This document shows, one piece after another, positions 1 through 52,977 of a DNA stretch of 52,977 bases (positions are counted from its first letter, which is position 1; each line of letters starts with the position of its first letter). The position numbers were made by a program, and so were the translations under genes. The notes under the pieces were generated by a model. The model made no database searches. It was not told the origin of the DNA and worked only from the letters and a program-made list of their open reading frames with translations. Origin of the DNA: a virus (taxonomy: Duplodnaviria; Caudoviricetes); IMG/VR virus record IMGVR_UViG_3300020438_000057, positions 1 through 52,977 of that record, one strand, 5' to 3'.

Positions 1-906
1 CCATTAGACTTACTAAAAACTGGACTCATATGGGTTACAGATAATCTTCTAGGTAAAGATAACTTTATATCAAAGTTTTTAAAAAGCTTTTCAATAGAAA
101 AAATACTCAAAGATATCATAGCAACTCCTGGTAGAATATTAGCGATTGCATTTGATGAAGTTACAGCTATTTTTGATACATCAGAAGGTAAAACCATTGG
201 TGGAAACATTGTAGCTTTATTTAAAAAGATGTTTGATGCAATAACAGGTATAGTATCTAGTGTCGTAAATTTTGTTGCTGAAAAACTAGGACTCGACTTT
301 AGAATGGGTGAAACTGAAGAAGATAAAAAACAAAGAGAGTTAGAAGAAATACAAAAGAAAAAAGAAAAAATAGTAGAAAACGAAATAAAGCTAGAGAATA
401 AAATTTCAGAAAGACAAAAACTAATCGCAGAGAAAAAAGAAAAACTAGATCGAATAGAAGGCGAATATGTCGATTACTTAGATGCAGTAGCAGACGGAAC
501 AAAGAAACGAAATGAAGGCAGAATAATGTCTGGAGCAAGAACTATTGACAGATTAGATGATGAGATTAAAAAACTAGAAAGTCTTGAAACAGTAGAACGT
601 GCAAAACTTGAACAACAAAAAGCTTTACTAGATGAAAAAGAAAGAATGGCAAGAATGGATCCCACAAATTCTATTGGCGGAACTACAACTGGTAATCCAT
701 CTGGTAATGGGGCCGCTCAAGAACTATCTGCACAAATGACTAATGAGTATCTAGCCGCGGCAGGTGGTGGAGGTGCAATGAATGTTAACTCTAGTTCTAA
801 TGATGTTAGTGTAGTTAATAATTCAAATGATTATGGAGGGGCTCAGAGAGTTCAACCTGCAAACAGAAGCTATTACTCAGACACTGCATATTTAGCAAAC
901 ATGTAG
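1..906 (+). CDS. C-terminal part of a large coiled-coil virion protein (tape-measure/baseplate-hub gp29-like); truncated by window start
   Basis: Frame of ORF 229..906 stays open back to base 1; amphipathic helices then long E/K coiled coil and G/S/N-rich tail; converges on gene 32. Confidence 0.45.
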   Translation, partial: PLDLLKTGLIWVTDNLLGKDNFISKFLKSFSIEKILKDIIATPGRILAIAFDEVTAIFDTSEGKTIGGNIVALFKKMFDAITGIVSSVVNFVAEKLGLDFRMGETEEDKKQRELEEIQKKKEKIVENEIKLENKISERQKLIAEKKEKLDRIEGEYVDYLDAVADGTKKRNEGRIMSGARTIDRLDDEIKKLESLETVERAKLEQQKALLDEKERMARMDPTNSIGGTTTGNPSGNGAAQELSAQMTNEYLAAAGGGGAMNVNSSSNDVSVVNNSNDYGGAQRVQPANRSYYSDTAYLANM

Positions 907-943
907 AATTATATATACTACGATTTGTCTAAAGGAGTAGTAT

Positions 944-1054
944 ATGTCTAAAGAAGAACATCAAAAATATATCAACTGGTTATATGCAATACATGGCATA
1001 AAAAAAGGGACGCCCGAAGACGCCCCTAGTGTAAGAGAGAAAAAGAAAGATTAA
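944..1054 (+). CDS. possible 36-aa microprotein
   Basis: AAGGAG at 932-937, ATG 944, TAA 1052-1054 (MSKEEHQKYINWLYAIHGIKKG...). Confidence 0.3.
   Translation: MSKEEHQKYINWLYAIHGIKKGTPEDAPSVREKKKD
1000..1027 (-). terminator. Rho-independent terminator of gene 32
   Basis: Minus strand AGGGGCGTC-TTCG-GGCGTCCCT followed by T-run; C(UUCG)G tetraloop typical of T4-like phages. Confidence 0.9.
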
Positions 1055-1950
1055 TCTTCTTCTGCGAGTTTCTCAAAGAACGATAAGTTCTCATCATCAC
1101 TATCTGAAGATTCAATCTTAGGTGCTGATACTTCTTTTTGTGTAGGCATTTCAACTACATTTTCTTCAGCATTCATTACTGAAGGTGTAGCAGTAGCACC
1201 AGCTAAACCTAATACCATGTCAAGCTTTGCTTGTAACTCGGCATAAGTTTTAAAGTTCTTTCTGTCAAGAAACTCTTGAAGAGAGAACATAGATTCGTAA
1301 ACTGTTTCCAATTTACTATCATCACCATCTTCTAGTGCTGATACTTCGGCAAACTCAGACTTATCATAATTACGATAGCCTTCAACATTACGAATTTTTA
1401 ATTTCAAGTCAGCACCTTCCCAGAAGTCAAAAGGGTTAGTGGCTGTTTCATCTTCAAATTCAGGATTCATTTTTTCATTAAGTTTGTCGAAGATTTTTTT
1501 ACCAAATTTGAAAAGACGTACTGTCCCCTCATTCTCTGGATTAGCAGGATCTTTCATCACATAGATATTTGCTATGTATGAAAGTCTTCTTTTCTGCTTA
1601 CGTGCTTGCTCTTTACCAGCTTCCGTACCGTTGTTCCATAATGTAGAGTTATACTCACTTACTGGATCTTTCTCATTGAAAGTTGTAAGTGAATTTTCAA
1701 TATACCATTTACCAGCTGGCCCTTGAAATCCATGTGAGAACACACGAACCCAAGGTAAGTCTTCACCTTTTGGTTCTGGTAAAAAACGAATAACTGCATA
1801 GCCGTTGCCAGCTTTATCAACAGTAGGTTTCCAAAAACGATTGTCTTCAGAACTGCCTTCTGCTGGTGCATTTATTTTTGTTGTTTCGGTAACTAGTTTG
1901 TTCAAAGAACTTGAACGTGATTTTTTAAGTGCGGCGAAAGATGTTGCCAT
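1051..1950 (-). CDS. 32: single-stranded DNA-binding protein gp32
   Basis: RFWKPTVDKAGNGYAVIRFLP, WYIENSLTT, KIRNVEGYRNYDKSEF, acidic C-terminus ...FFEKLAEED. Confidence 0.97.
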   Translation of the reverse strand: MATSFAALKKSRSSSLNKLVTETTKINAPAEGSSEDNRFWKPTVDKAGNGYAVIRFLPEPKGEDLPWVRVFSHGFQGPAGKWYIENSLTTFNEKDPVSEYNSTLWNNGTEAGKEQARKQKRRLSYIANIYVMKDPANPENEGTVRLFKFGKKIFDKLNEKMNPEFEDETATNPFDFWEGADLKLKIRNVEGYRNYDKSEFAEVSALEDGDDSKLETVYESMFSLQEFLDRKNFKTYAELQAKLDMVLGLAGATATPSVMNAEENVVEMPTQKEVSAPKIESSDSDDENLSFFEKLAEED

Positions 1951-1991
1951 TAGTGTATCTCCTGTATATATGTGTATTTAATTTGTCCACT

Positions 1992-2044
1992 CGAATCATA
2001 ATATAATATATCTAATATAACATAATAAAGTAGTATTTGTCAAG
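1992..2044 (-). promoter_or_regulatory. sigma70-type promoter for gene 32 with downstream TGATTCG
   Basis: TTGACA-N18-TATATT with TG extension; TGATTCG at 1998..1992. Confidence 0.65.
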
Positions 2045-2249
2045 TCCCTAATTTAAATTTATCTTTAGGGCGATTATAACTATAGTTATGCACGGAAGCA
2101 TTTACATTTGCTTGATGCGACATATACTCACCATATTTAGTTCTCCATTCTAACTCACTTTCTAAGTTCTTAATTCGATCTTTCATAGTCTCAACTTGCT
2201 CACGTAACTCTCTAAGTTCTCCTACGTATTTCTCTACTTCATGATTCAT
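2040..2249 (-). CDS. hypothetical coiled-coil protein
   Basis: ATGA overlap with gene 59; in operon. Confidence 0.7.
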   Translation of the reverse strand: MNHEVEKYVGELRELREQVETMKDRIKNLESELEWRTKYGEYMSHQANVNASVHNYSYNRPKDKFKLGT

Positions 2250-2842
2250 TTGAAAGCCTCCAATATAGTTTGTTTACATTTATTTTTGTCTACATTGACG
2301 TAACTATACATGAATGGAGTGTATTTTTTAAGTATAAAAAGAAAATCGTTAAGCATAGTGTTTTCTTGTTTACTCCAAACACTACTATAGTTAATCAAAT
2401 TATCTAATACTACCAGAGTATTTATATTGAGTTTCTCTCTTAGATATAGCTTAAACGCTAGTGGGTGTACTTCACCATCAGCCTGAGTGCTGAATAGAGC
2501 GTCAAACTGTGAGTGATAATCTCTAAGAGTGTATATATCTTCTTTGAATTGATAGTTAAACGACTCTATATTTTTTTGTAACTTCTTATGATTCATCATC
2601 GCACGGCCTTGTGACATTCCCAAGATATATTCTTCATCGTGAATAAAATTAGCAACAAGATATTGTACAAACTTTTCTTTGTCGTAGATACGTGCTAACT
2701 TTTCAAACTGATAATTATCTCTACGTGTGCGAAATTTATCTTCATTCACTTTTATCTTACCATTATATTTGAAGTAGTCGTAATCTGATTTAAAATGATT
2801 ACGTACTGCTAGATAAGATGCATATGCTTGAAGTCCGTTCAT
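2246..2842 (-). CDS. 59: helicase loader gp59
   Basis: YLAVRNHFKSDYDYFKYNGK...RRDNYQFEKLA; T4 order 33-59-32. Confidence 0.92.
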   Translation of the reverse strand: MNGLQAYASYLAVRNHFKSDYDYFKYNGKIKVNEDKFRTRRDNYQFEKLARIYDKEKFVQYLVANFIHDEEYILGMSQGRAMMNHKKLQKNIESFNYQFKEDIYTLRDYHSQFDALFSTQADGEVHPLAFKLYLREKLNINTLVVLDNLINYSSVWSKQENTMLNDFLFILKKYTPFMYSYVNVDKNKCKQTILEAFK

Positions 2843-3069
2843 ATAGGTAATTTAGGTGATTTAGGGATTGATAGAAAATTTAAATCGATAGCTTCAGCTT
2901 CTAATTTAGTCTTGATAACTCCGTTTACTAACTTAGCCGCTACTTCAACTTCCATTTCATTTGTTTCACAGTACCATACTATAGCGTCCATATAATTAAT
3001 TCTTTTATCTATAACTATTTCTTCTATTGTTTTAGAAAACTTACTTACGTTCATCACCTCTAAAGCCAT
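2839..3069 (-). CDS. 33: late transcription coactivator gp33
   Basis: FSKTIEEIV...YMDAIVWYCE...KLEAEAIDLNFL; synteny. Confidence 0.9.
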   Translation of the reverse strand: MALEVMNVSKFSKTIEEIVIDKRINYMDAIVWYCETNEMEVEVAAKLVNGVIKTKLEAEAIDLNFLSIPKSPKLPI

Positions 3070-3680
3070 TATATTCTGTCCTTGTGCATTTGTATTGAAT
3101 TGAATGATATTGAAATACGATCAGTATCTGATAAATTTTGTTCGACTTCATGTCCTCTGTTACTAGGAAATAAAATTAGTCTTCCTTCAACAGGCTCATA
3201 ATATACAGAACTCCATTGATGAAGATGTTCTCTATGTTCATTATCGTATATGGGTTTATGATGCTGATCAGGCACATTTAAAAATTTTATTCTTCCACAA
3301 TTTTCAGGACTCTGTACATAATACACACCACTCCATAGTGCATTAGGGTGTGTGTGAAAAGTATTGTATGCATGTTTTGGTGATACATTTGCCCACATAC
3401 TTTCTACAGTTAGAGGCCAATCAGAATTATAACCTTCTTCTATTGATAAACTCTTTTGAGCATCATTAATAGTATTCGTTATTTTGCTAAACTCTTCTCT
3501 AAAATGCATAGTTATAGTACTATGCCAACCTTGTTTATTAGAGCGTCCTACACCATCTTTATCTTCTTCTTTCCATTTGTATATATCACTAATCAATTCA
3601 CGATTCAATTCTTTTGAATTTTCTATATCAAAATAAAAGAAAGGAATAGAAAACCAAAATTCCCTTTGTATTTCAGACAT
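3069..3680 (-). CDS. 2OG-Fe(II) oxygenase (TIGR02466-like)
   Basis: WANV...HTHPNALWSGVYYV...LILFPSNRGHEV...RISISFN. Confidence 0.88.
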   Translation of the reverse strand: MSEIQREFWFSIPFFYFDIENSKELNRELISDIYKWKEEDKDGVGRSNKQGWHSTITMHFREEFSKITNTINDAQKSLSIEEGYNSDWPLTVESMWANVSPKHAYNTFHTHPNALWSGVYYVQSPENCGRIKFLNVPDQHHKPIYDNEHREHLHQWSSVYYEPVEGRLILFPSNRGHEVEQNLSDTDRISISFNSIQMHKDRI

Positions 3681-4121
3681 TCACTTTTCCCATCTATAAA
3701 AAATATGCTTTTCTATTCTTGTTGTTCTAGTTTTAGTTCTAGCCCATCCAGGCTTTACATACGTTGCATGATAGTGTGTAGCACCTTCTGTGACATCTAT
3801 GTTTATTCTATTGTATAAAACAAGATATGCATATCTTTGTGCTTTCTTCCATGCTTTTTCATTTCTTGGTACATCGTCTTTTCCGTCACAGTACCAACTA
3901 AATTGACAACGATGTCTGACTGGATATTGTTTATTTGGATCTTCCCAAGAAGGGCGATGAGGCCCTTGCTTGACTACTTCGCAAACTGAGTTGGGATATC
4001 TACTATCTGCAACTCTGTTCATAACTACTTGTGCTGTAGCAATCTGTCCTATCATTGACTGATTCTTTGCTTCATGATAAGTATTGAGTGCTAAACAAAT
4101 AAATGCTGTTTCTAATATCAT
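3681..4121 (-). CDS. cell wall hydrolase, SleB/Hydrolase_2 family
   Basis: CLALNTYHEAKN, VVMNRV...PNSVCEVVKQ, CQFSWYCDG, GATHYHATYVKPGW, HIFYR. Confidence 0.92.
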   Translation of the reverse strand: MILETAFICLALNTYHEAKNQSMIGQIATAQVVMNRVADSRYPNSVCEVVKQGPHRPSWEDPNKQYPVRHRCQFSWYCDGKDDVPRNEKAWKKAQRYAYLVLYNRINIDVTEGATHYHATYVKPGWARTKTRTTRIEKHIFYRWEK

Positions 4122-4157
4122 TCTTATACTCTATATGATTGTTGTTTATTTGTCAAG
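4121..4157 (-). promoter_or_regulatory. sigma70-type promoter, probably leaderless transcript of the SleB-like gene
   Basis: TTGACA-N17-TAGAGT-N6-ATG, no SD. Confidence 0.5.
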
Positions 4158-4158
4158 T

Positions 4159-4635
4159 CTATTTTTTAAACTTGTCGTTCATAGATTCCAGTACACTATC
4201 AATATTAGGTTCTTGTCCGTTGGGATCATATTTACATTGATATTCATTAGGACATTGGCCCTCTACTACCAATGTGTAAGTATCGTTAGCACCTTTATAG
4301 AGACAAACTTGATCACCATTCTTAGCAGTTCTTCTCTTATATCTTCTGCATGTGATATACTTGGGATCTTCACGTTTGCCTAATCTCTTCTCTTGCTCCC
4401 ATGTCCAATCACTAAACTTCTTCATGTAACATGTGAAGCACTGTATTATGTTAGGCGTTTTATTCTCATTATTAAATCTATCACTCCAAGCATAATTTGG
4501 AATGAGAAATGCTAACAATAAAATTATTTTGATTGAAAGTATTAACGAAAGCCTGCGAATAGATGACTTGTATTGAAAACGAACCATGCGAACCAACCTA
4601 GTAATGCAACTATAACTCCAATACCTACAGTGCAA
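4159..4635 (-). CDS. hypothetical Cys-rich exported protein (true start probably downstream of the listed one)
   Basis: Hydrophobic signal-like stretch then six Cys; follows 4542..5036. Confidence 0.6.
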   Translation of the reverse strand: MHCRYWSYSCITRLVRMVRFQYKSSIRRLSLILSIKIILLLAFLIPNYAWSDRFNNENKTPNIIQCFTCYMKKFSDWTWEQEKRLGKREDPKYITCRRYKRRTAKNGDQVCLYKGANDTYTLVVEGQCPNEYQCKYDPNGQEPNIDSVLESMNDKFKK

Positions 4636-5036
4636 ATTATTATATTTAAAATCTTTTCTCTTTGTTTCTCTCTAGCATAAACCATCTCTTGACGTTCTTT
4701 GCGAATCTTACCTTGCATTCGAATCAGTTCGTCCCATGCAGATGCTCCATGTGTAAACATGATGTATTGCTTGAGTTCGTATTCCATCTCCTCTGCTTTT
4801 TTCTTGGCGGCAAAGGCGTTCATTGCTTCTTCTTCTATAGATGAACCATTGAAAACTTTTTTATAGAATGGTGGATTCTTTGCATTCTTCTCTGCTTGAT
4901 TAACATCAGAAATAGCACCCATCCATCTACCAATATCGCCGTACATAGACTCGACATCTTTACCGAGTTGTATACCTTTCTTAATTGCTGAGAATGCAGT
5001 GCCTGCAATGGCCATTGCTGATACTGGATCTATCAT
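4542..5036 (-). CDS. hypothetical membrane protein, late-expressed
   Basis: MIDPVSAMAIAGTAFSAIKKG..., C-terminal TM helix; TATAAATA upstream. Confidence 0.75.
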   Translation of the reverse strand: MIDPVSAMAIAGTAFSAIKKGIQLGKDVESMYGDIGRWMGAISDVNQAEKNAKNPPFYKKVFNGSSIEEEAMNAFAAKKKAEEMEYELKQYIMFTHGASAWDELIRMQGKIRKERQEMVYAREKQREKILNIIICTVGIGVIVALLGWFAWFVFNTSHLFAGFR

Positions 5037-5121
5037 TACTGTTACCTATGACTAATTTAATTGATTATAATGAAACAATCTTAAATGTCACAATACGTAA
5101 TAATATAATACAATCTAGTAG

Positions 5122-5129
5122 TATTTATA
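5122..5129 (-). promoter_or_regulatory. T4-type late promoter
   Basis: TATAAATA on minus strand in intergenic region. Confidence 0.75.
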
Positions 5130-5165
5130 AAAAAAAAGAGCATCAGTGGTAACTGACACTCTTTT
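5129..5165 (-). terminator. Rho-independent terminator of the ncRNA locus
   Basis: AAGAGTGTCAG-TTACCA-CTGATGCTCTT followed by T-run. Confidence 0.85.
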
Positions 5166-5169
5166 CATA

Positions 5170-5390
5170 TTTAGTGTGGGAGGGACTGGCTTATACCCTC
5201 AACTAACACAACAAGATAAGCATATCTTTTTTAGTGTTAGAACTTACTTCCGTCATGTGGTGTTGACGATGTGATCTTGTATGACTAGCCCTTATTTCTA
5301 AGTATTCATCTTTCAAAACCTGGGTACCACCCCTAAGTAATCAAGTTCACTCCTCTTGTCGGTAGAGTTCTTCCTTGCACCACGTTTTTT
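5170..5390 (-). ncRNA. unidentified structured RNA downstream of tmRNA
   Basis: No ORF; at least five hairpins plus long-range pairings GTGGTG/CACCAC and GAACTT/AAGTTC; bounded by a hairpin (5385-5406) and a terminator. Confidence 0.6.
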
Positions 5391-5414
5391 CTCCGTCGAG
5401 AAAAAATCTGTAAT

Positions 5415-5750
5415 TCTGTGAGAGTGTTTCTGTTCCCAAGTACACTCTCTAAACTCGGTGCGATTAAGCCGCTAGTGCATAATCCACAGGTGCAATGTCA
5501 TCGTTTGCATTTAGTTTAATGTTCTCCACTAACCTACTACCTACCTGTCGATCCTATTTCGCCCCCATCAAGAATACTTGTTGATACGCCACTATCAAAA
5601 ATCTCTAAAGTATCTTACTACTCATGTCACAATTAAACGCAGACGCAGAGTTTGTGCTATGAAGGCGTAGTACTGAGCAAGTATTCTTGGTGGAGGCGAT
5701 GGGTACCGCCCCCATGTCCAGTCTAGTTTCATTTAGTCTCAACGAACTCT
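5415..5750 (-). ncRNA. ssrA: two-piece (circularly permuted) tmRNA, alphaproteobacterial type
   Basis: Acceptor piece ends ATGGG-GGCGGTA-CCCAT-CGCCTCCACCA at 5688; coding piece starts GGGGGCGAAATAGGATCGAC at 5566; G3:U70 Ala determinant; tag frame 5508..5464 = ANDDIAPVDYALAA*. Confidence 0.95.
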
Positions 5751-5751
5751 T

Positions 5752-5783
5752 TATTTATAGCATATTGATTCGTGATTCGTCAA
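5752..5783 (-). promoter_or_regulatory. composite sigma70/late promoter for tmRNA locus with tandem TGATTCG
   Basis: TTGACG (5783..5778)-N18-TATAAATA (5759..5752); TGATTCG twice at 5766-5779. Confidence 0.75.
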
Positions 5784-5794
5784 GTCTTTTTTGA

Positions 5795-6172
5795 TTATTT
5801 TTGTGGAGTAAATATCTCCATTCCCCAACCATTACCTATGATACAGGCCCAATCAGCACTTATAAACTCTACTAAACTCCATGTTCCAGTTTCTTTGTTT
5901 AAACCGAATGCTATTGTAGTCTTCATCAATTCACCATTCTCACGTACTGAAACATTGCTCCAAGTCATGATAGGTTGTTCTTTCCATTCTTTTGTAAGTG
6001 TGTGTACAATAAAATCTGGATGCTGACATACAACAGGCTTCATTGCATTTGCTATCTCATCTTTTTCAAACATCTTGTGTAATTTTTTCAAGTCGGGCTC
6101 ATGTTCTCCCCATGACATACTACCACAACTAACATAAAACACAAACACTAATAAACTAAGATATTTTATCAT
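5795..6172 (-). CDS. hypothetical exported protein
   Basis: N-terminal hydrophobic signal; overlaps exonuclease stop. Confidence 0.7.
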   Translation of the reverse strand: MIKYLSLLVFVFYVSCGSMSWGEHEPDLKKLHKMFEKDEIANAMKPVVCQHPDFIVHTLTKEWKEQPIMTWSNVSVRENGELMKTTIAFGLNKETGTWSLVEFISADWACIIGNGWGMEIFTPQK

Positions 6173-6824
6173 GATACTCTCCGTATAACTTTATCTTTTT
6201 TTGTGTAGATAGTATCCAATTGTCTCTCTTTTCTATAAATACTTGAGGACTCTCACCATCTACTGCTATGACTATTACAACTTGATCGATTGGTGTTTTT
6301 GTTCGTTCTTCATACATAACACAATAGGCAGAACCTTGTTGAAAATAATTCGTAATATATTCTTTCTTTTTAAGTTTTCTGGAAGTCTTAAAATCGATGA
6401 CGGAAAGCCTATTATTCCACTCAGCGATACAATCTACCCGTCCAGCGACTCTTAAATAATCTGAATAAAGGGTAGCTTCTTGAACTCTAACATTATTTAT
6501 ATTCTCGGAGAGTATGCCTTTTATAGTGCTGAAAGTTTCTTTGTCAGATGGCATGAACTTCTTTTCATCAAGTTCATTGTTGATAAAGTCTTCGCACATC
6601 TGATGTACTTTAGTACCTCGGCGTGATGCTTGAGTAGATATACGATTGGCCTCTTTTTCACCAACTCGTTGTCTCCACTCATAAATTGCTTTCTTATTGA
6701 AATGTCCTAATACTGTCGTTATAGACGGATACTTCTCACCACTAGGTGTAACATAGTATCTTTTACCATCTACAGTTTGAGTTTTGATTTCAGGTATGTC
6801 AATTCCTAGATGAGTAAACGTCAA
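6156..6824 (-). CDS. PD-(D/E)XK exonuclease (T4-like marine phage exonuclease)
   Basis: YPSITTVL, RRGTKVHQMCE, AGRVDCIAE...IDFKTS, YFQQGSAY. Confidence 0.88.
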   Translation of the reverse strand: MTFTHLGIDIPEIKTQTVDGKRYYVTPSGEKYPSITTVLGHFNKKAIYEWRQRVGEKEANRISTQASRRGTKVHQMCEDFINNELDEKKFMPSDKETFSTIKGILSENINNVRVQEATLYSDYLRVAGRVDCIAEWNNRLSVIDFKTSRKLKKKEYITNYFQQGSAYCVMYEERTKTPIDQVVIVIAVDGESPQVFIEKRDNWILSTQKKIKLYGEYHDKIS

Positions 6825-7561
6825 CTCAGTCCAAGATCGAGTTTCGAAATAATATATTCTTTCACCAAATCACTCCTTACGATATCATGTTTATCAAATT
6901 CTATAAAATCAAATGACTTCATTCTTTTAATTACTTTCATAAATTCTAATACGCCGTCACGTTCATCTTTAAATCTAAAATCACTCTGTCTAAAATCACC
7001 ACAAAATACTATTTTACAATTATCACCTAATCGTGTGATTATACTATCTAACTCGTGGTATGTCATGTTTTGACATTCATCTACTATAACAACTGCATCG
7101 TTGATTGTCAAGCCTCTTATAAACGATGTAGTTGTAAAGTGTACTTGCTCACGTCCTTTGAGTATTTCGTAAGCATCACCTCTCTGAAACAATTCTGTAA
7201 AGATTGCATAGTAAGGTGCTTCATACACTTTTGATTTTTCTCTTTGATTGCCAGGGAGAAATCCCATGTCTCTTGTTGGTACTACACTTCTTATAATATG
7301 TAAACTACGTGTGTCGTTATAATTACTCAATACTTCTTGTGTTGCTAGATACAATGCGATAAATGTTTTACCTGTTCCTGCTACACCATGACACATTATA
7401 TTTTTGCCACTATAATATGAATTAAATACTCTCTCTTGTGTTTTCGTCATGGGTTCTACTTCTTTTACTCTTAAACCCGTATTTACTCTTTTAAGCTTTC
7501 TCTTTTGTTTATTCGTTAATGGTACAATATTGTCTTGAAGAAATGAGAGATTGTTGGACAT
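6821..7561 (-). CDS. phoH: PhoH-like ATPase
   Basis: GVAGTGKTFIA, MGFLPG, FIRGLT, IVDECQN, CGDFRQSD, DIVRSDLVK. Confidence 0.95.
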   Translation of the reverse strand: MSNNLSFLQDNIVPLTNKQKRKLKRVNTGLRVKEVEPMTKTQERVFNSYYSGKNIMCHGVAGTGKTFIALYLATQEVLSNYNDTRSLHIIRSVVPTRDMGFLPGNQREKSKVYEAPYYAIFTELFQRGDAYEILKGREQVHFTTTSFIRGLTINDAVVIVDECQNMTYHELDSIITRLGDNCKIVFCGDFRQSDFRFKDERDGVLEFMKVIKRMKSFDFIEFDKHDIVRSDLVKEYIISKLDLGLS

Positions 7562-7573
7562 GGATACTCCTTG

Positions 7574-7909
7574 TTAATCGTTTGCTGACATTGGTTTCTC
7601 CTTTAGATTAGAATAAGTCCCTCTTCTTACACCATGCTTTTCTAGTGCATTTAATGTATTTCGTTCTTTTGTAGTTTTACGGCCCACTTGATCTGCTAGT
7701 GCTGATGTAGGGTGTGCTTCTGCTATTCGGGAGAGGTTTTCTTTCCACCCGCTATCATTCTTCATTCCACTGCCACTAATCATATTAACTTTCACAATTT
7801 GTTGGGTGATGTTTGGATTTTGTGAGAGATATTCTTCTCTCTGAGACATAGACATAAATTCAGTAAATGTTTCATCTGTGTCTTTATTCATAAATGTATA
7901 TAAAGGCAT
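7574..7909 (-). CDS. conserved T4-like hypothetical (FmdB-like N-terminus)
   Basis: MPLYTF...YLSQNP...GWKENLSRIAEAHP; late promoter upstream. Confidence 0.7.
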   Translation of the reverse strand: MPLYTFMNKDTDETFTEFMSMSQREEYLSQNPNITQQIVKVNMISGSGMKNDSGWKENLSRIAEAHPTSALADQVGRKTTKERNTLNALEKHGVRRGTYSNLKEKPMSAND

Positions 7910-7933
7910 TAATGCTCCTTGTTCATCATAATG

Positions 7934-7941
7934 TATTTATA
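7934..7941 (-). promoter_or_regulatory. T4-type late promoter
   Basis: TATAAATA upstream of 7574..7909. Confidence 0.7.
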
Positions 7942-8248
7942 CGGCAAAAGACTCGCCACAACCGCAACTCGCCTTTGCATTTGGGTTAACTACTTTTAAA
8001 TAACTACCACCAAGTTCTTCTACATAATCTATTGTGCAACCAAACACAAACATTTCTGCTATAGGATTTAAATATAGATTACCTACAGTAGCTGTTTTAT
8101 CTGTAGTACCCCATTCATATTGAAAACCCGAACAACCACCACCTTTGACAGTGAGTGATACATTCGGGCTTCCTACCTTTTTAAGATAGTTTTCTGCTGA
8201 CTCTGTTAAGCTAATTGGTACCATGACGGGACACTTCTCTTTGTCCAC
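7937..8248 (-). CDS. iscA: A-type Fe-S cluster carrier (IscA/HesB family); start probably at 8224
   Basis: VKGGGCSGFQY...IDY...NPNAKASCGCGESFAV. Confidence 0.93.
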   Translation of the reverse strand: MDKEKCPVMVPISLTESAENYLKKVGSPNVSLTVKGGGCSGFQYEWGTTDKTATVGNLYLNPIAEMFVFGCTIDYVEELGGSYLKVVNPNAKASCGCGESFAV

Positions 8249-8757
8249 TTTGCGAAAGAGTTCTTTGCTTCTATGTAATAGTTGTGATATGACTTTAGTG
8301 AGTCGCCTTCAACTATACAATCTGGATAATGACTCATCGCAGGTGTGGGTTGTGTAAATTCTTTTTCAGGTATATTTATAGGTTTTATAGCTAGAGCCAC
8401 TCTAAGTTTTTCGTCTGTAGAGTGTCTTTTACCATATCGATATGTGTACTCGTCACACAATGCAACAAACAAATCATAGAGCCATCTGTAGTTCAGTGAT
8501 GATTGTCTAGTCCATACTGACGATGGGTGATTGATATGACAAGCAAGATAATAAGTAGCTTCTTTGTAGTTGTCATCAAATCTGTATCGTTTAATTTTAC
8601 GGCCATTCTTAGATAGTTCTATACTCTCATTACCATCTAGAACTCTGTGTGCAGTTGATAGTAGTTGTGCATACTCTACAATCATCTTTACAACATGTTT
8701 GTCTACATGCATTCTAGCACACGTTACTGGATCTTCATCTAAATAAAATACGTTCAT
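8206..8757 (-). CDS. pyrimidine-dimer DNA glycosylase-like protein
   Basis: MNVFYLDEDP...DKHVVKMIVEYAQLLSTAHR, HINHPSSVWTR, EYTYRYGKRH. Confidence 0.75.
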   Translation of the reverse strand: MNVFYLDEDPVTCARMHVDKHVVKMIVEYAQLLSTAHRVLDGNESIELSKNGRKIKRYRFDDNYKEATYYLACHINHPSSVWTRQSSLNYRWLYDLFVALCDEYTYRYGKRHSTDEKLRVALAIKPINIPEKEFTQPTPAMSHYPDCIVEGDSLKSYHNYYIEAKNSFAKWTKRSVPSWYQLA

Positions 8758-8930
8758 AAATTACCTCTCATAATATAATCAATCAATTGTAGCAACCATA
8801 CTTGCTCTATGTCTAGTATAAGCCATTCGTATAATTTTGTCAAGATAAAACTTAACAATACAGATAACATAGTTAATCTGAATATTAACTTCTTTAACTG
8901 TGGTGTTTCTTTTATTTGATCTACTGACAT
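8754..8930 (-). CDS. 58-aa hypothetical membrane protein (not in ORF track)
   Basis: MSVDQIKETPQLKKLIFRLTMLSVLLSFIL...; ATGA overlap with next gene; contains TTGACA-N17-TATACT. Confidence 0.55.
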   Translation of the reverse strand: MSVDQIKETPQLKKLIFRLTMLSVLLSFILTKLYEWLILDIEQVWLLQLIDYIMRGNL

Positions 8931-8936
8931 TAATTA

Positions 8937-9152
8937 TCATGGTAATCGCAGAACCTTATGAGCGAACCATTTCAAAAATCTCTTGATACTCTTCTTTATC
9001 CAGTTATTGAAAAAGTGTCGTAACAATCTGATTACAATTAATATCGGTGAAGTAATAACGTCAAGAACTAATAACAAAAAGTCAACTATAATGTCGATGA
9101 TAGTATCGACATTCCATAAACTTCTAACTCGCTTCTTTAGCCTCTTCCACAA
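8937..9152 (-). CDS. hypothetical small membrane protein
   Basis: Basic ends around a hydrophobic core; in operon. Confidence 0.6.
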   Translation of the reverse strand: MWKRLKKRVRSLWNVDTIIDIIVDFLLLVLDVITSPILIVIRLLRHFFNNWIKKSIKRFLKWFAHKVLRLP

Positions 9153-9738
9153 CTACTTGTTCTCCGTAGTGTTTGTTAAAATTATCTGTTGTGATAGCAT
9201 AACAGTTATCTGTATTTAGTCCAATATTGAACAATTGAACACTATCAGGAACAACAAAAGTGAATCTTACGTCTTTATTTTCATTCATAAACCAATGTAA
9301 ATAATTAACCCTATGTACACTATCATCATAAGTCGCATGAGTTTCTTCACCATAACCTTCAGTGTCTTTATATACATTATCTGTATTAGCAGTTTCATCT
9401 TTTTGAACAAAATCAAAACCTATACAGAATAATTTTGTAGCACCATGTCGTATAGCTTCTCTCATAGCATTCATACCTGCATTTGAGCGTCTACCTGTTG
9501 TTTCTTCTACACATTCTTCTTCTGGAGGTAATATGAGTTTGGTGTTTTCTACTACACCTTCTGTGCCAGCCATTTCTATGAGTTTTCTAAACTGCTCATC
9601 TATCACTACAAGGTAATCATACTTATCAAAGTCTCTGTATAGAGCATTGCACCCGTATATTTTGCCTTTGCCCACTAAATCATTTAGATTTATAGGTAAT
9701 CTACTTGGGCCATTTCCTATTATAAAAGCATCACTCAT
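9124..9738 (-). CDS. glycosyltransferase-like protein (sialyltransferase/DUF115-like fold)
   Basis: AFIIGNGPSR, YGCNALYRDF, SNAG, LFCIGFD. Confidence 0.6.
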   Translation of the reverse strand: MSDAFIIGNGPSRLPINLNDLVGKGKIYGCNALYRDFDKYDYLVVIDEQFRKLIEMAGTEGVVENTKLILPPEEECVEETTGRRSNAGMNAMREAIRHGATKLFCIGFDFVQKDETANTDNVYKDTEGYGEETHATYDDSVHRVNYLHWFMNENKDVRFTFVVPDSVQLFNIGLNTDNCYAITTDNFNKHYGEQVVVEEAKEAS

Positions 9739-9950
9739 TTTTTCTCCAGTTCTGTTATTCTATTTTCAAGTTCATTAATCTTATCAACCATTCTCTGCAT
9801 CTCATGTCGTATAGCATGATCAGTTGAAGAGGTAAAACCCTCTCGTTTCTTAGATGTAAAATCTAATCTGAGTCCAGCATCTGGATCTGTAGCTTTATCA
9901 TATGTCATAAAGTTTCTCCATTCGTTGCTAAAACCATCAGGATAATCCAT
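9735..9950 (-). CDS. hypothetical protein
   Basis: Overlapping-operon arrangement. Confidence 0.6.
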   Translation of the reverse strand: MDYPDGFSNEWRNFMTYDKATDPDAGLRLDFTSKKREGFTSSTDHAIRHEMQRMVDKINELENRITELEKK

Positions 9951-10113
9951 CGTTTCTTTTCTCCATTACTTGAAGAACGTATTGTAATTCACTAATTATT
10001 TTATATATCCACATTTGAGTCATTCTATCTTCAGATTTGTTTCGCTCTTCTTTTAGTTGCTCTATTCGTATCTTTATATAGTCTTTCGGATTTACTTTTC
10101 TATTTCTTCGCAT
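9937..10113 (-). CDS. 58-aa hypothetical protein (not in ORF track)
   Basis: MRRNRKVNPKDYIKIRIEQLKEE...; fills the gap between neighbours. Confidence 0.55.
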   Translation of the reverse strand: MRRNRKVNPKDYIKIRIEQLKEERNKSEDRMTQMWIYKIISELQYVLQVMEKRNDGLS

Positions 10114-10303
10114 TTTTAATTATCGGATCCATCCAAGTTACTTTTGGTTCTTTTTCATTCTCAAGTATAGTCATACTACCACCTTGAGTATCATGTGAGT
10201 TTGATGTCCATGAATTTTTAATATTACGTAGCAACCACATATAAACAGGAACAATTACTATTGTTACTATAAGACATATAATCGAAAATACTTCAAACGT
10301 CAT
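10100..10303 (-). CDS. hypothetical membrane protein
   Basis: N-terminal TM helix; ATGA overlap. Confidence 0.65.
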   Translation of the reverse strand: MTFEVFSIICLIVTIVIVPVYMWLLRNIKNSWTSNSHDTQGGSMTILENEKEPKVTWMDPIIKNAKK

Positions 10304-10914
10304 TTTATAATTAACTCCGATAAATTATCACTACCAATTTTACCCTTAATGAAAGTATTGAATGCAAGACTAATTCTAGTTTTGTCACTTTTTACTTGAT
10401 TAACCCAATGTGTAAGTTTTGATGGAAATAGTAAAAGGCTATTTTTAGTTGTAGGATACCACCACTCATCACTATTCCATTGATTATATTCACTCATGTC
10501 CATAGACATTGTTAGTTTATGTGGCCATGGTGTTGCAAATGATATAGTATCAGATTCAACAGTTTCTATATAGTACACACCAGATATCACACTGTTAGGG
10601 TGACTATGAGCATGGTGATACTGATTAGTCTCAGTATAATTAACCCAAGAAATTGTTATGTATATTTCTATATCTTCATCTATTTTATATGTGTCTCTAA
10701 AATAAAGATTAACTTTTTCTGTTAAATTTTTCTTTAGTTCAGATAATTCAAGATTATCAAGTACATACTTATCAGCCGTGTGAGTATTTCCATCATTTAT
10801 TACTCTATCTTTAGATTCTTGAGTACGTTTAAAGAAGTCTAATTCTTTTTTTGTCAATTCTCTATCTAGTTTTGTACAGCCTAAAGCTATGGGAAATAAA
10901 GATTCAATTTTCAT
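10300..10914 (-). CDS. 2OG-Fe(II) oxygenase (TIGR02466-like)
   Basis: SWVN...HSHPNSVISGVYY...LLLFPSKLTHWV...RISLAFN. Confidence 0.88.
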   Translation of the reverse strand: MKIESLFPIALGCTKLDRELTKKELDFFKRTQESKDRVINDGNTHTADKYVLDNLELSELKKNLTEKVNLYFRDTYKIDEDIEIYITISWVNYTETNQYHHAHSHPNSVISGVYYIETVESDTISFATPWPHKLTMSMDMSEYNQWNSDEWWYPTTKNSLLLFPSKLTHWVNQVKSDKTRISLAFNTFIKGKIGSDNLSELIIK

Positions 10915-11093
10915 AGATAAGTTCCGTCTACGTTGTGTGTTCTGCTATTACTCCATGCCCATATCATACAGTTCCACATAGAATAGCTTGGGTGATATCT
11001 ACCAAGAGGTACTTGTGAAAGTAAGAAATGAGAGAATGGTAATATGTTTCTTTTCTTTCTAAGTTCTTTGTAGTGTCCTACAAATAGTTTTAT
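10911..11093 (-). CDS. 60-aa ORF with ATA start (or start-loss pseudogene)
   Basis: Open frame (I/M)KLFVGHYKELRKKRNILPF...THNVDGTYL exactly fills the gap with 4-nt overlaps at both ends. Confidence 0.45.
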   Translation of the reverse strand: MKLFVGHYKELRKKRNILPFSHFLLSQVPLGRYHPSYSMWNCMIWAWSNSRTHNVDGTYL

Positions 11094-11488
11094 CCTGGCA
11101 TAGTGAATAATGCTTTTACTCCATCATTAGTAGGGCGTCTTGCAAATATTACCCATCTGTGTATTTGATTATGCAGTTTATCTGGATGATTCTCTTTTAT
11201 ATAGTCTTTGAAACTTGTACCTGTTGTCCATACATCATCTACTACTAAACCAATATCATCTGCATTTGGATCAATATACTTTTTTAGAGAAGTTGCTAAC
11301 GATACACCACCTCTAGGTATACCTTCAACCCATCTAAATGATATCTTCTGATAGTCCATAATCATCTGTGCTAAACAATCCCATTCTTCAGAACGTATAG
11401 CATCACATTCTATCTTCCATTTAAGAGGTAAACCTGCATGTGAAATAAAATCACCAGCAGTAAAAAGATTTGCACCAGTATTAAACAT
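11090..11488 (-). CDS. type I phosphoribosyltransferase-like protein (orotate PRT-like)
   Basis: GDFISHAG, GIPRGG, PRPP-binding LVVDDVWTTGTS. Confidence 0.8.
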   Translation of the reverse strand: MFNTGANLFTAGDFISHAGLPLKWKIECDAIRSEEWDCLAQMIMDYQKISFRWVEGIPRGGVSLATSLKKYIDPNADDIGLVVDDVWTTGTSFKDYIKENHPDKLHNQIHRWVIFARRPTNDGVKALFTMPG

Positions 11489-11679
11489 TATCCCTCGTCT
11501 TCATGATTCATATCTAGGTAATCATCTATACAAGTATAGCCTTGTCCTTGCCCTTGTACTGATAGCTTTACCATCTGTTCAAAACATGCTTCATATTCAT
11601 TAAAATAATCAATACCTTCGCCCTCTAAAGTTCCGTCAGGATAGAGAGTCACTGCGATTAAAATCCAACCATATATCAT
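11488..11679 (-). CDS. hypothetical small protein
   Basis: Operon overlap; hydrophobic N-terminus, two Cys. Confidence 0.6.
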   Translation of the reverse strand: MIYGWILIAVTLYPDGTLEGEGIDYFNEYEACFEQMVKLSVQGQGQGYTCIDDYLDMNHEDEG

Positions 11680-12107
11680 TTTATTTCCTTTACTCTAATT
11701 CTCAAATCACTACTGCTAAACCTATGCTCTCTTTTATTGAAATATAATTCTATATCTCTTTTCTTGCATATGTCACGGCCAGTAAATTCTTTATCTCTAT
11801 ATTCTTCACCAAGTATTCTTATATCAATATGATACATTTCTAATATATCTTCTAAGTCTCTTTCTGTAGAATATGGAATTATTTCATCAACGTACTTAAC
11901 ACCATTTAATTGTGTGTATCTCTCAACTACTGTTTGCACTGGACAATTTTTCTCTTTTCTATCTACAGTAGGATCTATCTGTAATCCACACATAAGATAA
12001 TCGCATTGATCTTTTGCTTCTCTCAACATCTGTACATGGCCAGCATGTAATAAGTCAAACGTACTTGCAGTAAATCCAATCTTCACTTTATCTTTTCCCA
12101 TATCCAC
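11676..12107 (-). CDS. cytidylyltransferase, TagD/glycerol-3-phosphate cytidylyltransferase-like
   Basis: FDLLHAGH (HxGH), ERYTQL...KYVDEIIPY, RFSSSDLR. Confidence 0.9.
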   Translation of the reverse strand: MDMGKDKVKIGFTASTFDLLHAGHVQMLREAKDQCDYLMCGLQIDPTVDRKEKNCPVQTVVERYTQLNGVKYVDEIIPYSTERDLEDILEMYHIDIRILGEEYRDKEFTGRDICKKRDIELYFNKREHRFSSSDLRIRVKEIK

Positions 12108-12265
12108 TCATGACAATAAAACATAATACTTCCTGCTGGTATGCTTGCGAGAGATAGTCCTAACGTATACCATAAATCACCACCTGTAACTACTGCATAA
12201 CTCATAAACCATACTACACCTAAAAGTTGCCATGTGCAAGTCTTTATTATACGTCTGTATATCAT
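12083..12265 (-). CDS. small membrane protein (DUF2061-like)
   Basis: IIKTCTWQLLG...FYCHEWIWEKI. Confidence 0.6.
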   Translation of the reverse strand: MIYRRIIKTCTWQLLGVVWFMSYAVVTGGDLWYTLGLSLASIPAGSIMFYCHEWIWEKIK

Positions 12266-12444
12266 TCTTCTGTTTGCTCTACTGCTACTGGTTTACACCA
12301 TGCTGAATAATTACCGACTAATCTATCTTCATGTACATTGATTTGACTTGCATACCAAATACACTTCTGCATACTAGAATACGTTATCTGTCCTTCTACT
12401 TCAGAACCGTTCATTAGCATTAATACAAAAACTAGTTTAAACAT
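12262..12444 (-). CDS. hypothetical small exported protein
   Basis: Hydrophobic N-terminus, Cys pair. Confidence 0.6.
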   Translation of the reverse strand: MFKLVFVLMLMNGSEVEGQITYSSMQKCIWYASQINVHEDRLVGNYSAWCKPVAVEQTEE

Positions 12445-13087
12445 TTTTGTTTCTCATCTGATCACTTACTCCTTCAAAATAAGAATCTACTCCACACAAA
12501 TAATTAAACCAACCAGTCGCTATATACTTATGTTCTGTAGGAGATACTATGCCGTTATGCATGTGAGTAAAGTCACTAGGCCAAAGAAGTGTCAAACCTT
12601 TCTTTGATTTTGTAGTTAGATTTTGAAATCTAAAATGAGTACCACCACCATCTTCTACATCATTTAAATATGTCATAAAAACTAATACTCTATCATAGTA
12701 GAAGTTTCCATTTCTTTCATAATGTTCTGCAAAAAAACCTTCACCTGGTTTGTAATGTTGTATATTAAATGCATCAGCCATTGTCAATTTTCCCATAGTC
12801 ACTTCATAAAACTTAAAATATGTTGTGCATAAATCAAAAAGTATATGTTTATAAGTTTCTATAGTAGGGTGACTACAAGTGGGCCATACATTTACATCTG
12901 TAGATTTTTTAGCATTTGGATTTTCTTCTCCTCCCAGACTAGTGCCAGGGTGCTTATAATAAATTTCATCTTTATGAAACTTAATTAATTCATCACAAAT
13001 AGAAGTATCTTCCATTTGAAAGGGCATGACAAAAGTAGATTCATCAAATTTTGGAATTGTTATATCTGCTTTTTTCATTATTCCCAA
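12437..13087 (-). CDS. 2OG-Fe(II) oxygenase (prolyl 4-hydroxylase-like)
   Basis: IQHYKPGEGF..HYE, FMTYLNDVEDGGGT, WPSDFTHMHNG, KYIATGW. Confidence 0.9.
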   Translation of the reverse strand: MGIMKKADITIPKFDESTFVMPFQMEDTSICDELIKFHKDEIYYKHPGTSLGGEENPNAKKSTDVNVWPTCSHPTIETYKHILFDLCTTYFKFYEVTMGKLTMADAFNIQHYKPGEGFFAEHYERNGNFYYDRVLVFMTYLNDVEDGGGTHFRFQNLTTKSKKGLTLLWPSDFTHMHNGIVSPTEHKYIATGWFNYLCGVDSYFEGVSDQMRNKNV

Positions 13088-13518
13088 TCTTTGCTAAGGC
13101 CACCAAAACATTCCATTACGAACTTTTTAGTCAAACCCTTAAATGGTAATCTTCTATCTTTCATTCCTAATAATATCTCAGCTTCTTCTGCTGGCAAGTT
13201 TTCTAGCATATCAACAAATAGTTGCTCTCTTCGTATTTGTTTTAGATTCTTTTGTGCTTCAGAAGGGCCATCAGTAAAGAGATAAAATCTACGTACTTCA
13301 TGATGAAGTTGTCCTTGATTATCCCATGGTGTTTCATTCTTTTTAAATGGTGGATCACCTTCTGGTAGTAACCATCTAATCAAATTATTGTAAGTAAACT
13401 CTAAAACTATGCCCATAGCTGGTGTGTAGTTTTCTCTTAGATGTTTCATTTTGGCATTTTTACTTGTTATTTTTTCATTTTCTTTGAAAATGCTATAAAG
13501 CGATTGTGTCGGCATCAA
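13078..13518 (-). CDS. conserved T4-like hypothetical protein following rnh
   Basis: WLLPEGDPPF, RREQLFVDMLENL..EAEILL..KD. Confidence 0.8.
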   Translation of the reverse strand: MMPTQSLYSIFKENEKITSKNAKMKHLRENYTPAMGIVLEFTYNNLIRWLLPEGDPPFKKNETPWDNQGQLHHEVRRFYLFTDGPSEAQKNLKQIRREQLFVDMLENLPAEEAEILLGMKDRRLPFKGLTKKFVMECFGGLSKDWE

Positions 13519-14378
13519 AACTCTCCAATTCTATCAGTAAGATTTTTTAATCTATTTCTTATAAAATAATTTAGTAGTCCGCTTCTCTGTGGTATTTTAT
13601 AATTATCATACTTTTCGTTTATCTGATTAACAATAGCTTTGGGAATACAATCTAAATTAACTAAAGACTCATTTCTTTTATAGTTTCTTAGCATAATCTC
13701 ATTACAGAAATCTTTAGGATCTAAGCCTATCCATTTCTCTATCTTCTTTGATGCTAGAGGTTTTTGTCTAGTACCCGTAACTATCACATTATCAGCAGAT
13801 AAGAAGTTAGGTACACCATCACCTCTATCACCTCTCATAATGTGTTCACGTAAGAAAGACTCAGGATTACTGATACGAATCCACTTCTTTAACATAGGTG
13901 AATATTGTTCTACATTTGCATATTTCTGTAATTGTGCGAAATCCTTATCGCCAGATATGATGATTATTTTCATATCATCTTCTGTTTTCAAAGTTTTACC
14001 AAAACGATTACACAGTGTACCAATGATATCATCGGCCTCTGCTCTATCTATCTGTATTACTTTATACGGAAATGTTTCTTTGAGTTCATCACGTATTTTA
14101 TTGAGAATACCGAATATGTGATTCCAATCTAAAGGTGACGTTTCTCTATCTGCTTTTCTATGTGCTTTATAGTAAGGAAAAATATCTTTACGCCAGTAAT
14201 TTTTGTCATCACAAGCGATTACCATTTCTCCGTATTCTTCTCCAAATTTAACATTGTATAGACGAATAGAATTAAGTATCATATGACGTATCATAGTTTC
14301 TTCTATTTCATCATTGTTTCTCTGGAGTTGCATCATCAAGTTACTTATCATAACTTGATTTAAGTCCAAAAGTATCAT
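13515..14378 (-). CDS. rnh: RNase H / 5'-3' exonuclease (T4 rnh)
   Basis: ILLDLNQ, YWRKDIFPYYKAHR, EADDIIG, SGDKDFAQL, GDRGDGVPN. Confidence 0.95.
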   Translation of the reverse strand: MILLDLNQVMISNLMMQLQRNNDEIEETMIRHMILNSIRLYNVKFGEEYGEMVIACDDKNYWRKDIFPYYKAHRKADRETSPLDWNHIFGILNKIRDELKETFPYKVIQIDRAEADDIIGTLCNRFGKTLKTEDDMKIIIISGDKDFAQLQKYANVEQYSPMLKKWIRISNPESFLREHIMRGDRGDGVPNFLSADNVIVTGTRQKPLASKKIEKWIGLDPKDFCNEIMLRNYKRNESLVNLDCIPKAIVNQINEKYDNYKIPQRSGLLNYFIRNRLKNLTDRIGEF

Positions 14379-14407
14379 TGTATACTCACTATTTAATTAT
14401 CTAACTA

Positions 14408-14439
14408 TATTTATATCACACTATAGAGTATTTTGTCAA
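14408..14439 (-). promoter_or_regulatory. composite sigma70/late promoter upstream of rnh
   Basis: TTGACA (14439..14434)-N18-TATAAATA (14415..14408). Confidence 0.65.
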
Positions 14440-14448
14440 GACTCAAGT

Positions 14449-14694
14449 TTAAGGTGGTGGTAGTTCTGCTCTTACTTTCTTTTCTTCATTATCAAAATGA
14501 GCAACACGTTTTTCAAGCCATTGTACGACTTCTATGTTTGCTTCTTTATCATCTCTGTTGGTATTAAGTTCTCTTCGTAGTACGGCCGCAGTTTGCATGT
14601 CTATACTATTCATCTTCTCTCTTTCCAAAATCGAGTGACATTTGTTCATCATCACTGAGTTCTTCAACACCAGTAATTTCCACATTAGTATCAA
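14449..14694 (-). CDS. hypothetical protein (start probably near 14613)
   Basis: GAGAGAAG before MNSIDMQ. Confidence 0.5.
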   Translation of the reverse strand: MILMWKLLVLKNSVMMNKCHSILEREKMNSIDMQTAAVLRRELNTNRDDKEANIEVVQWLEKRVAHFDNEEKKVRAELPPP

Positions 14695-14962
14695 TGTGTT
14701 CTTGAAAATGGTGATGTAGTCCCATGTTACGATAAAGTGATGAACGGATGGTTTCTACAGTAAAAGCAAAATCTTTCATAAACTCATCTCTATCAATATC
14801 AAATCCCGACAAAGAAATGTTTGCTAAAAGATTGCTACTGTGTTGATCAACAACATTGTTAATATAAATCTCTTTGTTCTTCTCAATACTCTTTTTAAGA
14901 TCGGAAAGAGTCTCCTGTTCAGGAGGTGTATAATCATTAGGGAATTTAACAATGTTGTTCAT
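14606..14962 (-). CDS. hypothetical protein
   Basis: MNNIVKFP N-terminus common in phage proteins; in operon. Confidence 0.7.
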   Translation of the reverse strand: MNNIVKFPNDYTPPEQETLSDLKKSIEKNKEIYINNVVDQHSSNLLANISLSGFDIDRDEFMKDFAFTVETIRSSLYRNMGLHHHFQEHIDTNVEITGVEELSDDEQMSLDFGKREDE

Positions 14963-14966
14963 AATT

Positions 14967-15356
14967 TTATTTATCTCCAGCTGGCACTACAGTACGAAAC
15001 TTGATTAGTTTCTCTTGATCAGGCCCATAGAACAAGTCAAGATAAACACCCGTACGTAGGTAAGTATTAAGATTACGTATGTAACCCTCAATATTTAAAA
15101 GTTGTGCGATTGCTCCTTTAGCATTAGCACGAACATTCTTTTTCAAACCAGGCAACATAGCTTTATTATACACCAACCATGCTTTTATATTATTGTAACA
15201 TAGTGGGTGAGTATCACCTTTTGCCAATACATCTGGGTGTATGTGTGTTAATTTGGGCGGGTTCTTTTTCATTCTCTCCGCTCTAGCTTTTGCTAGTCTT
15301 TCACCAGCCGCTTTACGGGCTTCGGGTGACATTCTACGTCTTTTTACCATGTGCAA
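14967..15356 (-). CDS. conserved T4-like hypothetical basic protein
   Basis: ERLAKARAER, EGYIRNLNTYLRTGVYLDLFYG. Confidence 0.75.
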   Translation of the reverse strand: MHMVKRRRMSPEARKAAGERLAKARAERMKKNPPKLTHIHPDVLAKGDTHPLCYNNIKAWLVYNKAMLPGLKKNVRANAKGAIAQLLNIEGYIRNLNTYLRTGVYLDLFYGPDQEKLIKFRTVVPAGDK

Positions 15357-15476
15357 CCTCCATCATGACAGATTATTAATACTACGTATCCGATAGCAAA
15401 TATCGAAAACAAACTTACTGCATCTAATATAGTTTCTGCTATTTTTATTATATATTTTTTTATCATTTTACCTCTC

Positions 15477-15650
15477 TCAATGAACTGTCTCATAAGCTAT
15501 GGGCATATCGTATATTTCGCCCAATATTTTCATAAACTGTTCAGGCACATCATTATCATTATCAGGAATAAAGAAAGTCTTGAGTGTACCATCTTTTCCC
15601 ATAACTATTGCTAGATCGTCATCTTCTAATTTAAATTTAGTTTTTGCCAT
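15477..15650 (-). CDS. 57-aa hypothetical protein (not in ORF track)
   Basis: GAGAGG RBS, MAKTKFKLEDDDLAIVMGKDG... Confidence 0.6.
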   Translation of the reverse strand: MAKTKFKLEDDDLAIVMGKDGTLKTFFIPDNDNDVPEQFMKILGEIYDMPIAYETVH

Positions 15651-15662
15651 TTATTACCTCTC

Positions 15663-15869
15663 TCAATCGAATGGAAACGGGCCCCATTCACCATTTTCAT
15701 CTGCTCTATCTAGTTGTGCTTGAATTTTACCAATCTCAACTGCAAGAACATGTAAACCTTTTGCAAAGGCTTCGTCTTTATGAGTCGACTCTGAAGTACC
15801 ACCCATAAAGTGTTTCATAGCTTCTTTAAGCTTTTTGTGATGTTCACGTAATTCTGTATTCACTATCAT
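15663..15869 (-). CDS. hypothetical early protein
   Basis: ATGA overlap downstream of early promoter. Confidence 0.65.
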   Translation of the reverse strand: MIVNTELREHHKKLKEAMKHFMGGTSESTHKDEAFAKGLHVLAVEIGKIQAQLDRADENGEWGPFPFD

Positions 15870-16084
15870 ACTGCGGTACCGTCATCAAGATCTAATTCAA
15901 CTGTCGTAATCGAAATCAATTCATCAGCAGTGTGTCCTGCTTTCTCATAACTAGCAATCGCATTTGCTTCAGACTCTTTTGCAGTATCGCCGTCAGAACC
16001 GGCAAAAGAAGAGCTAACTAAAAACTTGTCACCATCTTTAGTAGTGGTGAGATGTTCAATCGATGTTGCGAAGAATGTTGTCAT
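15866..16084 (-). CDS. hypothetical early protein
   Basis: First gene after early promoter 16108-16153. Confidence 0.7.
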   Translation of the reverse strand: MTTFFATSIEHLTTTKDGDKFLVSSSFAGSDGDTAKESEANAIASYEKAGHTADELISITTVELDLDDGTAV

Positions 16085-16107
16085 ATTTTTTCTCTCTTTG
16101 TTATTAA

Positions 16108-16153
16108 CGAATCACTTACACTATTATAATAGCAGGTTGACAAATTAAGTCAA
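16108..16153 (-). promoter_or_regulatory. early promoter repeat
   Basis: TTGACT-N13-TGCTATTATAATAGTGTAAGTGATTCG. Confidence 0.85.
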
Positions 16154-16426
16154 GCACTTTTTTGTGAGTGCTATCCAGTCTAACCACTGAGCCTGCATCT
16201 CAAAGAAAATCTTTCTAGCATCATCATCATTGTCAAAACCCACTTCAGTAGCGAAGTCCATTCCGCTACAAAAGAATAGGTTAATCATATGTAAATCTAT
16301 TTTATTTTTGTTGATTACTTTGTGTAACTCACGGGCAGTTTTTGCAGTGCCGACTAAATTGCCAGCACCGATGTAAACACCGATTGTTTTGTCACTGAGC
16401 GTATCTATAAAAACTGAATCTGTCAT
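16145..16426 (-). CDS. hypothetical early protein
   Basis: Sits between two early promoters; AAAGTGAGAAAT RBS. Confidence 0.7.
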   Translation of the reverse strand: MTDSVFIDTLSDKTIGVYIGAGNLVGTAKTARELHKVINKNKIDLHMINLFFCSGMDFATEVGFDNDDDARKIFFEMQAQWLDWIALTKKCLT

Positions 16427-16445
16427 ATTTTCTCACTTTCTTTAA

Positions 16446-16492
16446 CGAATCATCTTATACTATTATAGTATCAGGATGTGAGAATATGTCAA
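16446..16492 (-). promoter_or_regulatory. early promoter repeat
   Basis: TTGACA-N13-TGATACTATAATAGTATAAGATGATTCG. Confidence 0.8.
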
Positions 16493-16495
16493 TAG

Positions 16496-16753
16496 TTAAT
16501 GTAGATACTTACTTAAATTATTTCTTGCTTTTCCCACTCTATCACGATTTTCTAATATCAGTGATATAACCTTTTCGTAGGATTCTTCAGTTAGATGTGT
16601 CTTATACATCATCATAGCTTGAGCCATCATTACGCCTGCAAGGGCCATAGGATTACAGCCCTCTTGCATTTTTTCCATAACTAAGTTTAGAACATCTCTA
16701 AAGACATCATCTACATCACCTTCAGGTATGTCATCAAAATCGTCTATACTCAT
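16496..16753 (-). CDS. hypothetical protein
   Basis: PMALAGVMMAQAMMMYKTHL..E.YE. Confidence 0.7.
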   Translation of the reverse strand: MSIDDFDDIPEGDVDDVFRDVLNLVMEKMQEGCNPMALAGVMMAQAMMMYKTHLTEESYEKVISLILENRDRVGKARNNLSKYLH

Positions 16754-16848
16754 CTTCTCACCTTACATCTAGGACAGAAGTTCGCACTGTCCAATTCAGA
16801 ACCACAATATGTACAAAAGTTTGCAGTGAATATTGCTAAGAATATCAT
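16750..16848 (-). CDS. 32-aa zinc-ribbon microprotein (not in ORF track)
   Basis: MIFLAIFTANFCTYCGSELDSANFCPRCKVRR; ATGA overlaps at both ends. Confidence 0.65.
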   Translation of the reverse strand: MIFLAIFTANFCTYCGSELDSANFCPRCKVRR

Positions 16849-17093
16849 TTTAATCCTCCATCTTTTTTGATTAGAAGTAAATCTATTTTCTCTTCTATTC
16901 TATTTAGATGCTTGATTACCTCATCTGTTTTTTCAGACATAGGTTTAGGTAGCTGAAACTCTTTTGAAATATCTCTACCTCCTGCTCCAGCACCCATACC
17001 CACAATCTGATCTTCTATAGATTTTTCTTTTTTCTCCTGTCTAAGCTTCCAGCCCATCCAGTCATACCATCTTTGTGGTTCTTTATCCATCAT
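16845..17093 (-). CDS. hypothetical protein
   Basis: Operon overlap. Confidence 0.6.
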   Translation of the reverse strand: MMDKEPQRWYDWMGWKLRQEKKEKSIEDQIVGMGAGAGGRDISKEFQLPKPMSEKTDEVIKHLNRIEEKIDLLLIKKDGGLK

Positions 17094-18150
17094 TAGCTAC
17101 AGGTTGTGATTTTCGTAATTCTTTCAGGCCATTAAGCATACCAGTCCACTGATTTGCCCTTATGTCCCAGTTATAACAATTATCTGCCCACTGTTTAGCG
17201 AAATGAAGCTTAGATAACATATCTTCAGAATTATGATTGTCGATTGCACCTTTTAGAAAATTTGCAAAAACATTCGCATGAAATTGTAAGTTTTCGTTCC
17301 AGTGATACATTGTAGCTAAACCACCAGTTGTTTCAGGAAGTGCTCCATAGTTAGGACATACTACTTGACAACCAGCCGACATTGCTTCAATAGCGGCAAT
17401 ACATGATGTTTCTTGCCAAATACTAGGATATGCAAAGATGTGTGATTTTGCTAAAGCTTCTCTCACTACTGCATTTGGTTTAAAACCATGATAAGTCATA
17501 CCTTCATGTTTTTTAATCTCATCAAAGATTTCTTGAAATGGTTCATCTCTCTTTGGCCAACCATAAGCTTCAAATGAAGAATATACGTCAAAATGTATTT
17601 TATCTTTGTAGCCGTTTTCCCACAAAGCTTTAATTCCAGCTACTGCAATATTTAATCCTCTGTGAGGTGTAGTATGATAAATTATACGAATAACATTTTT
17701 ATCTTTGTTCCAAGTACCATTTGTATTTGTTGATAACAAAATAGGTTCTATGGCATTTTTCAGAATAAATGATTCGCTCCAGTTTATACCATACATCATA
17801 TTAAACTGTTGCCACTGCCAATCTGATACAAAAACTAAACGAGAAAATCTCTTTCTTAGTTCCGCATCTTTTAAATGAGCATTTTCTGGATCACTTGCTA
17901 AATCATGCAACCAAAGAATATTTTCTTTTTCTTGAGAAATAGTACGAACTCTAGATTTAATAATATTAAATTCGTCTAATAAATCTTTTGGTAATCTCTC
18001 AGTAAGTGCATTACTCATGAGTTCAGTACCACCATATGATTCGTAATATGTACCATCGTCTTTCATTTGGCCTTTACTGCCATCTGCTATTTGAGTTTTC
18101 AATGATATCTCATCTGGGTGTTCTTCTTTAATTGCTTCTGCTTCAGCCAT
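17083..18150 (-). CDS. glycosyltransferase, GT-B (GT4/Glycos_transf_1-like)
   Basis: GGTEL, LWLHD, FVSDWQ, YHTTPHRGL, FAYPSIWQETSCIAAIEAMSAG. Confidence 0.9.
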   Translation of the reverse strand: MAEAEAIKEEHPDEISLKTQIADGSKGQMKDDGTYYESYGGTELMSNALTERLPKDLLDEFNIIKSRVRTISQEKENILWLHDLASDPENAHLKDAELRKRFSRLVFVSDWQWQQFNMMYGINWSESFILKNAIEPILLSTNTNGTWNKDKNVIRIIYHTTPHRGLNIAVAGIKALWENGYKDKIHFDVYSSFEAYGWPKRDEPFQEIFDEIKKHEGMTYHGFKPNAVVREALAKSHIFAYPSIWQETSCIAAIEAMSAGCQVVCPNYGALPETTGGLATMYHWNENLQFHANVFANFLKGAIDNHNSEDMLSKLHFAKQWADNCYNWDIRANQWTGMLNGLKELRKSQPVANDG

Positions 18151-18478
18151 TATTTACTCCTATTAATGAATCCCAACGAAAAGAACGCCAATCTTTCTTT
18201 TCGGTGTCATATACTGCAAGATACTCTTTGAGAATTTCTCTTTCGACATTTGCTTTAGGGCCCAGAGGATCTCTGTTAGCACCAGCATATCCGTGGATAT
18301 CTTCGCTCAATGTCGCTTTCATTCTGCGAGTAGTACCATCTTTTTTTGTGAAATTTATAGTTAGAACACCTTCTTCAAGTTGTTCTACAATTCTTTGTTT
18401 TTCAATGTCTTTCATAATGTCAGTATCAAACTCCATACTTTGCATATTATAATTATTCATAATGTATTTAGCTCCCAT
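18143..18478 (-). CDS. SH3/Sm-like beta-barrel protein (WYL_2/DUF2693-like)
   Basis: INFTKKDGTTRRMKATL...VYDTEKKDWRSFRWDSL. Confidence 0.8.
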   Translation of the reverse strand: MGAKYIMNNYNMQSMEFDTDIMKDIEKQRIVEQLEEGVLTINFTKKDGTTRRMKATLSEDIHGYAGANRDPLGPKANVEREILKEYLAVYDTEKKDWRSFRWDSLIGVNNG

Positions 18479-18704
18479 TAAAATGCATAAGATGTATCTC
18501 TAAATCGTTAAATCCACCTATATGCTTATCGCCATCAAATATTTGAGGTACAGTTTTGTACCCACTCTCTTTAATAAATGCTAGTGACTTACTATCTTCA
18601 TAGATATCGATATACTTATATTCAATATTATCTGAAGATAATAAGTCTTTAGCACGTTCACACCAACCACAATAAGGACGTCCGTAGATGGTGTACATTA
18701 GCAA
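18468..18704 (-). CDS. glutaredoxin
   Basis: CGWC, TVPQIF, HIGGFNDL. Confidence 0.93.
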   Translation of the reverse strand: MLMYTIYGRPYCGWCERAKDLLSSDNIEYKYIDIYEDSKSLAFIKESGYKTVPQIFDGDKHIGGFNDLEIHLMHFNGS

Positions 18705-18991
18705 CCTATATCGTCTAGGTTTTCTTCACTAAGACTACTCGTTACATTTTCATTTAGAACTGCCGGTGATGTATATTCACTAAAATATTTATCAAGCATT
18801 TCTAGATGATCTTCATATCTTGCCATTTCGTCTAACTGCTTTTCAACTTCATCCATAACTTGAGAGTGTTCACCAACACCCACAGGATTTGTCAAATAGA
18901 TTTCAACATTAACACGATGCTTATCAATATGTGCTTTTGCATGATCTCTAACGGCATCTAGCATTTGTCTTCTTAACCCAGTCATACTCAT
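18698..18991 (-). CDS. conserved marine-phage hypothetical protein
   Basis: KHRVNVEIYLTNPVGVGEH. Confidence 0.75.
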   Translation of the reverse strand: MSMTGLRRQMLDAVRDHAKAHIDKHRVNVEIYLTNPVGVGEHSQVMDEVEKQLDEMARYEDHLEMLDKYFSEYTSPAVLNENVTSSLSEENLDDIGC

Positions 18992-19086
18992 CTCCTTATA
19001 ATGTTATGCCCAACTTAAACGATAGCATAATCAATAGAATTATTATTAATAATAATATAACATTATTGAGTGTCATCTGTCAAGAC

Positions 19087-19401
19087 TCAATCTTCAATAG
19101 GATCTTCCCAACCAAATGATCCCATTTTACTTTTGAAGTTCTTCAACTTCTCATCATATTTTTTATTTGTCGCATCGTTCATGTTAGCAAGATGATAACC
19201 AGCATCCTTATCAACTTCTCTAATCTCTAGAAAAATCTTTTCGTTTGCACTAAGTTGTTTGGATCTTTGCATAAAAATAAATGCTCTATATAATTGATAT
19301 CTTACGACATCACATACTTTACATGTGTTATCGTATACAGTTGTTACAACTGCCATAGCCGTATTCCTTTCTGAAAAAATGTTAAGAGAATGAGTTTTCA
19401 C
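19087..19401 (-). CDS. hypothetical protein (start probably at MAVVTT)
   Basis: AAAGGAA RBS before internal ATG. Confidence 0.6.
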   Translation of the reverse strand: MKTHSLNIFSERNTAMAVVTTVYDNTCKVCDVVRYQLYRAFIFMQRSKQLSANEKIFLEIREVDKDAGYHLANMNDATNKKYDEKLKNFKSKMGSFGWEDPIED

Positions 19402-19447
19402 TCATCAGTATATATAATCGTTTAGCATTGAACTATATGCATATCAC

Positions 19448-20425
19448 CTATTTAAGTTTGAGAAAGCTACCTATATTTGTACTGTCATAGCATATTCGAT
19501 TTATAAACCAATTATAAAATGTTCTGTAGTTTTCTTTCATTATACCATTTGGTTGATTTTGTACTTTATGCCATGTTCTATCTAAGTCTTTCAAATCGCC
19601 TTCTATTACTGCAAAGTTATAATCTGCTCTACCAAATCTAACGATAGGTACGTCATGTAACATGGCCTCTTTTGCTGAACCAGAGTTTATAACATATACT
19701 GCTTTTGCTTGTTTGAATAGAGAGTGTATATTTACCTCATGATCAATAAAGTAACAGTTATCCATTCTTTTAGTAAACTGTCGCACATCTTCTAAACTTC
19801 CTGGATTTGCGGGATGATTCTTGAATATTAAATTAATTCTTTTATCATAAGTCCATTCCATGAGTTTTACTGCCCATGATATTACTTTAAGTCCACTATG
19901 ATATTTTATTGTTTCATCATGTGGTAATTGTAATGGTACAAATATATAATCACCTACATTATTTACAAAATTGCCAGACGGTTGAGCAAATTTAGATTCA
20001 CCTCTCAATGCTCTTTCTCTAAACAGTTCAAATGTTCTGTCTTCATCAGGTGCAACTTCCCAACCAGCTTTTGAATGTGATGAATTTCCTCCCCAACCTT
20101 CTTTATCGATTGTAAACAACCAAGGAAAAACTGTCTGCATATAATATCTGCATCTTGCATCACCATTAAATTGTTGACTAGAAGTGTGAGGTATGTAAGC
20201 TATATCAGGATCAAATTGTGTGACATACCCAGAGTCAAATTTCCATCTTTGATCTTCTACCACAATAACCTTATCATGTCTCATAGCATGATATTCATGT
20301 AACTTATCTACAAAGTTTTGCCAATGAACTCGTATAGGTTCTATGTGTTTCTTTCTTATCTCTAAACCAAATCTTTTAAATGGCAAATCTAGTCTTGGTT
20401 TAAGAATTAATACTTTTCTTGACAT
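19448..20425 (-). CDS. KpsS/KpsC-like (Capsule_synth) glycosyltransferase, candidate beta-Kdo transferase
   Basis: VPLQLPHDETIKYHS (QxxxD), IFKNHP (HP), VINSGSAKEAMLHDVPIVRFGRADY. Confidence 0.75.
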   Translation of the reverse strand: MSRKVLILKPRLDLPFKRFGLEIRKKHIEPIRVHWQNFVDKLHEYHAMRHDKVIVVEDQRWKFDSGYVTQFDPDIAYIPHTSSQQFNGDARCRYYMQTVFPWLFTIDKEGWGGNSSHSKAGWEVAPDEDRTFELFRERALRGESKFAQPSGNFVNNVGDYIFVPLQLPHDETIKYHSGLKVISWAVKLMEWTYDKRINLIFKNHPANPGSLEDVRQFTKRMDNCYFIDHEVNIHSLFKQAKAVYVINSGSAKEAMLHDVPIVRFGRADYNFAVIEGDLKDLDRTWHKVQNQPNGIMKENYRTFYNWFINRICYDSTNIGSFLKLK

Positions 20426-21153
20426 TACTTATCCCATACTCTATGTAAAGATCCTGGCAATCTATTAAAATTATTTTTAGCGGCCACATATTTTTTATTT
20501 TCATACTTTCTAGGCCCTTTACCAGTCCATATAACTGTGTTATCAATGAACTCCCAATCCATAAAATTACCATCGAACTTCGTTATGTCTTTATCTTCGA
20601 CTCTTTCAAATACTTCAGCGAGAGATATTTGATCAATAAACCATCTCATAGGGCCTTCAGATATTCTTTCTGTTACTGCATTTGCTATTGGTAATGCTCT
20701 TCTATCCATGTAAACACAACCAGCGGCAACTTTTGTACCTTTTGCTTCCCAACCAATTGTACCTTGTAATGATTGTCGAGGAAAGTAACCAGTAGGTGTA
20801 TCAGGATAGTCAAAGTCATTCATAAATATACAATCAGTATCGACAGTTAAAACTTTATCTGCTGACTTAATTATCTCTGGTAGTATCATAAATCGTAAAC
20901 AAGAATAGTAAGCACGAACATCTATTGGTGTTGCACCTATCTCATTGTATGTAAAAGTTATATCTACATCAATATCTTGTCTTAACAGTGATTCTAATCT
21001 ATGAACTCTACCAGTAGGATCACATATATGAATGTGAATATCTTTACCTATATCATTCAGAGAATATATTAAAGATGGTGCATGTTCATAGAAGTATTCT
21101 CTATCACAAGCGGCAAAGACTACAGGTTTAGTAGGAAGTTCTCCGTATATCAT
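20425..21153 (-). CDS. GT-A-fold glycosyltransferase-like protein
   Basis: FAACD, YYSCLRF, VLTVDTD (DxD), WFIDQ, IWTGKG. Confidence 0.65.
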   Translation of the reverse strand: MIYGELPTKPVVFAACDREYFYEHAPSLIYSLNDIGKDIHIHICDPTGRVHRLESLLRQDIDVDITFTYNEIGATPIDVRAYYSCLRFMILPEIIKSADKVLTVDTDCIFMNDFDYPDTPTGYFPRQSLQGTIGWEAKGTKVAAGCVYMDRRALPIANAVTERISEGPMRWFIDQISLAEVFERVEDKDITKFDGNFMDWEFIDNTVIWTGKGPRKYENKKYVAAKNNFNRLPGSLHRVWDK

Positions 21154-21581
21154 GATGATCTATTCCCTCTCAATGCAAAGAATAAAGCACCAACCCATAG
21201 AAATACATGTAGATTATCATACATTATAACGTCCATAAGACTTGCTGGTTCACCAACCCATATCACACCAGTCATGATGCAACATAGTACGATACCACTA
21301 AAACGAGTAAAGAAGTCTCCCCAAGGTTCTACAATATCATGTCCGATTGCATAGTGCATAAACTCTGGTGTCTTCCATAATAATCCACCTATAATTAACC
21401 CTATGCCACCTAGCAGTTCACCATATGCAACAAACCACCAAACAAGATATGATAAGTCATATGTCGCCGCCTCTTCAGCACTGACAGGTAACTTCATAAT
21501 ACCTTGCTGAATAAAAACTACTATCAATGGTAATCTAAGTAACCAGTGACTTTGACAAAAATCTGGTATTCTAATCTTCAT
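21150..21581 (-). CDS. DoxX-family membrane protein
   Basis: LLRLPLIVVFIQQGIMK, VAYGELLGGIGLIIG; four TM helices. Confidence 0.75.
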   Translation of the reverse strand: MKIRIPDFCQSHWLLRLPLIVVFIQQGIMKLPVSAEEAATYDLSYLVWWFVAYGELLGGIGLIIGGLLWKTPEFMHYAIGHDIVEPWGDFFTRFSGIVLCCIMTGVIWVGEPASLMDVIMYDNLHVFLWVGALFFALRGNRSS

Positions 21582-21582
21582 T

Positions 21583-21837
21583 TCACTCTCCGTCTTTCAT
21601 AAAATCATTATAGTTTATCGAACCCCAATCCAGATTGTAATGTTCTGGATACTTCTTATCTTTCTCAAATTGTGTCAGTAGCTTATTTAATTCTATAGTT
21701 TCGGGGTGTTCCCATGTTCTAAGCTTCTGAAGTATTTTATTATCAGGATCTTTTTCTAATAGCTGACAGGCAGTCCAGTCCATAATCAATTGTCTCAAAG
21801 GAGTGTTTATAGCACCTGCCATTAGTTCTCTCTCCAT
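21583..21837 (-). CDS. hypothetical protein
   Basis: Operon position. Confidence 0.6.
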   Translation of the reverse strand: MERELMAGAINTPLRQLIMDWTACQLLEKDPDNKILQKLRTWEHPETIELNKLLTQFEKDKKYPEHYNLDWGSINYNDFMKDGE

Positions 21838-22094
21838 CTAAAAGTATTTTCTGTACAGAAGTTACGTAGAAACTTACAGTTGTTATCACCTCTACACACT
21901 CTCTCATGCTTGCTATTCTGCCAACACTCTGAAGTCCATGCACTTACATATTTGTTGACAACTCTATCCCACGTATCATCGATTGTAAATAGTCCTAAGA
22001 CAGGCAATATCATTGTCAAAAATATAATCCATAAAAAAGCAGGTGCAAAACCCTTATTATGATATGCTTTGTTACTCATTTCAAAAACCTTCAA
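21822..22094 (-). CDS. hypothetical membrane protein with Cys-rich C-terminus
   Basis: One TM, four Cys. Confidence 0.6.
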   Translation of the reverse strand: MKVFEMSNKAYHNKGFAPAFLWIIFLTMILPVLGLFTIDDTWDRVVNKYVSAWTSECWQNSKHERVCRGDNNCKFLRNFCTENTFRWREN

Positions 22095-22287
22095 TATAAA
22101 ATATTAAACTTATCCCAATCGCAAACCAGACAAATGGTGCTTTAGGATTTTCTACTAACCACTTCAATCCTGTATACTTCAGTATAAGAGACTCACTCTG
22201 ATCTTCTATTGGTATCTTACCATCTAGAGTATACTTCTCTTTACCTCTAGGATTAGGTGGCCCATTTATAAAATTCTGTCCAGGCAT
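22081..22287 (-). CDS. hypothetical membrane protein
   Basis: C-terminal TM. Confidence 0.6.
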   Translation of the reverse strand: MPGQNFINGPPNPRGKEKYTLDGKIPIEDQSESLILKYTGLKWLVENPKAPFVWFAIGISLIFYIEGF

Positions 22288-22436
22288 TAGCTTGACATAT
22301 CTTTCAACATTGAGTTCATTTCTTCAATGTTAGCTTCCATTTCGTCCATTCTACTATCTATCGCTAGAGTAGTCATTACACTTAAACAACCTGCAACGAT
22401 TATCATTCCCCACATTATAATACCAAAATGTTTCAT
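22287..22436 (-). CDS. 49-aa membrane microprotein (not in ORF track)
   Basis: MKHFGIIMWGMIIVAGCLSVMTTLAID...; overlaps both neighbours. Confidence 0.55.
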   Translation of the reverse strand: MKHFGIIMWGMIIVAGCLSVMTTLAIDSRMDEMEANIEEMNSMLKDMSS

Positions 22437-22864
22437 TCGTGTTCTCCTCCATTACCTCTTCCATTATAATTAAATACATGTGGTTTTCTTTTAGCAGTTT
22501 CAAATGTAGCTACCGTAATTACAATGGCGGCAATAATACATAAGTGTGCTACTACAGAAAACCCCCATATCCACATACTACCATATGCGAGTGCAAAACT
22601 ACTTGCCCAAGTCCAAGCAAGAATTTGTAGTATCATATGTCTAGCTTGTAAGCTAGGAATATTTCTGAGTGGATTTACATCAGCGTTCATTAATGCATTC
22701 CACATATTATAAATTGCTTCTCTCATTGAGAATACTCCTTCTTCAAATATTACTTTCTTAGGATAATGTGCATCAGCAGAATCACGCCAATCTATAGCAT
22801 CATACAAGTCATGAAACTTTTGTGTGATCTTGTGATTTTTAAAAAATGCAGTTACCCTATACAT
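22433..22864 (-). CDS. hypothetical membrane protein (possible internal start at MREAIY)
   Basis: NPLRNIP...HMILQILAWTW; internal GAAGGAG RBS. Confidence 0.65.
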   Translation of the reverse strand: MYRVTAFFKNHKITQKFHDLYDAIDWRDSADAHYPKKVIFEEGVFSMREAIYNMWNALMNADVNPLRNIPSLQARHMILQILAWTWASSFALAYGSMWIWGFSVVAHLCIIAAIVITVATFETAKRKPHVFNYNGRGNGGEHE

Positions 22865-23295
22865 TATAGTGCTTTCAGTATCTTCTTGAATTTCTTCTTA
22901 GACTTACCTCTGAACTTATGCTTTTTTACTTCAGCTAAGTTTACATCAGAATCACCTACTATGACAACACCAATCATACCCATAGTTGCATGTGGTGTGC
23001 AGACATACAGATAAGCACCTTCTTGTTCGAAAGTATAAGAAAATTCTGCACTGAGTTTACTCTTTACTTTTTCGACACCATCAGGTACAGATACAAATTG
23101 TACATTGTGTCCTTTCGATGCTGGTAACCATGTAATCGTATCACCTACATCTATTCGTGCTATATCTTCACTGTATAGCATTTTCTGTTTGCCTTTTTTG
23201 TTAAGCATATCTATGGACATATCTTCTGCTTTCGCAGATAAAACCATGCCACCCATAAAACATGCTACAATAAGAATTAAATATAAATTTTTCAT
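22864..23295 (-). CDS. paz: pseudoazurin (type-1 blue copper protein)
   Basis: Signal peptide; IDMLNK, GDTITW...GHNV, YVCTPHATMGMIG = His/Cys/His/Met Cu ligands. Confidence 0.88.
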   Translation of the reverse strand: MKNLYLILIVACFMGGMVLSAKAEDMSIDMLNKKGKQKMLYSEDIARIDVGDTITWLPASKGHNVQFVSVPDGVEKVKSKLSAEFSYTFEQEGAYLYVCTPHATMGMIGVVIVGDSDVNLAEVKKHKFRGKSKKKFKKILKAL

Positions 23296-23513
23296 TCATC
23301 TATCTCCATATTTGAGTTGTAATCTTCTTTCCAAGCTGGATCAGATTGTGATGCAGTTGGATCGTCTAAAAAATTATTAAAGCCCATCACTAGTATTAAA
23401 AGAATAGCTATCACTGATATCCATTTTAGAAATGTAATAAAGCCTTTATAAGTTCTCTGAGCCTCTTCTAAAGCTTGTTGTTTGATATCATCGCTCAACC
23501 TATAAAACTCCAT
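23292..23513 (-). CDS. aa3-type cytochrome c oxidase subunit IV-like protein
   Basis: EAQRTYKGFITFLKW followed by one TM helix resembles alphaproteobacterial CtaH (..EKTF.GF...). Confidence 0.6.
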   Translation of the reverse strand: MEFYRLSDDIKQQALEEAQRTYKGFITFLKWISVIAILLILVMGFNNFLDDPTASQSDPAWKEDYNSNMEIDE

Positions 23514-23607
23514 ACTATGATGTTCAATAATAAAGTACCACCAAGGGCACCTGCCATAATTAAGAAAAGCGATAAGCCTTCGCTTTTTGTTGGATCAAAT
23601 TCGTACT

Positions 23608-24336
23608 TCATTTTCCTATTATCCCATATGTTACACCACGATCTACTTCGTAGTCTTCTAATTTATAACCTTCAAGTATTGCTTCATCGTAAGCTTTCTC
23701 GTATATCTCAACCAAGTCTTTACGAGGGTGTTCTTGAACTTGGCCAGTAAACCAAGCAGGGCGCCAAGGTTGAGTTGCCATATGTGTATAGTGCAATTGA
23801 TAGATTTCATCAGTATCACCATCGTGTGAGTTCCATCTCTTATCTAATGTACCGACTAAATCATTTTGTATGAAAAGATTAATAAATTGATGGTGTGCAG
23901 TAGCATCTTCTTTCCATGTTTCTACTGCTGGTACTACACTCTTCCACTTAGCACAATCATAAACAATTACACAAAACTCTTTACCACCAAATCTTTCACC
24001 ATCTCTTGCAATACATAGTTTACCTTCGGGTATTTCTATATCAATCAATTCAGCCATATCTTTTATATTAATCATATCAACATCTGTATAGATTGCTTTA
24101 CCTTCAAAGTTACACGCTTCAGGTATACCCCAACGAAAACCGGAGAATGGTGTACTCCAGTTCTGATCGGCCCAACCATGCCAAAAAGATGTCTCATCAT
24201 TAGTTTGTCGCATCCAAGTTATCTCAACTGGGCGACTACAGTTCTTTCGTATTGAATGCTCATAAGCCATTTCTATTTTTGCATCTTCACCATTAGATGA
24301 GGTACCAATAAAAAGTTTCACTGTATCATTTGCCAT
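23608..24336 (-). CDS. GT-A glycosyltransferase (GT8-like)
   Basis: STPFSGFRWGIP, AIYTDVDM (DxD), WNSHDG, LHYTHMATQPW. Confidence 0.8.
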   Translation of the reverse strand: MANDTVKLFIGTSSNGEDAKIEMAYEHSIRKNCSRPVEITWMRQTNDETSFWHGWADQNWSTPFSGFRWGIPEACNFEGKAIYTDVDMINIKDMAELIDIEIPEGKLCIARDGERFGGKEFCVIVYDCAKWKSVVPAVETWKEDATAHHQFINLFIQNDLVGTLDKRWNSHDGDTDEIYQLHYTHMATQPWRPAWFTGQVQEHPRKDLVEIYEKAYDEAILEGYKLEDYEVDRGVTYGIIGK

Positions 24337-24775
24337 AGTTTCTACCTTCTCTTATGTGTTCTGGTTTCTTGTACCATTTACCATTTATGTTATCATTATA
24401 GTAACTACTATCTTCTAACACATTTTTTAAAAATAACTGTTTAACTTCTTCATAGTTTACATCACCTTTAGTCGTATGTAAAGACAAAATTTGTCTTTTA
24501 TAGTTATTTTTTTCTTTTATTTTGATTTGTTCTAGTAATTCTTTAGATGAACCATAGTATTTCTTCCAGTCAGATTCTGATCTAACTCGTTTAGATTTAC
24601 CTTTCGTTTTTCTAAGTTGATGAAAATACTTTCTACCTATGTACTTTTTGTCTGTATCTAATTCTGTGATAAGATACACAAATCCTACATAAGATTTTAT
24701 GTCTTTTGTTGTGAATGGTATGCCATTAAATGTCCAAGGGTTATCATAATCAATTTCCGTAATCGTCCTCGTCAT
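24326..24775 (-). CDS. GIY-YIG nuclease, endonuclease II (DenA)-like
   Basis: GFVYLIT...KKYIGRK, SDWKKYYGSS, YYNDNING. Confidence 0.8.
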   Translation of the reverse strand: MTRTITEIDYDNPWTFNGIPFTTKDIKSYVGFVYLITELDTDKKYIGRKYFHQLRKTKGKSKRVRSESDWKKYYGSSKELLEQIKIKEKNNYKRQILSLHTTKGDVNYEEVKQLFLKNVLEDSSYYNDNINGKWYKKPEHIREGRNYGK

Positions 24776-24944
24776 ATTCTAGCTCATCAACCTCTTCTTC
24801 TTCTAAATCGTCCAAGTCTATATCTGCCCCACAATAAGGACAATATATTGGTTCATTCTTGCTAGTATTTATACCGACAATTTCATACTCTGCTCCACAC
24901 TCGGTACACTCAAGTTCGTATGTTATTTCTTCTTTATCTGCCAT
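24750..24944 (-). CDS. small zinc-ribbon protein with acidic tail
   Basis: CTECG...CPYCG, D/E-rich C-terminus. Confidence 0.75.
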   Translation of the reverse strand: MADKEEITYELECTECGAEYEIVGINTSKNEPIYCPYCGADIDLDDLEEEEVDELEYDEDDYGN

Positions 24945-24946
24945 AT

Positions 24947-25993
24947 CTATACCCCGTAGATAGTGTTATGTGTGTTGTTGACACGTACAAACGTAGTACA
25001 CTTACTTAGTTGTTTTAAATTACTTGCTCCTACATATGTACACGCTGAACGAACACCACTAAGTATATCTACTACAGTAGGTTTTACTGCACCTCTATAC
25101 GGCACTGTTACTGTTTTACCCTCTGAACCACGATACTCGTTCTTTATTAGATTACCATGTTTCTCCATTGCAGTTTCTGAAGCCATACCATAGAACTTCA
25201 TTCCTACTGGAGTTGGATTATCATCTTCGAATATTAAGTCACCAGCACATTCATTATGTCCTGATAGCATACCACCAATCATCACAAAGTCAGCACCAGC
25301 GGCAAATGCTTTCACAATATCTCCTGGTGTATTGCAACCACCATCAGCAATTACATGTCCACCAAGTCCGTGAGCGGCATCTGCACATTCAATTACTGCA
25401 CTCAACTGTGGATAACCCACACCAGTTTTAATTCGTGTAGTACATACTGAGCCAGGGCCTACACCTACTTTTACTACATCTGCACCAGCTAATATAAGTT
25501 CTTGTGTCATATCAGCAGTTACAACATTACCGCAAACGATTGTAGCATCTGGTAATTTATCTCTAAGTTTTTTAAGAGCATCTACAACCGCAATAGTATA
25601 ACCATTTGCAACATCAATACCGATAAAAGACATACGTGTACTATTCCATATCTCAATAACACGATTCATTTCTTCATCTGATATACCAGCTAAACAACCT
25701 AAGAACTCTCTTCCTTTATCCATGTACACCACTTTCCACCACTCGTCACTTAGATTGAGTGCTTTTGCTATACATGTTACCATATGAAATTCTGTAAGTG
25801 CAGAATGCATTTTGAAAGTACCTACAACGTCCATATTAGCGGCCATGATAGGTACACCAGTCCATTCTCTTTCGCTATGTCTGAACTTATATGTTCTTTC
25901 TATATCAACACTTGCTCTTGTTTTCAATGTAGAACGCTTCGGACGAATCAATACGTCCGAATAATCTAACTTAATATCTTCACTAATTAACAT
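24947..25993 (-). CDS. guaC: GMP reductase
   Basis: [54 protein letters not shown]. Confidence 0.95.
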
Positions 25994-27906
25994 TAGATTT
26001 CACAACCACCAGCAACACAGGCGAGTTCTTGGGCGCCTTCTGTCATGTCTGTAGTTTCGTATGCTGAAAGTTGTGTCCAATCTATGTTCTTAGGCATTTT
26101 ATCAAGTTCTCTCTGATACATAACAGAATCACAATCTTGATATGGTGCTTGCTTATATACATGCTCTGAGTATGGTAAAAATGATACACCTGACATCCAA
26201 TCAAAGTGCTTGTAAACCCATGCACCAACTTCGAACCATTCGTCTTCTTTGACTGAAATAGTTACAGATGGTTTATGCTCACACCAATGCTTTTGATACA
26301 CAAGCCATAATTCTAATTGCTCAATAGCTGACATGTCTTGTCGCATCACTGCATTTTCTGGTGCTTTCATTGGAAATGAAAATACATACGTGTGATCTGG
26401 TTTCATTACATCATCTTCGCATGGAAAACCAGCATCTTTCATATACAGTGCAAGAGGATCTTTCTTATCAGCACGAACTGTACGTATATAGTAGGGATTA
26501 TGTCGTGCATGTATTCCAGAGGCGGAATCTACTAGCTGAGACACAGTTCCAGATGGTTTTACACAAGTAATAGAAACTGATTGTTGTATACCAATCTTAT
26601 CGGCCCACTCTGCATTTGTTGCGATTGCTACTTTTCTAAGTTCATCAAGTCTCTTATCTAAACCAGGCTCTTTGCCATTTGTTAGTGTATTATCCATAAT
26701 ACCTGTAAGAGACACACCAAGAAGTCTTTCTTCTTGTGTATTCTTCGCCCAATCTCTTGTAAGATATTTAAAGTTGACAAGTGTTGATTGAAATGTACCA
26801 AGTATCGTAGCGAACTTTACTTTATCTTTCAATGTCTTCATATCATCAGTAGCACGTATTACTACTTCAGATAGATTACAAAATTGCTTGCTTCTGAGTA
26901 TTATTTCTGAGCAGGGATTTGTGCCGAAATCCCAGTCATTGTCTCGTCTACCGTTACGTCCAGCTTGTTCTTTGGCAGATTGACGATTAAAGATTCCTCT
27001 TTCACCTGACTTTGAGTCGTAGAGTGACTTCCACTCGTCCATGAAGATTCCGATTTCTGGCTTTTCTGTGTAACATGCTGAGTTGTTTGCAAGTGCCCTT
27101 TGTCCATGATCCTCCCACCATTGTCCTGATTTTGCTACTCTCATTCTGTCATCACTTAAATTACTGAGTGAAATAAGTGCAGAACGTCTTACGCCACCAA
27201 CAACTACAACCTCTGCTATCTTGCATACTAAATCATGACATTCTAGAGATGTGAGTTTTCTGCCTGTGGCATTCTTGAATATATTTATAGAAAACCGAAA
27301 TAGTTGATCTAGTGGTTCTGGGCCTGATGCTCTACCACCAAAAGTTTTAAGTGGAGCTCCAGCTGGCCTTACTTTACTTAAATCCCATGATGGAATCTGG
27401 CCAGAATATAAAAGATGTATTAATTCTTTCATCGACTTTGCCCAACCTAGTTTACTGTCAGGTACTACAATTGTTGTATCTGTTTCATGCAACTCGTCTG
27501 CCACGTTTGGTAATTTCATAACATCTTGTCTCTCTACTGAGAAACCTACACCAGTACCGTTCATTAAAATATAAAGTATTTCGTCAAACGCTCTAGGAGA
27601 ATCAACTGCGACATACGAACAGTTATAACCAGATACGTTTTCTCTCTTGAGTGCTTCACCAGCAGTCATGAGACATCTCATTGAAGGCATTACTTTTTGT
27701 GATAGTACAGCTTCTTCTAATCTCTTTCTTGATACATCATCAAGTTTAAAATTATTCTGCTCTTGTAAATGTTCTGTAAAGAAGTCAAAGTATCTACCAA
27801 CTGTTTCACTCCACGTTTCTCTTCTACCTTTTTCAGGCAACCATCTTGAGTATCTCGACAGATGGATAAATTCTTGATATTCTGTTGGTAAATGATTACT
27901 TCGCAT
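25993..27906 (-). CDS. nrdJ: class II (adenosylcobalamin-dependent) ribonucleotide reductase
   Basis: VMPSMR, YNCSY, GTGVGFS, GGVRRSALI, GTNPCSEI, TCVKPSGT, C-terminal ACVAGGCEI; no nrdB nearby. Confidence 0.92.
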   Translation of the reverse strand: MRSNHLPTEYQEFIHLSRYSRWLPEKGRRETWSETVGRYFDFFTEHLQEQNNFKLDDVSRKRLEEAVLSQKVMPSMRCLMTAGEALKRENVSGYNCSYVAVDSPRAFDEILYILMNGTGVGFSVERQDVMKLPNVADELHETDTTIVVPDSKLGWAKSMKELIHLLYSGQIPSWDLSKVRPAGAPLKTFGGRASGPEPLDQLFRFSINIFKNATGRKLTSLECHDLVCKIAEVVVVGGVRRSALISLSNLSDDRMRVAKSGQWWEDHGQRALANNSACYTEKPEIGIFMDEWKSLYDSKSGERGIFNRQSAKEQAGRNGRRDNDWDFGTNPCSEIILRSKQFCNLSEVVIRATDDMKTLKDKVKFATILGTFQSTLVNFKYLTRDWAKNTQEERLLGVSLTGIMDNTLTNGKEPGLDKRLDELRKVAIATNAEWADKIGIQQSVSITCVKPSGTVSQLVDSASGIHARHNPYYIRTVRADKKDPLALYMKDAGFPCEDDVMKPDHTYVFSFPMKAPENAVMRQDMSAIEQLELWLVYQKHWCEHKPSVTISVKEDEWFEVGAWVYKHFDWMSGVSFLPYSEHVYKQAPYQDCDSVMYQRELDKMPKNIDWTQLSAYETTDMTEGAQELACVAGGCEI

Positions 27907-28540
27907 GTCTTTCTCCTATTAAGCTTTTCCACGATAGTGGGAATTTTTCTTTTATATTATCACTTATAAATTCAGCAATAATTTGTGTTTCTATTTGTGC
28001 AGTTTTATGTAGTCTTAAATTACAAACTCTTGCAAAAGCATAGAGTGTTCCACTCCAAAACCATTCTGTCATCATATTCTGAGGTAACACCATACGAGCC
28101 ATCTCTGGTGCTACACCTTCATTAAGCAAATTATTATATGTTTGCTTGACATATTCCATAGTGCCAGCAATATCGTATTCTATTCTTTCTTCACCTGAGC
28201 CTTGTTTAATATTACCTTGAGGCCGTGTTCTCCAAAAATCTGGTATATAAAACTCAGGTTCGTTATCAACGTATCTTCTACTCACTTCATTCCATACAAG
28301 CCCTACTTGATGCTTAACTAATTGTCGAGCAACAAAGATAGGTGCTTTTATTCTAAATTGCAATGAAGCGTGTCCGAATGGACTCCAATGATTATGTTCA
28401 GCTAAAAACTTAATTAACTTTTCATCACTTTCGTCAATAGTAATATGTTCTTTATCAAAAGAAACTCTAGCGGCATTTACAACTGATAAGTCATCTCCCA
28501 TAGTGTCTTCTAGGGAAACTCGCATTTTTGTACCATTCAT
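27896..28540 (-). CDS. thyX: flavin-dependent thymidylate synthase
   Basis: VVNAARVSF, HWSPF, ARQLVKHQ, NEVSRRY, EMARMVLPQ. Confidence 0.95.
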   Translation of the reverse strand: MNGTKMRVSLEDTMGDDLSVVNAARVSFDKEHITIDESDEKLIKFLAEHNHWSPFGHASLQFRIKAPIFVARQLVKHQVGLVWNEVSRRYVDNEPEFYIPDFWRTRPQGNIKQGSGEERIEYDIAGTMEYVKQTYNNLLNEGVAPEMARMVLPQNMMTEWFWSGTLYAFARVCNLRLHKTAQIETQIIAEFISDNIKEKFPLSWKSLIGERHAK

Positions 28541-28755
28541 TCAATATATCCTAAACACCAGTTTTCGGCCGCATCTTCTGCAAACCTTTCGTTATGAATA
28601 ACTGGTTCAGATATCATAGGTACAGATTTTACCAGTTTATTATCTTCAAACATTCTCACAAGATACATTTTAAATTCTTTATTGTATACAACGTGAGCAT
28701 GACGTTTCTGATCGTCACTCCAAAACTTATGTACTTCATCTTCAACATCTATCAT
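28537..28755 (-). CDS. conserved hypothetical protein
   Basis: AEDAAENWCLG C-terminus; follows primase. Confidence 0.7.
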   Translation of the reverse strand: MIDVEDEVHKFWSDDQKRHAHVVYNKEFKMYLVRMFEDNKLVKSVPMISEPVIHNERFAEDAAENWCLGYIE

Positions 28756-29759
28756 ATTTTACTCCATTCAACTAATTTCATTTTAGCATTTAAATCTTGA
28801 AACGTGTTAACATTTATAATATTCAAGATTTCCACTTTTGTCATTCCAGATAGTATCATATCATTAATATCTTTATATTGTAAAAAGTTTGGCCAGACAC
28901 ATACTGAAAACCCTTCATCAATATTTCTAGATAACTTCTTATATATCATACTAGATTTAGGTTCATTATCATATACAATAACAATATCTTGTTTTTTCTT
29001 ACTGTTTATATATGCACCTCCATCAGCACCAATCATAGCTATACTATTATCGATAAACATCGAGTCTATAGGGCCTTCTAGTGCATATACTCTTTTAGTC
29101 CAGTCAACCTCATCTAATCCAAATATTTTAGGTTTATCTTCTTCTATCATTATTGTAATGTATCGTATAGAGTTTTTACTAAAAGAACGGCCTTGAAGCC
29201 CAATAAGATTTTCATATTCATCAAAGAATGGTATCACTAATCTAGGTTCATCTTTATCTTCTGATAGCTTTCTAGGTATAATACTATTGACAAACTTTGC
29301 AAAGTATGGTGCATAATATAATTTACGATGATATTCATTAGGTATCTTTCGCTTCTGTACATATTCTTTTGCAGGGTGATTATATTTTAGCTGAGATATC
29401 TTTTTTAAAGCTTTAAGTGGTGTTTTAAAATGATATTCTCTTTTTGAAAATGTTATCTCTTTAGGCTCTTCTTTAATAACTCTATCTTTATTTACAAAAG
29501 CTTCCATACGATATTCTTTAAATAAAGACACATCAACATGTTTGATAAGATTGCCAATACTAGATGTTATACCACAATTGTGACACTTGAAAGAGTACTT
29601 ATTCTCTCTTGCATATACATAACCTCTAGCTTTCATTCTGTTAGTTTGACTATCACCACAGAACGGACAACGAAAGTTGAATAAGTTATTTGTTTTTCTT
29701 TTGAAAAGGGAAAGTCTACCAGATAGTATATTGATATACTTCAAATCTACATAAGTCAT
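28752..29759 (-). CDS. 61: DNA primase gp61
   Basis: FRCPFCGDS...CHNCG zinc finger, RLVIPF, EGPIDSMF (TOPRIM), KDINDM. Confidence 0.95.
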   Translation of the reverse strand: MTYVDLKYINILSGRLSLFKRKTNNLFNFRCPFCGDSQTNRMKARGYVYARENKYSFKCHNCGITSSIGNLIKHVDVSLFKEYRMEAFVNKDRVIKEEPKEITFSKREYHFKTPLKALKKISQLKYNHPAKEYVQKRKIPNEYHRKLYYAPYFAKFVNSIIPRKLSEDKDEPRLVIPFFDEYENLIGLQGRSFSKNSIRYITIMIEEDKPKIFGLDEVDWTKRVYALEGPIDSMFIDNSIAMIGADGGAYINSKKKQDIVIVYDNEPKSSMIYKKLSRNIDEGFSVCVWPNFLQYKDINDMILSGMTKVEILNIINVNTFQDLNAKMKLVEWSKI

Positions 29760-29795
29760 ACAGACTATAGTATACTAACTGAGTATCTTTGTCAA
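29760..29795 (-). promoter_or_regulatory. sigma70-type promoter, probably leaderless primase mRNA
   Basis: TTGACA-N17-TACTAT-N7-ATG, no SD. Confidence 0.55.
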
Positions 29796-30047
29796 GTTCA
29801 TTCCTAAAGAAATTAAGAATCCTAATACAATAGCACCTCCGATGATGCTCCACTTCCATTTCTCTAGAGATGTAACTCTTTGTTCCATCTTATGATTAAC
29901 TTCTTGCTGTTCTTGACGCATTGATTTCATCTCTGACATCAATTCATCTTTCATATCTGATATACGTTTATGCAATAGATCGGACTCCATCTTGTTTTCC
30001 TTACGGAGATCGTTAATGTATTCGAACAAGTCTACTTTATCAGACAT
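29775..30047 (-). CDS. coiled-coil protein with C-terminal TM helix
   Basis: RVTSLEKWKWSIIGGAIVLG. Confidence 0.7.
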   Translation of the reverse strand: MSDKVDLFEYINDLRKENKMESDLLHKRISDMKDELMSEMKSMRQEQQEVNHKMEQRVTSLEKWKWSIIGGAIVLGFLISLGMNLTKILS

Positions 30048-30061
30048 CGTTAATTACTCTT

Positions 30062-30346
30062 CTATTTAGTTTTCTTTTCTAGCTTTGATATACGCTTCTC
30101 TATCTCACTGATTTTGCGGCGTATCATAGGATACTTATACTTCCATGCATCTTCAGGTTGCTCTAAAAACGTAAGTCCCCATCTTTTCACTAAAAAATCT
30201 ATAATTAAATCTACTTTTGCGTAAAACCACAAGCCTATGCGTGTAGTACTCATGTATGCTATGAATATTGCACCAAGGCCGGAACCAGCAAGTGCGGTAT
30301 AAATCCATAGTCTGTCGCTAAACATTCTTTCTATCATTTCCCACAT
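30062..30346 (-). CDS. hypothetical membrane protein
   Basis: TM helix then basic coiled coil. Confidence 0.7.
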   Translation of the reverse strand: MWEMIERMFSDRLWIYTALAGSGLGAIFIAYMSTTRIGLWFYAKVDLIIDFLVKRWGLTFLEQPEDAWKYKYPMIRRKISEIEKRISKLEKKTK

Positions 30347-31163
30347 TTGCTCTTTTCCTTATCTTTTCTCTTGATTCAAACCATAGTGCCTGTAGTTTGT
30401 CAGCATAACCACCTGCTATGTCATGATCGTATATACCATCAAACATTTGAAACTTAGTTAGTGCTTTCCATCTACCTCTGAATGAGTCTTTTAATTTTTG
30501 CCAAAATGATAGTCTTCTAATTCTACCATAATAGTTTATGTATCTTACTATACCATGATGTCTGTAACCCATCAACCACAACGGGACTGCTGTTACGATA
30601 TCGTTATTGTTTACAAATCTATAGTGTTCTACATCACAACCATCTCTCCAATCTTTACCACCAACTCTAGGTGATCCGTATGTGTACAGTGTGGGTTCTA
30701 ACTCTTCTAATCTACTTGCACATAGAGTTGCCATTGCACCACCTAAACTGTGTCCACATATCCATATTCTTTGCTTCTTGTTTTTAAGTATTGCTGATAT
30801 ATCACTCCATAGTTTTCTGAGTTCTATCTTGAAACCCATATGCACTCTGCCTTCTGTCTTTGACTTTCTCTTGATAGCAAGTAAGTCTGCTTTGACATCT
30901 GAGAACTCTGTAGGCTCTGTACCTCTAAATGCTATGACTAAGTGTTCATCGTTATTAAATATATGACACTGGGCACCATCATTCTCTAAGAACTTGTAAG
31001 TAGTAAAACCTATCTTCTTTAGTTCTTTCTTTGCTTTTGTACCATCGTGATATGAGAGTGCAGAAACTTCTGCAAAGAAATAAGCACACCATGACGGGTT
31101 ATCCCAGTCTAATAGTAAGGGTGCATCTATAAAAGACGCTGGATTACTGAAGTACTTCCTCAT
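30318..31163 (-). CDS. class 3 lipase (alpha/beta hydrolase)
   Basis: IAFRGTE, VHMGF, GHSLGGA nucleophile elbow, YTYGSPRVG, RFVNNNDIV, DH. Confidence 0.92.
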   Translation of the reverse strand: MRKYFSNPASFIDAPLLLDWDNPSWCAYFFAEVSALSYHDGTKAKKELKKIGFTTYKFLENDGAQCHIFNNDEHLVIAFRGTEPTEFSDVKADLLAIKRKSKTEGRVHMGFKIELRKLWSDISAILKNKKQRIWICGHSLGGAMATLCASRLEELEPTLYTYGSPRVGGKDWRDGCDVEHYRFVNNNDIVTAVPLWLMGYRHHGIVRYINYYGRIRRLSFWQKLKDSFRGRWKALTKFQMFDGIYDHDIAGGYADKLQALWFESREKIRKRANVGNDRKNV

Positions 31164-31533
31164 CTATCTTATCCTCTTCATGGGTTACTGCTTCTTCATA
31201 GTATACAATTATCTCATTCTGTTTTAGTAGGTATTCTCTTATCTTTGCCATGTTAAGTGCTAACTTCTCATAGTCACGTACAGATATAACATAGAATACT
31301 AAATCACCATTTTGACTTTCATAGTCTAATAGAAATTGATCAACATTGTCTTTATTAACAATGAACCATTTTACGTCTGTTAATTTTAGTGATTTGGGTT
31401 TCTCAGCAACTGTTATTTGCGGACGAACAATCTCTGTAACAGTGACAACTTCTTTTTCTGGTGTATTGAATACTGAGCAATTACTTAGCAGTAATAGACT
31501 CAAAATCAGTAAATAGCTTTTTAGTTTCATCAT
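31144..31533 (-). CDS. outer-membrane spanin-like lipoprotein
   Basis: Lipobox LLSNC; YEKLALNMAKIREY..QQ-like; overlaps i-spanin-like gene. Confidence 0.7.
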   Translation of the reverse strand: MMKLKSYLLILSLLLLSNCSVFNTPEKEVVTVTEIVRPQITVAEKPKSLKLTDVKWFIVNKDNVDQFLLDYESQNGDLVFYVISVRDYEKLALNMAKIREYLLKQNEIIVYYEEAVTHEEDKIDEEVLQ

Positions 31534-31846
31534 TTATTATCTTTTCCATATCTTTCGGACGTTGTAGACTTAACTTAGTTAAATCATGTTTCTGTAACTT
31601 AGCTATCAAATCATCTTTATAGCCTTCTGCATCTTGTAATCTACTATTTAGATTTTGTATCTGAACTGCTTGTTTCTGAGCGTCCTCTATCAAAGTTGCT
31701 TTTACTTTTTCTAGAGAACGCACAGATGTTTCAAGTCTTGCATTATTTTCTTGTAATATTTTTAATCGTGACTGTGTATCTTGATAATAGGCATAAGCAC
31801 CCCAACCGACTAACACAAACAAACCTATTATCGCTAGATACCTCAT
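31481..31846 (-). CDS. inner-membrane spanin-like protein
   Basis: N-terminal TM plus long coiled coil; overlaps lipoprotein gene. Confidence 0.7.
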   Translation of the reverse strand: MRYLAIIGLFVLVGWGAYAYYQDTQSRLKILQENNARLETSVRSLEKVKATLIEDAQKQAVQIQNLNSRLQDAEGYKDDLIAKLQKHDLTKLSLQRPKDMEKIINDETKKLFTDFESITAK

Positions 31847-31850
31847 TTAC

Positions 31851-32033
31851 TTAATCATATGCTTGATCTTTGATTATCGTATATATTCCCCATAGTATTC
31901 CCGCTACGGCGGCGTATGTAACGATTGATTGTACTAGAAGTGCTATCAGACAAACTCCTATGAGAATTAATCCGTCCCAAGAAGTCCTTTGCATTACTCT
32001 GTCTTTGCACCAGTGATACATTCTCCTTATCAT
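31851..32033 (-). CDS. small two-TM membrane protein (holin candidate)
   Basis: AAGGAGGT RBS; RTSWDGLILIG..., two TM helices, directly upstream of spanins. Confidence 0.6.
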   Translation of the reverse strand: MIRRMYHWCKDRVMQRTSWDGLILIGVCLIALLVQSIVTYAAVAGILWGIYTIIKDQAYD

Positions 32034-33006
32034 GTATGATTACCTCCTTTAATCGTTTCTTCTTTGTCGCTTCTTTTGTTTTATTAGTAGCTTCACTTAA
32101 ACCTCTATTTAATAGAGCATACATCTTGTCAGCTAGTAAAATGCCGGCATCATAATCCATCATGTAATGAAAGCCAGCTTTCACTCTACCTAACGCACCT
32201 TCATCAGCCGCTTTCAAAATACCCTCTCTGTGTTGTGGATATTTTTCGCTTAAATATCTTCCAATGAATCTAGATTGACATGCATGGCCACTAGGATATG
32301 CTCTTGTTTTATTAGTTTTACTAGGTAAAGTTATAATAGAACTATCAACCTCATGTGGCCTAGAAACATTATAATGTTTCTTATAATACGTTATAGTTTC
32401 GTCTATATCTTTTAGAATTTGTTTTACTTCTTCTGCAGGATATATTAAATCGTTTTCTCTACAGTATTGCTTTATTGCAAAGCCGGGATCACTATCATGA
32501 TTCTTAACTGATAGTTCATCTTCTTTTGTTCTTCTAGAGATTATTGATTTGAGTCTTTTCAGTTCATATGTCAAATCTTTATTTGGTGGTGGCAGAGTAA
32601 CTCTGTCATACAGTTTCTTAGGTACATACCTTTCAACTGTAAGTTTTTTATTCGGTGTCTTGAAGTCTTTCTTTCTCATGATAGTCTTTGCTATCAATTC
32701 TAACATACCATTTCTATCTAACTTTAAAACGAATGGCATATTCAGATTAGTTTGCATATCATTAATAACTGCTTGAGCATCTGGCCCAAGTCTAGCTATA
32801 GTTTTTCCATGCTTCTGATATGTTTTATTAAATAATCTTACAAGCTCTGCTGGTGATATTTGTTTTCTGTTTCTTTCATCATTTACTCTATCTATAAAGT
32901 GTCGAGTAAATTCAACATCTATACCAACTTTAGCAAATATTCTGTCAGCATACTTTTCAATTTGCTTTAAATCAGAACTTGTAACAAATCTCTCTAAGAG
33001 ATACAT
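31855..33006 (-). CDS. fusion protein: conserved T4-like N-domain plus PAP2/vanadium-haloperoxidase-like phosphatase domain
   Basis: N: VEFTRHFIDRVNDERN...AKTIMRK; C: KKHYNVSRP, AYPSGHA, GRVKAGFHY (PAP2 motifs). Confidence 0.75.
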   Translation of the reverse strand: MYLLERFVTSSDLKQIEKYADRIFAKVGIDVEFTRHFIDRVNDERNRKQISPAELVRLFNKTYQKHGKTIARLGPDAQAVINDMQTNLNMPFVLKLDRNGMLELIAKTIMRKKDFKTPNKKLTVERYVPKKLYDRVTLPPPNKDLTYELKRLKSIISRRTKEDELSVKNHDSDPGFAIKQYCRENDLIYPAEEVKQILKDIDETITYYKKHYNVSRPHEVDSSIITLPSKTNKTRAYPSGHACQSRFIGRYLSEKYPQHREGILKAADEGALGRVKAGFHYMMDYDAGILLADKMYALLNRGLSEATNKTKEATKKKRLKEVIIHDKENVSLVQRQSNAKDFLGRINSHRSLSDSTSSTINRYIRRRSGNTMGNIYDNQRSSI

Positions 33007-33572
33007 TAGATTATTCCCATAACCTTACGCATTTCATCTCGTTTTTTTGTTTCTAATCTTTTAGCTCTTCTTTCAAGATATGCTTTGAGAAACTTTTTAA
33101 TTTCTTTTTTACGAGCGTCATGCTTTACTACAACAGTATCACTATCATCTCCAGTGCCAGCAACTGCGGGCCCAGAAGAGTTTGCTGGTGCATCTTCTTT
33201 TCTAAAGTTTTTAAAAGTTTTAATATCATTCTCTTCTAGATATTTCATATTTTTCTCCAACTCTTCTAATATTTCTCTTTCAGTATAATGTTCTTTAGGA
33301 TTCTTATGCTCTCTAATTAAGAATAGAGCGGCTCCATATGAAGCAATTTTACTTCTGCCGCCTGGTAGTCTTTCTATAATCTTTTTAAGATTAAACACTA
33401 ATCTTTCAAACGTACTAAAAGAATCTAATTCTTCTTTTGTTTTTGGATCTTTCAACTTTGCACCACGCTCATCAATAATACCTAACTCATATGCTCTAGT
33501 TTTATTAAATGGTGTTACTAATCTTTTCAAAAAAGAATAGGTAAATATTATATCTGATATTTTACTGGCCAT
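33006..33572 (-). CDS. conserved T4-like hypothetical/virion protein
   Basis: FLKRLVTPF..T.AY.LGIIDE.G, RLVFNLKKII, SYGAALFLIRE. Confidence 0.75.
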   Translation of the reverse strand: MASKISDIIFTYSFLKRLVTPFNKTRAYELGIIDERGAKLKDPKTKEELDSFSTFERLVFNLKKIIERLPGGRSKIASYGAALFLIREHKNPKEHYTEREILEELEKNMKYLEENDIKTFKNFRKEDAPANSSGPAVAGTGDDSDTVVVKHDARKKEIKKFLKAYLERRAKRLETKKRDEMRKVMGII

Positions 33573-33957
33573 CTATAATTCTCAACTTATTTACTATTTC
33601 TTGATCCAATGATATTTCACTATCTATTATCTGTTTACCATTTATTAAACCAATATCAGTTCTCCAATAATTCAGAAATAATAAAAATGGTTTCAAATAC
33701 TTCAATTGATTATGTAATTTAAAAGCTAATATACGTGTCATAGCTCTACCATCAAAGACATTATATAATACTAAGAGGTGATTTAAAACTAATCGTTCTT
33801 TTAACTCACCATTTTGTTCATACTTTTTAAATAATCTTTTCAAATATCTTATTCGTTTTAAATCATCATGAAACTCTAACAAGTCTGTGCAGTGGGGATT
33901 TTCATAATATTTGGCGGCGAATAACATAAAGTTCTCTTCAGTCAAATTTTCATACAC
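33562..33957 (-). CDS. conserved T4-like hypothetical protein
   Basis: NFMLFAAKYYENP.C, DLKRIRYLKRL, ERLVLNHL. Confidence 0.8.
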   Translation of the reverse strand: MYENLTEENFMLFAAKYYENPHCTDLLEFHDDLKRIRYLKRLFKKYEQNGELKERLVLNHLLVLYNVFDGRAMTRILAFKLHNQLKYLKPFLLFLNYWRTDIGLINGKQIIDSEISLDQEIVNKLRIIDGQ

Positions 33958-33973
33958 TATTTTTACTCAATAA

Positions 33974-34624
33974 TTAAAATGTTGATAATGCAACCCTTTT
34001 CAAAGTCGTACTATTTATCGCTATATACAAGAAGTTATCATCATAGAATATAGTACCAACAGCAATGCTATCAGTAGCTGGATTACTATTAGTAGGTGTT
34101 CCTGCTTTCGTCAGTTTCAACCCTTTCGAATCTTGGAGACTTATTAGATCTACTTGAGTTGTACCTGTATGTGTACCATTAGATAACAAAGCAAACTTTG
34201 CATCAGCCGCCGTAGTAGCAATCTTAGTATCAATTAATGCTCTACCAGCAGTATTCGCTAGAGGTGTCTCTTGTAACATAGCAACATTAATTGTACCAGC
34301 AGTTATGGTATTGTTAGCATGTATCTTACCATTGTTACCAATAATTGTAGCTCCAGCATCAGTTTGTACTTTTTCATGCACTGTGAGTCTACCTGATATA
34401 CTAGTATTGGCACTGATAGTTGCTGTAGCACTTGTTATTGATGTATTAGAACGAAAAGTTGCGATATTAGTAACTGTCACAGGACTGGCTACGTTTGCAA
34501 ATACACTTCCAAACGTAGCACTTCTACTCGTGGGAGTACCAGCCGCATCTTTCACAACAAGCAACAAATCACCAGTTGCATGATTAGTGGCCGCTGTAAG
34601 TTCTGTTATCTTCTTATCAGCCAT
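33974..34624 (-). CDS. virion structural/fibre-like protein
   Basis: MADKKITELTAA N-terminus, T/A-rich, YDDNFLYI...LKRVALSTF C-terminus. Confidence 0.7.
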   Translation of the reverse strand: MADKKITELTAATNHATGDLLLVVKDAAGTPTSRSATFGSVFANVASPVTVTNIATFRSNTSITSATATISANTSISGRLTVHEKVQTDAGATIIGNNGKIHANNTITAGTINVAMLQETPLANTAGRALIDTKIATTAADAKFALLSNGTHTGTTQVDLISLQDSKGLKLTKAGTPTNSNPATDSIAVGTIFYDDNFLYIAINSTTLKRVALSTF

Positions 34625-34645
34625 AATATTTCCTTATATTATAAG

Positions 34646-35263
34646 TTATGCAAGTACTGTATGTGTTATCGCTGTTAGTCCAGAAAGCAGTAGTGATGAG
34701 TTTGTAGCACCATCAGCAGTATCTTTAATTGTACCACTGTTCAATGCTATGTTTGTACCACCAACAGTTAGAACATCATTTACAGATAAGCTTTTGCTTG
34801 TTGCTTTAAATACCAATCTGTTAGCACTTGATAACGCTGAGTCGTATGATAATGTATAATCACCTTGTCCAGCACTTGACTGGTTACCATTATCTACTAC
34901 GAGTTGTGGTGTACCAGTAACTGTTACAGCTTCGTCATATGTAATTCTAACTTTCATTTCAGCACCACCATTGTTTGCAGTAAAGTCTGTAGCGGCAGTT
35001 GTACCTATGATATATTCCATTTTAGTAACTGTTGCACTTCGTAGCCCAGTTGTACCACTTGTTCCAGCTAAGTTTCTGATTGCCACTAATACTTCTGGAT
35101 TTGCATCTGTGTTTCCGTTACCTGTTGCTTTTGAGCCTGCTCTCATTACCCAACCGTTTTTGCTGGCAAATGAATCTGCTCTTGTGTAATCTGAATTTTC
35201 GTCTTCAGGCAAGAACTTTGGCTTGTTCGTTGCACTTGCATGATCTGTTCCCCATGAACCCAT
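34646..35263 (-). CDS. virion structural protein with Ig-like C-domain
   Basis: MGSWG...KPKFL, GWV, EVLVAI, YDEAVTVTGTPQL. Confidence 0.7.
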   Translation of the reverse strand: MGSWGTDHASATNKPKFLPEDENSDYTRADSFASKNGWVMRAGSKATGNGNTDANPEVLVAIRNLAGTSGTTGLRSATVTKMEYIIGTTAATDFTANNGGAEMKVRITYDEAVTVTGTPQLVVDNGNQSSAGQGDYTLSYDSALSSANRLVFKATSKSLSVNDVLTVGGTNIALNSGTIKDTADGATNSSLLLSGLTAITHTVLA

Positions 35264-35264
35264 T

Positions 35265-35747
35265 TTAGTCTCCTTTGTACTTCGAATTAAATTCTTTTAT
35301 AGTTTGTATAGTATTTATATGTCGAATTGCTTTACCTCCAGCGTTGATAAACTCTTTACAGTTCTTATCATGATCGTCTATAAGTAAAGCATCATCATTA
35401 GCATAATCTTTCTTTTGCTCTCTTCTTACCAAATGTATCTTATTTGGTTTTGGTTTTAGATTTCTTGCAATCCAAACTCTTTTACCTCGTTTACAATTAC
35501 TATCCCATTCTGCAAAAGCTGATAATATTCTTACATCAGCACCACCTTTTGTAATGTGTTGCCATAGCTTTTTACCATCAGGCATCCATTCTAATGTGTC
35601 CCAGAAATCTTTCTTTTGATGAATGAGAGCTTTCTTTTCATCTTTCGAAAGTTTTCCAGTCTTATCTGGAAAGGGCTCTCCTGTAACATCTAAAGCACCC
35701 TTTAGAAAATTACATAGAACCATGTCCATGTCACAATAGATTATCAT
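35265..35747 (-). CDS. HAD-family 5'(3')-deoxyribonucleotidase
   Basis: IYCDMDMVL, FWDTLEWMPDG, LLIDD..KN..EF...GG. Confidence 0.85.
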   Translation of the reverse strand: MIIYCDMDMVLCNFLKGALDVTGEPFPDKTGKLSKDEKKALIHQKKDFWDTLEWMPDGKKLWQHITKGGADVRILSAFAEWDSNCKRGKRVWIARNLKPKPNKIHLVRREQKKDYANDDALLIDDHDKNCKEFINAGGKAIRHINTIQTIKEFNSKYKGD

Positions 35748-37135
35748 TACTTACCTTTCATTACCATCTTTGTAGCAGTTGCATACATAACATCTTTTGC
35801 TTTATCACCATATTTGTCTTCAAACTCAGGCATTCTCTTTTTGAGAGACATTACGATTTCTTCTCTCTTCTTTATTTGATCATCTGTCATTTTAGCTTCG
35901 TTCAATGACTTCTGCACATCTTTTAATGTCTTACCTGAACCACCTAAATGTTGTACTGCATACTTTATAAGCTTATCATCGGGCCCACTTAACGTAGCAG
36001 AAGCACCACCAAAAGGACTTGATGCTCCCATCTTTACTTTTATTCCAGCTTTTTCTGCATGTTTCTTACCATCAAAATCTGATACTTTTAACATACCTTC
36101 TTCTATATCAACCTCTTCAGACATTTTTGGATTAGTATCAACTGGTTCTTTTTTACCATTTTTCTTTTCATCTTTAGACATAGCTTTACCAATAGCTTTT
36201 CTTTTCTTATGAAGAAATTTGTCAGAAGAATCCACATCACCATCATTGTCTATATCTTTATCTTTTCTATCTTTAAATTTTTTCTTAGCGGCCTTAGGAT
36301 CAGCTTTATCTAATCCATCACCATCGTCAGATTTATCATTAGATGCATCTTCATCTTTTACATTGTAAGTTTTACCAGCAAAGACAAATTCTTTTTTACC
36401 AGCTTCTTTTGCGGCCAAGACTGCTTGTCCGAAAGCGTTTCCTTCATCTTTTTCTTTTTCGGGTTTTTCACCCTTCTCTTTTTTTGCTATTGCGATTGCG
36501 GCTTGTTGTGCAGGACTTACTGCTTCTGGTTTCTCGCCACTAATTATTTTTGATACAGCATCAACTAAGCTTTTTGATAAGCCAAATCGTTTATCTTCTT
36601 GCATTTTTTCCTCTTCTATGTATAGATTAAATTCAACACCTTCGCCAACAATGTCAGGAATCATTCTAACTGCCGTACCCATTTCTGGGCCAGCTTTCTT
36701 TTTAAGTATTTTTTCTGCGGACTTCTCATCTCTTTTAGAGACATAGACTTTACCATTTTTCCAATGATGATCGATACCTTTCTTGTTTAGTATCTTTGAT
36801 ACCTTGGCTTCATAACCCTCGTCTAAGTGATCAAACTCACCTATTTGTCCTTCTTGAAATAGATCTTCTAGTGTTTTATCTAAGCTTTCTTTTTTCACAT
36901 CATCTTCTATTTCTTTTTCTAAAGTCTTAGCTTGGCCAGCATGAGCATCACTCGCACCTTTAAGTTTCTTTATTATTTTTTTGACAGCAGGCACGTCTTT
37001 ATCATCTAGTGCTTCTTGTACTTCTTGTGATTCTCCACATGTGCATGGCGAGCCATCACCACAAATATCACACTCTTTTTGTTCAGCGATAATTTGTGGT
37101 GTTATTATTTTTCGTATTTCTGATTCAAGGCTCAT
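35747..37135 (-). CDS. K/E-rich modular head/internal protein
   Basis: DDGDGLDKADP...DKDIDNDGDVDSSDKFLHKKRKAI; C-terminal KREEIV..LKK...YATATKM; many (L/I/V)xE junctions. Confidence 0.7.
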   Translation of the reverse strand: MSLESEIRKIITPQIIAEQKECDICGDGSPCTCGESQEVQEALDDKDVPAVKKIIKKLKGASDAHAGQAKTLEKEIEDDVKKESLDKTLEDLFQEGQIGEFDHLDEGYEAKVSKILNKKGIDHHWKNGKVYVSKRDEKSAEKILKKKAGPEMGTAVRMIPDIVGEGVEFNLYIEEEKMQEDKRFGLSKSLVDAVSKIISGEKPEAVSPAQQAAIAIAKKEKGEKPEKEKDEGNAFGQAVLAAKEAGKKEFVFAGKTYNVKDEDASNDKSDDGDGLDKADPKAAKKKFKDRKDKDIDNDGDVDSSDKFLHKKRKAIGKAMSKDEKKNGKKEPVDTNPKMSEEVDIEEGMLKVSDFDGKKHAEKAGIKVKMGASSPFGGASATLSGPDDKLIKYAVQHLGGSGKTLKDVQKSLNEAKMTDDQIKKREEIVMSLKKRMPEFEDKYGDKAKDVMYATATKMVMKGK

Positions 37136-37383
37136 GATGCCGCTCCTACTAATTTCTTAATGTTACTTTTTGACAATTTCTGTTCTATATGTCCAACAAG
37201 CACTTTTCTCATATCTACTGCACGTTGTCTATCTGTAAAAGAATATTCTCTTACATCATCATTATCTATTCGCACTGAAAATATATAAAATGCTCCTTGC
37301 TTAATTACAGGTGATGCAGAACCTTCAGCAATTCTTTGAAGACTAACTCTAACGCCTGTGGATATTTCTACTATGCTACTCAT
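37132..37383 (-). CDS. hypothetical protein
   Basis: AGGAG RBS, operon. Confidence 0.7.
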   Translation of the reverse strand: MSSIVEISTGVRVSLQRIAEGSASPVIKQGAFYIFSVRIDNDDVREYSFTDRQRAVDMRKVLVGHIEQKLSKSNIKKLVGAAS

Positions 37384-37393
37384 CTGTTATCTC

Positions 37394-40300
37394 CTAGTTA
37401 TCTACTTTTGATCCGCCTCGCCACTGATAACAACTCCAGTATCGTGCTTTATATTTTGGGCCAGGATTATCACAATTATGTCTTGCACGAAATGATTTTC
37501 TACGTCCTGGATCATCTCTTTTAATTTCCATATTTGGATCACCAAACCCAACTTTTATTATATTACCCTTTTCATTCTTCACATACACATGAAACTTTTT
37601 CTTACCATCACTAGAACGAATAGGATCATTTAAGGTAACTTTTTTACCTTGATACTCTGCTTCCTCCAGAACGTGATCAAACAAATCTATAGGACAACCA
37701 TCTTCATCTATTTCGACTTCTTCATTCACTGTAGAAGCCATCAAAGACTTGGGTAACTTACCTTTGTTTATTAGTCTATTTATATAATCTTGAATCGGCT
37801 TCACTCTATCGAAACCTCTTTCTCTTGCGATATCAGCTAATATTGAACCATTTGTTCCCTTATGTGGTTCTTTGGCTCTTTTTATATAAGCTTTCATTAT
37901 ATCTGCATACCCTTTCGGGTGAGTTAACCTATGAATTGTAGTCTTAATGAGTTCTGGAACATTAATTCCAGTCATCTCATCTACTCCCTCTTTAACGGAA
38001 TCAAATCCGTCTTTGTTTCTAATTTCTTTAAATTTCTTTTTAAGCTTACCACTAAAATCATCATCAGGATTATAAGCTTGTTTTAATTCTCCTGGCGTAT
38101 CTTTTTTATATTGTGCTAAAAGTTTACTTGTACCTTGTTCTCCTGCACCACCAGTTTCATATATACTCTCTTTCTTTGATTTAGAACCTCTAACTTTTGC
38201 GGCCAGATCTTTGTCAGCTTTACCCCATGTACCACTACTCTTAGTAATAAATGAATTTACTCTAGCAAAAGCCCATTGTTGTTGTGATGCACCGGGACGA
38301 TGTCCAGTTCTCCAAGCGGCCATACCTCTATTATATACTTGTCTTAGTATACCTAAAGGCATTCCAGATTTCTCTGCTTTTTTCTTCAATGCGCCTGTAG
38401 CATCTTCTGTCATATTAGCAGAATGATCTATGGCTTCACCTCTTGCTCTTTCAAAATCTCCTGACTTTGGGGCACCCTTACTTCCGGGTTTTCGCATAGG
38501 ACGGCCTTCTTTTCTTTTTTTATGAATGTTGTGCCAAAGTCCTTTACCCTTTTCATCTAAATTATCTTCTGATTTAAGTTTTCCTGGTTTCTCTCCTCTA
38601 AGTTTTTTGATTGCTATACTCTTAGCAGTTTTTATACCAGCTTTTCTTTTTCGCATAGTATCTAAATCTTTTTCGATACCTGGTTCTTTTCTAAGACTTC
38701 TAGCGAAAGCTGAGTTGCCTGCTCTATCATGTGATTGTTTAGCTTTATCATAATACCTATTAATTTTCTTAGTTGATATTTCATCAATATCTACATCTTC
38801 TTTTCTATTTGTTATTTTGGTATCGGCAGTTCTTGCTCTATCTCTCAATCTATCAAACTTTTTAGCATCAGCTTCTTTTTCTCTTTCTATTGAGGTATTA
38901 ACAGATTTTAAATTAGGCCCTTCACCAAGATTATGTGCTGGTAATTGTCCAATTAATCTATCACCTCTTGTTGTTGACATAGGTTTTCTAAGCTTGACAA
39001 CTTTACCTTGTTTCTTCAATAAATTACCTGTAGGCTTTGCACTATCATTAGCAGATCTTTCACTACTATGCATACTCATAACTTTACCATCTGTATCTAA
39101 AACCATGTGTGTATGTTTAAGTGCTTCACCAAACATATCACGATATCTCTTAGTGTGCTTACTTAGTTTTGTTTTAGCTTTTGAATCTCCTGGATGACTA
39201 TCTGGATATGCTGAAGGATCATCATGGTGTTTATCTGCACCTTTTTTAAATGCCCTATCTCTATCGTCTTTTGTGCTTTTCTTTACACCCTTAAAGTATG
39301 ATTTTGGTTGTGTTCCATCTCTATCTTTAATATCTTTATCTTGAGCAACTTCATATTTTACAATCTGGCTTTGCCTTCCAACTTTTGAAGGTGTTTTCTT
39401 TTTACTTGAAAAATCAGAAAATGGTAAAGTAACTTTTTTCTTTGCAGTTCTATCTGCATGAGAAAGGGCTCTTTGTTGTTGTTTTGACAATTTTCTCATA
39501 TCTTCATCAAGTTCAACTTCTTCTTTATACATATTCAACTCAAATGGTTTTGAACCACCTTTATTGTATACTTGAATTTGTAAGTTACCACCTCTACCTT
39601 TGAGTCTATACGTATTAGTTTTACCTGTTCCTGGCTTCTTAGGGCCAGTTGCTACTTTACTGTCTATTTCACTATCTGGTATTTGAATACCAAATTTCTT
39701 TTTTGCATAGTCGTATGCATGTTGCATAGCATCAGAAAATGTTGAATGGTATAAATCATACTTCTCTTCTATTGCTTCTTTTACTTTCTTACTCTTAGCA
39801 AACGCTTTTCTTATTGTTTTTAAATCTTTGAGATGTGGTGGTAACTTAGTATCTTTATCTTTCTTTGCAGGTTTAAAACCTTTACCAGTCATTTTACCAA
39901 CAGGCACCATAGCTTCTTTAACATTCATTCCTATTTCTTTTCTTAATGCATCTATCTCTTTTTTAATTTCTTTTTGTTTAGGTGAACTAGGAAAGGCTTT
40001 CAATGCTTTATTCTGAAGTTTAAGAAGTTGTGTTCTTTGTGCTGGTGTTCCTTTACCACCAAAAAACTTATCGCTATCATATGCACCTTCTGGTATATAC
40101 TCAGCATTTTCTGCCCCTTTTCTGGCCATTGCTACTCTAGACATTGCATCTTTTCTTACTTTAGGTAGTAGTCTTTGAGCCATCTTAGCTATCACTGATT
40201 TCTTCTTCTGTACTTTCTTATCGATATTCATTTTATCTGATGGAGATAAACTAGCATAATTTGCTCCTTTTTGTCCGCCTAACTTTTTTCGCATAGCCGC

Positions 40301-41107
40301 AATAGCCGCTTTCTTTGCCATCTGAGCGAGTTTACCAGCACTTTTCATTTTTTTAGATGCAATCTTTCTTGCTCTTGCTAGTTTCTTACCAATTCTTTTC
40401 ATTACTCTAGATTTTGCAAGTCTTTGTGTGACATTTAACACTTCGTTAATCTCATAGAGTTTACCCAACTCTACTAAAGCTTGATAATCTTTTTCATCAA
40501 ACTCGGCTTCTTCAAGTGCTTCTTCCACGATTAAATCATCTTCTTCTGTCCATTCGTTCATGATTGCCTCTTTTAAATTCTTACGTACTAAGTTATAGAT
40601 TTTTGTTCTGTCTGCATCCGATAACTTGGATGCAAGTCCTGATTTAAATGTTTTTTCATCACCACTTAAAGCAACACCACGTAACTTAGAACCAGACATA
40701 CCTTCAACGCCTTGAGCGTCCGGATCTCTGTCACCAGATGATACTGTTTTTATGCTATTAAAATTGTAGTCTTTACCATTGTACTTTTGTAGTACTCTAT
40801 CGAACTCGCCTATACGATCAGATCCAACAACCATGATGATGTCTGTGAATCCTTCTTTTTCGATTTCTGGTAATATCTGAAAGATCTGCTTCGATTGGGA
40901 TCTTTGGACGATGCCGAAGGCCTTCTTTGCAAAGCGGAATTTGTCGTTGTATGAGAGGGGATCTTTCTTGGGATTTTGTGTATGAGAGAGGTAGATCCTG
41001 GGATTCGCATTTTCTTTTCTCGCTACTTCTTTTATCTTATTCGCTAGTTTTTCATGCCCAATTGTAGGAGGGTTCATTCTACCAAATGTGAATACTAATT
41101 TTTTCAT
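37394..41107 (-). CDS. large modular late protein with N-terminal nucleotidyltransferase (cytidyltransferase) domain
   Basis: FTFGRMNPPTIGHEKL, VVGSDR, SGDRDPDA..GMSGSKLR; then about 15 short modules; late promoter upstream. Confidence 0.85.
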   Translation of the reverse strand: MKKLVFTFGRMNPPTIGHEKLANKIKEVARKENANPRIYLSHTQNPKKDPLSYNDKFRFAKKAFGIVQRSQSKQIFQILPEIEKEGFTDIIMVVGSDRIGEFDRVLQKYNGKDYNFNSIKTVSSGDRDPDAQGVEGMSGSKLRGVALSGDEKTFKSGLASKLSDADRTKIYNLVRKNLKEAIMNEWTEEDDLIVEEALEEAEFDEKDYQALVELGKLYEINEVLNVTQRLAKSRVMKRIGKKLARARKIASKKMKSAGKLAQMAKKAAIAAMRKKLGGQKGANYASLSPSDKMNIDKKVQKKKSVIAKMAQRLLPKVRKDAMSRVAMARKGAENAEYIPEGAYDSDKFFGGKGTPAQRTQLLKLQNKALKAFPSSPKQKEIKKEIDALRKEIGMNVKEAMVPVGKMTGKGFKPAKKDKDTKLPPHLKDLKTIRKAFAKSKKVKEAIEEKYDLYHSTFSDAMQHAYDYAKKKFGIQIPDSEIDSKVATGPKKPGTGKTNTYRLKGRGGNLQIQVYNKGGSKPFELNMYKEEVELDEDMRKLSKQQQRALSHADRTAKKKVTLPFSDFSSKKKTPSKVGRQSQIVKYEVAQDKDIKDRDGTQPKSYFKGVKKSTKDDRDRAFKKGADKHHDDPSAYPDSHPGDSKAKTKLSKHTKRYRDMFGEALKHTHMVLDTDGKVMSMHSSERSANDSAKPTGNLLKKQGKVVKLRKPMSTTRGDRLIGQLPAHNLGEGPNLKSVNTSIEREKEADAKKFDRLRDRARTADTKITNRKEDVDIDEISTKKINRYYDKAKQSHDRAGNSAFARSLRKEPGIEKDLDTMRKRKAGIKTAKSIAIKKLRGEKPGKLKSEDNLDEKGKGLWHNIHKKRKEGRPMRKPGSKGAPKSGDFERARGEAIDHSANMTEDATGALKKKAEKSGMPLGILRQVYNRGMAAWRTGHRPGASQQQWAFARVNSFITKSSGTWGKADKDLAAKVRGSKSKKESIYETGGAGEQGTSKLLAQYKKDTPGELKQAYNPDDDFSGKLKKKFKEIRNKDGFDSVKEGVDEMTGINVPELIKTTIHRLTHPKGYADIMKAYIKRAKEPHKGTNGSILADIARERGFDRVKPIQDYINRLINKGKLPKSLMASTVNEEVEIDEDGCPIDLFDHVLEEAEYQGKKVTLNDPIRSSDGKKKFHVYVKNEKGNIIKVGFGDPNMEIKRDDPGRRKSFRARHNCDNPGPKYKARYWSCYQWRGGSKVDN

Positions 41108-41146
41108 AGTGTGTTTTCCTTAGACTTAACACTGTTAATTCTGTAG

Positions 41147-41154
41147 TATTTATA
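41147..41154 (-). promoter_or_regulatory. T4-type late promoter
   Basis: TATAAATA about 40 nt upstream of the 1237-aa gene. Confidence 0.75.
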
Positions 41155-41344
41155 CTTTTTCAGAAGTCAATTTTCTCCAAGCTTCTTCGAAACCTTCTTC
41201 TCTATAACCAGTATCTCCATTACTCCATAGTCTTTTAAAGTAACTATCAAAACAAGAAAAAATAACTTCTTCAGAACAATTAAAATGTCCTTTTACCATC
41301 CAAAATATTCTATACTTTTCTTTTCTATCAGGATAATCTGACAT
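41150..41344 (-). CDS. hypothetical protein
   Basis: FWMVKGH...YFKRLW...YREEGFEEAW. Confidence 0.7.
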   Translation of the reverse strand: MSDYPDRKEKYRIFWMVKGHFNCSEEVIFSCFDSYFKRLWSNGDTGYREEGFEEAWRKLTSEKV

Positions 41345-42125
41345 TACACATATCCTTCACAAAATTTTCAAACTCTATTATATCTAGTTGCACATCAGCA
41401 TCACTAGGTGCATCAAACGGATCATTATGAACTTCAGCAAACACTATATCTGCACCTGCGATTAATCCACATTTCATCATCATGTTTGCATATTGACTAT
41501 CACCGCCACTAGTTTTACCATCACGTCCTGGATACTGACAACTATGAGTAGCATCAATACAGACTTTATCATTATTTGCTTTCATAATAGGTATTGAGCG
41601 AAAGTCAACAACTAAGTCATTGTAACCAAATGTAGTTCCTCTCTCAGTTAATATTATTCTTTCGCAACCAAAGCTTTCTAGTTTTGTTGACACGTTTAAC
41701 ATATCAACTGGTGATAGAAACTGTCCTTTCTTCACATTGACTGGACGGCCACTATCAGCGGCCGCTTTCAGTAAATCAGTTTGTCTACACAAGAATGCTG
41801 GTATCTGTATGACATTGACATTGTCCATATTTTTTACTTGCCATGTTTCATGTACATCAGAACATATTTCTATACCAAACTCTTTTTTTATTTTAGCAAA
41901 ATCTTCTAGTGCATTTTCCGCACCTCTAAAGCTATCAGCACTTGTTCTATTCGCTTTATCAAAACTAGTCTTGTATAAAAGATTTACTTTATTATCTACA
42001 CATATAGGTAACATTTTATCTAGCATAAAACATGCATGATCATATCCCTCATAAGCACAAGGGCCAGCAATCAAGTGTCCATTCCACTTATCGTTACCTA
42101 TTCTGCCATACCATCTACTCATCAC
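41328..42125 (-). CDS. kdsA: 3-deoxy-D-manno-octulosonate 8-phosphate synthase
   Basis: LIAGPC, SFDKANRTS, QIPAFLCRQTDLL, VKKGQFL, ERGTTFGYNDLVVD, DATHS. Confidence 0.95.
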   Translation of the reverse strand: MMSRWYGRIGNDKWNGHLIAGPCAYEGYDHACFMLDKMLPICVDNKVNLLYKTSFDKANRTSADSFRGAENALEDFAKIKKEFGIEICSDVHETWQVKNMDNVNVIQIPAFLCRQTDLLKAAADSGRPVNVKKGQFLSPVDMLNVSTKLESFGCERIILTERGTTFGYNDLVVDFRSIPIMKANNDKVCIDATHSCQYPGRDGKTSGGDSQYANMMMKCGLIAGADIVFAEVHNDPFDAPSDADVQLDIIEFENFVKDMCNVRLS

Positions 42126-42471
42126 TTTTTATTTTTCCTACTGTTTCTCTTATTATATCATTGTGATCAAATGTGGCCCAATATAATTCAAATGCTACAC
42201 CACTTTCGATACACTCAAATTGATGATATAATCCTGGTTTTACTTTTGTGTAGTCTCCAGGTTTTAGTATTGTTTCATCGATTAAATCATAGTCTTTCTG
42301 CCACACTGATACCTTCATGATACCAGACTCAACGAAGAAACCATTCCATTTATATTCATGTAAGTGCTTAGAGCAAATACCACCTTTTTTCATTTCTATT
42401 CTATGAAACTCTAAAGCACAATTAGCTTCAACTAATTCAGTTGTTCCCCATATCTTTCCTGCTTTCATCAT
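42115..42471 (-). CDS. cupin-fold protein (sugar isomerase-like)
   Basis: KIWG, CSKHLHEYKWNGFFVESG, VKPGLYHQF. Confidence 0.8.
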   Translation of the reverse strand: MMKAGKIWGTTELVEANCALEFHRIEMKKGGICSKHLHEYKWNGFFVESGIMKVSVWQKDYDLIDETILKPGDYTKVKPGLYHQFECIESGVAFELYWATFDHNDIIRETVGKIKSDE

Positions 42472-42622
42472 TTATCCTTTCAATACAGATATAATTAATA
42501 TTAGGAGTATACATCATTCTACCCTTTGATGCAAGTTCACATTGCCGTTTCCAATTAAATTCTTTTACTTGAATTGTTTTATCAGCTACAACCGTAGCTA
42601 GTATGAATACTATTTCTGCCAT
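42437..42622 (-). CDS. hypothetical small protein
   Basis: Operon overlap. Confidence 0.55.
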   Translation of the reverse strand: MAEIVFILATVVADKTIQVKEFNWKRQCELASKGRMMYTPNINYICIERINDESRKDMGNN

Positions 42623-43836
42623 CCTTTTTTAATCTTATCAGAGAAATTGGCCTTACTAAATTCCATTCTATCTACTAGCTTTACTGCATTTTTACCAAGT
42701 TTATCTATAGCAACATAGCCTTCTTGTCCAGTTACTTTGAAACCATCTTCTGTTGATAAAAATGTTTTAAGTTGTGCGGTTTTATTCATTTGCTTAATTA
42801 ACATTAACTTAGCATCCACGAAATGATTCATTAATGTTAGTATATTTGATAACTGACTTTTATTTGTCTTAGAAAAAAATCTCATTACATCTTGTTTTCT
42901 AAGGTTAACGGCATCTTTACCCTTTTCAGATTTTCTTTTATCTGTTTCGCCTTTAAAGAAATTATGAAAATAATCAATCATTTCATCTACAGTTTTTCTA
43001 ACATTAGTAATCTTTTTACCAGCACGAACTTTTGTATTTAAAAATGTTTTCATTCTCATTAGTAGTTCATCATTTTCAGATATACCATTTAAAGTAGAAG
43101 GATTTAGTTTTTGAAATACTTTACCAGCATCAGATAATATTTTAGTAACTTGATCAGTTTCTTTTTTAGTCATCGTTGCAGAACCAGATGTATCTTGATA
43201 AAGTGCATCAACACTCCATACACCTTGAGCCTTTACATCATCAGCAATCTTGACACCAAACTCGGCATTCATATTTTCGAAATTTTTACCTTTGTATCGT
43301 GTATGCCACACTATACCAATTTGAGAAGACATAACTTCATTCACTAATGGTGAACTATAAGGAATTGCATATACAATTGTATTTGGGTGAAACGTCAAAT
43401 ATTTACCATCTTCAAATCTTCTAGAAGATATATCTGCTTTAGAGAATAAAAAATCACCTTGAATGACATCTTTGATATTAGCATTTTGAAGTAAAGTGAA
43501 AGCAGTAGCTAACTTGTTTGCTAAATCACCAGAAGTGTCGGCATGAACTTCTTCTATAGATTTATATACTTTTGGATTTTTATTAAAGATACCTTTTTTA
43601 GCAACAAAAAATTTACTATCAGATGGATCAGTACCACAAAATATAGCAGGAGCTCCATCCCATTTAACAGATATATTTACACTTGATGTAGAACTACCTG
43701 CAAGCATATCTCTTATTGCTCTTAAAAAATTCAATGACTCTCTTGCACCATTTACACCACCATTGAGTATATTATCTTCAATATGCTCCATGTGTGTATT
43801 CTTAGCTTCTGCTAAAAATGAAGTAAAACCTTTCAT
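42610..43836 (-). CDS. conserved T4-like late protein (DUF6267-like) with capsid-targeting-like N-terminus
   Basis: MKGFTSFLAE|AKNTHMEHIED, VKWDGAPA, QGDFLF, EGYV, KLVDRMEFS; late promoter upstream. Confidence 0.75.
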   Translation of the reverse strand: MKGFTSFLAEAKNTHMEHIEDNILNGGVNGARESLNFLRAIRDMLAGSSTSSVNISVKWDGAPAIFCGTDPSDSKFFVAKKGIFNKNPKVYKSIEEVHADTSGDLANKLATAFTLLQNANIKDVIQGDFLFSKADISSRRFEDGKYLTFHPNTIVYAIPYSSPLVNEVMSSQIGIVWHTRYKGKNFENMNAEFGVKIADDVKAQGVWSVDALYQDTSGSATMTKKETDQVTKILSDAGKVFQKLNPSTLNGISENDELLMRMKTFLNTKVRAGKKITNVRKTVDEMIDYFHNFFKGETDKRKSEKGKDAVNLRKQDVMRFFSKTNKSQLSNILTLMNHFVDAKLMLIKQMNKTAQLKTFLSTEDGFKVTGQEGYVAIDKLGKNAVKLVDRMEFSKANFSDKIKKGWQK

Positions 43837-43863
43837 AACTAAACCTTTCGTTTATTAGACTAC

Positions 43864-43871
43864 TATTTATA
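43864..43871 (-). promoter_or_regulatory. T4-type late promoter
   Basis: TATAAATA upstream of 42610..43836. Confidence 0.75.
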
Positions 43872-44082
43872 ATGACTTCTTCTGGCCAATTTTAACGTAC
43901 TCTTCAGCAACTTTTCTTACTTCATCATAACTTCTTCTTGTTAAGAAAGCAGTTCTTAAAGGTTTACCATACTTATCATCTAGTATTTCTGCATGATACA
44001 TACTAGGTACTGCTGGCACTTCTTTACCACCCAGTTGTTTTGATAGTTGATATCTACCAGCATATATTTTATATTCTCTCAT
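43867..44082 (-). CDS. hypothetical protein
   Basis: Operon overlap. Confidence 0.65.
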   Translation of the reverse strand: MREYKIYAGRYQLSKQLGGKEVPAVPSMYHAEILDDKYGKPLRTAFLTRRSYDEVRKVAEEYVKIGQKKSL

Positions 44083-44372
44083 TATCGCCTCATGTTTGCT
44101 TGATCAATAGCATCATTGCTATCTTTTCTAATTGGTACTGCATTAGATTTATGTAGTGTTCCTATACCAAGCAACTCATCGCCAGTATAAGTACCATACT
44201 TTTTTGCCAAACCATTACCGATTTTATTTGTTGTTGATGCAGTTTTCTTAACAGATAAATCTGGAAAATCATATCTAAATTTCTTTTTTGGTTTGGTATA
44301 ACCTGTCTTTACTAACAAGTCATTTAATAATTTCTTTTCACGTTCTATTGCTTTTTTATTTCTTACAATCAT
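44082..44372 (-). CDS. conserved hypothetical protein
   Basis: YTGDELLGIGTLHKSNAVPI...MRR. Confidence 0.75.
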   Translation of the reverse strand: MIVRNKKAIEREKKLLNDLLVKTGYTKPKKKFRYDFPDLSVKKTASTTNKIGNGLAKKYGTYTGDELLGIGTLHKSNAVPIRKDSNDAIDQANMRR

Positions 44373-44383
44373 ATTATACCTAT

Positions 44384-44423
44384 AAAAAAGGGAGGGATAT
44401 TGATCAATGTCAGCGTCCCTCCC
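44384..44423 (-). terminator. Rho-independent terminator
   Basis: GGGAGGGA...TCCCTCCC stem followed by T6. Confidence 0.85.
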
Positions 44424-44480
44424 ATAACCGAGCTAGTGAGAAAGTGAGAGAGAGGTTGCTCGGTTTACCTAACTCATATG
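44384..44480 (-). ncRNA. candidate two-hairpin sRNA with CU-rich anti-RBS loop
   Basis: AACCGAGC-[AACCTCTCTCTCACTTTCTCACTA]-GCTCGGTT then terminator hairpin. Confidence 0.55.
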
Positions 44481-44486
44481 TACTTA

Positions 44487-44858
44487 TTACTTCAAATATA
44501 AAGGGCCCGTCCATCTTATATGATAACCACCATCGAGAACATTTCCTCGAGCGGCATTTCTAGCAGGTGCATTATACCCTGCGGCCATCAAGATGTCGCC
44601 TTTCTTGAACTTTTTATCAGTGTCAGTAGCGACAACGAAACCCCAACATTGGTGACGATTTAATATTTTGGCATACTTAGAGCCTTTCTTAACAACGAAA
44701 CCATCATTAAACTCAGTAATCATTCTCTTGTTAACGTCTGACAATTCTTTGGCACCACCTCGGGTAGTCCAATCAACATAATCGCTTTTAGCGATATCAA
44801 GCATAGACTCAATACCTTTGTCTAAATCTAAAGCTTTATTTTCTACTGCTAATGTCAT
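44487..44858 (-). CDS. conserved marine-phage early protein
   Basis: GSKYAKI...WGFVV...FKKGDILMAAGYNAPARNAARGNV...WTGPLYL. Confidence 0.8.
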   Translation of the reverse strand: MTLAVENKALDLDKGIESMLDIAKSDYVDWTTRGGAKELSDVNKRMITEFNDGFVVKKGSKYAKILNRHQCWGFVVATDTDKKFKKGDILMAAGYNAPARNAARGNVLDGGYHIRWTGPLYLK

Positions 44859-44879
44859 AATTTCTCTCTCTCTTTTTAT

Positions 44880-44921
44880 TGACTATGCTATTAATATAGC
44901 ATATGATTCGCTTTTTGTCAA
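44880..44921 (-). promoter_or_regulatory. early promoter with TGATTCG in spacer
   Basis: TTGACA-AAAAGCGAATCATA-TGCTATATTAATAG. Confidence 0.75.
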
Positions 44922-45145
44922 CCATTAAAATAAAAATAATTAATAAAACTACAAGATATTCTTCAAGCATATTTTTATTTACAATTACAAATTCACCTAG
45001 AGGTGTTGCAACTACAATACATGCAACAAAAAAAGATACATATGCTATGGCGATATATCTCACTTTTACCAGTCTCCATATATGCAAAATCTAACAGTGA
45101 TAAAAAGTGCAATAAACATAATAACTAATAAAATTGTATCTAACA

Positions 45146-45340
45146 TTACTTTTGCTCGTTTCGTATCACAGTTACAGCGGCCCCACCAACTGCACCAGCT
45201 TCACAATTCTTAAAGAACAATTCACCAGCTAAACACCCAAGAACTGAGTTTCCTACCAACTCTTCACCATTTTTTGTCAAGTATGTAGTTTGACAACCTG
45301 AGATGAACAGTACACCTAAAATTAATAATACTTTTTTCAT
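45146..45340 (-). CDS. small lipoprotein with glycine-zipper-like helix
   Basis: Lipobox ISGC; GAVGGAA. Confidence 0.65.
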   Translation of the reverse strand: MKKVLLILGVLFISGCQTTYLTKNGEELVGNSVLGCLAGELFFKNCEAGAVGGAAVTVIRNEQK

Positions 45341-45582
45341 TTAACACTCCATTGGTTTGGTTTACCAGAAACTTGTGATAGTGATAAATCACCATGTGTT
45401 TCTTGCAAGACTTTTAATTCTTTTAGTACGGCTCTTCTGATGATATCAGATTTAGATAACATCTCCATATCAGCATACTTATCTAGTTTAGCATTCAAAG
45501 ATTTAGGAACTCTAAAAGCTACGATTTGATTTTCTATCTTACTTGGTTTCATTTTCTTATCAACTTTCCAATCAGTTCCCAA
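45337..45582 (-). CDS. ribbon-helix-helix (CopG-like) DNA-binding protein
   Basis: IVAFRVPKSLNAKLDKYADMEMLSKSDIIRRAV. Confidence 0.75.
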   Translation of the reverse strand: MGTDWKVDKKMKPSKIENQIVAFRVPKSLNAKLDKYADMEMLSKSDIIRRAVLKELKVLQETHGDLSLSQVSGKPNQWSVK

Positions 45583-45806
45583 TCGTAAGTTTTTGATAAT
45601 TCATTTGCCTCTAAAGAAGGCATACCATCTTTAATCAACTTCTTTTTCTTTTTACGATCTAACTCAAAAGACATTTCGAAACCTGTTGCTTCTTCAAGAT
45701 ACCCAATCGCATCGTGAATGTCTTCAAATTCTTTAACACCAATATTGTTATTTAGATGTGGTTTTGCTATAAACATATTATTCTCCTCAGCCTCTGTAAA
45801 AAACAT
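45549..45806 (-). CDS. hypothetical early protein
   Basis: GAGGAG before MFIAKP. Confidence 0.65.
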   Translation of the reverse strand: MFFTEAEENNMFIAKPHLNNNIGVKEFEDIHDAIGYLEEATGFEMSFELDRKKKKKLIKDGMPSLEANELSKTYDWELIGKLIRK

Positions 45807-45972
45807 CTGGCGCTTTTATGTCCCAATCAATTACTTCTTTGTCCTGCAATTGGGCGTTAAGTTCAAACTGCAAAGTTTTTGCTAAGTCAACATTTTTCTT
45901 TATTATCTCTTTAGCAAATTCTTTCATGCCATCTTCGTTTTCAAAAAAACGATATGCCTCATAATCTATCAT
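45787..45972 (-). CDS. hypothetical early protein
   Basis: AGAGAGGTT RBS before ATG at 45972 (MIDYEAY). Confidence 0.65.
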   Translation of the reverse strand: MIDYEAYRFFENEDGMKEFAKEIIKKNVDLAKTLQFELNAQLQDKEVIDWDIKAPDVFYRG

Positions 45973-45982
45973 ATTAACCTCT

Positions 45983-46186
45983 CTATATGTAGTTGCTCCA
46001 AAAGTCATTCCAATAATCTTCTACTTGGCCGAAGACATCATCTTCATCTAAGTGAGGAACTTCTTTCTTCCATAGTTTCATTGCTTCAGTAGTTGCTTCA
46101 ACAATTGTATCAGACTCTTTGATAATATCTACGACACTATCCCAGAAATTTTCTTCACAATTTAAAATGTAACTTGACATTCCCAT
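45983..46186 (-). CDS. acidic hypothetical early protein
   Basis: First gene after early promoter; WNDFWSNY. Confidence 0.7.
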   Translation of the reverse strand: MGMSSYILNCEENFWDSVVDIIKESDTIVEATTEAMKLWKKEVPHLDEDDVFGQVEDYWNDFWSNYI

Positions 46187-46203
46187 TTTTTTAACCTCTC
46201 TTT

Positions 46204-46249
46204 CGAATCACTTACTCTATTATAATAGCAGGAATACAAAATTTGTCAA
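46204..46249 (-). promoter_or_regulatory. early promoter repeat
   Basis: TTGACA-N13-TGCTATTATAATAGAGTAAGTGATTCG. Confidence 0.85.
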
Positions 46250-46533
46250 CCCCCTAAAAACTTTTTTCTTACCATCTGAACAGTGTCTTTCACTATTGTT
46301 GGGTATACACCCAAATAAGTACCAGCCTCTAAACTATCTTTGCTTATTAGCTTCTTATGATGGTGATTTATTTTATCATAACTTTCTAATAGCATTTTTG
46401 CTACAACGTCAAAAGTAGCGTCCGTTGCTATTGGTTTATCTTCCTGATAGTAAGCATAAGACATCATTAGATATAATGGCACTGTCATGTTAACATCTTC
46501 TGTTATCTTAGCTTTTATCATGGTGTCTAACAT
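46246..46533 (-). CDS. stand-alone NAD+-dependent DNA ligase domain Ia-like protein
   Basis: YLMMSYAYYQEDKPIATDATFD resembles LigA YY..D.P.ISD.EYD. Confidence 0.7.
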   Translation of the reverse strand: MLDTMIKAKITEDVNMTVPLYLMMSYAYYQEDKPIATDATFDVVAKMLLESYDKINHHHKKLISKDSLEAGTYLGVYPTIVKDTVQMVRKKFLGG

Positions 46534-46907
46534 TATGCACCTACCTTTGTGTAAGGCTTACTCCATTTACCGATGTTAATATCGATGTAGTAAGCAGTGT
46601 GAAAGTAATCTGTCATGGCATCAGACTTATCGAACCATTTAGTTCCTTTCATTGCTTTGTGCAACTCTTTAAGAAACTTCTTGACAGTTCCTGTATAGAA
46701 GTTGTCAAGATGATAAGTATTGACTTGAATGTGGCCGTCATCGCCCTTTCGAAAATATTCTGTAAAATCTAGAATACCTTCAGTTACTGTCACAACAAGT
46801 GACATATGATGACGGATAGAAATAGAGCCTTTCATACCGAAATCTTTAAGCACCTTTTTGATAGCAGGTGCGAGTTCTTTTTTGTCTTCTTGTGAAATAT
46901 AAGCCAT
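46533..46907 (-). CDS. conserved hypothetical early protein
   Basis: MAYISQEDKKELAPAIK...WFDKSDAMTDYFHTAYYIDINIGKW. Confidence 0.75.
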   Translation of the reverse strand: MAYISQEDKKELAPAIKKVLKDFGMKGSISIRHHMSLVVTVTEGILDFTEYFRKGDDGHIQVNTYHLDNFYTGTVKKFLKELHKAMKGTKWFDKSDAMTDYFHTAYYIDINIGKWSKPYTKVGA

Positions 46908-46928
46908 ATTAACCTCTCTGTTTTATTT

Positions 46929-46974
46929 CGAATCACTTACACTATTATAATAGCATATCTAGAATTAAAGTCAA
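46929..46974 (-). promoter_or_regulatory. early promoter repeat
   Basis: TTGACT-N13-TGCTATTATAATAGTGTAAGTGATTCG. Confidence 0.85.
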
Positions 46975-47219
46975 GCGATTTCTTTTAATGCTTTTTTAAG
47001 AAATCTATTAACTTTTTTAACAATTCGTCTTGCACTCTCACGACATAAACCATAATCTTTACCAATACTATCAAATGTTTTTTTAGTATCATAAGTTTTT
47101 TCACCCCAAATTAAAAAGTCACGATAAGGATCACTTCTATACATATAAGGATTTCTATTGTGTATTTTAAGAAGTCTATCAATTAAATCTTTAGCAATAA
47201 TTGTTTTTTCTAAATTCAT
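46971..47219 (-). CDS. small protein with sigma70 region 4-like HTH
   Basis: KTFDSIGKDYGLCRESARRIVKKVNRFLK resembles TLEEVG..F.VTRERIRQIE.KAL.KL. Confidence 0.65.
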   Translation of the reverse strand: MNLEKTIIAKDLIDRLLKIHNRNPYMYRSDPYRDFLIWGEKTYDTKKTFDSIGKDYGLCRESARRIVKKVNRFLKKALKEIA

Positions 47220-47234
47220 ATTTTCTCTCTCTTT

Positions 47235-47280
47235 CGAATCACTTACACTATTATAATATCAGATTGAGCCTTAAAGTCAA
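47235..47280 (-). promoter_or_regulatory. early promoter repeat
   Basis: TTGACT-N13-TGATATTATAATAGTGTAAGTGATTCG. Confidence 0.85.
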
Positions 47281-47635
47281 GCAATAATTTTTCTTGCATA
47301 TCGAAAGCTTCAATTTCATAATCTCTTTCAAGATAGTCAACATCAGTAGGAGCAAAGATATCTTGTCCTTTAACTGATTGCATTATGTGGGTAAACTCAT
47401 GAAAAATAGTAGTGATCAGATCATCTATGTCTTGACTCTTTTTGATACGTAGTGTAAAATATCTATTGTCATCTATATCAACATCAACGAAACCATCTGA
47501 TTGCATGTTGTTTTTCATTATAACATCTATCTCAAGTTTTCTAACTTTAGGTAGAAGTTGCTCTTTAGCAAAGATAAGGGCTTTGTCAATCAAGGCTCTT
47601 TCTGCTTTATTTGAATTGAAATAAGTAACTAACAT
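47243..47635 (-). CDS. zincin-like metallopeptidase domain protein
   Basis: TIFHEFTHIMQ (HExxH), YLERDYEIEA. Confidence 0.75.
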   Translation of the reverse strand: MLVTYFNSNKAERALIDKALIFAKEQLLPKVRKLEIDVIMKNNMQSDGFVDVDIDDNRYFTLRIKKSQDIDDLITTIFHEFTHIMQSVKGQDIFAPTDVDYLERDYEIEAFDMQEKLLLDFKAQSDIIIV

Positions 47636-47669
47636 ACTATTATAATAGCAGGTTAGAATAAAAAGTCAA
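47636..47669 (-). promoter_or_regulatory. early promoter repeat, leaderless
   Basis: TTGACT-N13-TGCTATTATAATAGT directly followed by ATG. Confidence 0.8.
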
Positions 47670-47869
47670 CCCTCTTGTAAGTTATTGAAAAAGCTAGGTA
47701 TTTTCCCATTGAATCCATAACCACAATTGAGTCTATCAATAAGTGATTCGTTTTGTTCTTTACTTTCAGATTTCCAGACTTTCTGATTTGTCTTAGTATC
47801 ATAGACATAGTATATGCCTTTATGTCTTTTACTAATATACTGTTTATTCTTTTTTCTAAACCATCTCAT
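47666..47869 (-). CDS. hypothetical protein
   Basis: LNCGYGFNGKIPSFF; follows gene 41. Confidence 0.7.
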   Translation of the reverse strand: MRWFRKKNKQYISKRHKGIYYVYDTKTNQKVWKSESKEQNESLIDRLNCGYGFNGKIPSFFNNLQEG

Positions 47870-49269
47870 ACTTTTAATCCCGTAAAGTCTTTTTTACCTT
47901 TTTTAATTTTAACTTCTTCTTCTACTCTTTCACCGAATTGAGTATTATCAAATACTGGCCCATCAAGGACATCACCTTGTGCAGATTGCTCTACATCGTA
48001 GAGTCGCATCTTAGCCCTATCAACACCAAGAACAAATCTTTTATATAGGGTAGGATCATTATATCTGTTCTTGAGTTGTTTCACCATTATCTGATTTAAA
48101 TCTTCAAGTTCTTCAGTAGATATAAGAGCAAACATAAAATCAGCAGTTGCAGGTAAACCAAAAGATTCAGAAGTATCTTCTAAGCCTAAATCTGAATTGG
48201 TAAAACCACTTCTTGTAGTTTGTGTTGCAGATAATATAGGAAGATTTTTTTCTACTGCAAGGCCTCTAAGTTCTTCTGCTATAGATTTTATCAAAGTATA
48301 TGAGTTTACATTTGAACCAGTCTTTATTCTATGAGACATACAAATATTTAAATAGTCAATATAGATGATATCTGGCATAAACTGCCTCTTTAATCTAAGT
48401 TCATTTAGAAGATGTCTAAAATGCCCTACATGAGCAGAGGCAGTAGGATATTCTTTTACAATTAATTTACCACTAGTTTTACCTTTTACCCTATCAATCT
48501 TTTTATCATACATCTGTTTTGGTAAATTTATTAATTCTTCTAGAGAAACATTAAGTAAGTTAGCATCTATTCTCTCTGCGATTTTTTCTTCTGCCATTTC
48601 CATAGTAATATACAGAACATTTTTACCTTCAAGCAAATTAGCTGAAGCCATATGGCACATTGCTAACGATTTACCAACGCCCGTACCAGCGAGTATAATA
48701 TTGAGCGACTTTTTAGGTAAACCACCTTTGGTAATTTTATTAAGGTAATCCAAATCGAAAGGAATACGTTCTTCAACACGGTGATAAAAATCCCAACGAC
48801 TATCACTATCATCAATAAAGTCGTGCCCAATAGAAGGATCAAAGGAAATAGACAGAGCATCAGAGAGAAGTTCTGGTATACTTCCTTTGTCTTGTTTATC
48901 TTTACCATCGATAATAGATATTGATTCCATAATTGCATTGTAAATAGCCTTTTCTTGGCAAAACTTTTCAGTTTTTTCTATTAACCATTCTTTGTCTGTA
49001 TCTGGATCTGAGTTGAGTTCAGATACTATACTAGAACATTTACTGAAGCTTTCATCTGTTATAGATGAATTATTATCAAGTTCAATTAACAATGCTTCTT
49101 TTGTTGGCAATGCATTGTATTGTGACAAATATTTATCTATCTCTTGATAAATTGATTTCTCATTTGTTTCTGAAAAATATTCTGCCTTGAGATAAGGCAG
49201 AGTTCTTCTTGCATAATCTTCTTCATTAAGAAGATGTTTAAGTACTACTAGTTCAATCCTGTTCTGCAC
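47866..49269 (-). CDS. 41: replicative DNA helicase gp41
   Basis: AGTGVGKS, ITMEMAEEKIAERIDAN, IDYLNIC, ATQTTR, SESFGLPATAD, KQLKNRY. Confidence 0.97.
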   Translation of the reverse strand: MQNRIELVVLKHLLNEEDYARRTLPYLKAEYFSETNEKSIYQEIDKYLSQYNALPTKEALLIELDNNSSITDESFSKCSSIVSELNSDPDTDKEWLIEKTEKFCQEKAIYNAIMESISIIDGKDKQDKGSIPELLSDALSISFDPSIGHDFIDDSDSRWDFYHRVEERIPFDLDYLNKITKGGLPKKSLNIILAGTGVGKSLAMCHMASANLLEGKNVLYITMEMAEEKIAERIDANLLNVSLEELINLPKQMYDKKIDRVKGKTSGKLIVKEYPTASAHVGHFRHLLNELRLKRQFMPDIIYIDYLNICMSHRIKTGSNVNSYTLIKSIAEELRGLAVEKNLPILSATQTTRSGFTNSDLGLEDTSESFGLPATADFMFALISTEELEDLNQIMVKQLKNRYNDPTLYKRFVLGVDRAKMRLYDVEQSAQGDVLDGPVFDNTQFGERVEEEVKIKKGKKDFTGLKV

Positions 49270-49570
49270 GTTCTAAATGTTCCTTTAAAAGTTTTTGTAA
49301 TATATCTCCTAGAATAGTTTTAAATTCTACAGTTGCTAAATCCAATTTATTAGGATTTTCACATATAATAAAATTAAAACTAAACTTACCTATATTGTCA
49401 CCATTCTCATCTTTTTCTTCATAAGCTTGAACAACATCATATTGTATAATCACACCTTCGTAAGGCTCATCATCTAAAACCACACAATCTTGATCACTGT
49501 GAAACATTTTATCATGTTTTTCTATAGTATGATAATTAGGTATAATTATATCATCGCCAATATTTCTCAT
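49253..49570 (-). CDS. hypothetical protein in the gp40 position
   Basis: Y.GVIIQY.VV; between uvsX and 41. Confidence 0.65.
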   Translation of the reverse strand: MRNIGDDIIIPNYHTIEKHDKMFHSDQDCVVLDDEPYEGVIIQYDVVQAYEEKDENGDNIGKFSFNFIICENPNKLDLATVEFKTILGDILQKLLKEHLERAEQD

Positions 49571-49719
49571 CTTTTTTTACCTTGGCCTCTATACTTTTTG
49601 AACCCTCTTCTTTTATGTTTGTTCATTTTGGTTAGAGATAACATACCATTACCGATAGAAGTTTTCACTTTTGTTGGTTCGTGAACTGCTATACTAAATC
49701 CTCTTGCTTTACGTGCCAT
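49567..49719 (-). CDS. 50-aa basic microprotein (not in ORF track)
   Basis: MARKARG...KTSIGNG...MNKHKRRGFKKYRGQGKKR; GGGAG RBS. Confidence 0.7.
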   Translation of the reverse strand: MARKARGFSIAVHEPTKVKTSIGNGMLSLTKMNKHKRRGFKKYRGQGKKR

Positions 49720-49877
49720 TATTTACTCCCATCAATTTGTTCTTTGACTTCTTGAACTCTATCTTTCAATACACTTATCGCAGTGTGTATATGTCCAGTA
49801 TCATGAGGTTGAAGTTTCTTTTCTAATATACTTATTTCTTCCATTAAAAAAATCAATCTATCAGTATCTTTAGCCAT
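49719..49877 (-). CDS. 52-aa hypothetical protein (not in ORF track)
   Basis: MAKDTDRLIFLMEEI...QPHDTGHIHTAISVLKDRV; overlaps neighbours. Confidence 0.7.
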   Translation of the reverse strand: MAKDTDRLIFLMEEISILEKKLQPHDTGHIHTAISVLKDRVQEVKEQIDGSK

Positions 49878-50067
49878 TATGCATCTTTCTTATTATATCA
49901 ACATCTTCTTCATCAATTAAATCACCACAACCACAACGAGTAGGATATTCTAAATTAACAACATCATCTTCCCACATACACCAGTGTTGCCAATATACTT
50001 TATCACCCTCAATGTAGGCTGTCTTCTGTCCCCTCGTCAACTGAAAGTTCATTGGTAGGTTCGCCAT
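49870..50067 (-). CDS. hypothetical protein
   Basis: AAGGAG RBS; WQHWC...CGCG. Confidence 0.6.
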   Translation of the reverse strand: MANLPMNFQLTRGQKTAYIEGDKVYWQHWCMWEDDVVNLEYPTRCGCGDLIDEEDVDIIRKMHNG

Positions 50068-51061
50068 AGAGAAACTCCTTCTTTGCTACTTCTTCTAGTT
50101 TTGTCATTATGTCTTCAGTAAAATACTTCTCAGGATCTTGATTGATAGTTTTACCAAAAACTTTTGTACCATCAGGCATTTCATATCTCGTTGAAACTTT
50201 CTTGATGATTTCATACTTCTCTGCTAAATCTAATAGTCCATAATATCTATCTAGTCCAGTTGAGTAAGATAGTTTTACTTCTACTCTTTTATTCTCTTGA
50301 GTAAATCTAGATTTAGCCATTTGTACTTTTACTATGTTACCAATTACATCAGTGCCATCTTTATCTTTTTTCTTAGATAGCATTGCGATAGATGATGATG
50401 CATACTTTAGTCCAGCACCACCAGACATTTCTTTCATAGGTATGTATGCACCAACCACATCGTACACATGATTAGTAACAAGAAGAGGTACTTTTGCTTT
50501 TGCAAGTTTCAGAGATAACACTCTAAAGGTACCACGTAGCAATTGTGCTTTTGTCATGTCTCTTGCTGGTTTACCAGACTCGACATCTTCTAATTCTTTT
50601 GCTGACGATAGTTGTCCTAATGAGTCAAGTACCATCATCATTGGTGGAGCATCTTTATGTTCCATATAGTTTGTTAGCATCTTTACTGCACTTGTACGAA
50701 AGTCTTCGATAGACTCTGGTTCTGCAATAGATACTCTTGATACATCGATGCCTCTAGAAGACATCATATCTTTTGTTACTGCGGCCTCTGTATCAAAATA
50801 GATAACACCACCAGTTTCATTATCTTCTAAAAATTGTTTGATAACGCCTAGAACGAAAAAGGTTTTCCCAGTTGCTGACTCACCGGCAAATGCGGTTATT
50901 TTATTATTAGGAACACCACCATACAAACTACCACTAAGTACTGCATTCATAATATAAGAACCAGTATCTATTGTACCAGTAAATTCAGAAGAGTTACCAC
51001 CATCAGCTAATATATTAGTGTTGTCGATACCCTTTATTACATTACTTAAAAAACTATTCAT
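50009..51061 (-). CDS. uvsX: RecA-like recombinase UvsX
   Basis: IDTGSY, AGESATGKTF, FDTE, LDSLG, RDMTKAQ, GGAGLKYASS. Confidence 0.96.
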   Translation of the reverse strand: MNSFLSNVIKGIDNTNILADGGNSSEFTGTIDTGSYIMNAVLSGSLYGGVPNNKITAFAGESATGKTFFVLGVIKQFLEDNETGGVIYFDTEAAVTKDMMSSRGIDVSRVSIAEPESIEDFRTSAVKMLTNYMEHKDAPPMMMVLDSLGQLSSAKELEDVESGKPARDMTKAQLLRGTFRVLSLKLAKAKVPLLVTNHVYDVVGAYIPMKEMSGGAGLKYASSSIAMLSKKKDKDGTDVIGNIVKVQMAKSRFTQENKRVEVKLSYSTGLDRYYGLLDLAEKYEIIKKVSTRYEMPDGTKVFGKTINQDPEKYFTEDIMTKLEEVAKKEFLYGEPTNELSVDEGTEDSLH

Positions 51062-51369
51062 TTATTATATACCTCATCTAGTTTATCAGAAAATTCTTCT
51101 ATCTTTTTACTTCTTAGTTTACCTGGCCAATGAATATAATCTTTCTCTGGATTCTTCGCAAGATTATTTAACAAAGGTTTAATCATGTTATATAGAGTAT
51201 CGCATTTTTCTTGTGTTTTGTCAAGTCCAGATTTATTAAGCACTGCTTCATCTTGGGCTAGTTGTACTACTTCTAATTCTTGTTCTGTAACGGCTGTAAA
51301 GCCAAAATCAAAATCTAAATCACTCATGAAAAAAAGTCCTCCAGTGTTGCACGTTTCTCTGATGCCCAA
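51058..51369 (-). CDS. conserved hypothetical protein (start probably MSDLDFDFGF)
   Basis: FDFGFTAV...PLLNNLAKNPEKDYIHWP; GGAGG RBS. Confidence 0.75.
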   Translation of the reverse strand: MGIRETCNTGGLFFMSDLDFDFGFTAVTEQELEVVQLAQDEAVLNKSGLDKTQEKCDTLYNMIKPLLNNLAKNPEKDYIHWPGKLRSKKIEEFSDKLDEVYNK

Positions 51370-52976
51370 CCAATTTTTTCTAAAATTAATTCTAAGGGTT
51401 CAAGGAACGATTTGTTAAATTGCATTTCATAATCTATAAAAGTATCAATATCAAATTCTTTAGGTAATACATTGATAATAGATAATACATTTTGTTTCAT
51501 AACATTAGGTTCTTTCATGTAACAAAACTTTATCTTTTCGCCATCTTTGATTGTTTGATATTTCTTTTCTAATTTGTTTTGTCTTACTAAGTGGTTGAAT
51601 ACCAATGCACCTCTAACATGTATAGGAGTAGACTTTACAAGTTGAAGTTTATCTCTTTCACCACTGTCGTATTTATTTAACTCAGAAACACCTCTAGGAA
51701 AAGCTACTTCTTCGAAAGGTAAATTGAAAAACTCTTTCTTAAAACTTGCAATATAGTCTTGAACTGTTTTCTCTTCTTCTGACATAATTAGATTGATAGC
51801 TTTCTTAATACTATTTCTACAAGCTTGTGGGGTACTAGATTTGATAGCTTCTATACCCATCATCTTTAGTTTAGGTTCTGTATATCTTACACCTTCATTA
51901 TCATATACATTAAGCATATATCTTTTCTTGGCTGTCCATATAGCTTTGTCAGCGATAGCTTCTCTTTTCATAAACATCTTTTGATCATATGCATTCATTA
52001 TATCTGCAAGTTCTTGATAACTTTTATCTATGAATGGTTCTATCTTAGTTTGAGCAACTTTGTCTAAAAACTCTATTGGATTATTAGGTTTAAATTTATC
52101 TATCATTTTCTCAAATGTAATGTATAGCGAATCTGTGTCAGATGCAATCACATAATCTTGATTATCTGTACTTAGTAATTTGTTCAAATATTCGTTGATA
52201 CGTGCTTCTATCCACTTGATAGAGAGTTGGCCAGACTTAGTTATAGCTAACGCTTGTCTTATGTCATAAAATCTAAAGTATTGATTACCCAATGCACCAT
52301 AAGCAGAGTTCAACTGGACTTTCTTTGCCAATTGCATATTAGAATACTTTGATATATCTTTTTCCAACTCTTTTGATTTTGTCTTTTGTAAATCTTTCTG
52401 AGCCTGTATCATTTTCTTTTTGTAGATAACTCTATCTTCATACATCGATTGCATCATTTCAGTAAGAAAGCCTTTCTTATCTTTTCTGAAATATTGGCCA
52501 TTTGCGGCAAGAACTTTATCTTTTGGTGTAGTTACATTTTTATTGACAACATCTTCAATAGATATATCTCTGATAGAACCATTAATCAAAGTGTCTGGTG
52601 ATATATTATATTGCATGATTAAATGTGGATACAATGAGTTCAAATCAAAAGACATAACCCACTTATGTAAACCAACTTGTGGATCTTTTACATAAGCACC
52701 CTCATATGCTTCGTTTTTTCTCTTGACTTTTTTCTGAGGTATAACCATTCTTTTATCAAGAAGGTAGTTATGTATTAATACATCCCACATGCGAACTTGA
52801 GTGTACACATCTTCATAATTGACTTTCGCATCATAAGCAAGTGCCATGGCCATTTCGATAAGTTTCATCTTATCTTCTATTCTTTCGACTAGTTCAACAT
52901 CTCGTATGTTATAGTCAATAAACTTTTGATAATCTAATTTATACAATTGGTGTAGATTAGCAAACTCAGAATAATC
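51324..52976 (-). CDS. 43: family B DNA polymerase gp43, C-terminal part (truncated by window end)
   Basis: SFDLNSLYPHLI, KVQLNSAYGALGN, SDTDS, KKRY; frame open to window edge. Confidence 0.97.
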   Translation of the reverse strand, partial: DYSEFANLHQLYKLDYQKFIDYNIRDVELVERIEDKMKLIEMAMALAYDAKVNYEDVYTQVRMWDVLIHNYLLDKRMVIPQKKVKRKNEAYEGAYVKDPQVGLHKWVMSFDLNSLYPHLIMQYNISPDTLINGSIRDISIEDVVNKNVTTPKDKVLAANGQYFRKDKKGFLTEMMQSMYEDRVIYKKKMIQAQKDLQKTKSKELEKDISKYSNMQLAKKVQLNSAYGALGNQYFRFYDIRQALAITKSGQLSIKWIEARINEYLNKLLSTDNQDYVIASDTDSLYITFEKMIDKFKPNNPIEFLDKVAQTKIEPFIDKSYQELADIMNAYDQKMFMKREAIADKAIWTAKKRYMLNVYDNEGVRYTEPKLKMMGIEAIKSSTPQACRNSIKKAINLIMSEEEKTVQDYIASFKKEFFNLPFEEVAFPRGVSELNKYDSGERDKLQLVKSTPIHVRGALVFNHLVRQNKLEKKYQTIKDGEKIKFCYMKEPNVMKQNVLSIINVLPKEFDIDTFIDYEMQFNKSFLEPLELILEKIGWASEKRATLEDFFS

Positions 52977-52977
52977 T

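Follow-up and report, generated by a model that had tools for sequence, protein, structure and literature searches.

In Caulobacter crescentus, GcrA is a monomeric cofactor of sigma70, according to the accessible part of PMC9976885, and its best site is TGATTCG or, more broadly, YGAKTCK, as given in the available text of PMC4647560. The extended motif used in this study, YGAKTCG with the optimum TGATTCG and a GANTC core, was taken from that text and from the accessible part of PMC7987155, which reports no preference for the extended motif among the GcrA-activated promoters of Brevundimonas. The same part of PMC9976885 places GcrA boxes either in the promoter spacer, at -20 +/- 1 and -30 +/- 2, or between +5 and +30; the Caulobacter promoter PcsM carries GAATC at -22 to -18, and PmipZ carries TGAGTCG at +12. 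In phages, sites for the cell-cycle regulator CtrA have been described in promoter regions of phiCbK and vB_BsubS-Delta, and a GcrA-matrix scan of alphaproteobacterial phages gave no positional signal (PMC9437464).

Here we describe the promoters of a tailed phage in a window of 52,977 nucleotides, the whole of the stretch analysed (IMG/VR record IMGVR_UViG_3300020438_000057). We argue, with a confidence somewhat better than even, that the word TGATTCG is a DNA-level promoter module working as a GcrA box, the GcrA/CcrM reading being the best explanation of the data. The phage sites resemble the GcrA boxes of C. crescentus in their 7-mer optimum, their sigma70-type promoters, their occurrence as single sites suited to a monomer, and their spacer (approximately -20 and -30) and downstream (+5 to +30) position classes; their strand sense is that of PcsM and PmipZ. 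In contrast to the Caulobacter boxes, they lie on a lytic T4-like genome rather than a chromosome, their methylation and their binding by GcrA are predictions, and the candidate host is a low-GC organism, perhaps SAR11, whose CcrM homologue is probably specific for GAWTC rather than GANTC. The arrangement is comparable to that of the CtrA-site phages, in which sites of a host cell-cycle regulator likewise stand in promoter regions, although the regulator differs and the CtrA case has no methylation component. Phages are also connected with GcrA through the phiCbK-like Caulobacter phages, which encode homologues of it, whereas the window carries cis sites and no GcrA gene was found in it. As in T4-like phages, host sigma70 promoters with conservation beyond the hexamers precede clusters of small early genes; the early promoters of T4 itself have an extended consensus. 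To our knowledge, a methylation-reader box in early promoters has no counterpart in T4-like phages.

Results

TGATTCG is concentrated in non-coding DNA

The window holds 14 copies of TGATTCG on both strands, compared to 4.52 +/- 1.90 in dinucleotide-preserving shuffles, in which the maximum was 10 and none of 100 reached 14. The coding/non-coding split followed a hand-curated map of 101 genes, gene maps being crude longest-ORF maps. Non-coding DNA (2,790 bp, 5.3% of the window) contained nine of the 14 copies, a density of 3.23 per kb, while coding sequence had 0.10 per kb. An earlier, sequence-only reading had listed nine non-coding copies of TGATTCG/CGAATCA, all of which were recovered in place, and the intergenic-versus-coding count that it proposed identified a strongly intergenic word of the YGAKTCG type. 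By eye it had noticed two coding copies, at 4720 and 47744; there are in fact five, with additional ones at 17770, 18037 and 25944. The copy at 4720-4726 (minus strand) has no promoter context and is conserved in the relative G001. In an unbiased scan of 6,644 strand-collapsed 7-mers, TGATTCG/CGAATCA ranked first for intergenic enrichment, above the -10 words (binomial p 4.9e-9). The flanking bases were specific: all nine intergenic GATTC sites of the window are TGATTCG, and the 15 remaining flank pairs account for 60 GATTC sites, none of them intergenic (Fisher p 1.8e-8). GANTC as a whole was depleted in the window (120 observed versus 168.8 +/- 12.5 expected). Across the window and G001 the depletion was selective for GAWTC, with an observed/expected ratio of 0.71 versus 0.83-0.85 for GASTC. 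SAR11 showed the same pattern (GAWTC 0.38, GASTC 0.82), unlike Melnitz, a phage of OM43, which lacked this selectivity (1.00 versus 0.72).

The position and orientation of the word at early promoters

Promoters were called by a consensus scan (TTGACW-16/17/18-TATTAT/TATATT/TACTAT with an extended TG), which returned minus-strand sites at 2043-2014, 16153-16126, 16492-16465, 44921-44893, 46249-46222, 46974-46947 and 47280-47253. These promoters match the sigma70 consensus at 10-11 of 12 positions in addition to the extended TG; this is consensus evidence, and promoter-like sites overall were no commoner than in shuffles (20 versus 16.6 +/- 4.0, and 92 versus 82.6 +/- 11.1). Transcription starts were predicted by counting from the -10 hexamers, and all box positions depend on them. 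In the first of these promoters (TTGACA-18-TATATT with TG), which precedes gene 32 (Pfam gp32 match, 8e-43), TGATTCG lies in the leader at 1992-1998 on the minus strand, at predicted +10 to +16. It occupies predicted +7 to +13 of promoter 16492-16465 (16446-16452, minus strand), and predicted +6 to +12 of promoters 16153-16126, 46249-46222, 46974-46947 and 47280-47253 (minus-strand copies at 16108-16114, 46204-46210, 46929-46935 and 47235-47241, respectively). In promoter 44921-44893 the word is reversed, reading CGAATCA in the sense of transcription, and sits within the spacer from -24 to -18 (44904-44910, plus strand).

The tmRNA promoter provided the remaining two copies. The window encodes a permuted two-piece alpha-type tmRNA with the tag ANDDIAPVDYALAA (5419-5786, minus strand), supported by ARAGORN and by Rfam (alpha_tmRNA, 94.6 bits). 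Its promoter, TTGACG-18-TATAAA with TGC before the -10 (5754-5786, minus strand), was read by eye and stands outside the scan list, as the scan demands T at hexamer position 6. The spacer contains CGAATCA twice in tandem in the minus-strand sense of transcription (5766-5779, the word itself on the plus strand), with predicted centres at -22 and -29 counted from the -10 TATAAA at 5759-5754. Thus, the predicted centres over all promoters were +9 in four cases, +10 and +13 downstream, and -21, -22 and -29 in spacers. With these predicted starts the copies fall into the GcrA box classes, the -22 centre lying one base beyond -20 +/- 1; all nine non-coding copies are the exact TGATTCG, and on consensus grounds their promoters are of the sigma70 type.

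The promoters fall into three architectures: that of the TATTAT-AATAGTGTAAG class, that of gene 32, and that of the two promoters whose spacer contains the word. TGATTCG is the sole element common to them and is a module used by three otherwise unlike promoter types. An internal contrast is provided by a motif-free promoter of the same class (TTGACT-16-TATTAT-AATAGT, 47642-47669, minus strand), which has an ATG directly 3' of it. Orientation followed position without exception: on the non-template strand of the window, G001 and L001-L036, all 11 spacer copies read CGAATCA, and all 48 copies from -4 onwards read TGATTCG (sequence-distinct regex matches, in which one promoter may score in more than one -10 register). 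The argument of the sequence-only reading that both orientations favour a DNA site was therefore strengthened, with reversed copies in the spacers and forward ones beyond the start. Conservation of the 11-base stretch that separates the -10 from the word, AATAGTGTAAG, equals that of TGATTCG, so that the constraint exceeds the 7-bp box, and the -10 region adjoining the word forms a 12-bp palindrome, CTATTATAATAG.

Conservation among phage relatives

The window encodes T4-type replication proteins (gp32, a family B DNA polymerase, a RecA/UvsX-like protein and a DnaB-like helicase), as well as ribonucleotide reductase, ThyX and PhoH, and most of its small early genes have no known family. Judged by gene content, it fits a T4-like, pelagimyophage-type early region, with replication genes and small-gene clusters behind sigma70 promoters. 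The nearest named phages are Melnitz, matching 37 of 101 genes at a mean amino-acid identity of 45%, and the SAR11 phage HTVC008M, matching 30 of 101 at 43%. The window is about equally distant from both, and its proposed host is a candidate. Melnitz has 12 copies of TGATTCG, none at promoters; its host, OM43, is not an alphaproteobacterium, and this contrast was counted in favour of the GcrA reading. HTVC008M, the sole SAR11 myophage isolate searched, has no TGATTCG and almost no GANTC (a tenfold depletion), so the promoter device is not general among SAR11 phages. The available part of the pelagimyophage paper, which could not define middle or late promoters, contains no mention of TGATTCG.

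In G001, which shares 84% amino-acid identity with the window, approximately 10 of 17 copies stand at orthologous promoters. Relatives keep the word despite divergence of their leaders and -35/-10 spacers. Among matches to TATAATAGTGTAAG with an upstream TTGAC, collected from sequences other than the window, 43 of 46 carried the full 7-mer, and the remaining three were in contigs judged unrelated. In RNA-library contigs, just a 32-base promoter block was common to different phage loci.

GcrA and CcrM in the candidate host

A search for gcrA and ccrM, suggested by the sequence-only reading, was successful in the candidate host and negative in the phage window. Neither the window nor any of five related records (G001-G005) yielded a GcrA gene, and no CcrM-like methylase is encoded in the window, G001-G003 or G005; the sole methylase of G004 is short and unlike CcrM. 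Methylation would therefore rest on the host. The absence of both proteins from the host had been named as grounds for abandoning the idea; both are present in SAR11, the candidate host. The SAR11 genome G397, which matches the SAR11-441R probe exactly, encodes a full-length CcrM homologue (8e-142 versus 6PBD) and a GcrA matching the DNA-binding and sigma-binding domains of 7YE1, 5YIU and 5YIX, with all four methyl-pocket residues (R33, N34, I37 and G38) conserved. GcrA was found in 59 of 61 genomes of the SAR11 order. A CcrM homologue was identified in three SAR11-order genomes. The SAR11 CcrM and GcrA both score below the strict NCBIfam equivalog cut-offs (581.6 versus 830 bits for CcrM, 104.8 versus 280 bits for GcrA). 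According to published data, SAR11 GANTC is methylated (PMC9516812) and SAR11 CcrM homologues are GAWTC-specific (PMC8919816).

Judging from its distribution, TGATTCG behaves like a regulatory site in SAR11. Six of the 12 copies in G397 lie in non-coding DNA, which makes up 3.8% of the genome, and 12 of 35 GATTCG sites are intergenic, versus 21 of 461 GATTCH sites (p 2.8e-7). One G397 site and one phage promoter have a 14-base stretch and an 11-base distance from the -10 in common, and the SAR11 ccrM promoter contains two GANTC sites. In four of five genomes, two of them close kin, the spacer of the SAR11-type tmRNA promoter contains GAWTC, and the orthologous promoter of Melnitz has no GANTC. 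The closest relative of the window tmRNA is that of the OM43 phage Melnitz, so that an alpha-type tmRNA does not prove an alphaproteobacterial host (PMC9004378).

Discussion

Proposed function and competing explanations

We propose a low-GC marine alphaproteobacterium as the host of the phage, with SAR11 as the likeliest group; the CcrM-type enzyme of this host would methylate the GATTC adenine in phage DNA. Host GcrA, riding on the sigma70-RNA polymerase, would recognise methylated TGATTCG through its N-terminal domain and would aid polymerase engagement at eight of the approximately 12 sigma70-type early promoters in the window. The suggestion that phage promoters exploit GcrA and CcrM is consistent with the word, its positions and the SAR11 genes, while an alphaproteobacterial host, methylation of virion DNA and action of GcrA stand as proposals. 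We infer all four elements, i.e., the host, the methylation of phage DNA, the binding of GcrA and activation. Telling against the reading are the near-equal distances to Melnitz and HTVC008M, the absence of TGATTCG from HTVC008M, the equally conserved 11 bases beside the word, the NCBIfam scores of the SAR11 proteins, and the published results on Brevundimonas promoters and on alphaproteobacterial phages.

The word could instead be the operator of another sequence-specific DNA-binding protein, either an early regulator of the phage or a different factor of the host, and would then match the GcrA optimum by coincidence. The invariance of the full 7-mer, rather than of GANTC alone, among the TATAATAGTGTAAG matches agrees with this, as do the palindrome at the -10, which could itself be an operator, the tandem copies in the tmRNA promoter, and the lack of a known family for most small early genes. 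We nevertheless consider an unrelated operator unlikely: the sites are single and asymmetric, which suits a monomer such as GcrA better than a dimeric repressor, their predicted positions, upstream and downstream of the start, match those of GcrA boxes, and the promoters of the OM43 phage Melnitz lack the word. A purely phage factor would also be insufficient, given the intergenic enrichment of the word in the SAR11 chromosome. The same host bias is left unexplained if no factor is involved and TATTAT-AATAGTGTAAG-TGATTCG is simply a core promoter, together with its initial transcribed sequence, that has been optimised or has spread recently, comparable to the extended consensus of T4 early promoters, the other copies being due to chance. 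Conservation of the whole 25-30 bp block, and recurrence of the 32-base block as a unit between phage loci, are what such a promoter predicts. It accounts neither for the reversed copies in two spacers, nor for the different intervening sequence at gene 32, nor for the perfect link between orientation and position, and the freely diverged -35/-10 spacers argue against recent copying, making it quite improbable.

The depletion of GANTC in the window, its tenfold depletion in HTVC008M and the depletion reported for half of the pelagiphages (PMC9516812) indicate selection on GANTC in these phage-host pairs, possibly for reasons other than GcrA. The word might accordingly be a CcrM methylation site that functions without GcrA, by a direct effect on melting, by self-marking or in a GANTC-directed defence. 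We regard this as decidedly improbable, since the T and G flanks are fixed although CcrM needs just GANTC or GAWTC, and neither defence nor self-marking predicts fixed promoter positions. A processing, stability or translation signal in the RNA leader would suit the six copies predicted at the extreme 5' end of short leaders, directly upstream of purine-rich ribosome-binding sites. However, three copies lie in spacers, in the opposite sense and upstream of transcription, which excludes a pure RNA element, and the predicted folding of the six leaders does not surpass that of shuffled sequences (z -0.44 to +1.40); a role in RNA is thus highly improbable.

Significance and possible epigenetic gating

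If the GcrA reading is true, this would be the first phage with early promoters built round the box of a host methylation reader, and the host-regulator sites known from phage promoters would extend from the CtrA/LexA type to an epigenetic sigma70 cofactor. It would provide a handle on gene timing in T4-like phages of streamlined marine bacteria, and on the role of the conserved GcrA/CcrM pair in SAR11, where the word marks few intergenic sites. GcrA boxes in promoters would also predict an alphaproteobacterial host from sequence, and could tell apart the SAR11-type and the OM43-type phages within this group.

A further and rather unlikely extension is that early transcription in this abundant marine T4-like lineage is epigenetically gated. 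Jointly with such gating, only DNA methylated by the CcrM-type enzyme of the previous host would recruit GcrA-loaded polymerase, and replication would outrun methylation, so that progeny genomes would lose early-promoter activity. This loss would supply an early-to-late switch, which these phages apparently lack, having no MotA/AsiA-type middle system, and would tie the onset of infection to the methylation or cell-cycle state of the host. The complete removal of HGANTCD from HTVC008M would then reflect the opposite response to this host system.

Concentration of the TGATTCG word in non-coding DNA

All nine non-coding positions that the sequence-only reading had assigned to TGATTCG (reverse complement CGAATCA) were exact, and its two coding copies proved to be an undercount, with three more at 17770, 18037 and 25944. 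The total of 14 copies in the window compares with 4.5 ± 1.9 expected and was reached in none of 100 shuffles. The comparison of intergenic with coding DNA, based on a hand-curated map of 101 genes, placed 9 of the 14 copies in 2,790 non-coding bases, at 32 times the coding density, and thereby showed the word to be concentrated there. Among 6,644 7-mers of the window scanned with no prior, TGATTCG had the strongest intergenic enrichment (p = 4.9e-9), above the -10 words. The outer T and G matter, since intergenic GATTC in the window always occurs as TGATTCG and the 60 sites flanked by other bases all lie outside intergenic DNA (p = 1.8e-8). GANTC, the target of CcrM, is depleted in the window (120 observed versus 169 ± 12 expected), mainly through the loss of GAWTC (observed/expected 0.71) and less of GASTC (0.85).

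The word is a module of unlike promoters

Approximately twelve sigma70-type promoters were predicted in non-coding window DNA, partly by eye and partly by a consensus scan; eight contain the word and four lack it. Five have the common layout TTGACW-N13-TGN-TAYTAT-AATAGTGTAAG-TGATTCG, with the word at predicted positions of about +6 to +12 (tool-called -10, spacer of 16, extended TG). The intervening sequence differs in the gene 32 promoter, where the word lies at predicted positions of about +10 to +16. The other two promoters hold it upstream of the predicted start with the sense reversed, at -24 to -18 in promoter 44921-44893 and as two tandem copies with predicted centres at -22 and -29 in the tmRNA promoter. 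Occurring in promoters of differing architecture and in both senses and positions, the word is a module common to unlike promoters.

The best-binding GcrA sequence is given in the accessible text of Haakonsen et al. (PMC4647560) as 'TGATTCG or, more broadly, YGAKTCK'. The available sections of Wu et al. (PMC9976885) describe GcrA as a monomer on sigma70 region 2, with boxes in the spacer at -20 ± 1 and -30 ± 2 or from +5 to +30, e.g., GAATC at -22 to -18 in PcsM and TGAGTCG at +12 in PmipZ. The phage sites share with the boxes described there the sequence, the position class (relative to predicted starts) and the strand sense.

Related phages and natural contrasts

The linear 52,977-bp contig (34% G+C, estimated to be approximately 29% complete) carries nearly all of its genes on the minus strand, among them those for gp32, a family B DNA polymerase, a RecA/UvsX-like protein, a DnaB-like helicase, ribonucleotide reductase, ThyX and PhoH. 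The closest named phages are Pelagibacter phage HTVC008M and Methylophilales (OM43) phage Melnitz, matched in our own gene map by 30 (mean 43% identity) and 37 (mean 45%) of the 101 genes, respectively. The 146.6-kb virus record G001 is matched by 85 of the 101 at 84%; read whole, it holds 17 copies of the word, and about 10 of these occupy promoters with an orthologue in the window, among them the gene 32 copy and the two tandem copies that precede the tmRNA.

A viral-contig scan in which the word was part of the query found the promoter block in 36 stretches (L001-L036) from approximately 30 records, where the -35/-10 spacer and the post-word leader vary freely and the -10, the next 11 bases and the word are constant. 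A second scan, made without the word and using the 14-base upstream half of the block, returned at least 112 stretches, mostly from unrelated viruses, with no new family members among the matches listed. The conservation of the word within the family is therefore partly ascertained, as the scan that yielded the 36 stretches required it and the word-free scan added none. On the non-template strand of the window, G001 and L001-L036, spacer copies read CGAATCA in 11 of 11 cases and downstream copies TGATTCG in 48 of 48, in a tally of sequence-distinct regex matches where one promoter can score in several -10 registers and where the downstream sense partly reflects the locus search, the spacer copies having turned up incidentally.

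Melnitz, isolated on OM43, has 12 copies of the word, none in promoter context, and its GAWTC is not depleted. The tmRNA promoters of Melnitz and the window are orthologues (the tags ANDNYVPVDYALAA and ANDDIAPVDYALAA are related), and the Melnitz one, TTGACA-17-TATAAA, contains no GANTC. In HTVC008M, which was isolated on a SAR11 strain, the word is absent and just 43 GANTC compare with 441 expected. The device is thus confined to one lineage and is not general to SAR11 phages, and its absence from HTVC008M leaves room for doubt about the host of the window phage. GANTC depletion has been published for about half of pelagiphages (PMC9516812, accessible text). The whole HTVC008M genome (L230-L237) contains zero HGANTCD, all 43 GANTC having a preceding G or a following C, while HGANTCD makes up 70-79% of the GANTC sites in the window, G001, Melnitz and the candidate SAR11 genome G397; this flank rule is not mentioned in the literature text examined.

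GcrA and CcrM in a candidate SAR11 host

The sequence-only reading had proposed looking for gcrA and ccrM in host and phage; both were found in G397 and neither in the window. Phage-encoded GcrA or CcrM was rejected, as no GcrA gene was found in the related records G001-G005 either, and their sole methylase, a short G004 protein with an SPPDY motif, resembles beta-class enzymes only generically and is not CcrM-like. This 209-residue N6/N4 methylase (L037, 228-857) adjoins MazG and UvsX and has no counterpart in the window or G001. A GcrA homologue is encoded by phiCbK-like phages according to the accessible part of PMC9437464.

SAR11 was reached through a degenerate tmRNA pattern, which led to alphaproteobacterial loci and a class-wide GcrA search, with GcrA present in 261 of 401 genomes of the class (a tally that takes in the unpublished G048 and G248). 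G397 (28.6% G+C) is among the small low-GC genomes. It matches exactly what we take to be the sequence of the SAR11-441R 16S probe, which two other such genomes, G123 and G281, match with two mismatches. The G397 CcrM homologue (356 residues) gives a full-length alignment with Caulobacter CcrM (8e-142), with LKNEL replacing the LGGDL pocket. The available part of Hiraoka et al. (PMC8919816) suggests for it a specificity of GAWTC rather than GANTC, which would be compatible with the GATTC core of the word. The 163-residue G397 GcrA has a DNA-binding domain that aligns gap-free to that of Caulobacter, with W3, W15, R33, N34, I37 and G38 conserved, and its C-terminal part matches the sigma-binding domain; R33, N34, I37 and G38 read the methyl groups in the account accessible from PMC5887438. 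In score, both G397 proteins fall short of the strict NCBIfam equivalog cut-offs.

The portion seen of Brilli 2010 (PMC2877005) implies that Pelagibacter is without CcrM and GcrA. This is contradicted by direct searches in the order of G397, where GcrA is present in 59 of 61 sampled genomes. CcrM in Pelagibacter/SAR11 is supported by the accessible text of Gonzalez et al. 2014 and Adhikari et al. 2021 (PMC3973325, PMC7987155), and passages of Seong et al. 2022 (PMC9516812) report methylation at most of the GANTC in a Pelagibacter genome.

The word was analysed in G397 contig C1 (707,660 bp, 3.8% non-coding by a crude ORF map). Six of its 12 TGATTCG copies are non-coding, and two others lie within approximately 20 bases of an ORF start. 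TGATTCG has the top intergenic fraction among 16 flank variants, and 12 of 35 GATTCG are intergenic, compared with 21 of 461 GATTCH (odds ratio 10.9, p = 2.8e-7). The low total (12 versus a mononucleotide expectation of 67) was rejected as evidence of depletion because it follows from the rarity of TCG/CG (maximal-order Markov expectation 10.6), and the intergenic bias alone was used. GAWTC is selectively depleted in G397 (0.38 versus 0.82 for GASTC), and the ccrM promoter has two GANTC sites. The site before a TPR-protein gene has 14 bases (AAGTGATTCGTTAA) in common with phage promoter 16153-16126 and lies 11 bases from a TATATT hexamer, the same distance as in that promoter. The tmRNA-promoter spacer holds GAWTC at about -22, -26 or -30 in four of five small low-GC alphaproteobacterial genomes, two of the five being close kin. 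An inverted pair, CGAATCA-TTT-TGATTCG, sits at C1 570822-570838, with a TTGACA promoter on one side and a lysine-rich ORF of 29 codons (MPKKRKK...) on the other.

The window has an alpha-type two-piece tmRNA (Rfam 94.6 bits), with a manA RNA motif (5171-5403, 61.8 bits) directly downstream. Host assignment by tmRNA was rejected: five tmRNAs of low-GC alphaproteobacteria, three or more of them from the SAR11 order, are just about 48-54% identical to that of the window, a DNA search of five small genomes gave one 33-base match, and among phage tmRNAs that of Melnitz is nearest. The intervening segment of approximately 135 nt between the two pieces is absent from the five aligned genes. When window and G001 proteins were compared with C1 by tblastn, just common metabolic genes (27-48% identity) and one MazG-like protein (65% over 117 residues, C1 versus a G001 protein) were found, a weak indication of host. 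The MazG-like likeness may reflect gene exchange between SAR11 and this phage lineage. The gene for this MazG-like protein and that for ThyX flank the tmRNA gene at C1 209150-210633.

Weighing the readings

On balance, we lean towards the word working through GcrA and CcrM at phage promoters. It is identical to the best GcrA site in the literature consulted, both position classes (at predicted starts) and the strand sense agree with that literature, and it is modular across unlike promoters and kept in relatives. The candidate host has reader and writer and the same intergenic bias, and Melnitz, the one relative with a non-alphaproteobacterial host, has no promoter copies. Against this stand the window tmRNA, closest to that of Melnitz, with an alpha-type tmRNA carried by an OM43 phage too (PMC9004378, accessible part); a constraint broader than the 7-mer; and, in the texts available, a Brevundimonas GcrA with no preference for the extended motif (PMC7987155) and a GcrA-matrix scan of alphaproteobacterial phages without signal (PMC9437464). 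The hijack of host epigenetic activation first proposed is partly supported, by sequence, predicted position and sense, its alphaproteobacterial host being in doubt, and we would back it, if only just.

That the word is the site of another DNA-binding factor seems unlikely; a promoter cassette acting without any factor is less likely again, and a role of methylation without GcrA slightly less so than that. An RNA element was rejected as highly improbable, since the six leaders that hold downstream copies do not fold better than shuffled sequences and three copies lie upstream of predicted starts, outside the predicted transcripts. As an extension of the GcrA/CcrM reading, the attractive idea of an early-gene shut-off by progeny copies that lack methylation is hypothetical and rather doubtful. 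Our literature search turned up no paper describing GcrA boxes in phage promoters, and the GcrA literature found on SAR11/Pelagibacter included none on phage promoters. Host-regulator sites in phage promoters are already known, such as CtrA sites in alphaproteobacterial phages (PMC9437464, in the part seen); the putative GcrA boxes would be new. If the reading is true, a known type of regulation gains a new form, in a marine phage group that is abundant and whose gene timing is poorly understood.

Further features of the promoters

Promoter 47669-47642 belongs to the class of the five and lacks the word, with an ATG directly after AATAGT. The ATG in this region (47636-47669) is just 6 bases past the TATTAT hexamer, a layout kept in the related loci L014 and L026, which suggests a leaderless message. 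Two other word-less promoters have TTGAGTCTTGACA in common (14440-14444 and 19084-19088), which sets GAGTC immediately before the -35 (as TGAGTCT, fitting the broad YGAKTCK); its centre near -39 falls outside the GcrA positions in the accessible literature. The -10 region CTATTATAATAG (46222-46233 and four sister promoters) is a perfect 12-bp palindrome, replaced in promoter 16492-16465 by ATACTATAATAGTAT, with two 7-base arms about one central base; the palindrome might be bound by a dimeric protein as its operator. Fourteen DNA runs contain 98-99% of the words of the window contig. Contigs from four RNA-library runs span parts of 44000-48000 and carry no start, strand or level information. 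In two RNA-library runs, contigs match the 32-base promoter block at 46202-46233 alone and run on into other sequence on either side, one flank resembling the L007 and L015 promoters. The 32-base block recurs among co-occurring related phages.

Follow-up and report, generated by a model that had tools for sequence, protein, structure and literature searches.

What is the structured RNA encoded beside the tmRNA gene of a marine T4-like phage, and does it control the gene that follows it or stand on its own? The locus lies in an IMG/VR virus record, of which we analyzed one stretch of 52,977 nt (the window). It carries T4-like genes, including gp32, a gp59-like gene, PhoH and others, and its gp32 is 55-58% identical to gp32 of Kyanoviridae phages. 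An earlier note, written from the sequence alone, had described at 5170-5406 on the minus strand a pseudoknotted RNA that it could not assign to a family.

Family and fold of the RNA

When the window was scanned with Rfam models using cmscan, the RNA matched the manA RNA motif (RF01745) at 61.8 bits (E = 2e-13), 6.6 bits above the gathering score of 55.2 bits. The match is full length, covering model positions 1-192 of 192, with limits almost identical to those previously proposed, and it is the single copy of manA in the window at E ≤ 1. Since a covariance-model score above gathering over the full model, together with the covarying structure described below, establishes membership of the family, it is near certain that this RNA is a manA RNA of a marine T4-like myovirus. 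The RNA itself is therefore an already described family, and what is new is its context. The earlier note, which had suggested manA and wcaG for checking, had itself held that a strong Rfam match would remove the novelty of the RNA. Its statement that the RNA holds no ORF is correct for the minus strand, the sole overlapping ORF of at least 40 aa being a 42-aa GTG frame on the plus strand (5146-5274).

manA RNAs have been described as likely riboswitches found in the 5' UTRs of mannose/fructose, nucleotide, ibpA, and photosynthesis genes (Weinberg 2010, PMC2864571). The marine T4-like phage setting that is habitual for manA holds for the window. The 5' UTR position on which the Cis-reg type of the family is based does not, although this is a contextual habit and not a structural criterion. 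Compared with its relatives, the window manA shows 80-96% identity, and the differences are concentrated at paired positions. In a blastn search of window positions 5100-5800 against 50,697 phage records, the only matches were to the tmRNA part, in four Melnitz records, and no manA homologue was found. A quick RF01745 search of related virus records detected manA in 2/50 and missed G009; it is insensitive and its negatives do not mean absence, direct cmscan of the same places giving 63-68 bits.

We aligned 15 sequences using MAFFT and folded the alignment using RNAalifold, so that the structure and the pair counts derive from the same alignment; helix P1, misaligned in A1, was excluded from the counts. 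The Rfam helices were recovered, with 97.9% of 585 cells paired and compensatory changes (on both sides) at 28 of the 39 pairs of the RNAalifold structure. None of 500 shuffles matched these pairing and compensation values, and slid controls paired in 52.6% of cells at most. Folded as a single sequence, 5125-5406 reached -80.3 kcal/mol (z = -3.96), and 0/200 shuffles folded as well. The Rfam match and this fold show that the structured RNA seen on the minus strand is real.

The two ends of the RNA are joined by the GUGG/CCAC helix (Rfam's pseudoknot), in which 4/4 pairs are compensatory and 100% of cells are paired in the 15 sequences. Two further long-range helices are supported by the RNAalifold alignment: CAAG (5377-5374) with CUUG (5345-5342), and UUACUU (5340-5335) with AAGUAA (5249-5244), the latter with 6/6 pairs compensatory. 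P1 also covaries across relatives (UUUCUC/GAGAAA, UACUCU/GGAGUA, and AUACCC/GGGUAU); it is the hairpin at 5385-5406 that was previously read as a spacer, and is a helix of manA itself. Other local hairpins proposed in the earlier note were recovered, namely CGUCA/UGACG, in which 5/6 pairs are changed on both sides, CUAACAC/GUGUUAG (5240-5203), GAGGG/CCCUC (5200-5180), and GGGT/ACCC, the last in the form of GGG/CCC around GUGGUA. A CUCU hairpin is likewise present at 5367-5349, although in another register, the conserved pairing being CUCU/GGAG and not CUCU/AGAG. The two crossing pairings fared differently. The supposed pseudoknot between the 5' GUGGUG and the ACACCACA loop pairs in 75.0% of 48 cells, no better than in shuffles (mean of 73.7%), and for 3/6 pairs its letters occur only in the window; it was dropped in favor of GUGG pairing with CCAC in the 3' tail. 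The GAACUU/AAGUUC helix was dropped as well: it is paired in 87.8% of cells, below the shuffled mean of 88.9%, has zero pairs changed on both sides, and overlaps two covarying helices.

The window RNA shares with RF01745 the 5'-3' pseudoknot helix, the GUGGU(G/A) and ACCA loops, and the GGGUA...UCCC 3' hairpin, and differs by an insertion of ~25 nt in the variable hairpin (5320-5273). The two loops conserved in the family, GUGGUG and ACCA, are present in the window as GUGGUA and ACACCACA. GUGGUA is invariant in 15/15 aligned sequences, which is partly due to selection since the pattern used to search for them contains this hairpin, and GUGGUG is conserved at the same position in the Rfam consensus. 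The loop of the CGUCA/UGACG hairpin displays UACC or ACCA in 12/15 aligned sequences (counted by eye), and in the window its ACCAC is complementary to GUGGU (5330-5326) in the first loop. A second, weaker "pseudoknot?" drawn for manA joins these conserved loops (Weinberg 2010, PMC2864571). We infer that GUGGUA corresponds to L5 and ACACCACA to L7 in the numbering of a recent preprint on manA, which is considered below.

The tmRNA-manA cluster and its terminator

The gap between the tmRNA match and manA is only 15 nt, and a site scan detected no promoter- or terminator-like sites in it. Together with the 8-nt spacers seen in relatives, this fits the earlier proposal of an independent structured noncoding RNA that is apparently co-transcribed with tmRNA. 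A promoter-like TTGACG-18 nt-TATAAA before the tmRNA was missed by the promoter scan, its second hexamer lacking the final T; it is presumably where the tmRNA-manA transcript starts. The features of the region are listed in Table 1.

Table 1. Features of the tmRNA-manA region in the window, with the basis on which each was assigned
Feature	Positions	Strand	Basis or remark
Permuted (two-piece) alpha-type tmRNA gene, tag ANDDIAPVDYALAA	5419..5786	-	RF01849 94.6 bits, RF04321 85.6 bits; ARAGORN tmRNA*
Promoter-like TTGACG-18 nt-TATAAA before tmRNA	5754..5783	-	Read by eye; overlaps TATAAATA box 5759-5752
manA RNA, full length	5171..5403	-	cmscan, RF01745
P1 hairpin UUUCUC-GACG-GAGAAA	5388..5403	-	Model positions 1-16; present in minimum-free-energy fold
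Closing 5'-3' helix (Rfam's pseudoknot), 5' strand GUGG	5380..5383	-	Partner CCAC 5176-5179
Closing 5'-3' helix, 3' strand CCAC	5176..5179	-	cmscan alignment and covariation
Hairpin GGG-GUGGUA-CCC	5322..5333	-	Loop 5330-5325
Hairpin CGUCA-ACACCACA-UGACG	5251..5268	-	Loop ACACCACA at 5263-5256
Intrinsic terminator, 15-pair stem, loop of 4, T run	5133..5166	-	Site scan
Promoter-like region of downstream gene	5064..5129	-	TATAAATA box 5129-5122 and GTGACA-16-TATAAT 5091-5064
Downstream gene, 164 aa, phrog_32327, hydrophobic C terminus	4542..5036	-	ORF list/annotation; supposed regulated gene

The arrangement recurs in related phages. Using cmscan, we found manA directly 3' of the tmRNA at eight loci (L004, L005, L006, L007, L008, L012, L013, and L014), in five of which (L004, L006, L007, L008, and L012) a tRNA sits between the two, set off from each by an 8-nt spacer; in close relatives this is a tRNA-Gly. 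In other lineages (L155, L146, and L113), manA follows the tmRNA after gaps of 2-11 nt, and at L116 it lies within a same-strand array of five tRNAs. A relative of 146.6 kb (76% complete according to CheckV) contains a single tmRNA, a single tRNA, and a single manA-like site, clustered together at 47777-48460. We found no description of manA beside tmRNA/tRNA genes or as a stand-alone small RNA gene in the literature searched, most subscription journals lying outside its coverage.

At its 3' end, the cluster is closed by an intrinsic terminator, which the earlier note had correctly placed (at 5129-5165) and which is the only terminator-like site in 4900-5900 (mean of 0.4 in shuffles). The spacer between manA and the terminator is ~5 nt in the window and 2-19 nt in relatives, and at L012 a terminator of different sequence occupies the same place. 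In the minimum-free-energy structure as well as in the centroid structure, the terminator forms next to an intact manA fold, and the two share no strand; the window thus lacks the competition between terminator and part of the aptamer that is a criterion for a riboswitch. The downstream ORF begins 135 nt past manA, beyond the terminator and beyond two promoter-like boxes. One is a TATAAATA box, which we take to be a T4-type late promoter motif and which, as read by eye, is kept at L004, L005, L006, L007, L008, and L012. The other (GTGACA-16-TATAAT) matches 11/12 positions of a sigma-70-like site in the scan. The 164-aa gene follows manA at eight loci. An independent terminator followed by promoter-like boxes before the ORF argues against manA being a switch for this gene. 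The window therefore departs from a typical manA locus in two respects: the RNA follows a tmRNA (plus a tRNA in relatives) and is not in a 5' UTR, and it is followed by its own terminator and then by a separately promoted gene.

Melnitz, a Methylophilales phage, shares the synteny of PhoH, PDDEXK nuclease, small ORF, and two-piece alpha-type tmRNA (PMC9004378), and in both phages a structured RNA starts 8-15 nt past the 3' end of the tmRNA. The RNA differs. In the Melnitz slot, 8 nt past the tmRNA, there is a glnA RNA (RF01739, ~50 nt), whereas the window has a manA of 233 nt; in Melnitz, no manA scored above the cut-off in a first-pass search of low sensitivity.

manA-like loci elsewhere and in RNA libraries

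For our survey of manA-like loci, the search pattern was a single 16-nt stretch of the L5 hairpin; the survey hence represents one sub-family, and its counts hold among the matches listed. It yielded 78 distinct sequences and 77 distinct loci, L191 being left out of locus counts since its locus begins inside manA. When surveyed loci were scanned with Rfam, 13/27 reached the gathering score, and 6/7 that were rescanned scored 45-55.1 bits. Among the matches listed, a sigma-70-like promoter (TTGAC-N15-19-TANNNT) ends 7-19 nt before manA at no fewer than 54 of the 77 loci, as opposed to 23/1000 random control windows; this is a lower bound, since near-consensus TTGCTT -35 boxes seen by eye at several loci escape the strict pattern. 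A hairpin plus T run (dG ≤ -8) occurs within 100 nt downstream at 41/77 (control 45/1000), a count that supersedes a cruder one of 69/105 (dG ≤ -6, 200 nt, without control or de-duplication).

At almost all of the loci listed, an ORF on the same strand lies within 450 nt downstream, the exceptions being L104, L161, L188, and L195. The ORF starts 11-22 nt past manA at L014, L146, L113, and L130. Pelagibacter phage Mosig has a promoter, then manA, which occupies MT647606 108164-108371, and 29 nt farther downstream a rubrerythrin gene, with no terminator. The arrangements at these four loci and in Mosig resemble those of leaders. Genes downstream of manA among the matches listed include nucleotidyltransferase plus cupin (4 loci), Hsp20-like, cold-shock, and gp32 genes.

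Proximity to tmRNA is the case for a minority. Among the matches listed, a tmRNA 3' end lies within 90 nt upstream of 11 of the 78 manA-like sequences, and ARAGORN detected no tRNA or tmRNA genes in most of the 127 rows of manA-like loci. Conversely, at related tmRNA loci with enough sequence, manA follows the tmRNA in 8/49 and is absent in 41/49. A general link between manA and tRNA/tmRNA genes was therefore rejected as a rule for the family.

We also found the RNA in RNA libraries. Two metatranscriptome runs, X3 and X7, contain contigs that consist of manA alone, with 0 differences from the window: 222 nt covering 5173-5394 at a depth of 33.9 in X3 and 212 nt covering 5189-5400 at a depth of 30.2 in X7. 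The flanking bins 5040-5113 and 5410-5483 have a depth of 0 in both runs, and a piece of the tmRNA is present in X3 at a depth of 4.69. We grade these contigs as a weak hint, since contigs reveal neither RNA ends nor levels and both come from one study; their breaks could reflect strain variation at the junction where the tRNA is present or absent. The flanks are also covered in X2 (possibly DNA) and in X1, an oligo-dT run that may contain DNA and in which all 30 bins are covered at low depth. The parts left uncovered in X2, X3, and X7 do not count against transcription there.

What manA might do beside the tmRNA

An explanation has to account for membership in the manA family, the covariation in its fold, the order of the genes, the terminator, and the manA-only contigs. 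Since 2010, manA has counted as a candidate cis-regulatory riboswitch. We consider it probable that manA does not serve here as a protein gene's leader but is the last gene of a small stable-RNA operon, released as a discrete RNA and possibly acting as a free RNA particle. The operon would run from a promoter-like site through the two-piece tmRNA, a tRNA-Gly (in close relatives), and manA to the intrinsic terminator. tmRNA and manA would be co-transcribed, and the enzymes that mature tmRNA or tRNA would most likely cut the primary transcript. Such processing would free a tightly folded RNA of ~230 nt, closed by the GUGG/CCAC 5'-3' helix. As for its role, a free RNA particle is the best-supported lead. 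In a cryo-EM study (unreviewed preprint, bioRxiv 10.64898/2026.07.01.735769), manA RNAs are reported to assemble by themselves in vitro, forming pentamer-based decamers and a 60-mer cage by way of L5-L7' loop-loop contacts, the cage being obtained at high RNA and Mg concentrations. By analogy, the GUGGU and ACCAC loops of the window would make the L5-L7' contact, and oligomers might form in cells and play a role in infection.

Could manA instead be a cis-acting riboswitch that binds some metabolite and thereby governs whether transcription continues past the terminator into the 164-aa gene? The family is typed in Rfam as Cis-reg, a riboswitch is the published guess for manA (PMC2864571), and the earlier note had called the RNA riboswitch-like on the one hand and possibly a ribozyme on the other, the latter a proposal for which we found no supporting evidence. 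The nucleotidyltransferase plus cupin, Hsp20-like, cold-shock, and gp32 genes downstream in the survey, the terminator-like site directly after the RNA at 41/77 of the loci listed, and the leader-like arrangements of Mosig and L014 all agree with a switch, and the succession of promoter, aptamer, and terminator is also typical of transcriptional riboswitches. In the window, however, the context speaks against control of the downstream gene by a switch: the terminator forms alongside the full manA fold, promoter-like boxes separate it from the gene, and the upstream neighbor is a tmRNA or tRNA and not a promoter. Moreover, the genes downstream of manA are very diverse, four loci have no same-strand ORF within 450 nt, no manA ligand was found in the literature searched, manA-only contigs are present in RNA libraries, and oligomeric cages are reported for the family (bioRxiv 10.64898/2026.07.01.735769). 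We therefore consider a riboswitch unlikely here.

Much less probable still is that manA belongs to the tmRNA precursor as an accessory 3' domain, which would control or protect tmRNA maturation or stability. The adjacency of tmRNA and manA recurs in several lineages, and Melnitz holds a glutamine riboswitch aptamer in the same slot, which has been read as control of tmRNA (Buchholz et al. 2022, PMC9004378). Yet 66 of the 77 distinct loci among the matches listed have no adjoining tmRNA and 54 have their own promoter-like site, 41/49 related tmRNA loci do without manA, a tRNA intervenes in relatives, and the manA contigs of the RNA runs exclude tmRNA. In addition, an element that lies 3' of an RNA gene cannot gate the transcription of that gene. 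Finally, chance hairpins or a nonfunctional remnant, for which an AT-rich intergenic setting and nothing else speaks, are refuted by the Rfam E-value, the z-score, the 28/39 compensatory pairs, and the identity with relatives, with its differences mainly at paired positions.

If manA is the last gene of a stable-RNA operon in the window, might manA RNAs in general be free-standing phage RNA genes and not riboswitches? We put this forward tentatively, as less likely than not. manA genes would then either have their own early promoter and terminator or lie within tmRNA/tRNA operons, and the RNAs would accumulate during infection and form closed particles by loop-loop contacts. The tmRNA-tRNA-manA cluster ending in a terminator, the promoter-like site, and often the terminator, that manA has of its own at most of the loci listed, the manA-only contigs, and the cages of 2026 make this a testable alternative for an orphan RNA.

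Small stable RNAs among phage tRNA genes are not without precedent. The tRNA cluster of phage T4 encodes the small stable RNAs C and D, which are co-transcribed and co-processed with tRNAs; by description only, manA would resemble them as small stable RNAs among the tRNA genes of a T4-type phage. ROOL and GOLLD are phage-encoded pseudoknotted RNAs, often beside tRNA genes, that assemble in vitro into closed cages made of RNA alone (Kretsch et al. 2025, PMC12286853). With 3-4 times the length of manA, they are unrelated to it in sequence and structure, the likeness being one of possible working and not of membership. ROOL/GOLLD models, presumably RF03087 / RF01998-type, have no matches in the window at E ≤ 1. 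If manA RNAs do form free-standing particles, they would be a small-RNA counterpart of ROOL/GOLLD cages, also beside phage tRNA genes, and the linkage to tmRNA/tRNA would suggest that they act in the translation machinery of infected cells. manA is widespread in abundant ocean phages, including the isolated SAR11 phage Mosig, which can be grown in the laboratory.

A manA RNA directly behind the tmRNA gene

The structured RNA that the earlier note had placed at 5170-5406 on the minus strand belongs to a known family. Using cmscan, we found a match to the Rfam manA motif (RF01745) at 5171-5403 (-), which covers model positions 1-192 of 192 and scores 61.8 bits against a curated gathering score of 55.2 (E 2e-13); family membership is secure. 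The 52,977-base window contains no second copy, even with the threshold relaxed to E<=1. The earlier note had named manA for an Rfam check, and it had set the limits of the RNA correctly to within 3 nt and read five hairpins as the fold and the family architecture have them. What it had taken for a spacer hairpin is helix P1, the first helix of the motif.

When folded as a single sequence, 5125-5406 gives the manA family architecture plus a separate terminator at -80.3 kcal/mol (z = -3.96); no shuffle out of 200 is as stable. RNAalifold recovered eight helices from an alignment of 15 manA sequences with limits taken from Rfam. On this alignment, from which the tested structure was itself derived, standard pairs occupy 97.9% of 585 cells (shuffled mean 76.9%), both-sided changes are found in 28 of 39 pairs (shuffled mean 17.1), none of 500 shuffles reaches any of five measures, and sliding the 3' partners by 1-3 columns lowers pairing to 33.5-52.6%. 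The structure agrees with the one independently curated by Rfam. It includes three supported long-range helices (see table); both long-range pairings drawn in the earlier note fail the covariation test applied to it. The ACACCACA loop, which that note had picked out, is complementary to an invariant GUGGUA loop at 5330-5325, and the two loops correspond to the conserved ACCA and GUGGUG of the family consensus.

Only 15 nt separate manA from the match to a tmRNA with the tag ANDDIAPVDYALAA (ARAGORN). The terminator-like site behind manA is the sole one of the region, where shuffles yield a mean of 0.4. Two TATAAATA boxes, which we take to be T4-type late promoter motifs, were recognized by eye.

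Features of the tmRNA-manA region and long-range helices supported within manA
Feature	Position	Strand	Comment
Permuted two-piece tmRNA	5419-5786	-	RF01849 94.6 bits, RF04321 85.6 bits; directly upstream of manA
TATAAATA box	5759-5752	-	By eye; within promoter-like region of tmRNA
Helix GUGG/CCAC	5383-5380 with 5179-5176	-	Alignment of 15
Helix CAAG/CUUG	5377-5374 with 5345-5342	-	Alignment of 15
Helix UUACUU/AAGUAA	5340-5335 with 5249-5244	-	Alignment of 15
Terminator-like site	5166-5133	-	15-pair stem, then T run; five nt after manA
TATAAATA box	5129-5122	-	By eye; right after manA terminator
Sigma-70-like site GTGACA-16-TATAAT	5091-5064	-	11/12 positions match
164-aa ORF	4542-5036	-	After terminator and promoter-like boxes; phrog_32327, hydrophobic C-terminus

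manA loci in related viruses and beyond

We collected 80 virus loci via the neighbouring exonuclease gene. The tmRNA follows this gene in 50 of them, 49 of which extend at least 300 nt beyond the tmRNA, and manA comes after the tmRNA in 8 of the 49, always above the gathering score (63.1-76.2 bits by cmscan). In five loci (L004, L006, L007, L008, and L012), the tmRNA and manA enclose a tRNA that is separated from each of them by 8 nt (cmscan). According to ARAGORN it is a tRNA-Gly; the window and L005 are without it. The terminator after manA is kept in relatives, with a different sequence in L012. A 146.6-kb relative, G009, has a single tmRNA, a single tRNA, and a single manA-like site, clustered in 47777-48460. 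Its sole tRNA, a tRNA-Gly at 48154-48227 between the other two, has the anticodon ACC (ARAGORN), which is unusual for bacteria. A screen of genome records for RF01745 missed manA in G009, G005, and others, where cmscan gives 63-68 bits, and its negatives for this family are therefore unreliable. In the L013/L014 lineage, sequence similar to the tmRNA gene's intervening segment is found again 3' of manA, at 7931-7984 in L014 and just after manA (3939-4070) in L013, which hints at rearrangement or at insertion of manA into the tmRNA region.

For a wider sample, a 16-nt pattern from the conserved hairpin retrieved at least 120 further virus loci, and all 120 listed contain a manA-like match to an HMM derived from the clade of the window. 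Since 13 of the 27 loci scanned with Rfam reached the gathering score (10/15 and 3/12), and six of seven rescanned at lower stringency gave full-length matches of 45.0-55.1 bits, the sample represents one sub-family lying partly just under the Rfam cut-off; L168 showed no manA match at E<=0.01 in the lower-stringency rescan. The following counts refer to 78 distinct full-length manA-like sequences from 114 loci among the matches listed. A promoter-like site (TTGAC-N15-19-TANNNT) ends 7-19 nt before manA in 54 of 77 listed distinct loci, one artefact (L191) being left out, versus 23 of 1000 random windows, and in 11 of the 78 listed sequences a tmRNA 3' end lies within 90 nt upstream instead. 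A hairpin with a T run follows within 100 nt in 41 of 77 listed distinct loci (control 45/1000). The gap between tmRNA and manA is 2-11 nt in L155, L146, and L113 (Rfam-confirmed), and in L116 manA sits within an array of five tRNAs, all on the same strand. Downstream genes are diverse among the listed loci: they encode a protein of ~153 aa (43 loci), a 135-139-aa protein (11), the window's 164-aa protein (8), an 89-aa protein (7), a nucleotidyltransferase+cupin protein (4), and Csp-like, Hsp20-like, gp32, ligase, and other products, while four loci have no same-strand ORF within 450 nt downstream.

Leader or discrete RNA

In their account of the motif, Weinberg et al. (2010, PMC2864571) judge manA to be probably cis-regulatory, a riboswitch candidate in which one pseudoknot is firm and another doubtful, and give its sources as marine metagenomes, T4-like cyanophages, and two gamma-proteobacteria; the manA passage of a cyanophage paper (PMC9964418) repeats this. 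In the literature searched, we found no paper describing manA beside tmRNA/tRNA genes or as a stand-alone RNA gene. The family was thus already known, and the novelty lies in its place in the genome. The leader/riboswitch model fits the window's manA poorly because its upstream neighbour is a stable-RNA gene, the aptamer and the terminator are not in competition, separate promoter-like boxes stand before the next gene, and, in relatives, a tRNA needing 3'-end processing sits 8 nt from the first base of manA. We therefore favour, with some confidence, a stable-RNA operon with manA as its final cistron, from which it would be set free as a discrete ~230-nt RNA.

Public sequencing data bear on this. 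Ten RNA-labelled runs contain part of 4900-5900, and four of them were compared with 4300-6500. Two metatranscriptomes from different samples of one study yielded contigs identical to the window and spanning manA only, of 222 nt (run X3, 5173-5394, depth 33.9) and 212 nt (X7, 5189-5400, depth 30.2), with depth 0 in bins 5040-5113 and 5410-5483; in X3, a piece of the tmRNA (5542-5714) reaches a depth of 4.69. A third run, possibly DNA (X2), has a 401-nt contig bridging 5052-5452 at a depth of about 3, and an oligo-dT run (X1) covers 30/30 bins at low depth. Contigs do not reveal where an RNA ends or how abundant it is, and a single study supplied both of the manA-only ones, so they hint only weakly at manA accumulating as an RNA of its own. 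X7 also contains a 235-nt contig of depth 1069 that matches only 5547-5571 and 5685-5713, the two tRNA-like segments of the tmRNA; the 113 letters between them are replaced by 43 others. Its probable source is a different permuted tmRNA of very high abundance, belonging to a host or another phage.

Some members speak against the stand-alone picture in that they resemble true leaders, and these are the main support for manA as a riboswitch. In the isolated Pelagibacter phage Mosig, an unannotated manA (64 bits, MT647606.1 108164-108371 (-), L206 2475-2760) is flanked upstream by a hypothetical gene and, 29 nt downstream, by a rubrerythrin gene, with a TTGACA-17-TATATT promoter-like site overlapping the end of the annotated upstream CDS and no terminator at the locus; the interval from manA to the start of the next ORF is 11-22 nt in L014, L146, L113, and L130. 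Given the poor fit in the window, we consider a riboswitch unlikely. A tmRNA-accessory role is more improbable still.

As for how a discrete manA might act, the most concrete lead is self-assembly. A July 2026 preprint (bioRxiv 10.64898/2026.07.01.735769) reports, in its account of manA cryo-EM, octamers, decamers, and a 60-subunit icosahedral-like cage made from pentamers, which are held together by a kissing loop (L5-L7') that both variant sets share and by other loop contacts. The window's RNA could assemble likewise via its GUGGU/ACCAC loops, which, from the 5'-to-3' order of helices, would be L5 and L7. The phage-encoded ROOL and GOLLD RNAs, as presented by Kretsch et al. (2025, PMC12286853), also form cages and often lie near tRNA islands. 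The tmRNA-tRNA-manA cluster, with the promoter and terminator statistics, makes a testable case against the "cis-regulatory" label that manA has long carried.

Neighbouring structured RNAs and genes

The IMG/VR virus record is 29% complete by CheckV estimate and has genes that mark it as a T4-like myovirus (PhoH, PDDEXK exonuclease, gp59-like helicase loader, gp32, 2OG-Fe(II) oxygenase, and endolysin); its gp32 shares 55-58% identity with those of the listed Kyanoviridae phages, and the region shows synteny to Methylophilales phage Melnitz. For Melnitz, Buchholz et al. (2022, PMC9004378) describe, where they treat this region, a two-piece tmRNA followed by a glutamine riboswitch, an arrangement confirmed here by an RF01739 aptamer 8 nt after the tmRNA (L002, 3371-3419). 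RF01739 also occurs between tRNA and manA (L148 11054-11101, L199 3376-3423) and upstream of manA (L183 766-814, L159 230-279, L172 5889-5939, L164 2291-2341), and the slot after tmRNA/tRNA genes seems to collect structured RNAs.

manA is often one among several structured RNAs in a row. A freshwater-2 RNA (RF02980) comes after it in L183 (156-238), L156 (4741-4820), L202 (2579-2651), L172 (6498-6570), and L088 (4605-4692). It lies 3' of manA's terminator in L183 and L156 and, as judged by eye, ahead of a gene for a ~143-221-aa protein starting MGRP in the first four; in L088 it is ~570 nt beyond manA, past a different ORF.

The window's 164-aa protein has a weak, sub-threshold DUF2207_C match, and its gene lies two genes ahead of a cell-wall hydrolase (PF07486, 3681-4121 (-)), with which it may form a lysis cassette.

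What the first reader, a model, noticed from the sequence alone, without database searches (positions are those of the whole stretch)
44384..44489. Candidate phage sRNA whose loop is antisense to the early-gene ribosome-binding sites
Seen: an 8-bp stem AACCGAGC/GCTCGGTT presents the 24-nt loop AACCUCUCUCUCACUUUCUCACUA, followed by a terminator; a late-promoter-like AATAAGTA lies at 44488..44481. The loop perfectly complements early-gene RBSs: AGAGAGGTT (45976-45984, 46193-46201, 46911-46919), AGAAAGTGAGA (16431-16441, 11 nt), GAGAGAGGT (15470-15478, 15656-15664), GAGAGAGAG (44864-44872) and GAGAGAGA (47224-47231). Replication and late genes mostly use AGGAG-type RBSs. Known: alphaproteobacterial sRNAs (AbcR, CcsR/cuckoo) use CU-rich hairpin loops to block RBSs. 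Inference: the phage gives its early genes a distinct RBS dialect and silences them together with one RNA, an RNA counterpart of T4 RegB/RegA shut-off.
Basis: partly seen in the sequence, partly recalled or inferred. Interest (0 to 1): 0.85.

Follow-up and report, generated by a model that had tools for sequence, protein, structure and literature searches.

The report
Conserved phage RNA hairpin mirroring early ribosome sites
An uncultured marine T4-like phage and its relatives keep, just behind one small early gene, a folded RNA whose open pyrimidine-rich loop mirrors the unusual ribosome-binding sites of the phage's early genes, so it probably damps their translation, though no such RNA or effect has been observed.

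Summary
All quoted sequences sit at the quoted coordinates. The hairpin is a real, selected RNA structure. Relatives keep 40 of 40 stem cells paired, with 3 of 8 pairs compensated. A more distant subfamily keeps 96% of 221 cells paired, with wobble pairs that fit only the gene-sense strand. The loop core ACCUCUCUCUCAC is conserved; no Rfam family matches.

Loop-to-RBS complementarity is real and moderately above chance: 7 RBS sites of 9 nt or more against 1.6 in dinucleotide shuffles, 0.7%. All 8 matched starts lack GGAG; six starts sit in sigma-70 promoter-leader cassettes of the PeSL type.

Not supported: the late promoter. Six AATAAGTA copies occur against 6.5 expected, and real late promoters here read TATAAATA. 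The element instead lies in the 3' UTR of an early 123-aa gene. That gene sits upstream in 36 of 38 hairpin loci.

No discrete RNA was shown; only contigs were available. Best reading, about 0.4: a 3'-UTR anti-RBS RNA acting in cis and/or trans.

This scan has logged the same theme on other phage DNA.

The parts
44466..44475 (-). 5' flank GAGUUAGGUA
   Evidence: Invariant in the 5 sequences found through the neighbouring protein. Also present in L105 and L157 and in 8 distinct metagenome variants, but those were found with patterns that contain part of it. The distant subfamily keeps (A/G)AGUU just before its stem.
44458..44465 (-). 5' arm of hairpin, AACCGAGC
   Evidence: Pairs with 44426-44433. 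Relatives carry AACCCGTC/GACGGGTT and AACCCGAC/GTCGGGTT. 40 of 40 cells are paired and 3 of 8 pairs changed on both sides.
44434..44457 (-). 24-nt open loop AACCUCUCUCUCACUUUCUCACUA; conserved core ACCUCUCUCUCAC
   Evidence: Unpaired in both the MFE and the centroid fold. The core is kept in both subfamilies, while the 3' half varies between lineages. It complements the GA-repeat RBSs.
44426..44433 (-). 3' arm of hairpin, GCUCGGUU
44384..44423 (-). Intrinsic-terminator-like hairpin: GGGAGGGA, 18-nt loop, UCCCUCCC, then U6
   Evidence: Fold. Relatives L105, L157 and the metagenome variants carry unrelated GC-rich hairpins plus a T-run at the same place. Not listed by the simple scan because the loop exceeds 8 nt. 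Terminator function is inferred.
44487..44858 (-). Upstream 123-aa gene (phrog_5014; ESM Atlas neighbours include DUF7717); function unknown
   Evidence: A homologue lies 12-475 nt upstream, on the same strand, in 36 of 38 hairpin loci found by a DNA pattern that does not involve the gene. The fold (pLDDT 87.8) has no informative structural match.
44863..44873 (-). GA-repeat RBS (AGAGAGAGAGA) of the 123-aa gene, on the same transcript as the loop
   Evidence: 9-nt perfect complement to the loop; RNAduplex -16.9 kcal/mol.
44893..44921 (-). Sigma-70-like early promoter of the 123-aa gene (TTGACA N17 TATATT)
   Evidence: 11 of 12 consensus positions; sequence.
47224..47232 (-). Candidate target RBS AGAGAGAGA in an early promoter-leader cassette (gene start 47219)
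   Evidence: rank 2 of 104.
46911..46919 (-). Candidate target RBS AGAGAGGUU in an early cassette (gene start 46907)
   Evidence: rank 3.
46193..46201 (-). Candidate target RBS AGAGAGGUU in an early cassette (gene start 46186)
   Evidence: rank 4.
45976..45984 (-). Candidate target RBS AGAGAGGUU (ATG at 45972); no promoter of its own was seen
16431..16441 (-). Candidate target RBS AGAAAGUGAGA (11 nt) in an early cassette (gene start 16426)
   Evidence: The homologous gene keeps an 8-nt match to its own phage's loop in G001 and a 12-nt match in G002.
15656..15665 (-). Candidate target RBS UGAGAGAGGU (gene start 15650)
15470..15479 (-). Candidate target RBS UGAGAGAGGU (ATG at 15466)
   Evidence: rank 1, -22.9 kcal/mol.

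Best explanation
The element is a conserved regulatory RNA hairpin in the 3' UTR of an early 123-aa gene of unknown function, in a marine T4-like phage. The host is probably alphaproteobacterial.

It is transcribed from that gene's sigma-70-type early promoter and ends at the terminator right behind it. Release by processing is possible but was not shown.

The 8-bp stem holds open a 24-nt loop. The loop's conserved core, ACCUCUCUCUCAC, is an anti-Shine-Dalgarno-like sequence. It can pair with the GGAG-free GA-repeat ribosome-binding sites (AGAGAGAG, AGAGAGGUU, AGAAAGUGAGA) found mostly in the phage's repeated early promoter-leader cassettes. These include the RBS of its own mRNA.

Pairing would hide those RBSs from the 30S subunit, so translation of that gene set would fall as early transcripts build up. 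GGAG-type RBSs of replication and late genes cannot pair and would be spared.

Shown: the structure, its selection, the loop conservation, the complementarity and its restriction to one RBS class, and the linkage to the 123-aa gene. Inferred: that the RNA exists as drawn, that pairing happens, and its sign and timing.
For: Structure:
- Fold with open loop.
- Window subfamily: 7 sequences, 5 distinct, 40 of 40 cells paired, 3 of 8 pairs compensated, covariation score 0.50 against 0.16 in shuffles (0 of 500 reach it).
- Distant subfamily: 17 distinct hairpins, 96.4% of 221 cells paired, 4 of 13 pairs compensated. U-G appears in 8 sequences and G-U in 2; these would be A-C mismatches on the other strand.

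Selection: the element is 88-98% identical to relatives. The adjacent coding gene is 80-85% identical, and 67-75% at third codon positions.

Loop core: CCUCUCUCUC is kept in 24 of the 80 protein-found loci. It is also kept in 14 of the 17 distinct pattern-found hairpins (L073 and L266 carry CUUUCUCUCUCUC, L310 GUCUCUCUCUC; the pattern required CTCTCTC).

Targets:
- The five best-matching early-cassette leaders rank 2, 3, 4, 5 and 8 of 104 starts by duplex energy.
- 5 of the 6 cassette leaders have 8 nt or more of match, reached by 0.15% of 2000 shuffles.
- RBS sites of 9 nt or more: 7 against 1.64 in dinucleotide shuffles (0.7%).
- By RBS class, starts with 8 nt or more: 0 of 24 GGAG, 8 of 15 GA-type, 0 of 65 others.
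- In the related 146.6-kb contig G001, the two best of 184 starts are GUGAUUCG-leader genes and the 123-aa gene ranks 6.
- GA-repeat leaders also occur in distant RNA-bearing loci.

Context:
- One full copy per genome.
- The downstream gene varies, while the upstream 123-aa gene is constant in 36 of 38 loci.
- An RNA-library contig spans 44299-44889. This is presence only.
Against: - No discrete RNA, 5' end or 3' end was seen. The RNA-run data are low-depth contigs from oligo-dT libraries that may contain DNA, and one contig runs through the terminator.
- GA-rich against CU-rich is low-complexity. At 8 nt the excess over dinucleotide shuffles is weak (8.4%), and even shuffles hit about 4 RBSs.
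- The matched leaders are paralogous cassettes, and the close relatives share ancestry. There are therefore few independent events and no clean loop-RBS covariation.
- In L007 and L056 the 123-aa gene's own RBS matches the loop by only 5-6 nt.
- The 3' half of the loop, which gives the 11-nt match at 16431-16441, is not conserved.
- My automated promoter flag marked only 1 of the top 15 G001 targets. The leaders there were recognised by eye.
- One cassette gene, start 16084, has only a 7-nt match.
- 'Early' is inferred from promoter type, not from expression.
- In the distant subfamily the loop's 3' half pairs within the RNA itself, so that RNA may do more than pair with RBSs.
Confidence: 0.4

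Rival explanations
1. The hairpin is a protein-recognition site. The conserved CU-rich loop would be bound by the co-inherited 123-aa protein (autoregulation, or an RNA-protein pair) or by a host protein that binds single-stranded pyrimidine-rich RNA. On this reading the complementarity to the RBSs is secondary.
For: There is a tight gene-RNA linkage across 45-60% amino-acid divergence: 36 of 38 loci, with gaps of 12-475 nt, even where another small ORF has been inserted between them. The 5' half of the loop is invariant while the stems covary. The protein has a basic, strictly conserved C-terminal motif, DKKFKKGD...PARNxARGN.
Against: The protein has no recognisable RNA-binding fold or family: no Pfam hit, and no PDB or BFVD match at E of 0.001 or better. 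Many relatives of the protein in higher-GC, cyanophage-like loci have no such RNA within 330 nt downstream, so the protein does not need it. Linkage could simply reflect co-transcription.
Confidence: 0.2
2. The element is a passive 3'-end structure. Hairpin and terminator only end the early transcription unit and protect the mRNA from 3' exonucleases. The loop sequence would be conserved for reasons unrelated to pairing, or would simply be young.
For: It lies between a stop codon and a GC-rich hairpin with a U-tract. It also marks the edge of the block of small promoter-driven ORFs: TATAAATA late promoters start about 500 nt further on. Comparable stem-loops in T4-type PeSL cassettes act as terminators or attenuators (passages of PMC2839356).
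Against: A protective hairpin needs no conserved 24-nt loop. Here the loop core is kept while the stems, the terminators and the downstream genes are replaced. The element is also more conserved than the neighbouring codons.
Confidence: 0.15
3. The element is a cis-acting attenuator or antiterminator for the genes downstream (96 aa and 71 aa), which have no visible promoter of their own. An event at the loop, for example pairing with the terminator's GGGAGG arm or with a trans factor, would decide read-through.
For: Only about 11 nt separate the U-tract from the ATG at 44372, and no conserved -10 lies there. CCUCUC can pair with GGGAGG (direct reading of the sequence). An RNA-library contig crosses the terminator.
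Against: The downstream gene differs between lineages, and in the distant subfamily it has its own promoter inside or after the terminator. The terminators are unrelated in sequence in L105, L157 and the metagenome variants, while the loop is kept. A 2-nt linker makes that pseudoknot sterically awkward (inference).
Confidence: 0.08
4. One reading: an independent sRNA of about 95 nt, made late from AATAAGTA, that shuts early genes off as a counterpart of T4 RegA/RegB.
For: The loop-RBS complementarity is as described above.
Against: AATAAGTA is at chance frequency (6 against 6.53) and differs from the 13 perfect minus-strand TATAAATA sites. It overlaps the stop codon, it is displaced by a roughly 50-nt insertion in L002 and L004, and it is missing in L105 and L157. 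No sigma-70-like promoter is conserved upstream of the hairpin in either subfamily.
Confidence: 0.05
5. The element is an evolutionary relic: an inverted partial copy of an early promoter-leader cassette left by recombination between PeSL-like repeats, with no function of its own.
For: The loop reads like the reverse complement of a leader. In the distant subfamily the 3' arm plus loop mirror GUGAUUCGG...GAGAGAGG. PeSL cassettes do recombine (passages of PMC2839356).
Against: There are compensatory stem changes and strand-specific wobble pairs. Conservation exceeds that of codons. The element persists across lineages whose 123-aa proteins are only 45-60% identical.
Confidence: 0.05

Closest known systems
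c4 antisense RNA of phages P1 and P7 (immI operon; Rfam C4, RF01695)
   Same: It is a phage-encoded RNA made from the same operon as its target, and it represses expression of genes of that operon by antisense action. Passages of PMC8198154 say that full repression of ant needs the C4 antisense RNA. That it pairs at the icd RBS is recalled, not read here.
   Different: There is no match to any Rfam model, C4 included. Here the phage is a lytic T4-type phage, the RNA lies in a 3' UTR and not at the operon's start, the loop is CU-repeat and anti-SD-like, and several dispersed cassette leaders are candidate targets.
Cuckoo RNAs (CcsR/RSs0680, alpha-r14) of Alphaproteobacteria
   Same: Hairpins with highly variable, compensated stems present a conserved pyrimidine-rich, anti-SD-like loop of 9-27 nt. 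The primary locus lies next to one conserved gene of unknown function (passages of PMC4615179).
   Different: Cuckoo RNAs have 2-4 adjacent hairpins, each carrying CCUCCUCCC. This element has a single such hairpin with CCUCUCUCUC. It is phage-borne and gives no Rfam hit.
PeSL (promoter-early stem-loop) cassettes of T4-type phages RB49 and phi1
   Same: The candidate targets are repeated cassettes made of a sigma-70-like promoter, a leader with SD and an ATG, in front of small ORFans. In distant relatives a GGGGGG...CCCCCC stem-loop overlaps the -35 box (passages of PMC2839356).
   Different: PeSLs are described as promoter/terminator and recombination modules. No RNA complementary to their SD is mentioned in the passages I read. 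The element studied here has no promoter.
3'-UTR-derived base-pairing sRNAs of bacteria
   Same: It lies between a stop codon and an intrinsic terminator, with a conserved single-stranded seed (direct reading of the sequence; the review PMC9438474 was seen only in the listing).
   Different: No processed species is shown. The seed sits in a large hairpin loop. The element is encoded by a phage and aimed at the phage's own genes.
T4 RegA and RegB (protein-based control of early mRNAs; recalled)
   Same: The functional idea is the same: early mRNAs are distinguished by their RBS and switched off together.
   Different: Those are proteins, and RegB cuts GGAG. Here the GGAG sites are the ones spared. 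No RegA or RegB homologue was looked for beyond the 20 proteins scanned.

Membership tests
Structured RNA under selection (generic) | Base pairs kept through compensatory changes | tested here: met
   40 of 40 cells paired, 3 of 8 pairs changed on both sides; 96.4% of 221 cells paired, 4 of 13 pairs changed on both sides. In both, 0 of 500 shuffles reach the covariation score.
Structured RNA under selection (generic) | Strand-specific G-U wobble pairs | tested here: met
   U-G in 8 of 17 sequences at one pair and G-U in 2 of 17 at another. On the opposite strand these would be A-C mismatches.
Intrinsic (Rho-independent) terminator | GC-rich stem directly followed by a U-tract | tested here: met
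   An 8-bp GGGAGGGA/UCCCUCCC stem plus U6.
Intrinsic (Rho-independent) terminator | Short loop (3-8 nt in the scan used) | tested here: not met
   The loop is 18 nt with a 3-bp inner helix. The site is not listed.
c4 antisense RNA (Rfam RF01695) | Match to the family's covariance model | tested here: not met
   No hit at gathering score, and none at E of 10 or better in 44250-44650.
c4 antisense RNA (Rfam RF01695) | Complementarity to an RBS on its own operon transcript | tested here: met
   9-nt perfect match to the RBS at 44864-44872 of the gene directly upstream. This is complementarity only.
Cuckoo / CcsR RNAs | 2-4 adjacent hairpins, each with the loop motif CCUCCUCCC | tested here: not met
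   One CU-loop hairpin with CCUCUCUCUC; the second hairpin is the terminator. Definition from passages of PMC4615179.
Stand-alone trans-acting sRNA gene | Own promoter just upstream | tested here: not met
   No promoter-like site between 44487 and 44466. AATAAGTA is at chance frequency. No conserved -35/-10 upstream in 12 distant loci.
Stand-alone trans-acting sRNA gene | Discrete transcript | not testable with these tools
   Only contigs of the RNA runs could be laid on the region. They show no ends.
3'-UTR-derived regulatory RNA | Lies between the stop codon and the terminator of an mRNA, with a conserved seed | tested here: met
   Stop codon at 44489-44487 and U-tract at 44389-44384. Loop core conserved.
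Riboswitch or attenuator of the downstream gene | Constant association with one downstream gene or pathway | tested here: not met
   Downstream genes differ among lineages. It is the upstream gene that is constant.
PeSL cassette | Sigma-70-like promoter plus stem-loop plus SD and ATG | tested here: not met
   The element has no promoter. The six target cassettes do fit the promoter, SD and ATG parts.

The most novel reading that the evidence does not exclude
Marine T4-like phages of this group would run an RNA-based, genome-wide switch for early translation. Their mobile early promoter-leader cassettes carry a private, GGAG-free GA-repeat RBS. CU-repeat 'anti-leader' sequences sit at the 3' ends of abundant transcripts: this hairpin, and the similar CU-rich stretch in the gene 32 3' UTR. 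These would pair with all such leaders at once. Any ORFan that arrives with a cassette would then be placed under the same RNA control automatically. This would do by RNA what T4 does with RegA and RegB.
Probability: 0.22. Interest if true: 0.8.

Novelty: new variant of a known kind. Interest (0 to 1): 0.6.

Why it matters
Post-transcriptional control in lytic phages of abundant ocean bacteria is almost unknown. The pelagimyophage survey I searched has 0 occurrences of 'small RNA', 'noncoding' or 'regulatory RNA' (PMC7029224).

A conserved RNA that reads a private RBS type on mobile early-gene cassettes would explain two things. It would show how shuffled ORFans stay co-regulated. It would also show how early synthesis can be limited without RegA- or RegB-type proteins.

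The family is well defined: hairpin, invariant loop core and a linked gene. It is absent from Rfam, so it can be modelled, searched and tested directly.

If the pairing model fails, the result is still a new structured RNA family tied to one widespread phage gene of unknown function.

Tried and rejected
- Rfam: nothing at gathering score on the whole window except alpha_tmRNA, permuted tmRNA and manA. Nothing meaningful at E of 10 or better around the element, or at E of 1 or better in six related loci.
- GenBank phages (blastn, distant mode): no match for the element or for the longer RNA of L078. BLAST's low-complexity filter may mask the CU run. Phage Mosig has a homologue of the 123-aa gene in another context, and model R1 found no element there.
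- The 123-aa protein: no Pfam hit. The PDB profile search gave only E = 0.96. Foldseek against PDB and BFVD found nothing at E of 0.001 or better. The ESM Atlas names neighbouring clusters DUF7717, carried by 28% of the members of one cluster. That is a lead only.
- RNA runs: 16 runs were listed and 4 laid. All are contigs, so they give no starts, ends or strand. The cover, and the contig across the terminator, do not settle whether a small RNA exists.
Only 4 had CTCTC nearby, and 3 of those are real (L105, L157, and L197, which is the contig of L002). L155 is a chance match and was dropped.
- Metagenome pattern: 112 stretches. 28 passed my stem filter. I dropped 7 loci (6 distinct sequences) that lack the GAGTT flank and a terminator, as chance matches. 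That leaves 21 loci with 8 distinct hairpins.
- A short ORF starting at the AUG just after the hairpin: 18 codons, ending in an ATGA overlap with the 96-aa gene. It is 4 codons in L003 and 14 in L004 (reading), so I rejected it as a conserved feature.
- Pairing of the loop's 3' half with the leader's TAGTGTAAGTG: the first bases probably lie upstream of the transcription start (inference from the -10 spacing). Not pursued.
- My regex 'RNA present' flag missed L002, L062 and L073, so I draw no presence/absence correlation from that table.
- Supplementary files of papers were not consulted. PeSL alignments in the supplements of PMC2839356 might bear on whether SD-complementary sequences were seen before.
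Full report
WHAT THE WINDOW IS

The 52,977-bp window is the whole record held for this genome. Nearly all long ORFs lie on the minus strand: 57 of 62 ORFs of 100 aa or more.

It encodes T4-type replication proteins: family B DNA polymerase, UvsX, a gp41-type helicase and ribonucleotide reductase. It also encodes an alphaproteobacterial-type permuted tmRNA and a manA RNA.

The helicase is about 64% identical to those of cyanomyophages and of an uncultured marine virus. The only DNA match among GenBank phages is 143 nt at 73% to Pelagibacter phage Mosig.

I therefore treat it as a fragment of an uncultured marine T4-like myovirus. Its host is probably alphaproteobacterial. That is inferred from the tmRNA type and is not shown.

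THE OBSERVATION

On the minus strand the 123-aa ORF 44487-44858 ends at the stop codon 44489-44487. After it come, in order:
- GAGUUAGGUA (44475-44466);
- the 8-bp stem AACCGAGC/GCUCGGUU (44465-44458 with 44433-44426);
- the enclosed 24-nt loop AACCUCUCUCUCACUUUCUCACUA (44457-44434);
- two bases;
- a GGGAGGGA/UCCCUCCC hairpin (44423-44390);
- U6 (44389-44384);
- 11 nt later, the ATG of a 96-aa ORF.

RNAfold returns exactly this fold with the loop open: -31.4 kcal/mol, z = -2.1.

IS IT A REAL RNA STRUCTURE?

A search with the upstream protein found 260 relatives in IMG/VR, of which the best 80 loci were kept. The four closest (76-82% amino-acid identity) carry the element at the same place. Pattern scans added L105, L157 and eight distinct metagenome variants.

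The stems differ by compensatory changes: AACCGAGC/GCUCGGUU, AACCCGUC/GACGGGUU and AACCCGAC/GUCGGGUU. 40 of 40 cells are paired and 3 of 8 pairs changed on both sides. No slid register pairs.

A second, more distant subfamily has a 12-13-bp stem around a loop that again begins (A/G/U)CCUCUCUCUC. It occurs in 20 of the same 80 loci (24 loci carry a hairpin in all, 4 of them of the window subfamily). L073 was seen by eye.

Seventeen distinct versions of this subfamily keep 96.4% of 221 cells paired. Four of 13 pairs are compensated. U-G and G-U wobbles are tolerable only on the gene-sense strand.

The element is 88-98% identical to close relatives. The adjoining gene is 80-85% identical, and 67-75% at third codon positions.

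It is single-copy per genome. It matches nothing in Rfam 15 and nothing in GenBank phage records.

So this is a selected RNA structure with a conserved single-stranded core. It has no match in Rfam, in GenBank phage records or in the papers I searched.

THE RBS SIDE

Upstream regions show a repeated cassette. It reads TTGAC(T/A)-N17-TATAAT-AGTGTAAGTGATTCG, then an A/T-rich spacer, then AGAGAG(AG/GTT), then 4-7 nt, then ATG. It occurs in front of the genes starting at 47219, 46907, 46186, 16426 and 16084. A variant precedes the 123-aa gene itself (promoter 44921-44893).

These cassettes correspond in make-up to the PeSL cassettes of T4-type coliphages, which combine a sigma-70-like early promoter, a stem-loop and an SD (passages of PMC2839356). 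The genes behind them are small ORFans: 7 of 10 have no PHROG hit and the rest have hits of no firm function.

Of 104 called starts, the split by RBS class is as follows:
- 24 have GGAG within 20 nt; none of these has 8 nt or more of complement to the loop.
- 15 have a GA-repeat type without GGAG; 8 of these have 8 nt or more.
- 65 have neither; none has 8 nt or more.

By duplex energy, five of the six cassette leaders rank 2, 3, 4, 5 and 8 of 104.

IS THE MATCH MORE THAN CHANCE?

Against mononucleotide shuffles of the loop the excess is clear. Five of 6 cassette leaders match at 8 nt or more, reached by 0.15% of 2000 shuffles. The mean duplex energy over the six cassette leaders is -16.6 against -8.3 kcal/mol, reached by 0 of 300 shuffles.

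Dinucleotide-preserving shuffles are the harder control because they keep the GA repeats. There the excess is clear at 9 nt or more (7 sites against 1.64, 0.7%). It is weak at 8 nt or more (8 against 4.19, 8.4%).

The matched leaders are paralogues, so the number of independent events is small.

In the related contigs G001 and G002 the same cassettes and GA-repeat RBSs recur. In G001 the two best of 184 starts are GUGAUUCG-leader genes. There, however, my automated promoter flag caught only 1 of the top 15.

GA-repeat leaders also occur in distant RNA-bearing loci. The 123-aa gene's own RBS matches its phage's loop by 5 to 11 nt, depending on lineage.

The variable 3' half of the loop means that only ACCUCUCUCUCAC can be a conserved seed.

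AATAAGTA is at chance frequency. Genuine late promoters are perfect TATAAATA. Thirteen lie on the minus strand, for example in front of the DUF6267 gene and the 1237-aa gene.

The motif overlaps the stop codon and is not kept next to the hairpin in relatives. No promoter is conserved upstream of the hairpin in either subfamily.

Instead the hairpin always follows an ORF's stop codon. A DNA-pattern scan that ignored proteins found 38 distinct hairpin loci. In 36 of them the 123-aa gene homologue lies 12-475 nt upstream on the same strand. The other two lack upstream sequence. The downstream gene varies.

The RNA is therefore best seen as the 3' UTR of an early mRNA, which could be processed afterwards. 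It is made early, not late.

RNA-library contigs cover the region, and one spans 44299-44889. Contigs cannot show ends, strand or level, and these libraries may hold DNA.

MECHANISM

I favour a 3'-UTR anti-RBS RNA, at about 0.4. The loop core, an anti-SD-like sequence, would pair with the GA-repeat SDs of its own mRNA and of the other cassette leaders and hide them from the ribosome. GGAG sites would be spared.

That the 16S 3' end reads CCUCC is recalled, not tested here.

Rivals, with my odds:
- A protein-binding hairpin, possibly for the co-inherited 123-aa protein: 0.2.
- A passive 3'-end element: 0.15.
- An attenuator for the downstream genes: 0.08.
- A functionless inverted-leader relic: 0.05.

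The 123-aa protein folds confidently (pLDDT 87.8) but resembles nothing solved. ESM Atlas neighbours are labelled DUF7717.

COMPARISON WITH KNOWN SYSTEMS

- c4 RNA of P1 and P7. This is the closest known system: antisense control within one operon (passages of PMC8198154).
- Alphaproteobacterial cuckoo RNAs. These have variable stems, a conserved CCUCCUCCC anti-SD loop and a neighbouring conserved gene of unknown function (passages of PMC4615179).
- 3'-UTR-derived sRNAs. The position between stop codon and terminator, with a conserved seed, is the same.

Membership of c4 and of cuckoo was tested and not met (see the membership table). I class the element as a new variant of a known kind.

This scan has logged many similar notes on other phage genomes. 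I have not checked them, and they are not independent evidence.

Noticed in passing
window 1000-1050 (minus strand): The gene 32 3' UTR holds a 24-nt CU-rich stretch, UCUUUCUUUUUCUCUCUUACACUA (1050-1027), followed by a GC hairpin and U7. It reads like the reverse complement of an early leader with the GUGAUUCG box left out. It is kept in G001. Model R1 scores it at 26.1 bits (E = 1.8e-4) in G001 and 12.4 bits (E = 4.3) in the window. It may be a second anti-leader element.
   Followed up: partly
loci L007, L009, L040, L061, L078 and others, about 120 nt after the hairpin: In the distant subfamily the RNA is longer. After the hairpin come a CCCAAUGAU...AUCAUUGGG domain and a GGGGGG...CCCCCC terminator. 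The loop's 3' half (UCUCAUCAU/AUCAUCAUA) can pair over 7-10 nt with a conserved (U)AUGAUGAG(A) segment 18-38 nt downstream in 16 of the 17 sequences that extend far enough (L073 gives only a 6-nt match elsewhere). L056 is cut off. This suggests a pseudoknot. From that AUGAUG, tiny ORFs of 15, 21, 30 and 33 nt end in a shared ACUUGA, so the lengths differ by multiples of three (my reading).
   Followed up: partly
L002 and L004, about 3375-3425: About 50 nt are inserted between the stop codon and the element. They form a 9-bp hairpin, GUCUCAAGC/GCUUGAGAC. Its loop contains CUGAUGAG, a string known from hammerhead cores (recalled). Rfam gave no hit in L004.
   Followed up: no
window 44398-44415 (minus strand); distant loci such as L009 near 3815: In distant loci the terminator loop contains the TTGACA -35 box of the next early promoter (TTGACA-N17-TATAGT), like the PeSL subclass whose stem-loop overlaps the -35 box. 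The window's terminator loop, CGCUGACAUUGAUCAAUA, is conserved among close relatives but has no usable -10 behind it.
   Followed up: partly
window 44904-44910, 47235-47241, 46929-46935, 46204-46210, 16446-16452, 16108-16114: TGATTCG follows the -10 in the early leaders. Its reverse complement, CGAATCA, sits in the promoter spacer of the 123-aa gene, also in L073, L078 and L080. The outer stem of the distant-subfamily hairpin is built from the same two words.
   Followed up: no
window 43864-43871 and 41147-41154 (minus strand): Perfect TATAAATA late-promoter motifs lie just upstream of the DUF6267 gene (start 43836) and the 1237-aa gene (start 41107). The element therefore lies about 500 nt upstream of the first late promoter. 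The 96-aa and 71-aa genes in between have no visible promoter of their own.
   Followed up: partly
window 5171-5786 (minus strand): A phage-borne alphaproteobacterial permuted tmRNA (94.6 bits; tag ANDDIAPVDYALAA) lies directly beside a manA RNA motif (61.8 bits).
   Followed up: no
L211, L233, L265: 5' flank plus stem: AGAGUUUGAUUUGG at the start of some distant-subfamily hairpins resembles the conserved 5' end of bacterial 16S rRNA as I recall it, and the loop resembles its 3' anti-SD end. This is a post-hoc resemblance from memory. Rfam reported no rRNA hit in the six loci scanned, which did not include these three.
   Followed up: no
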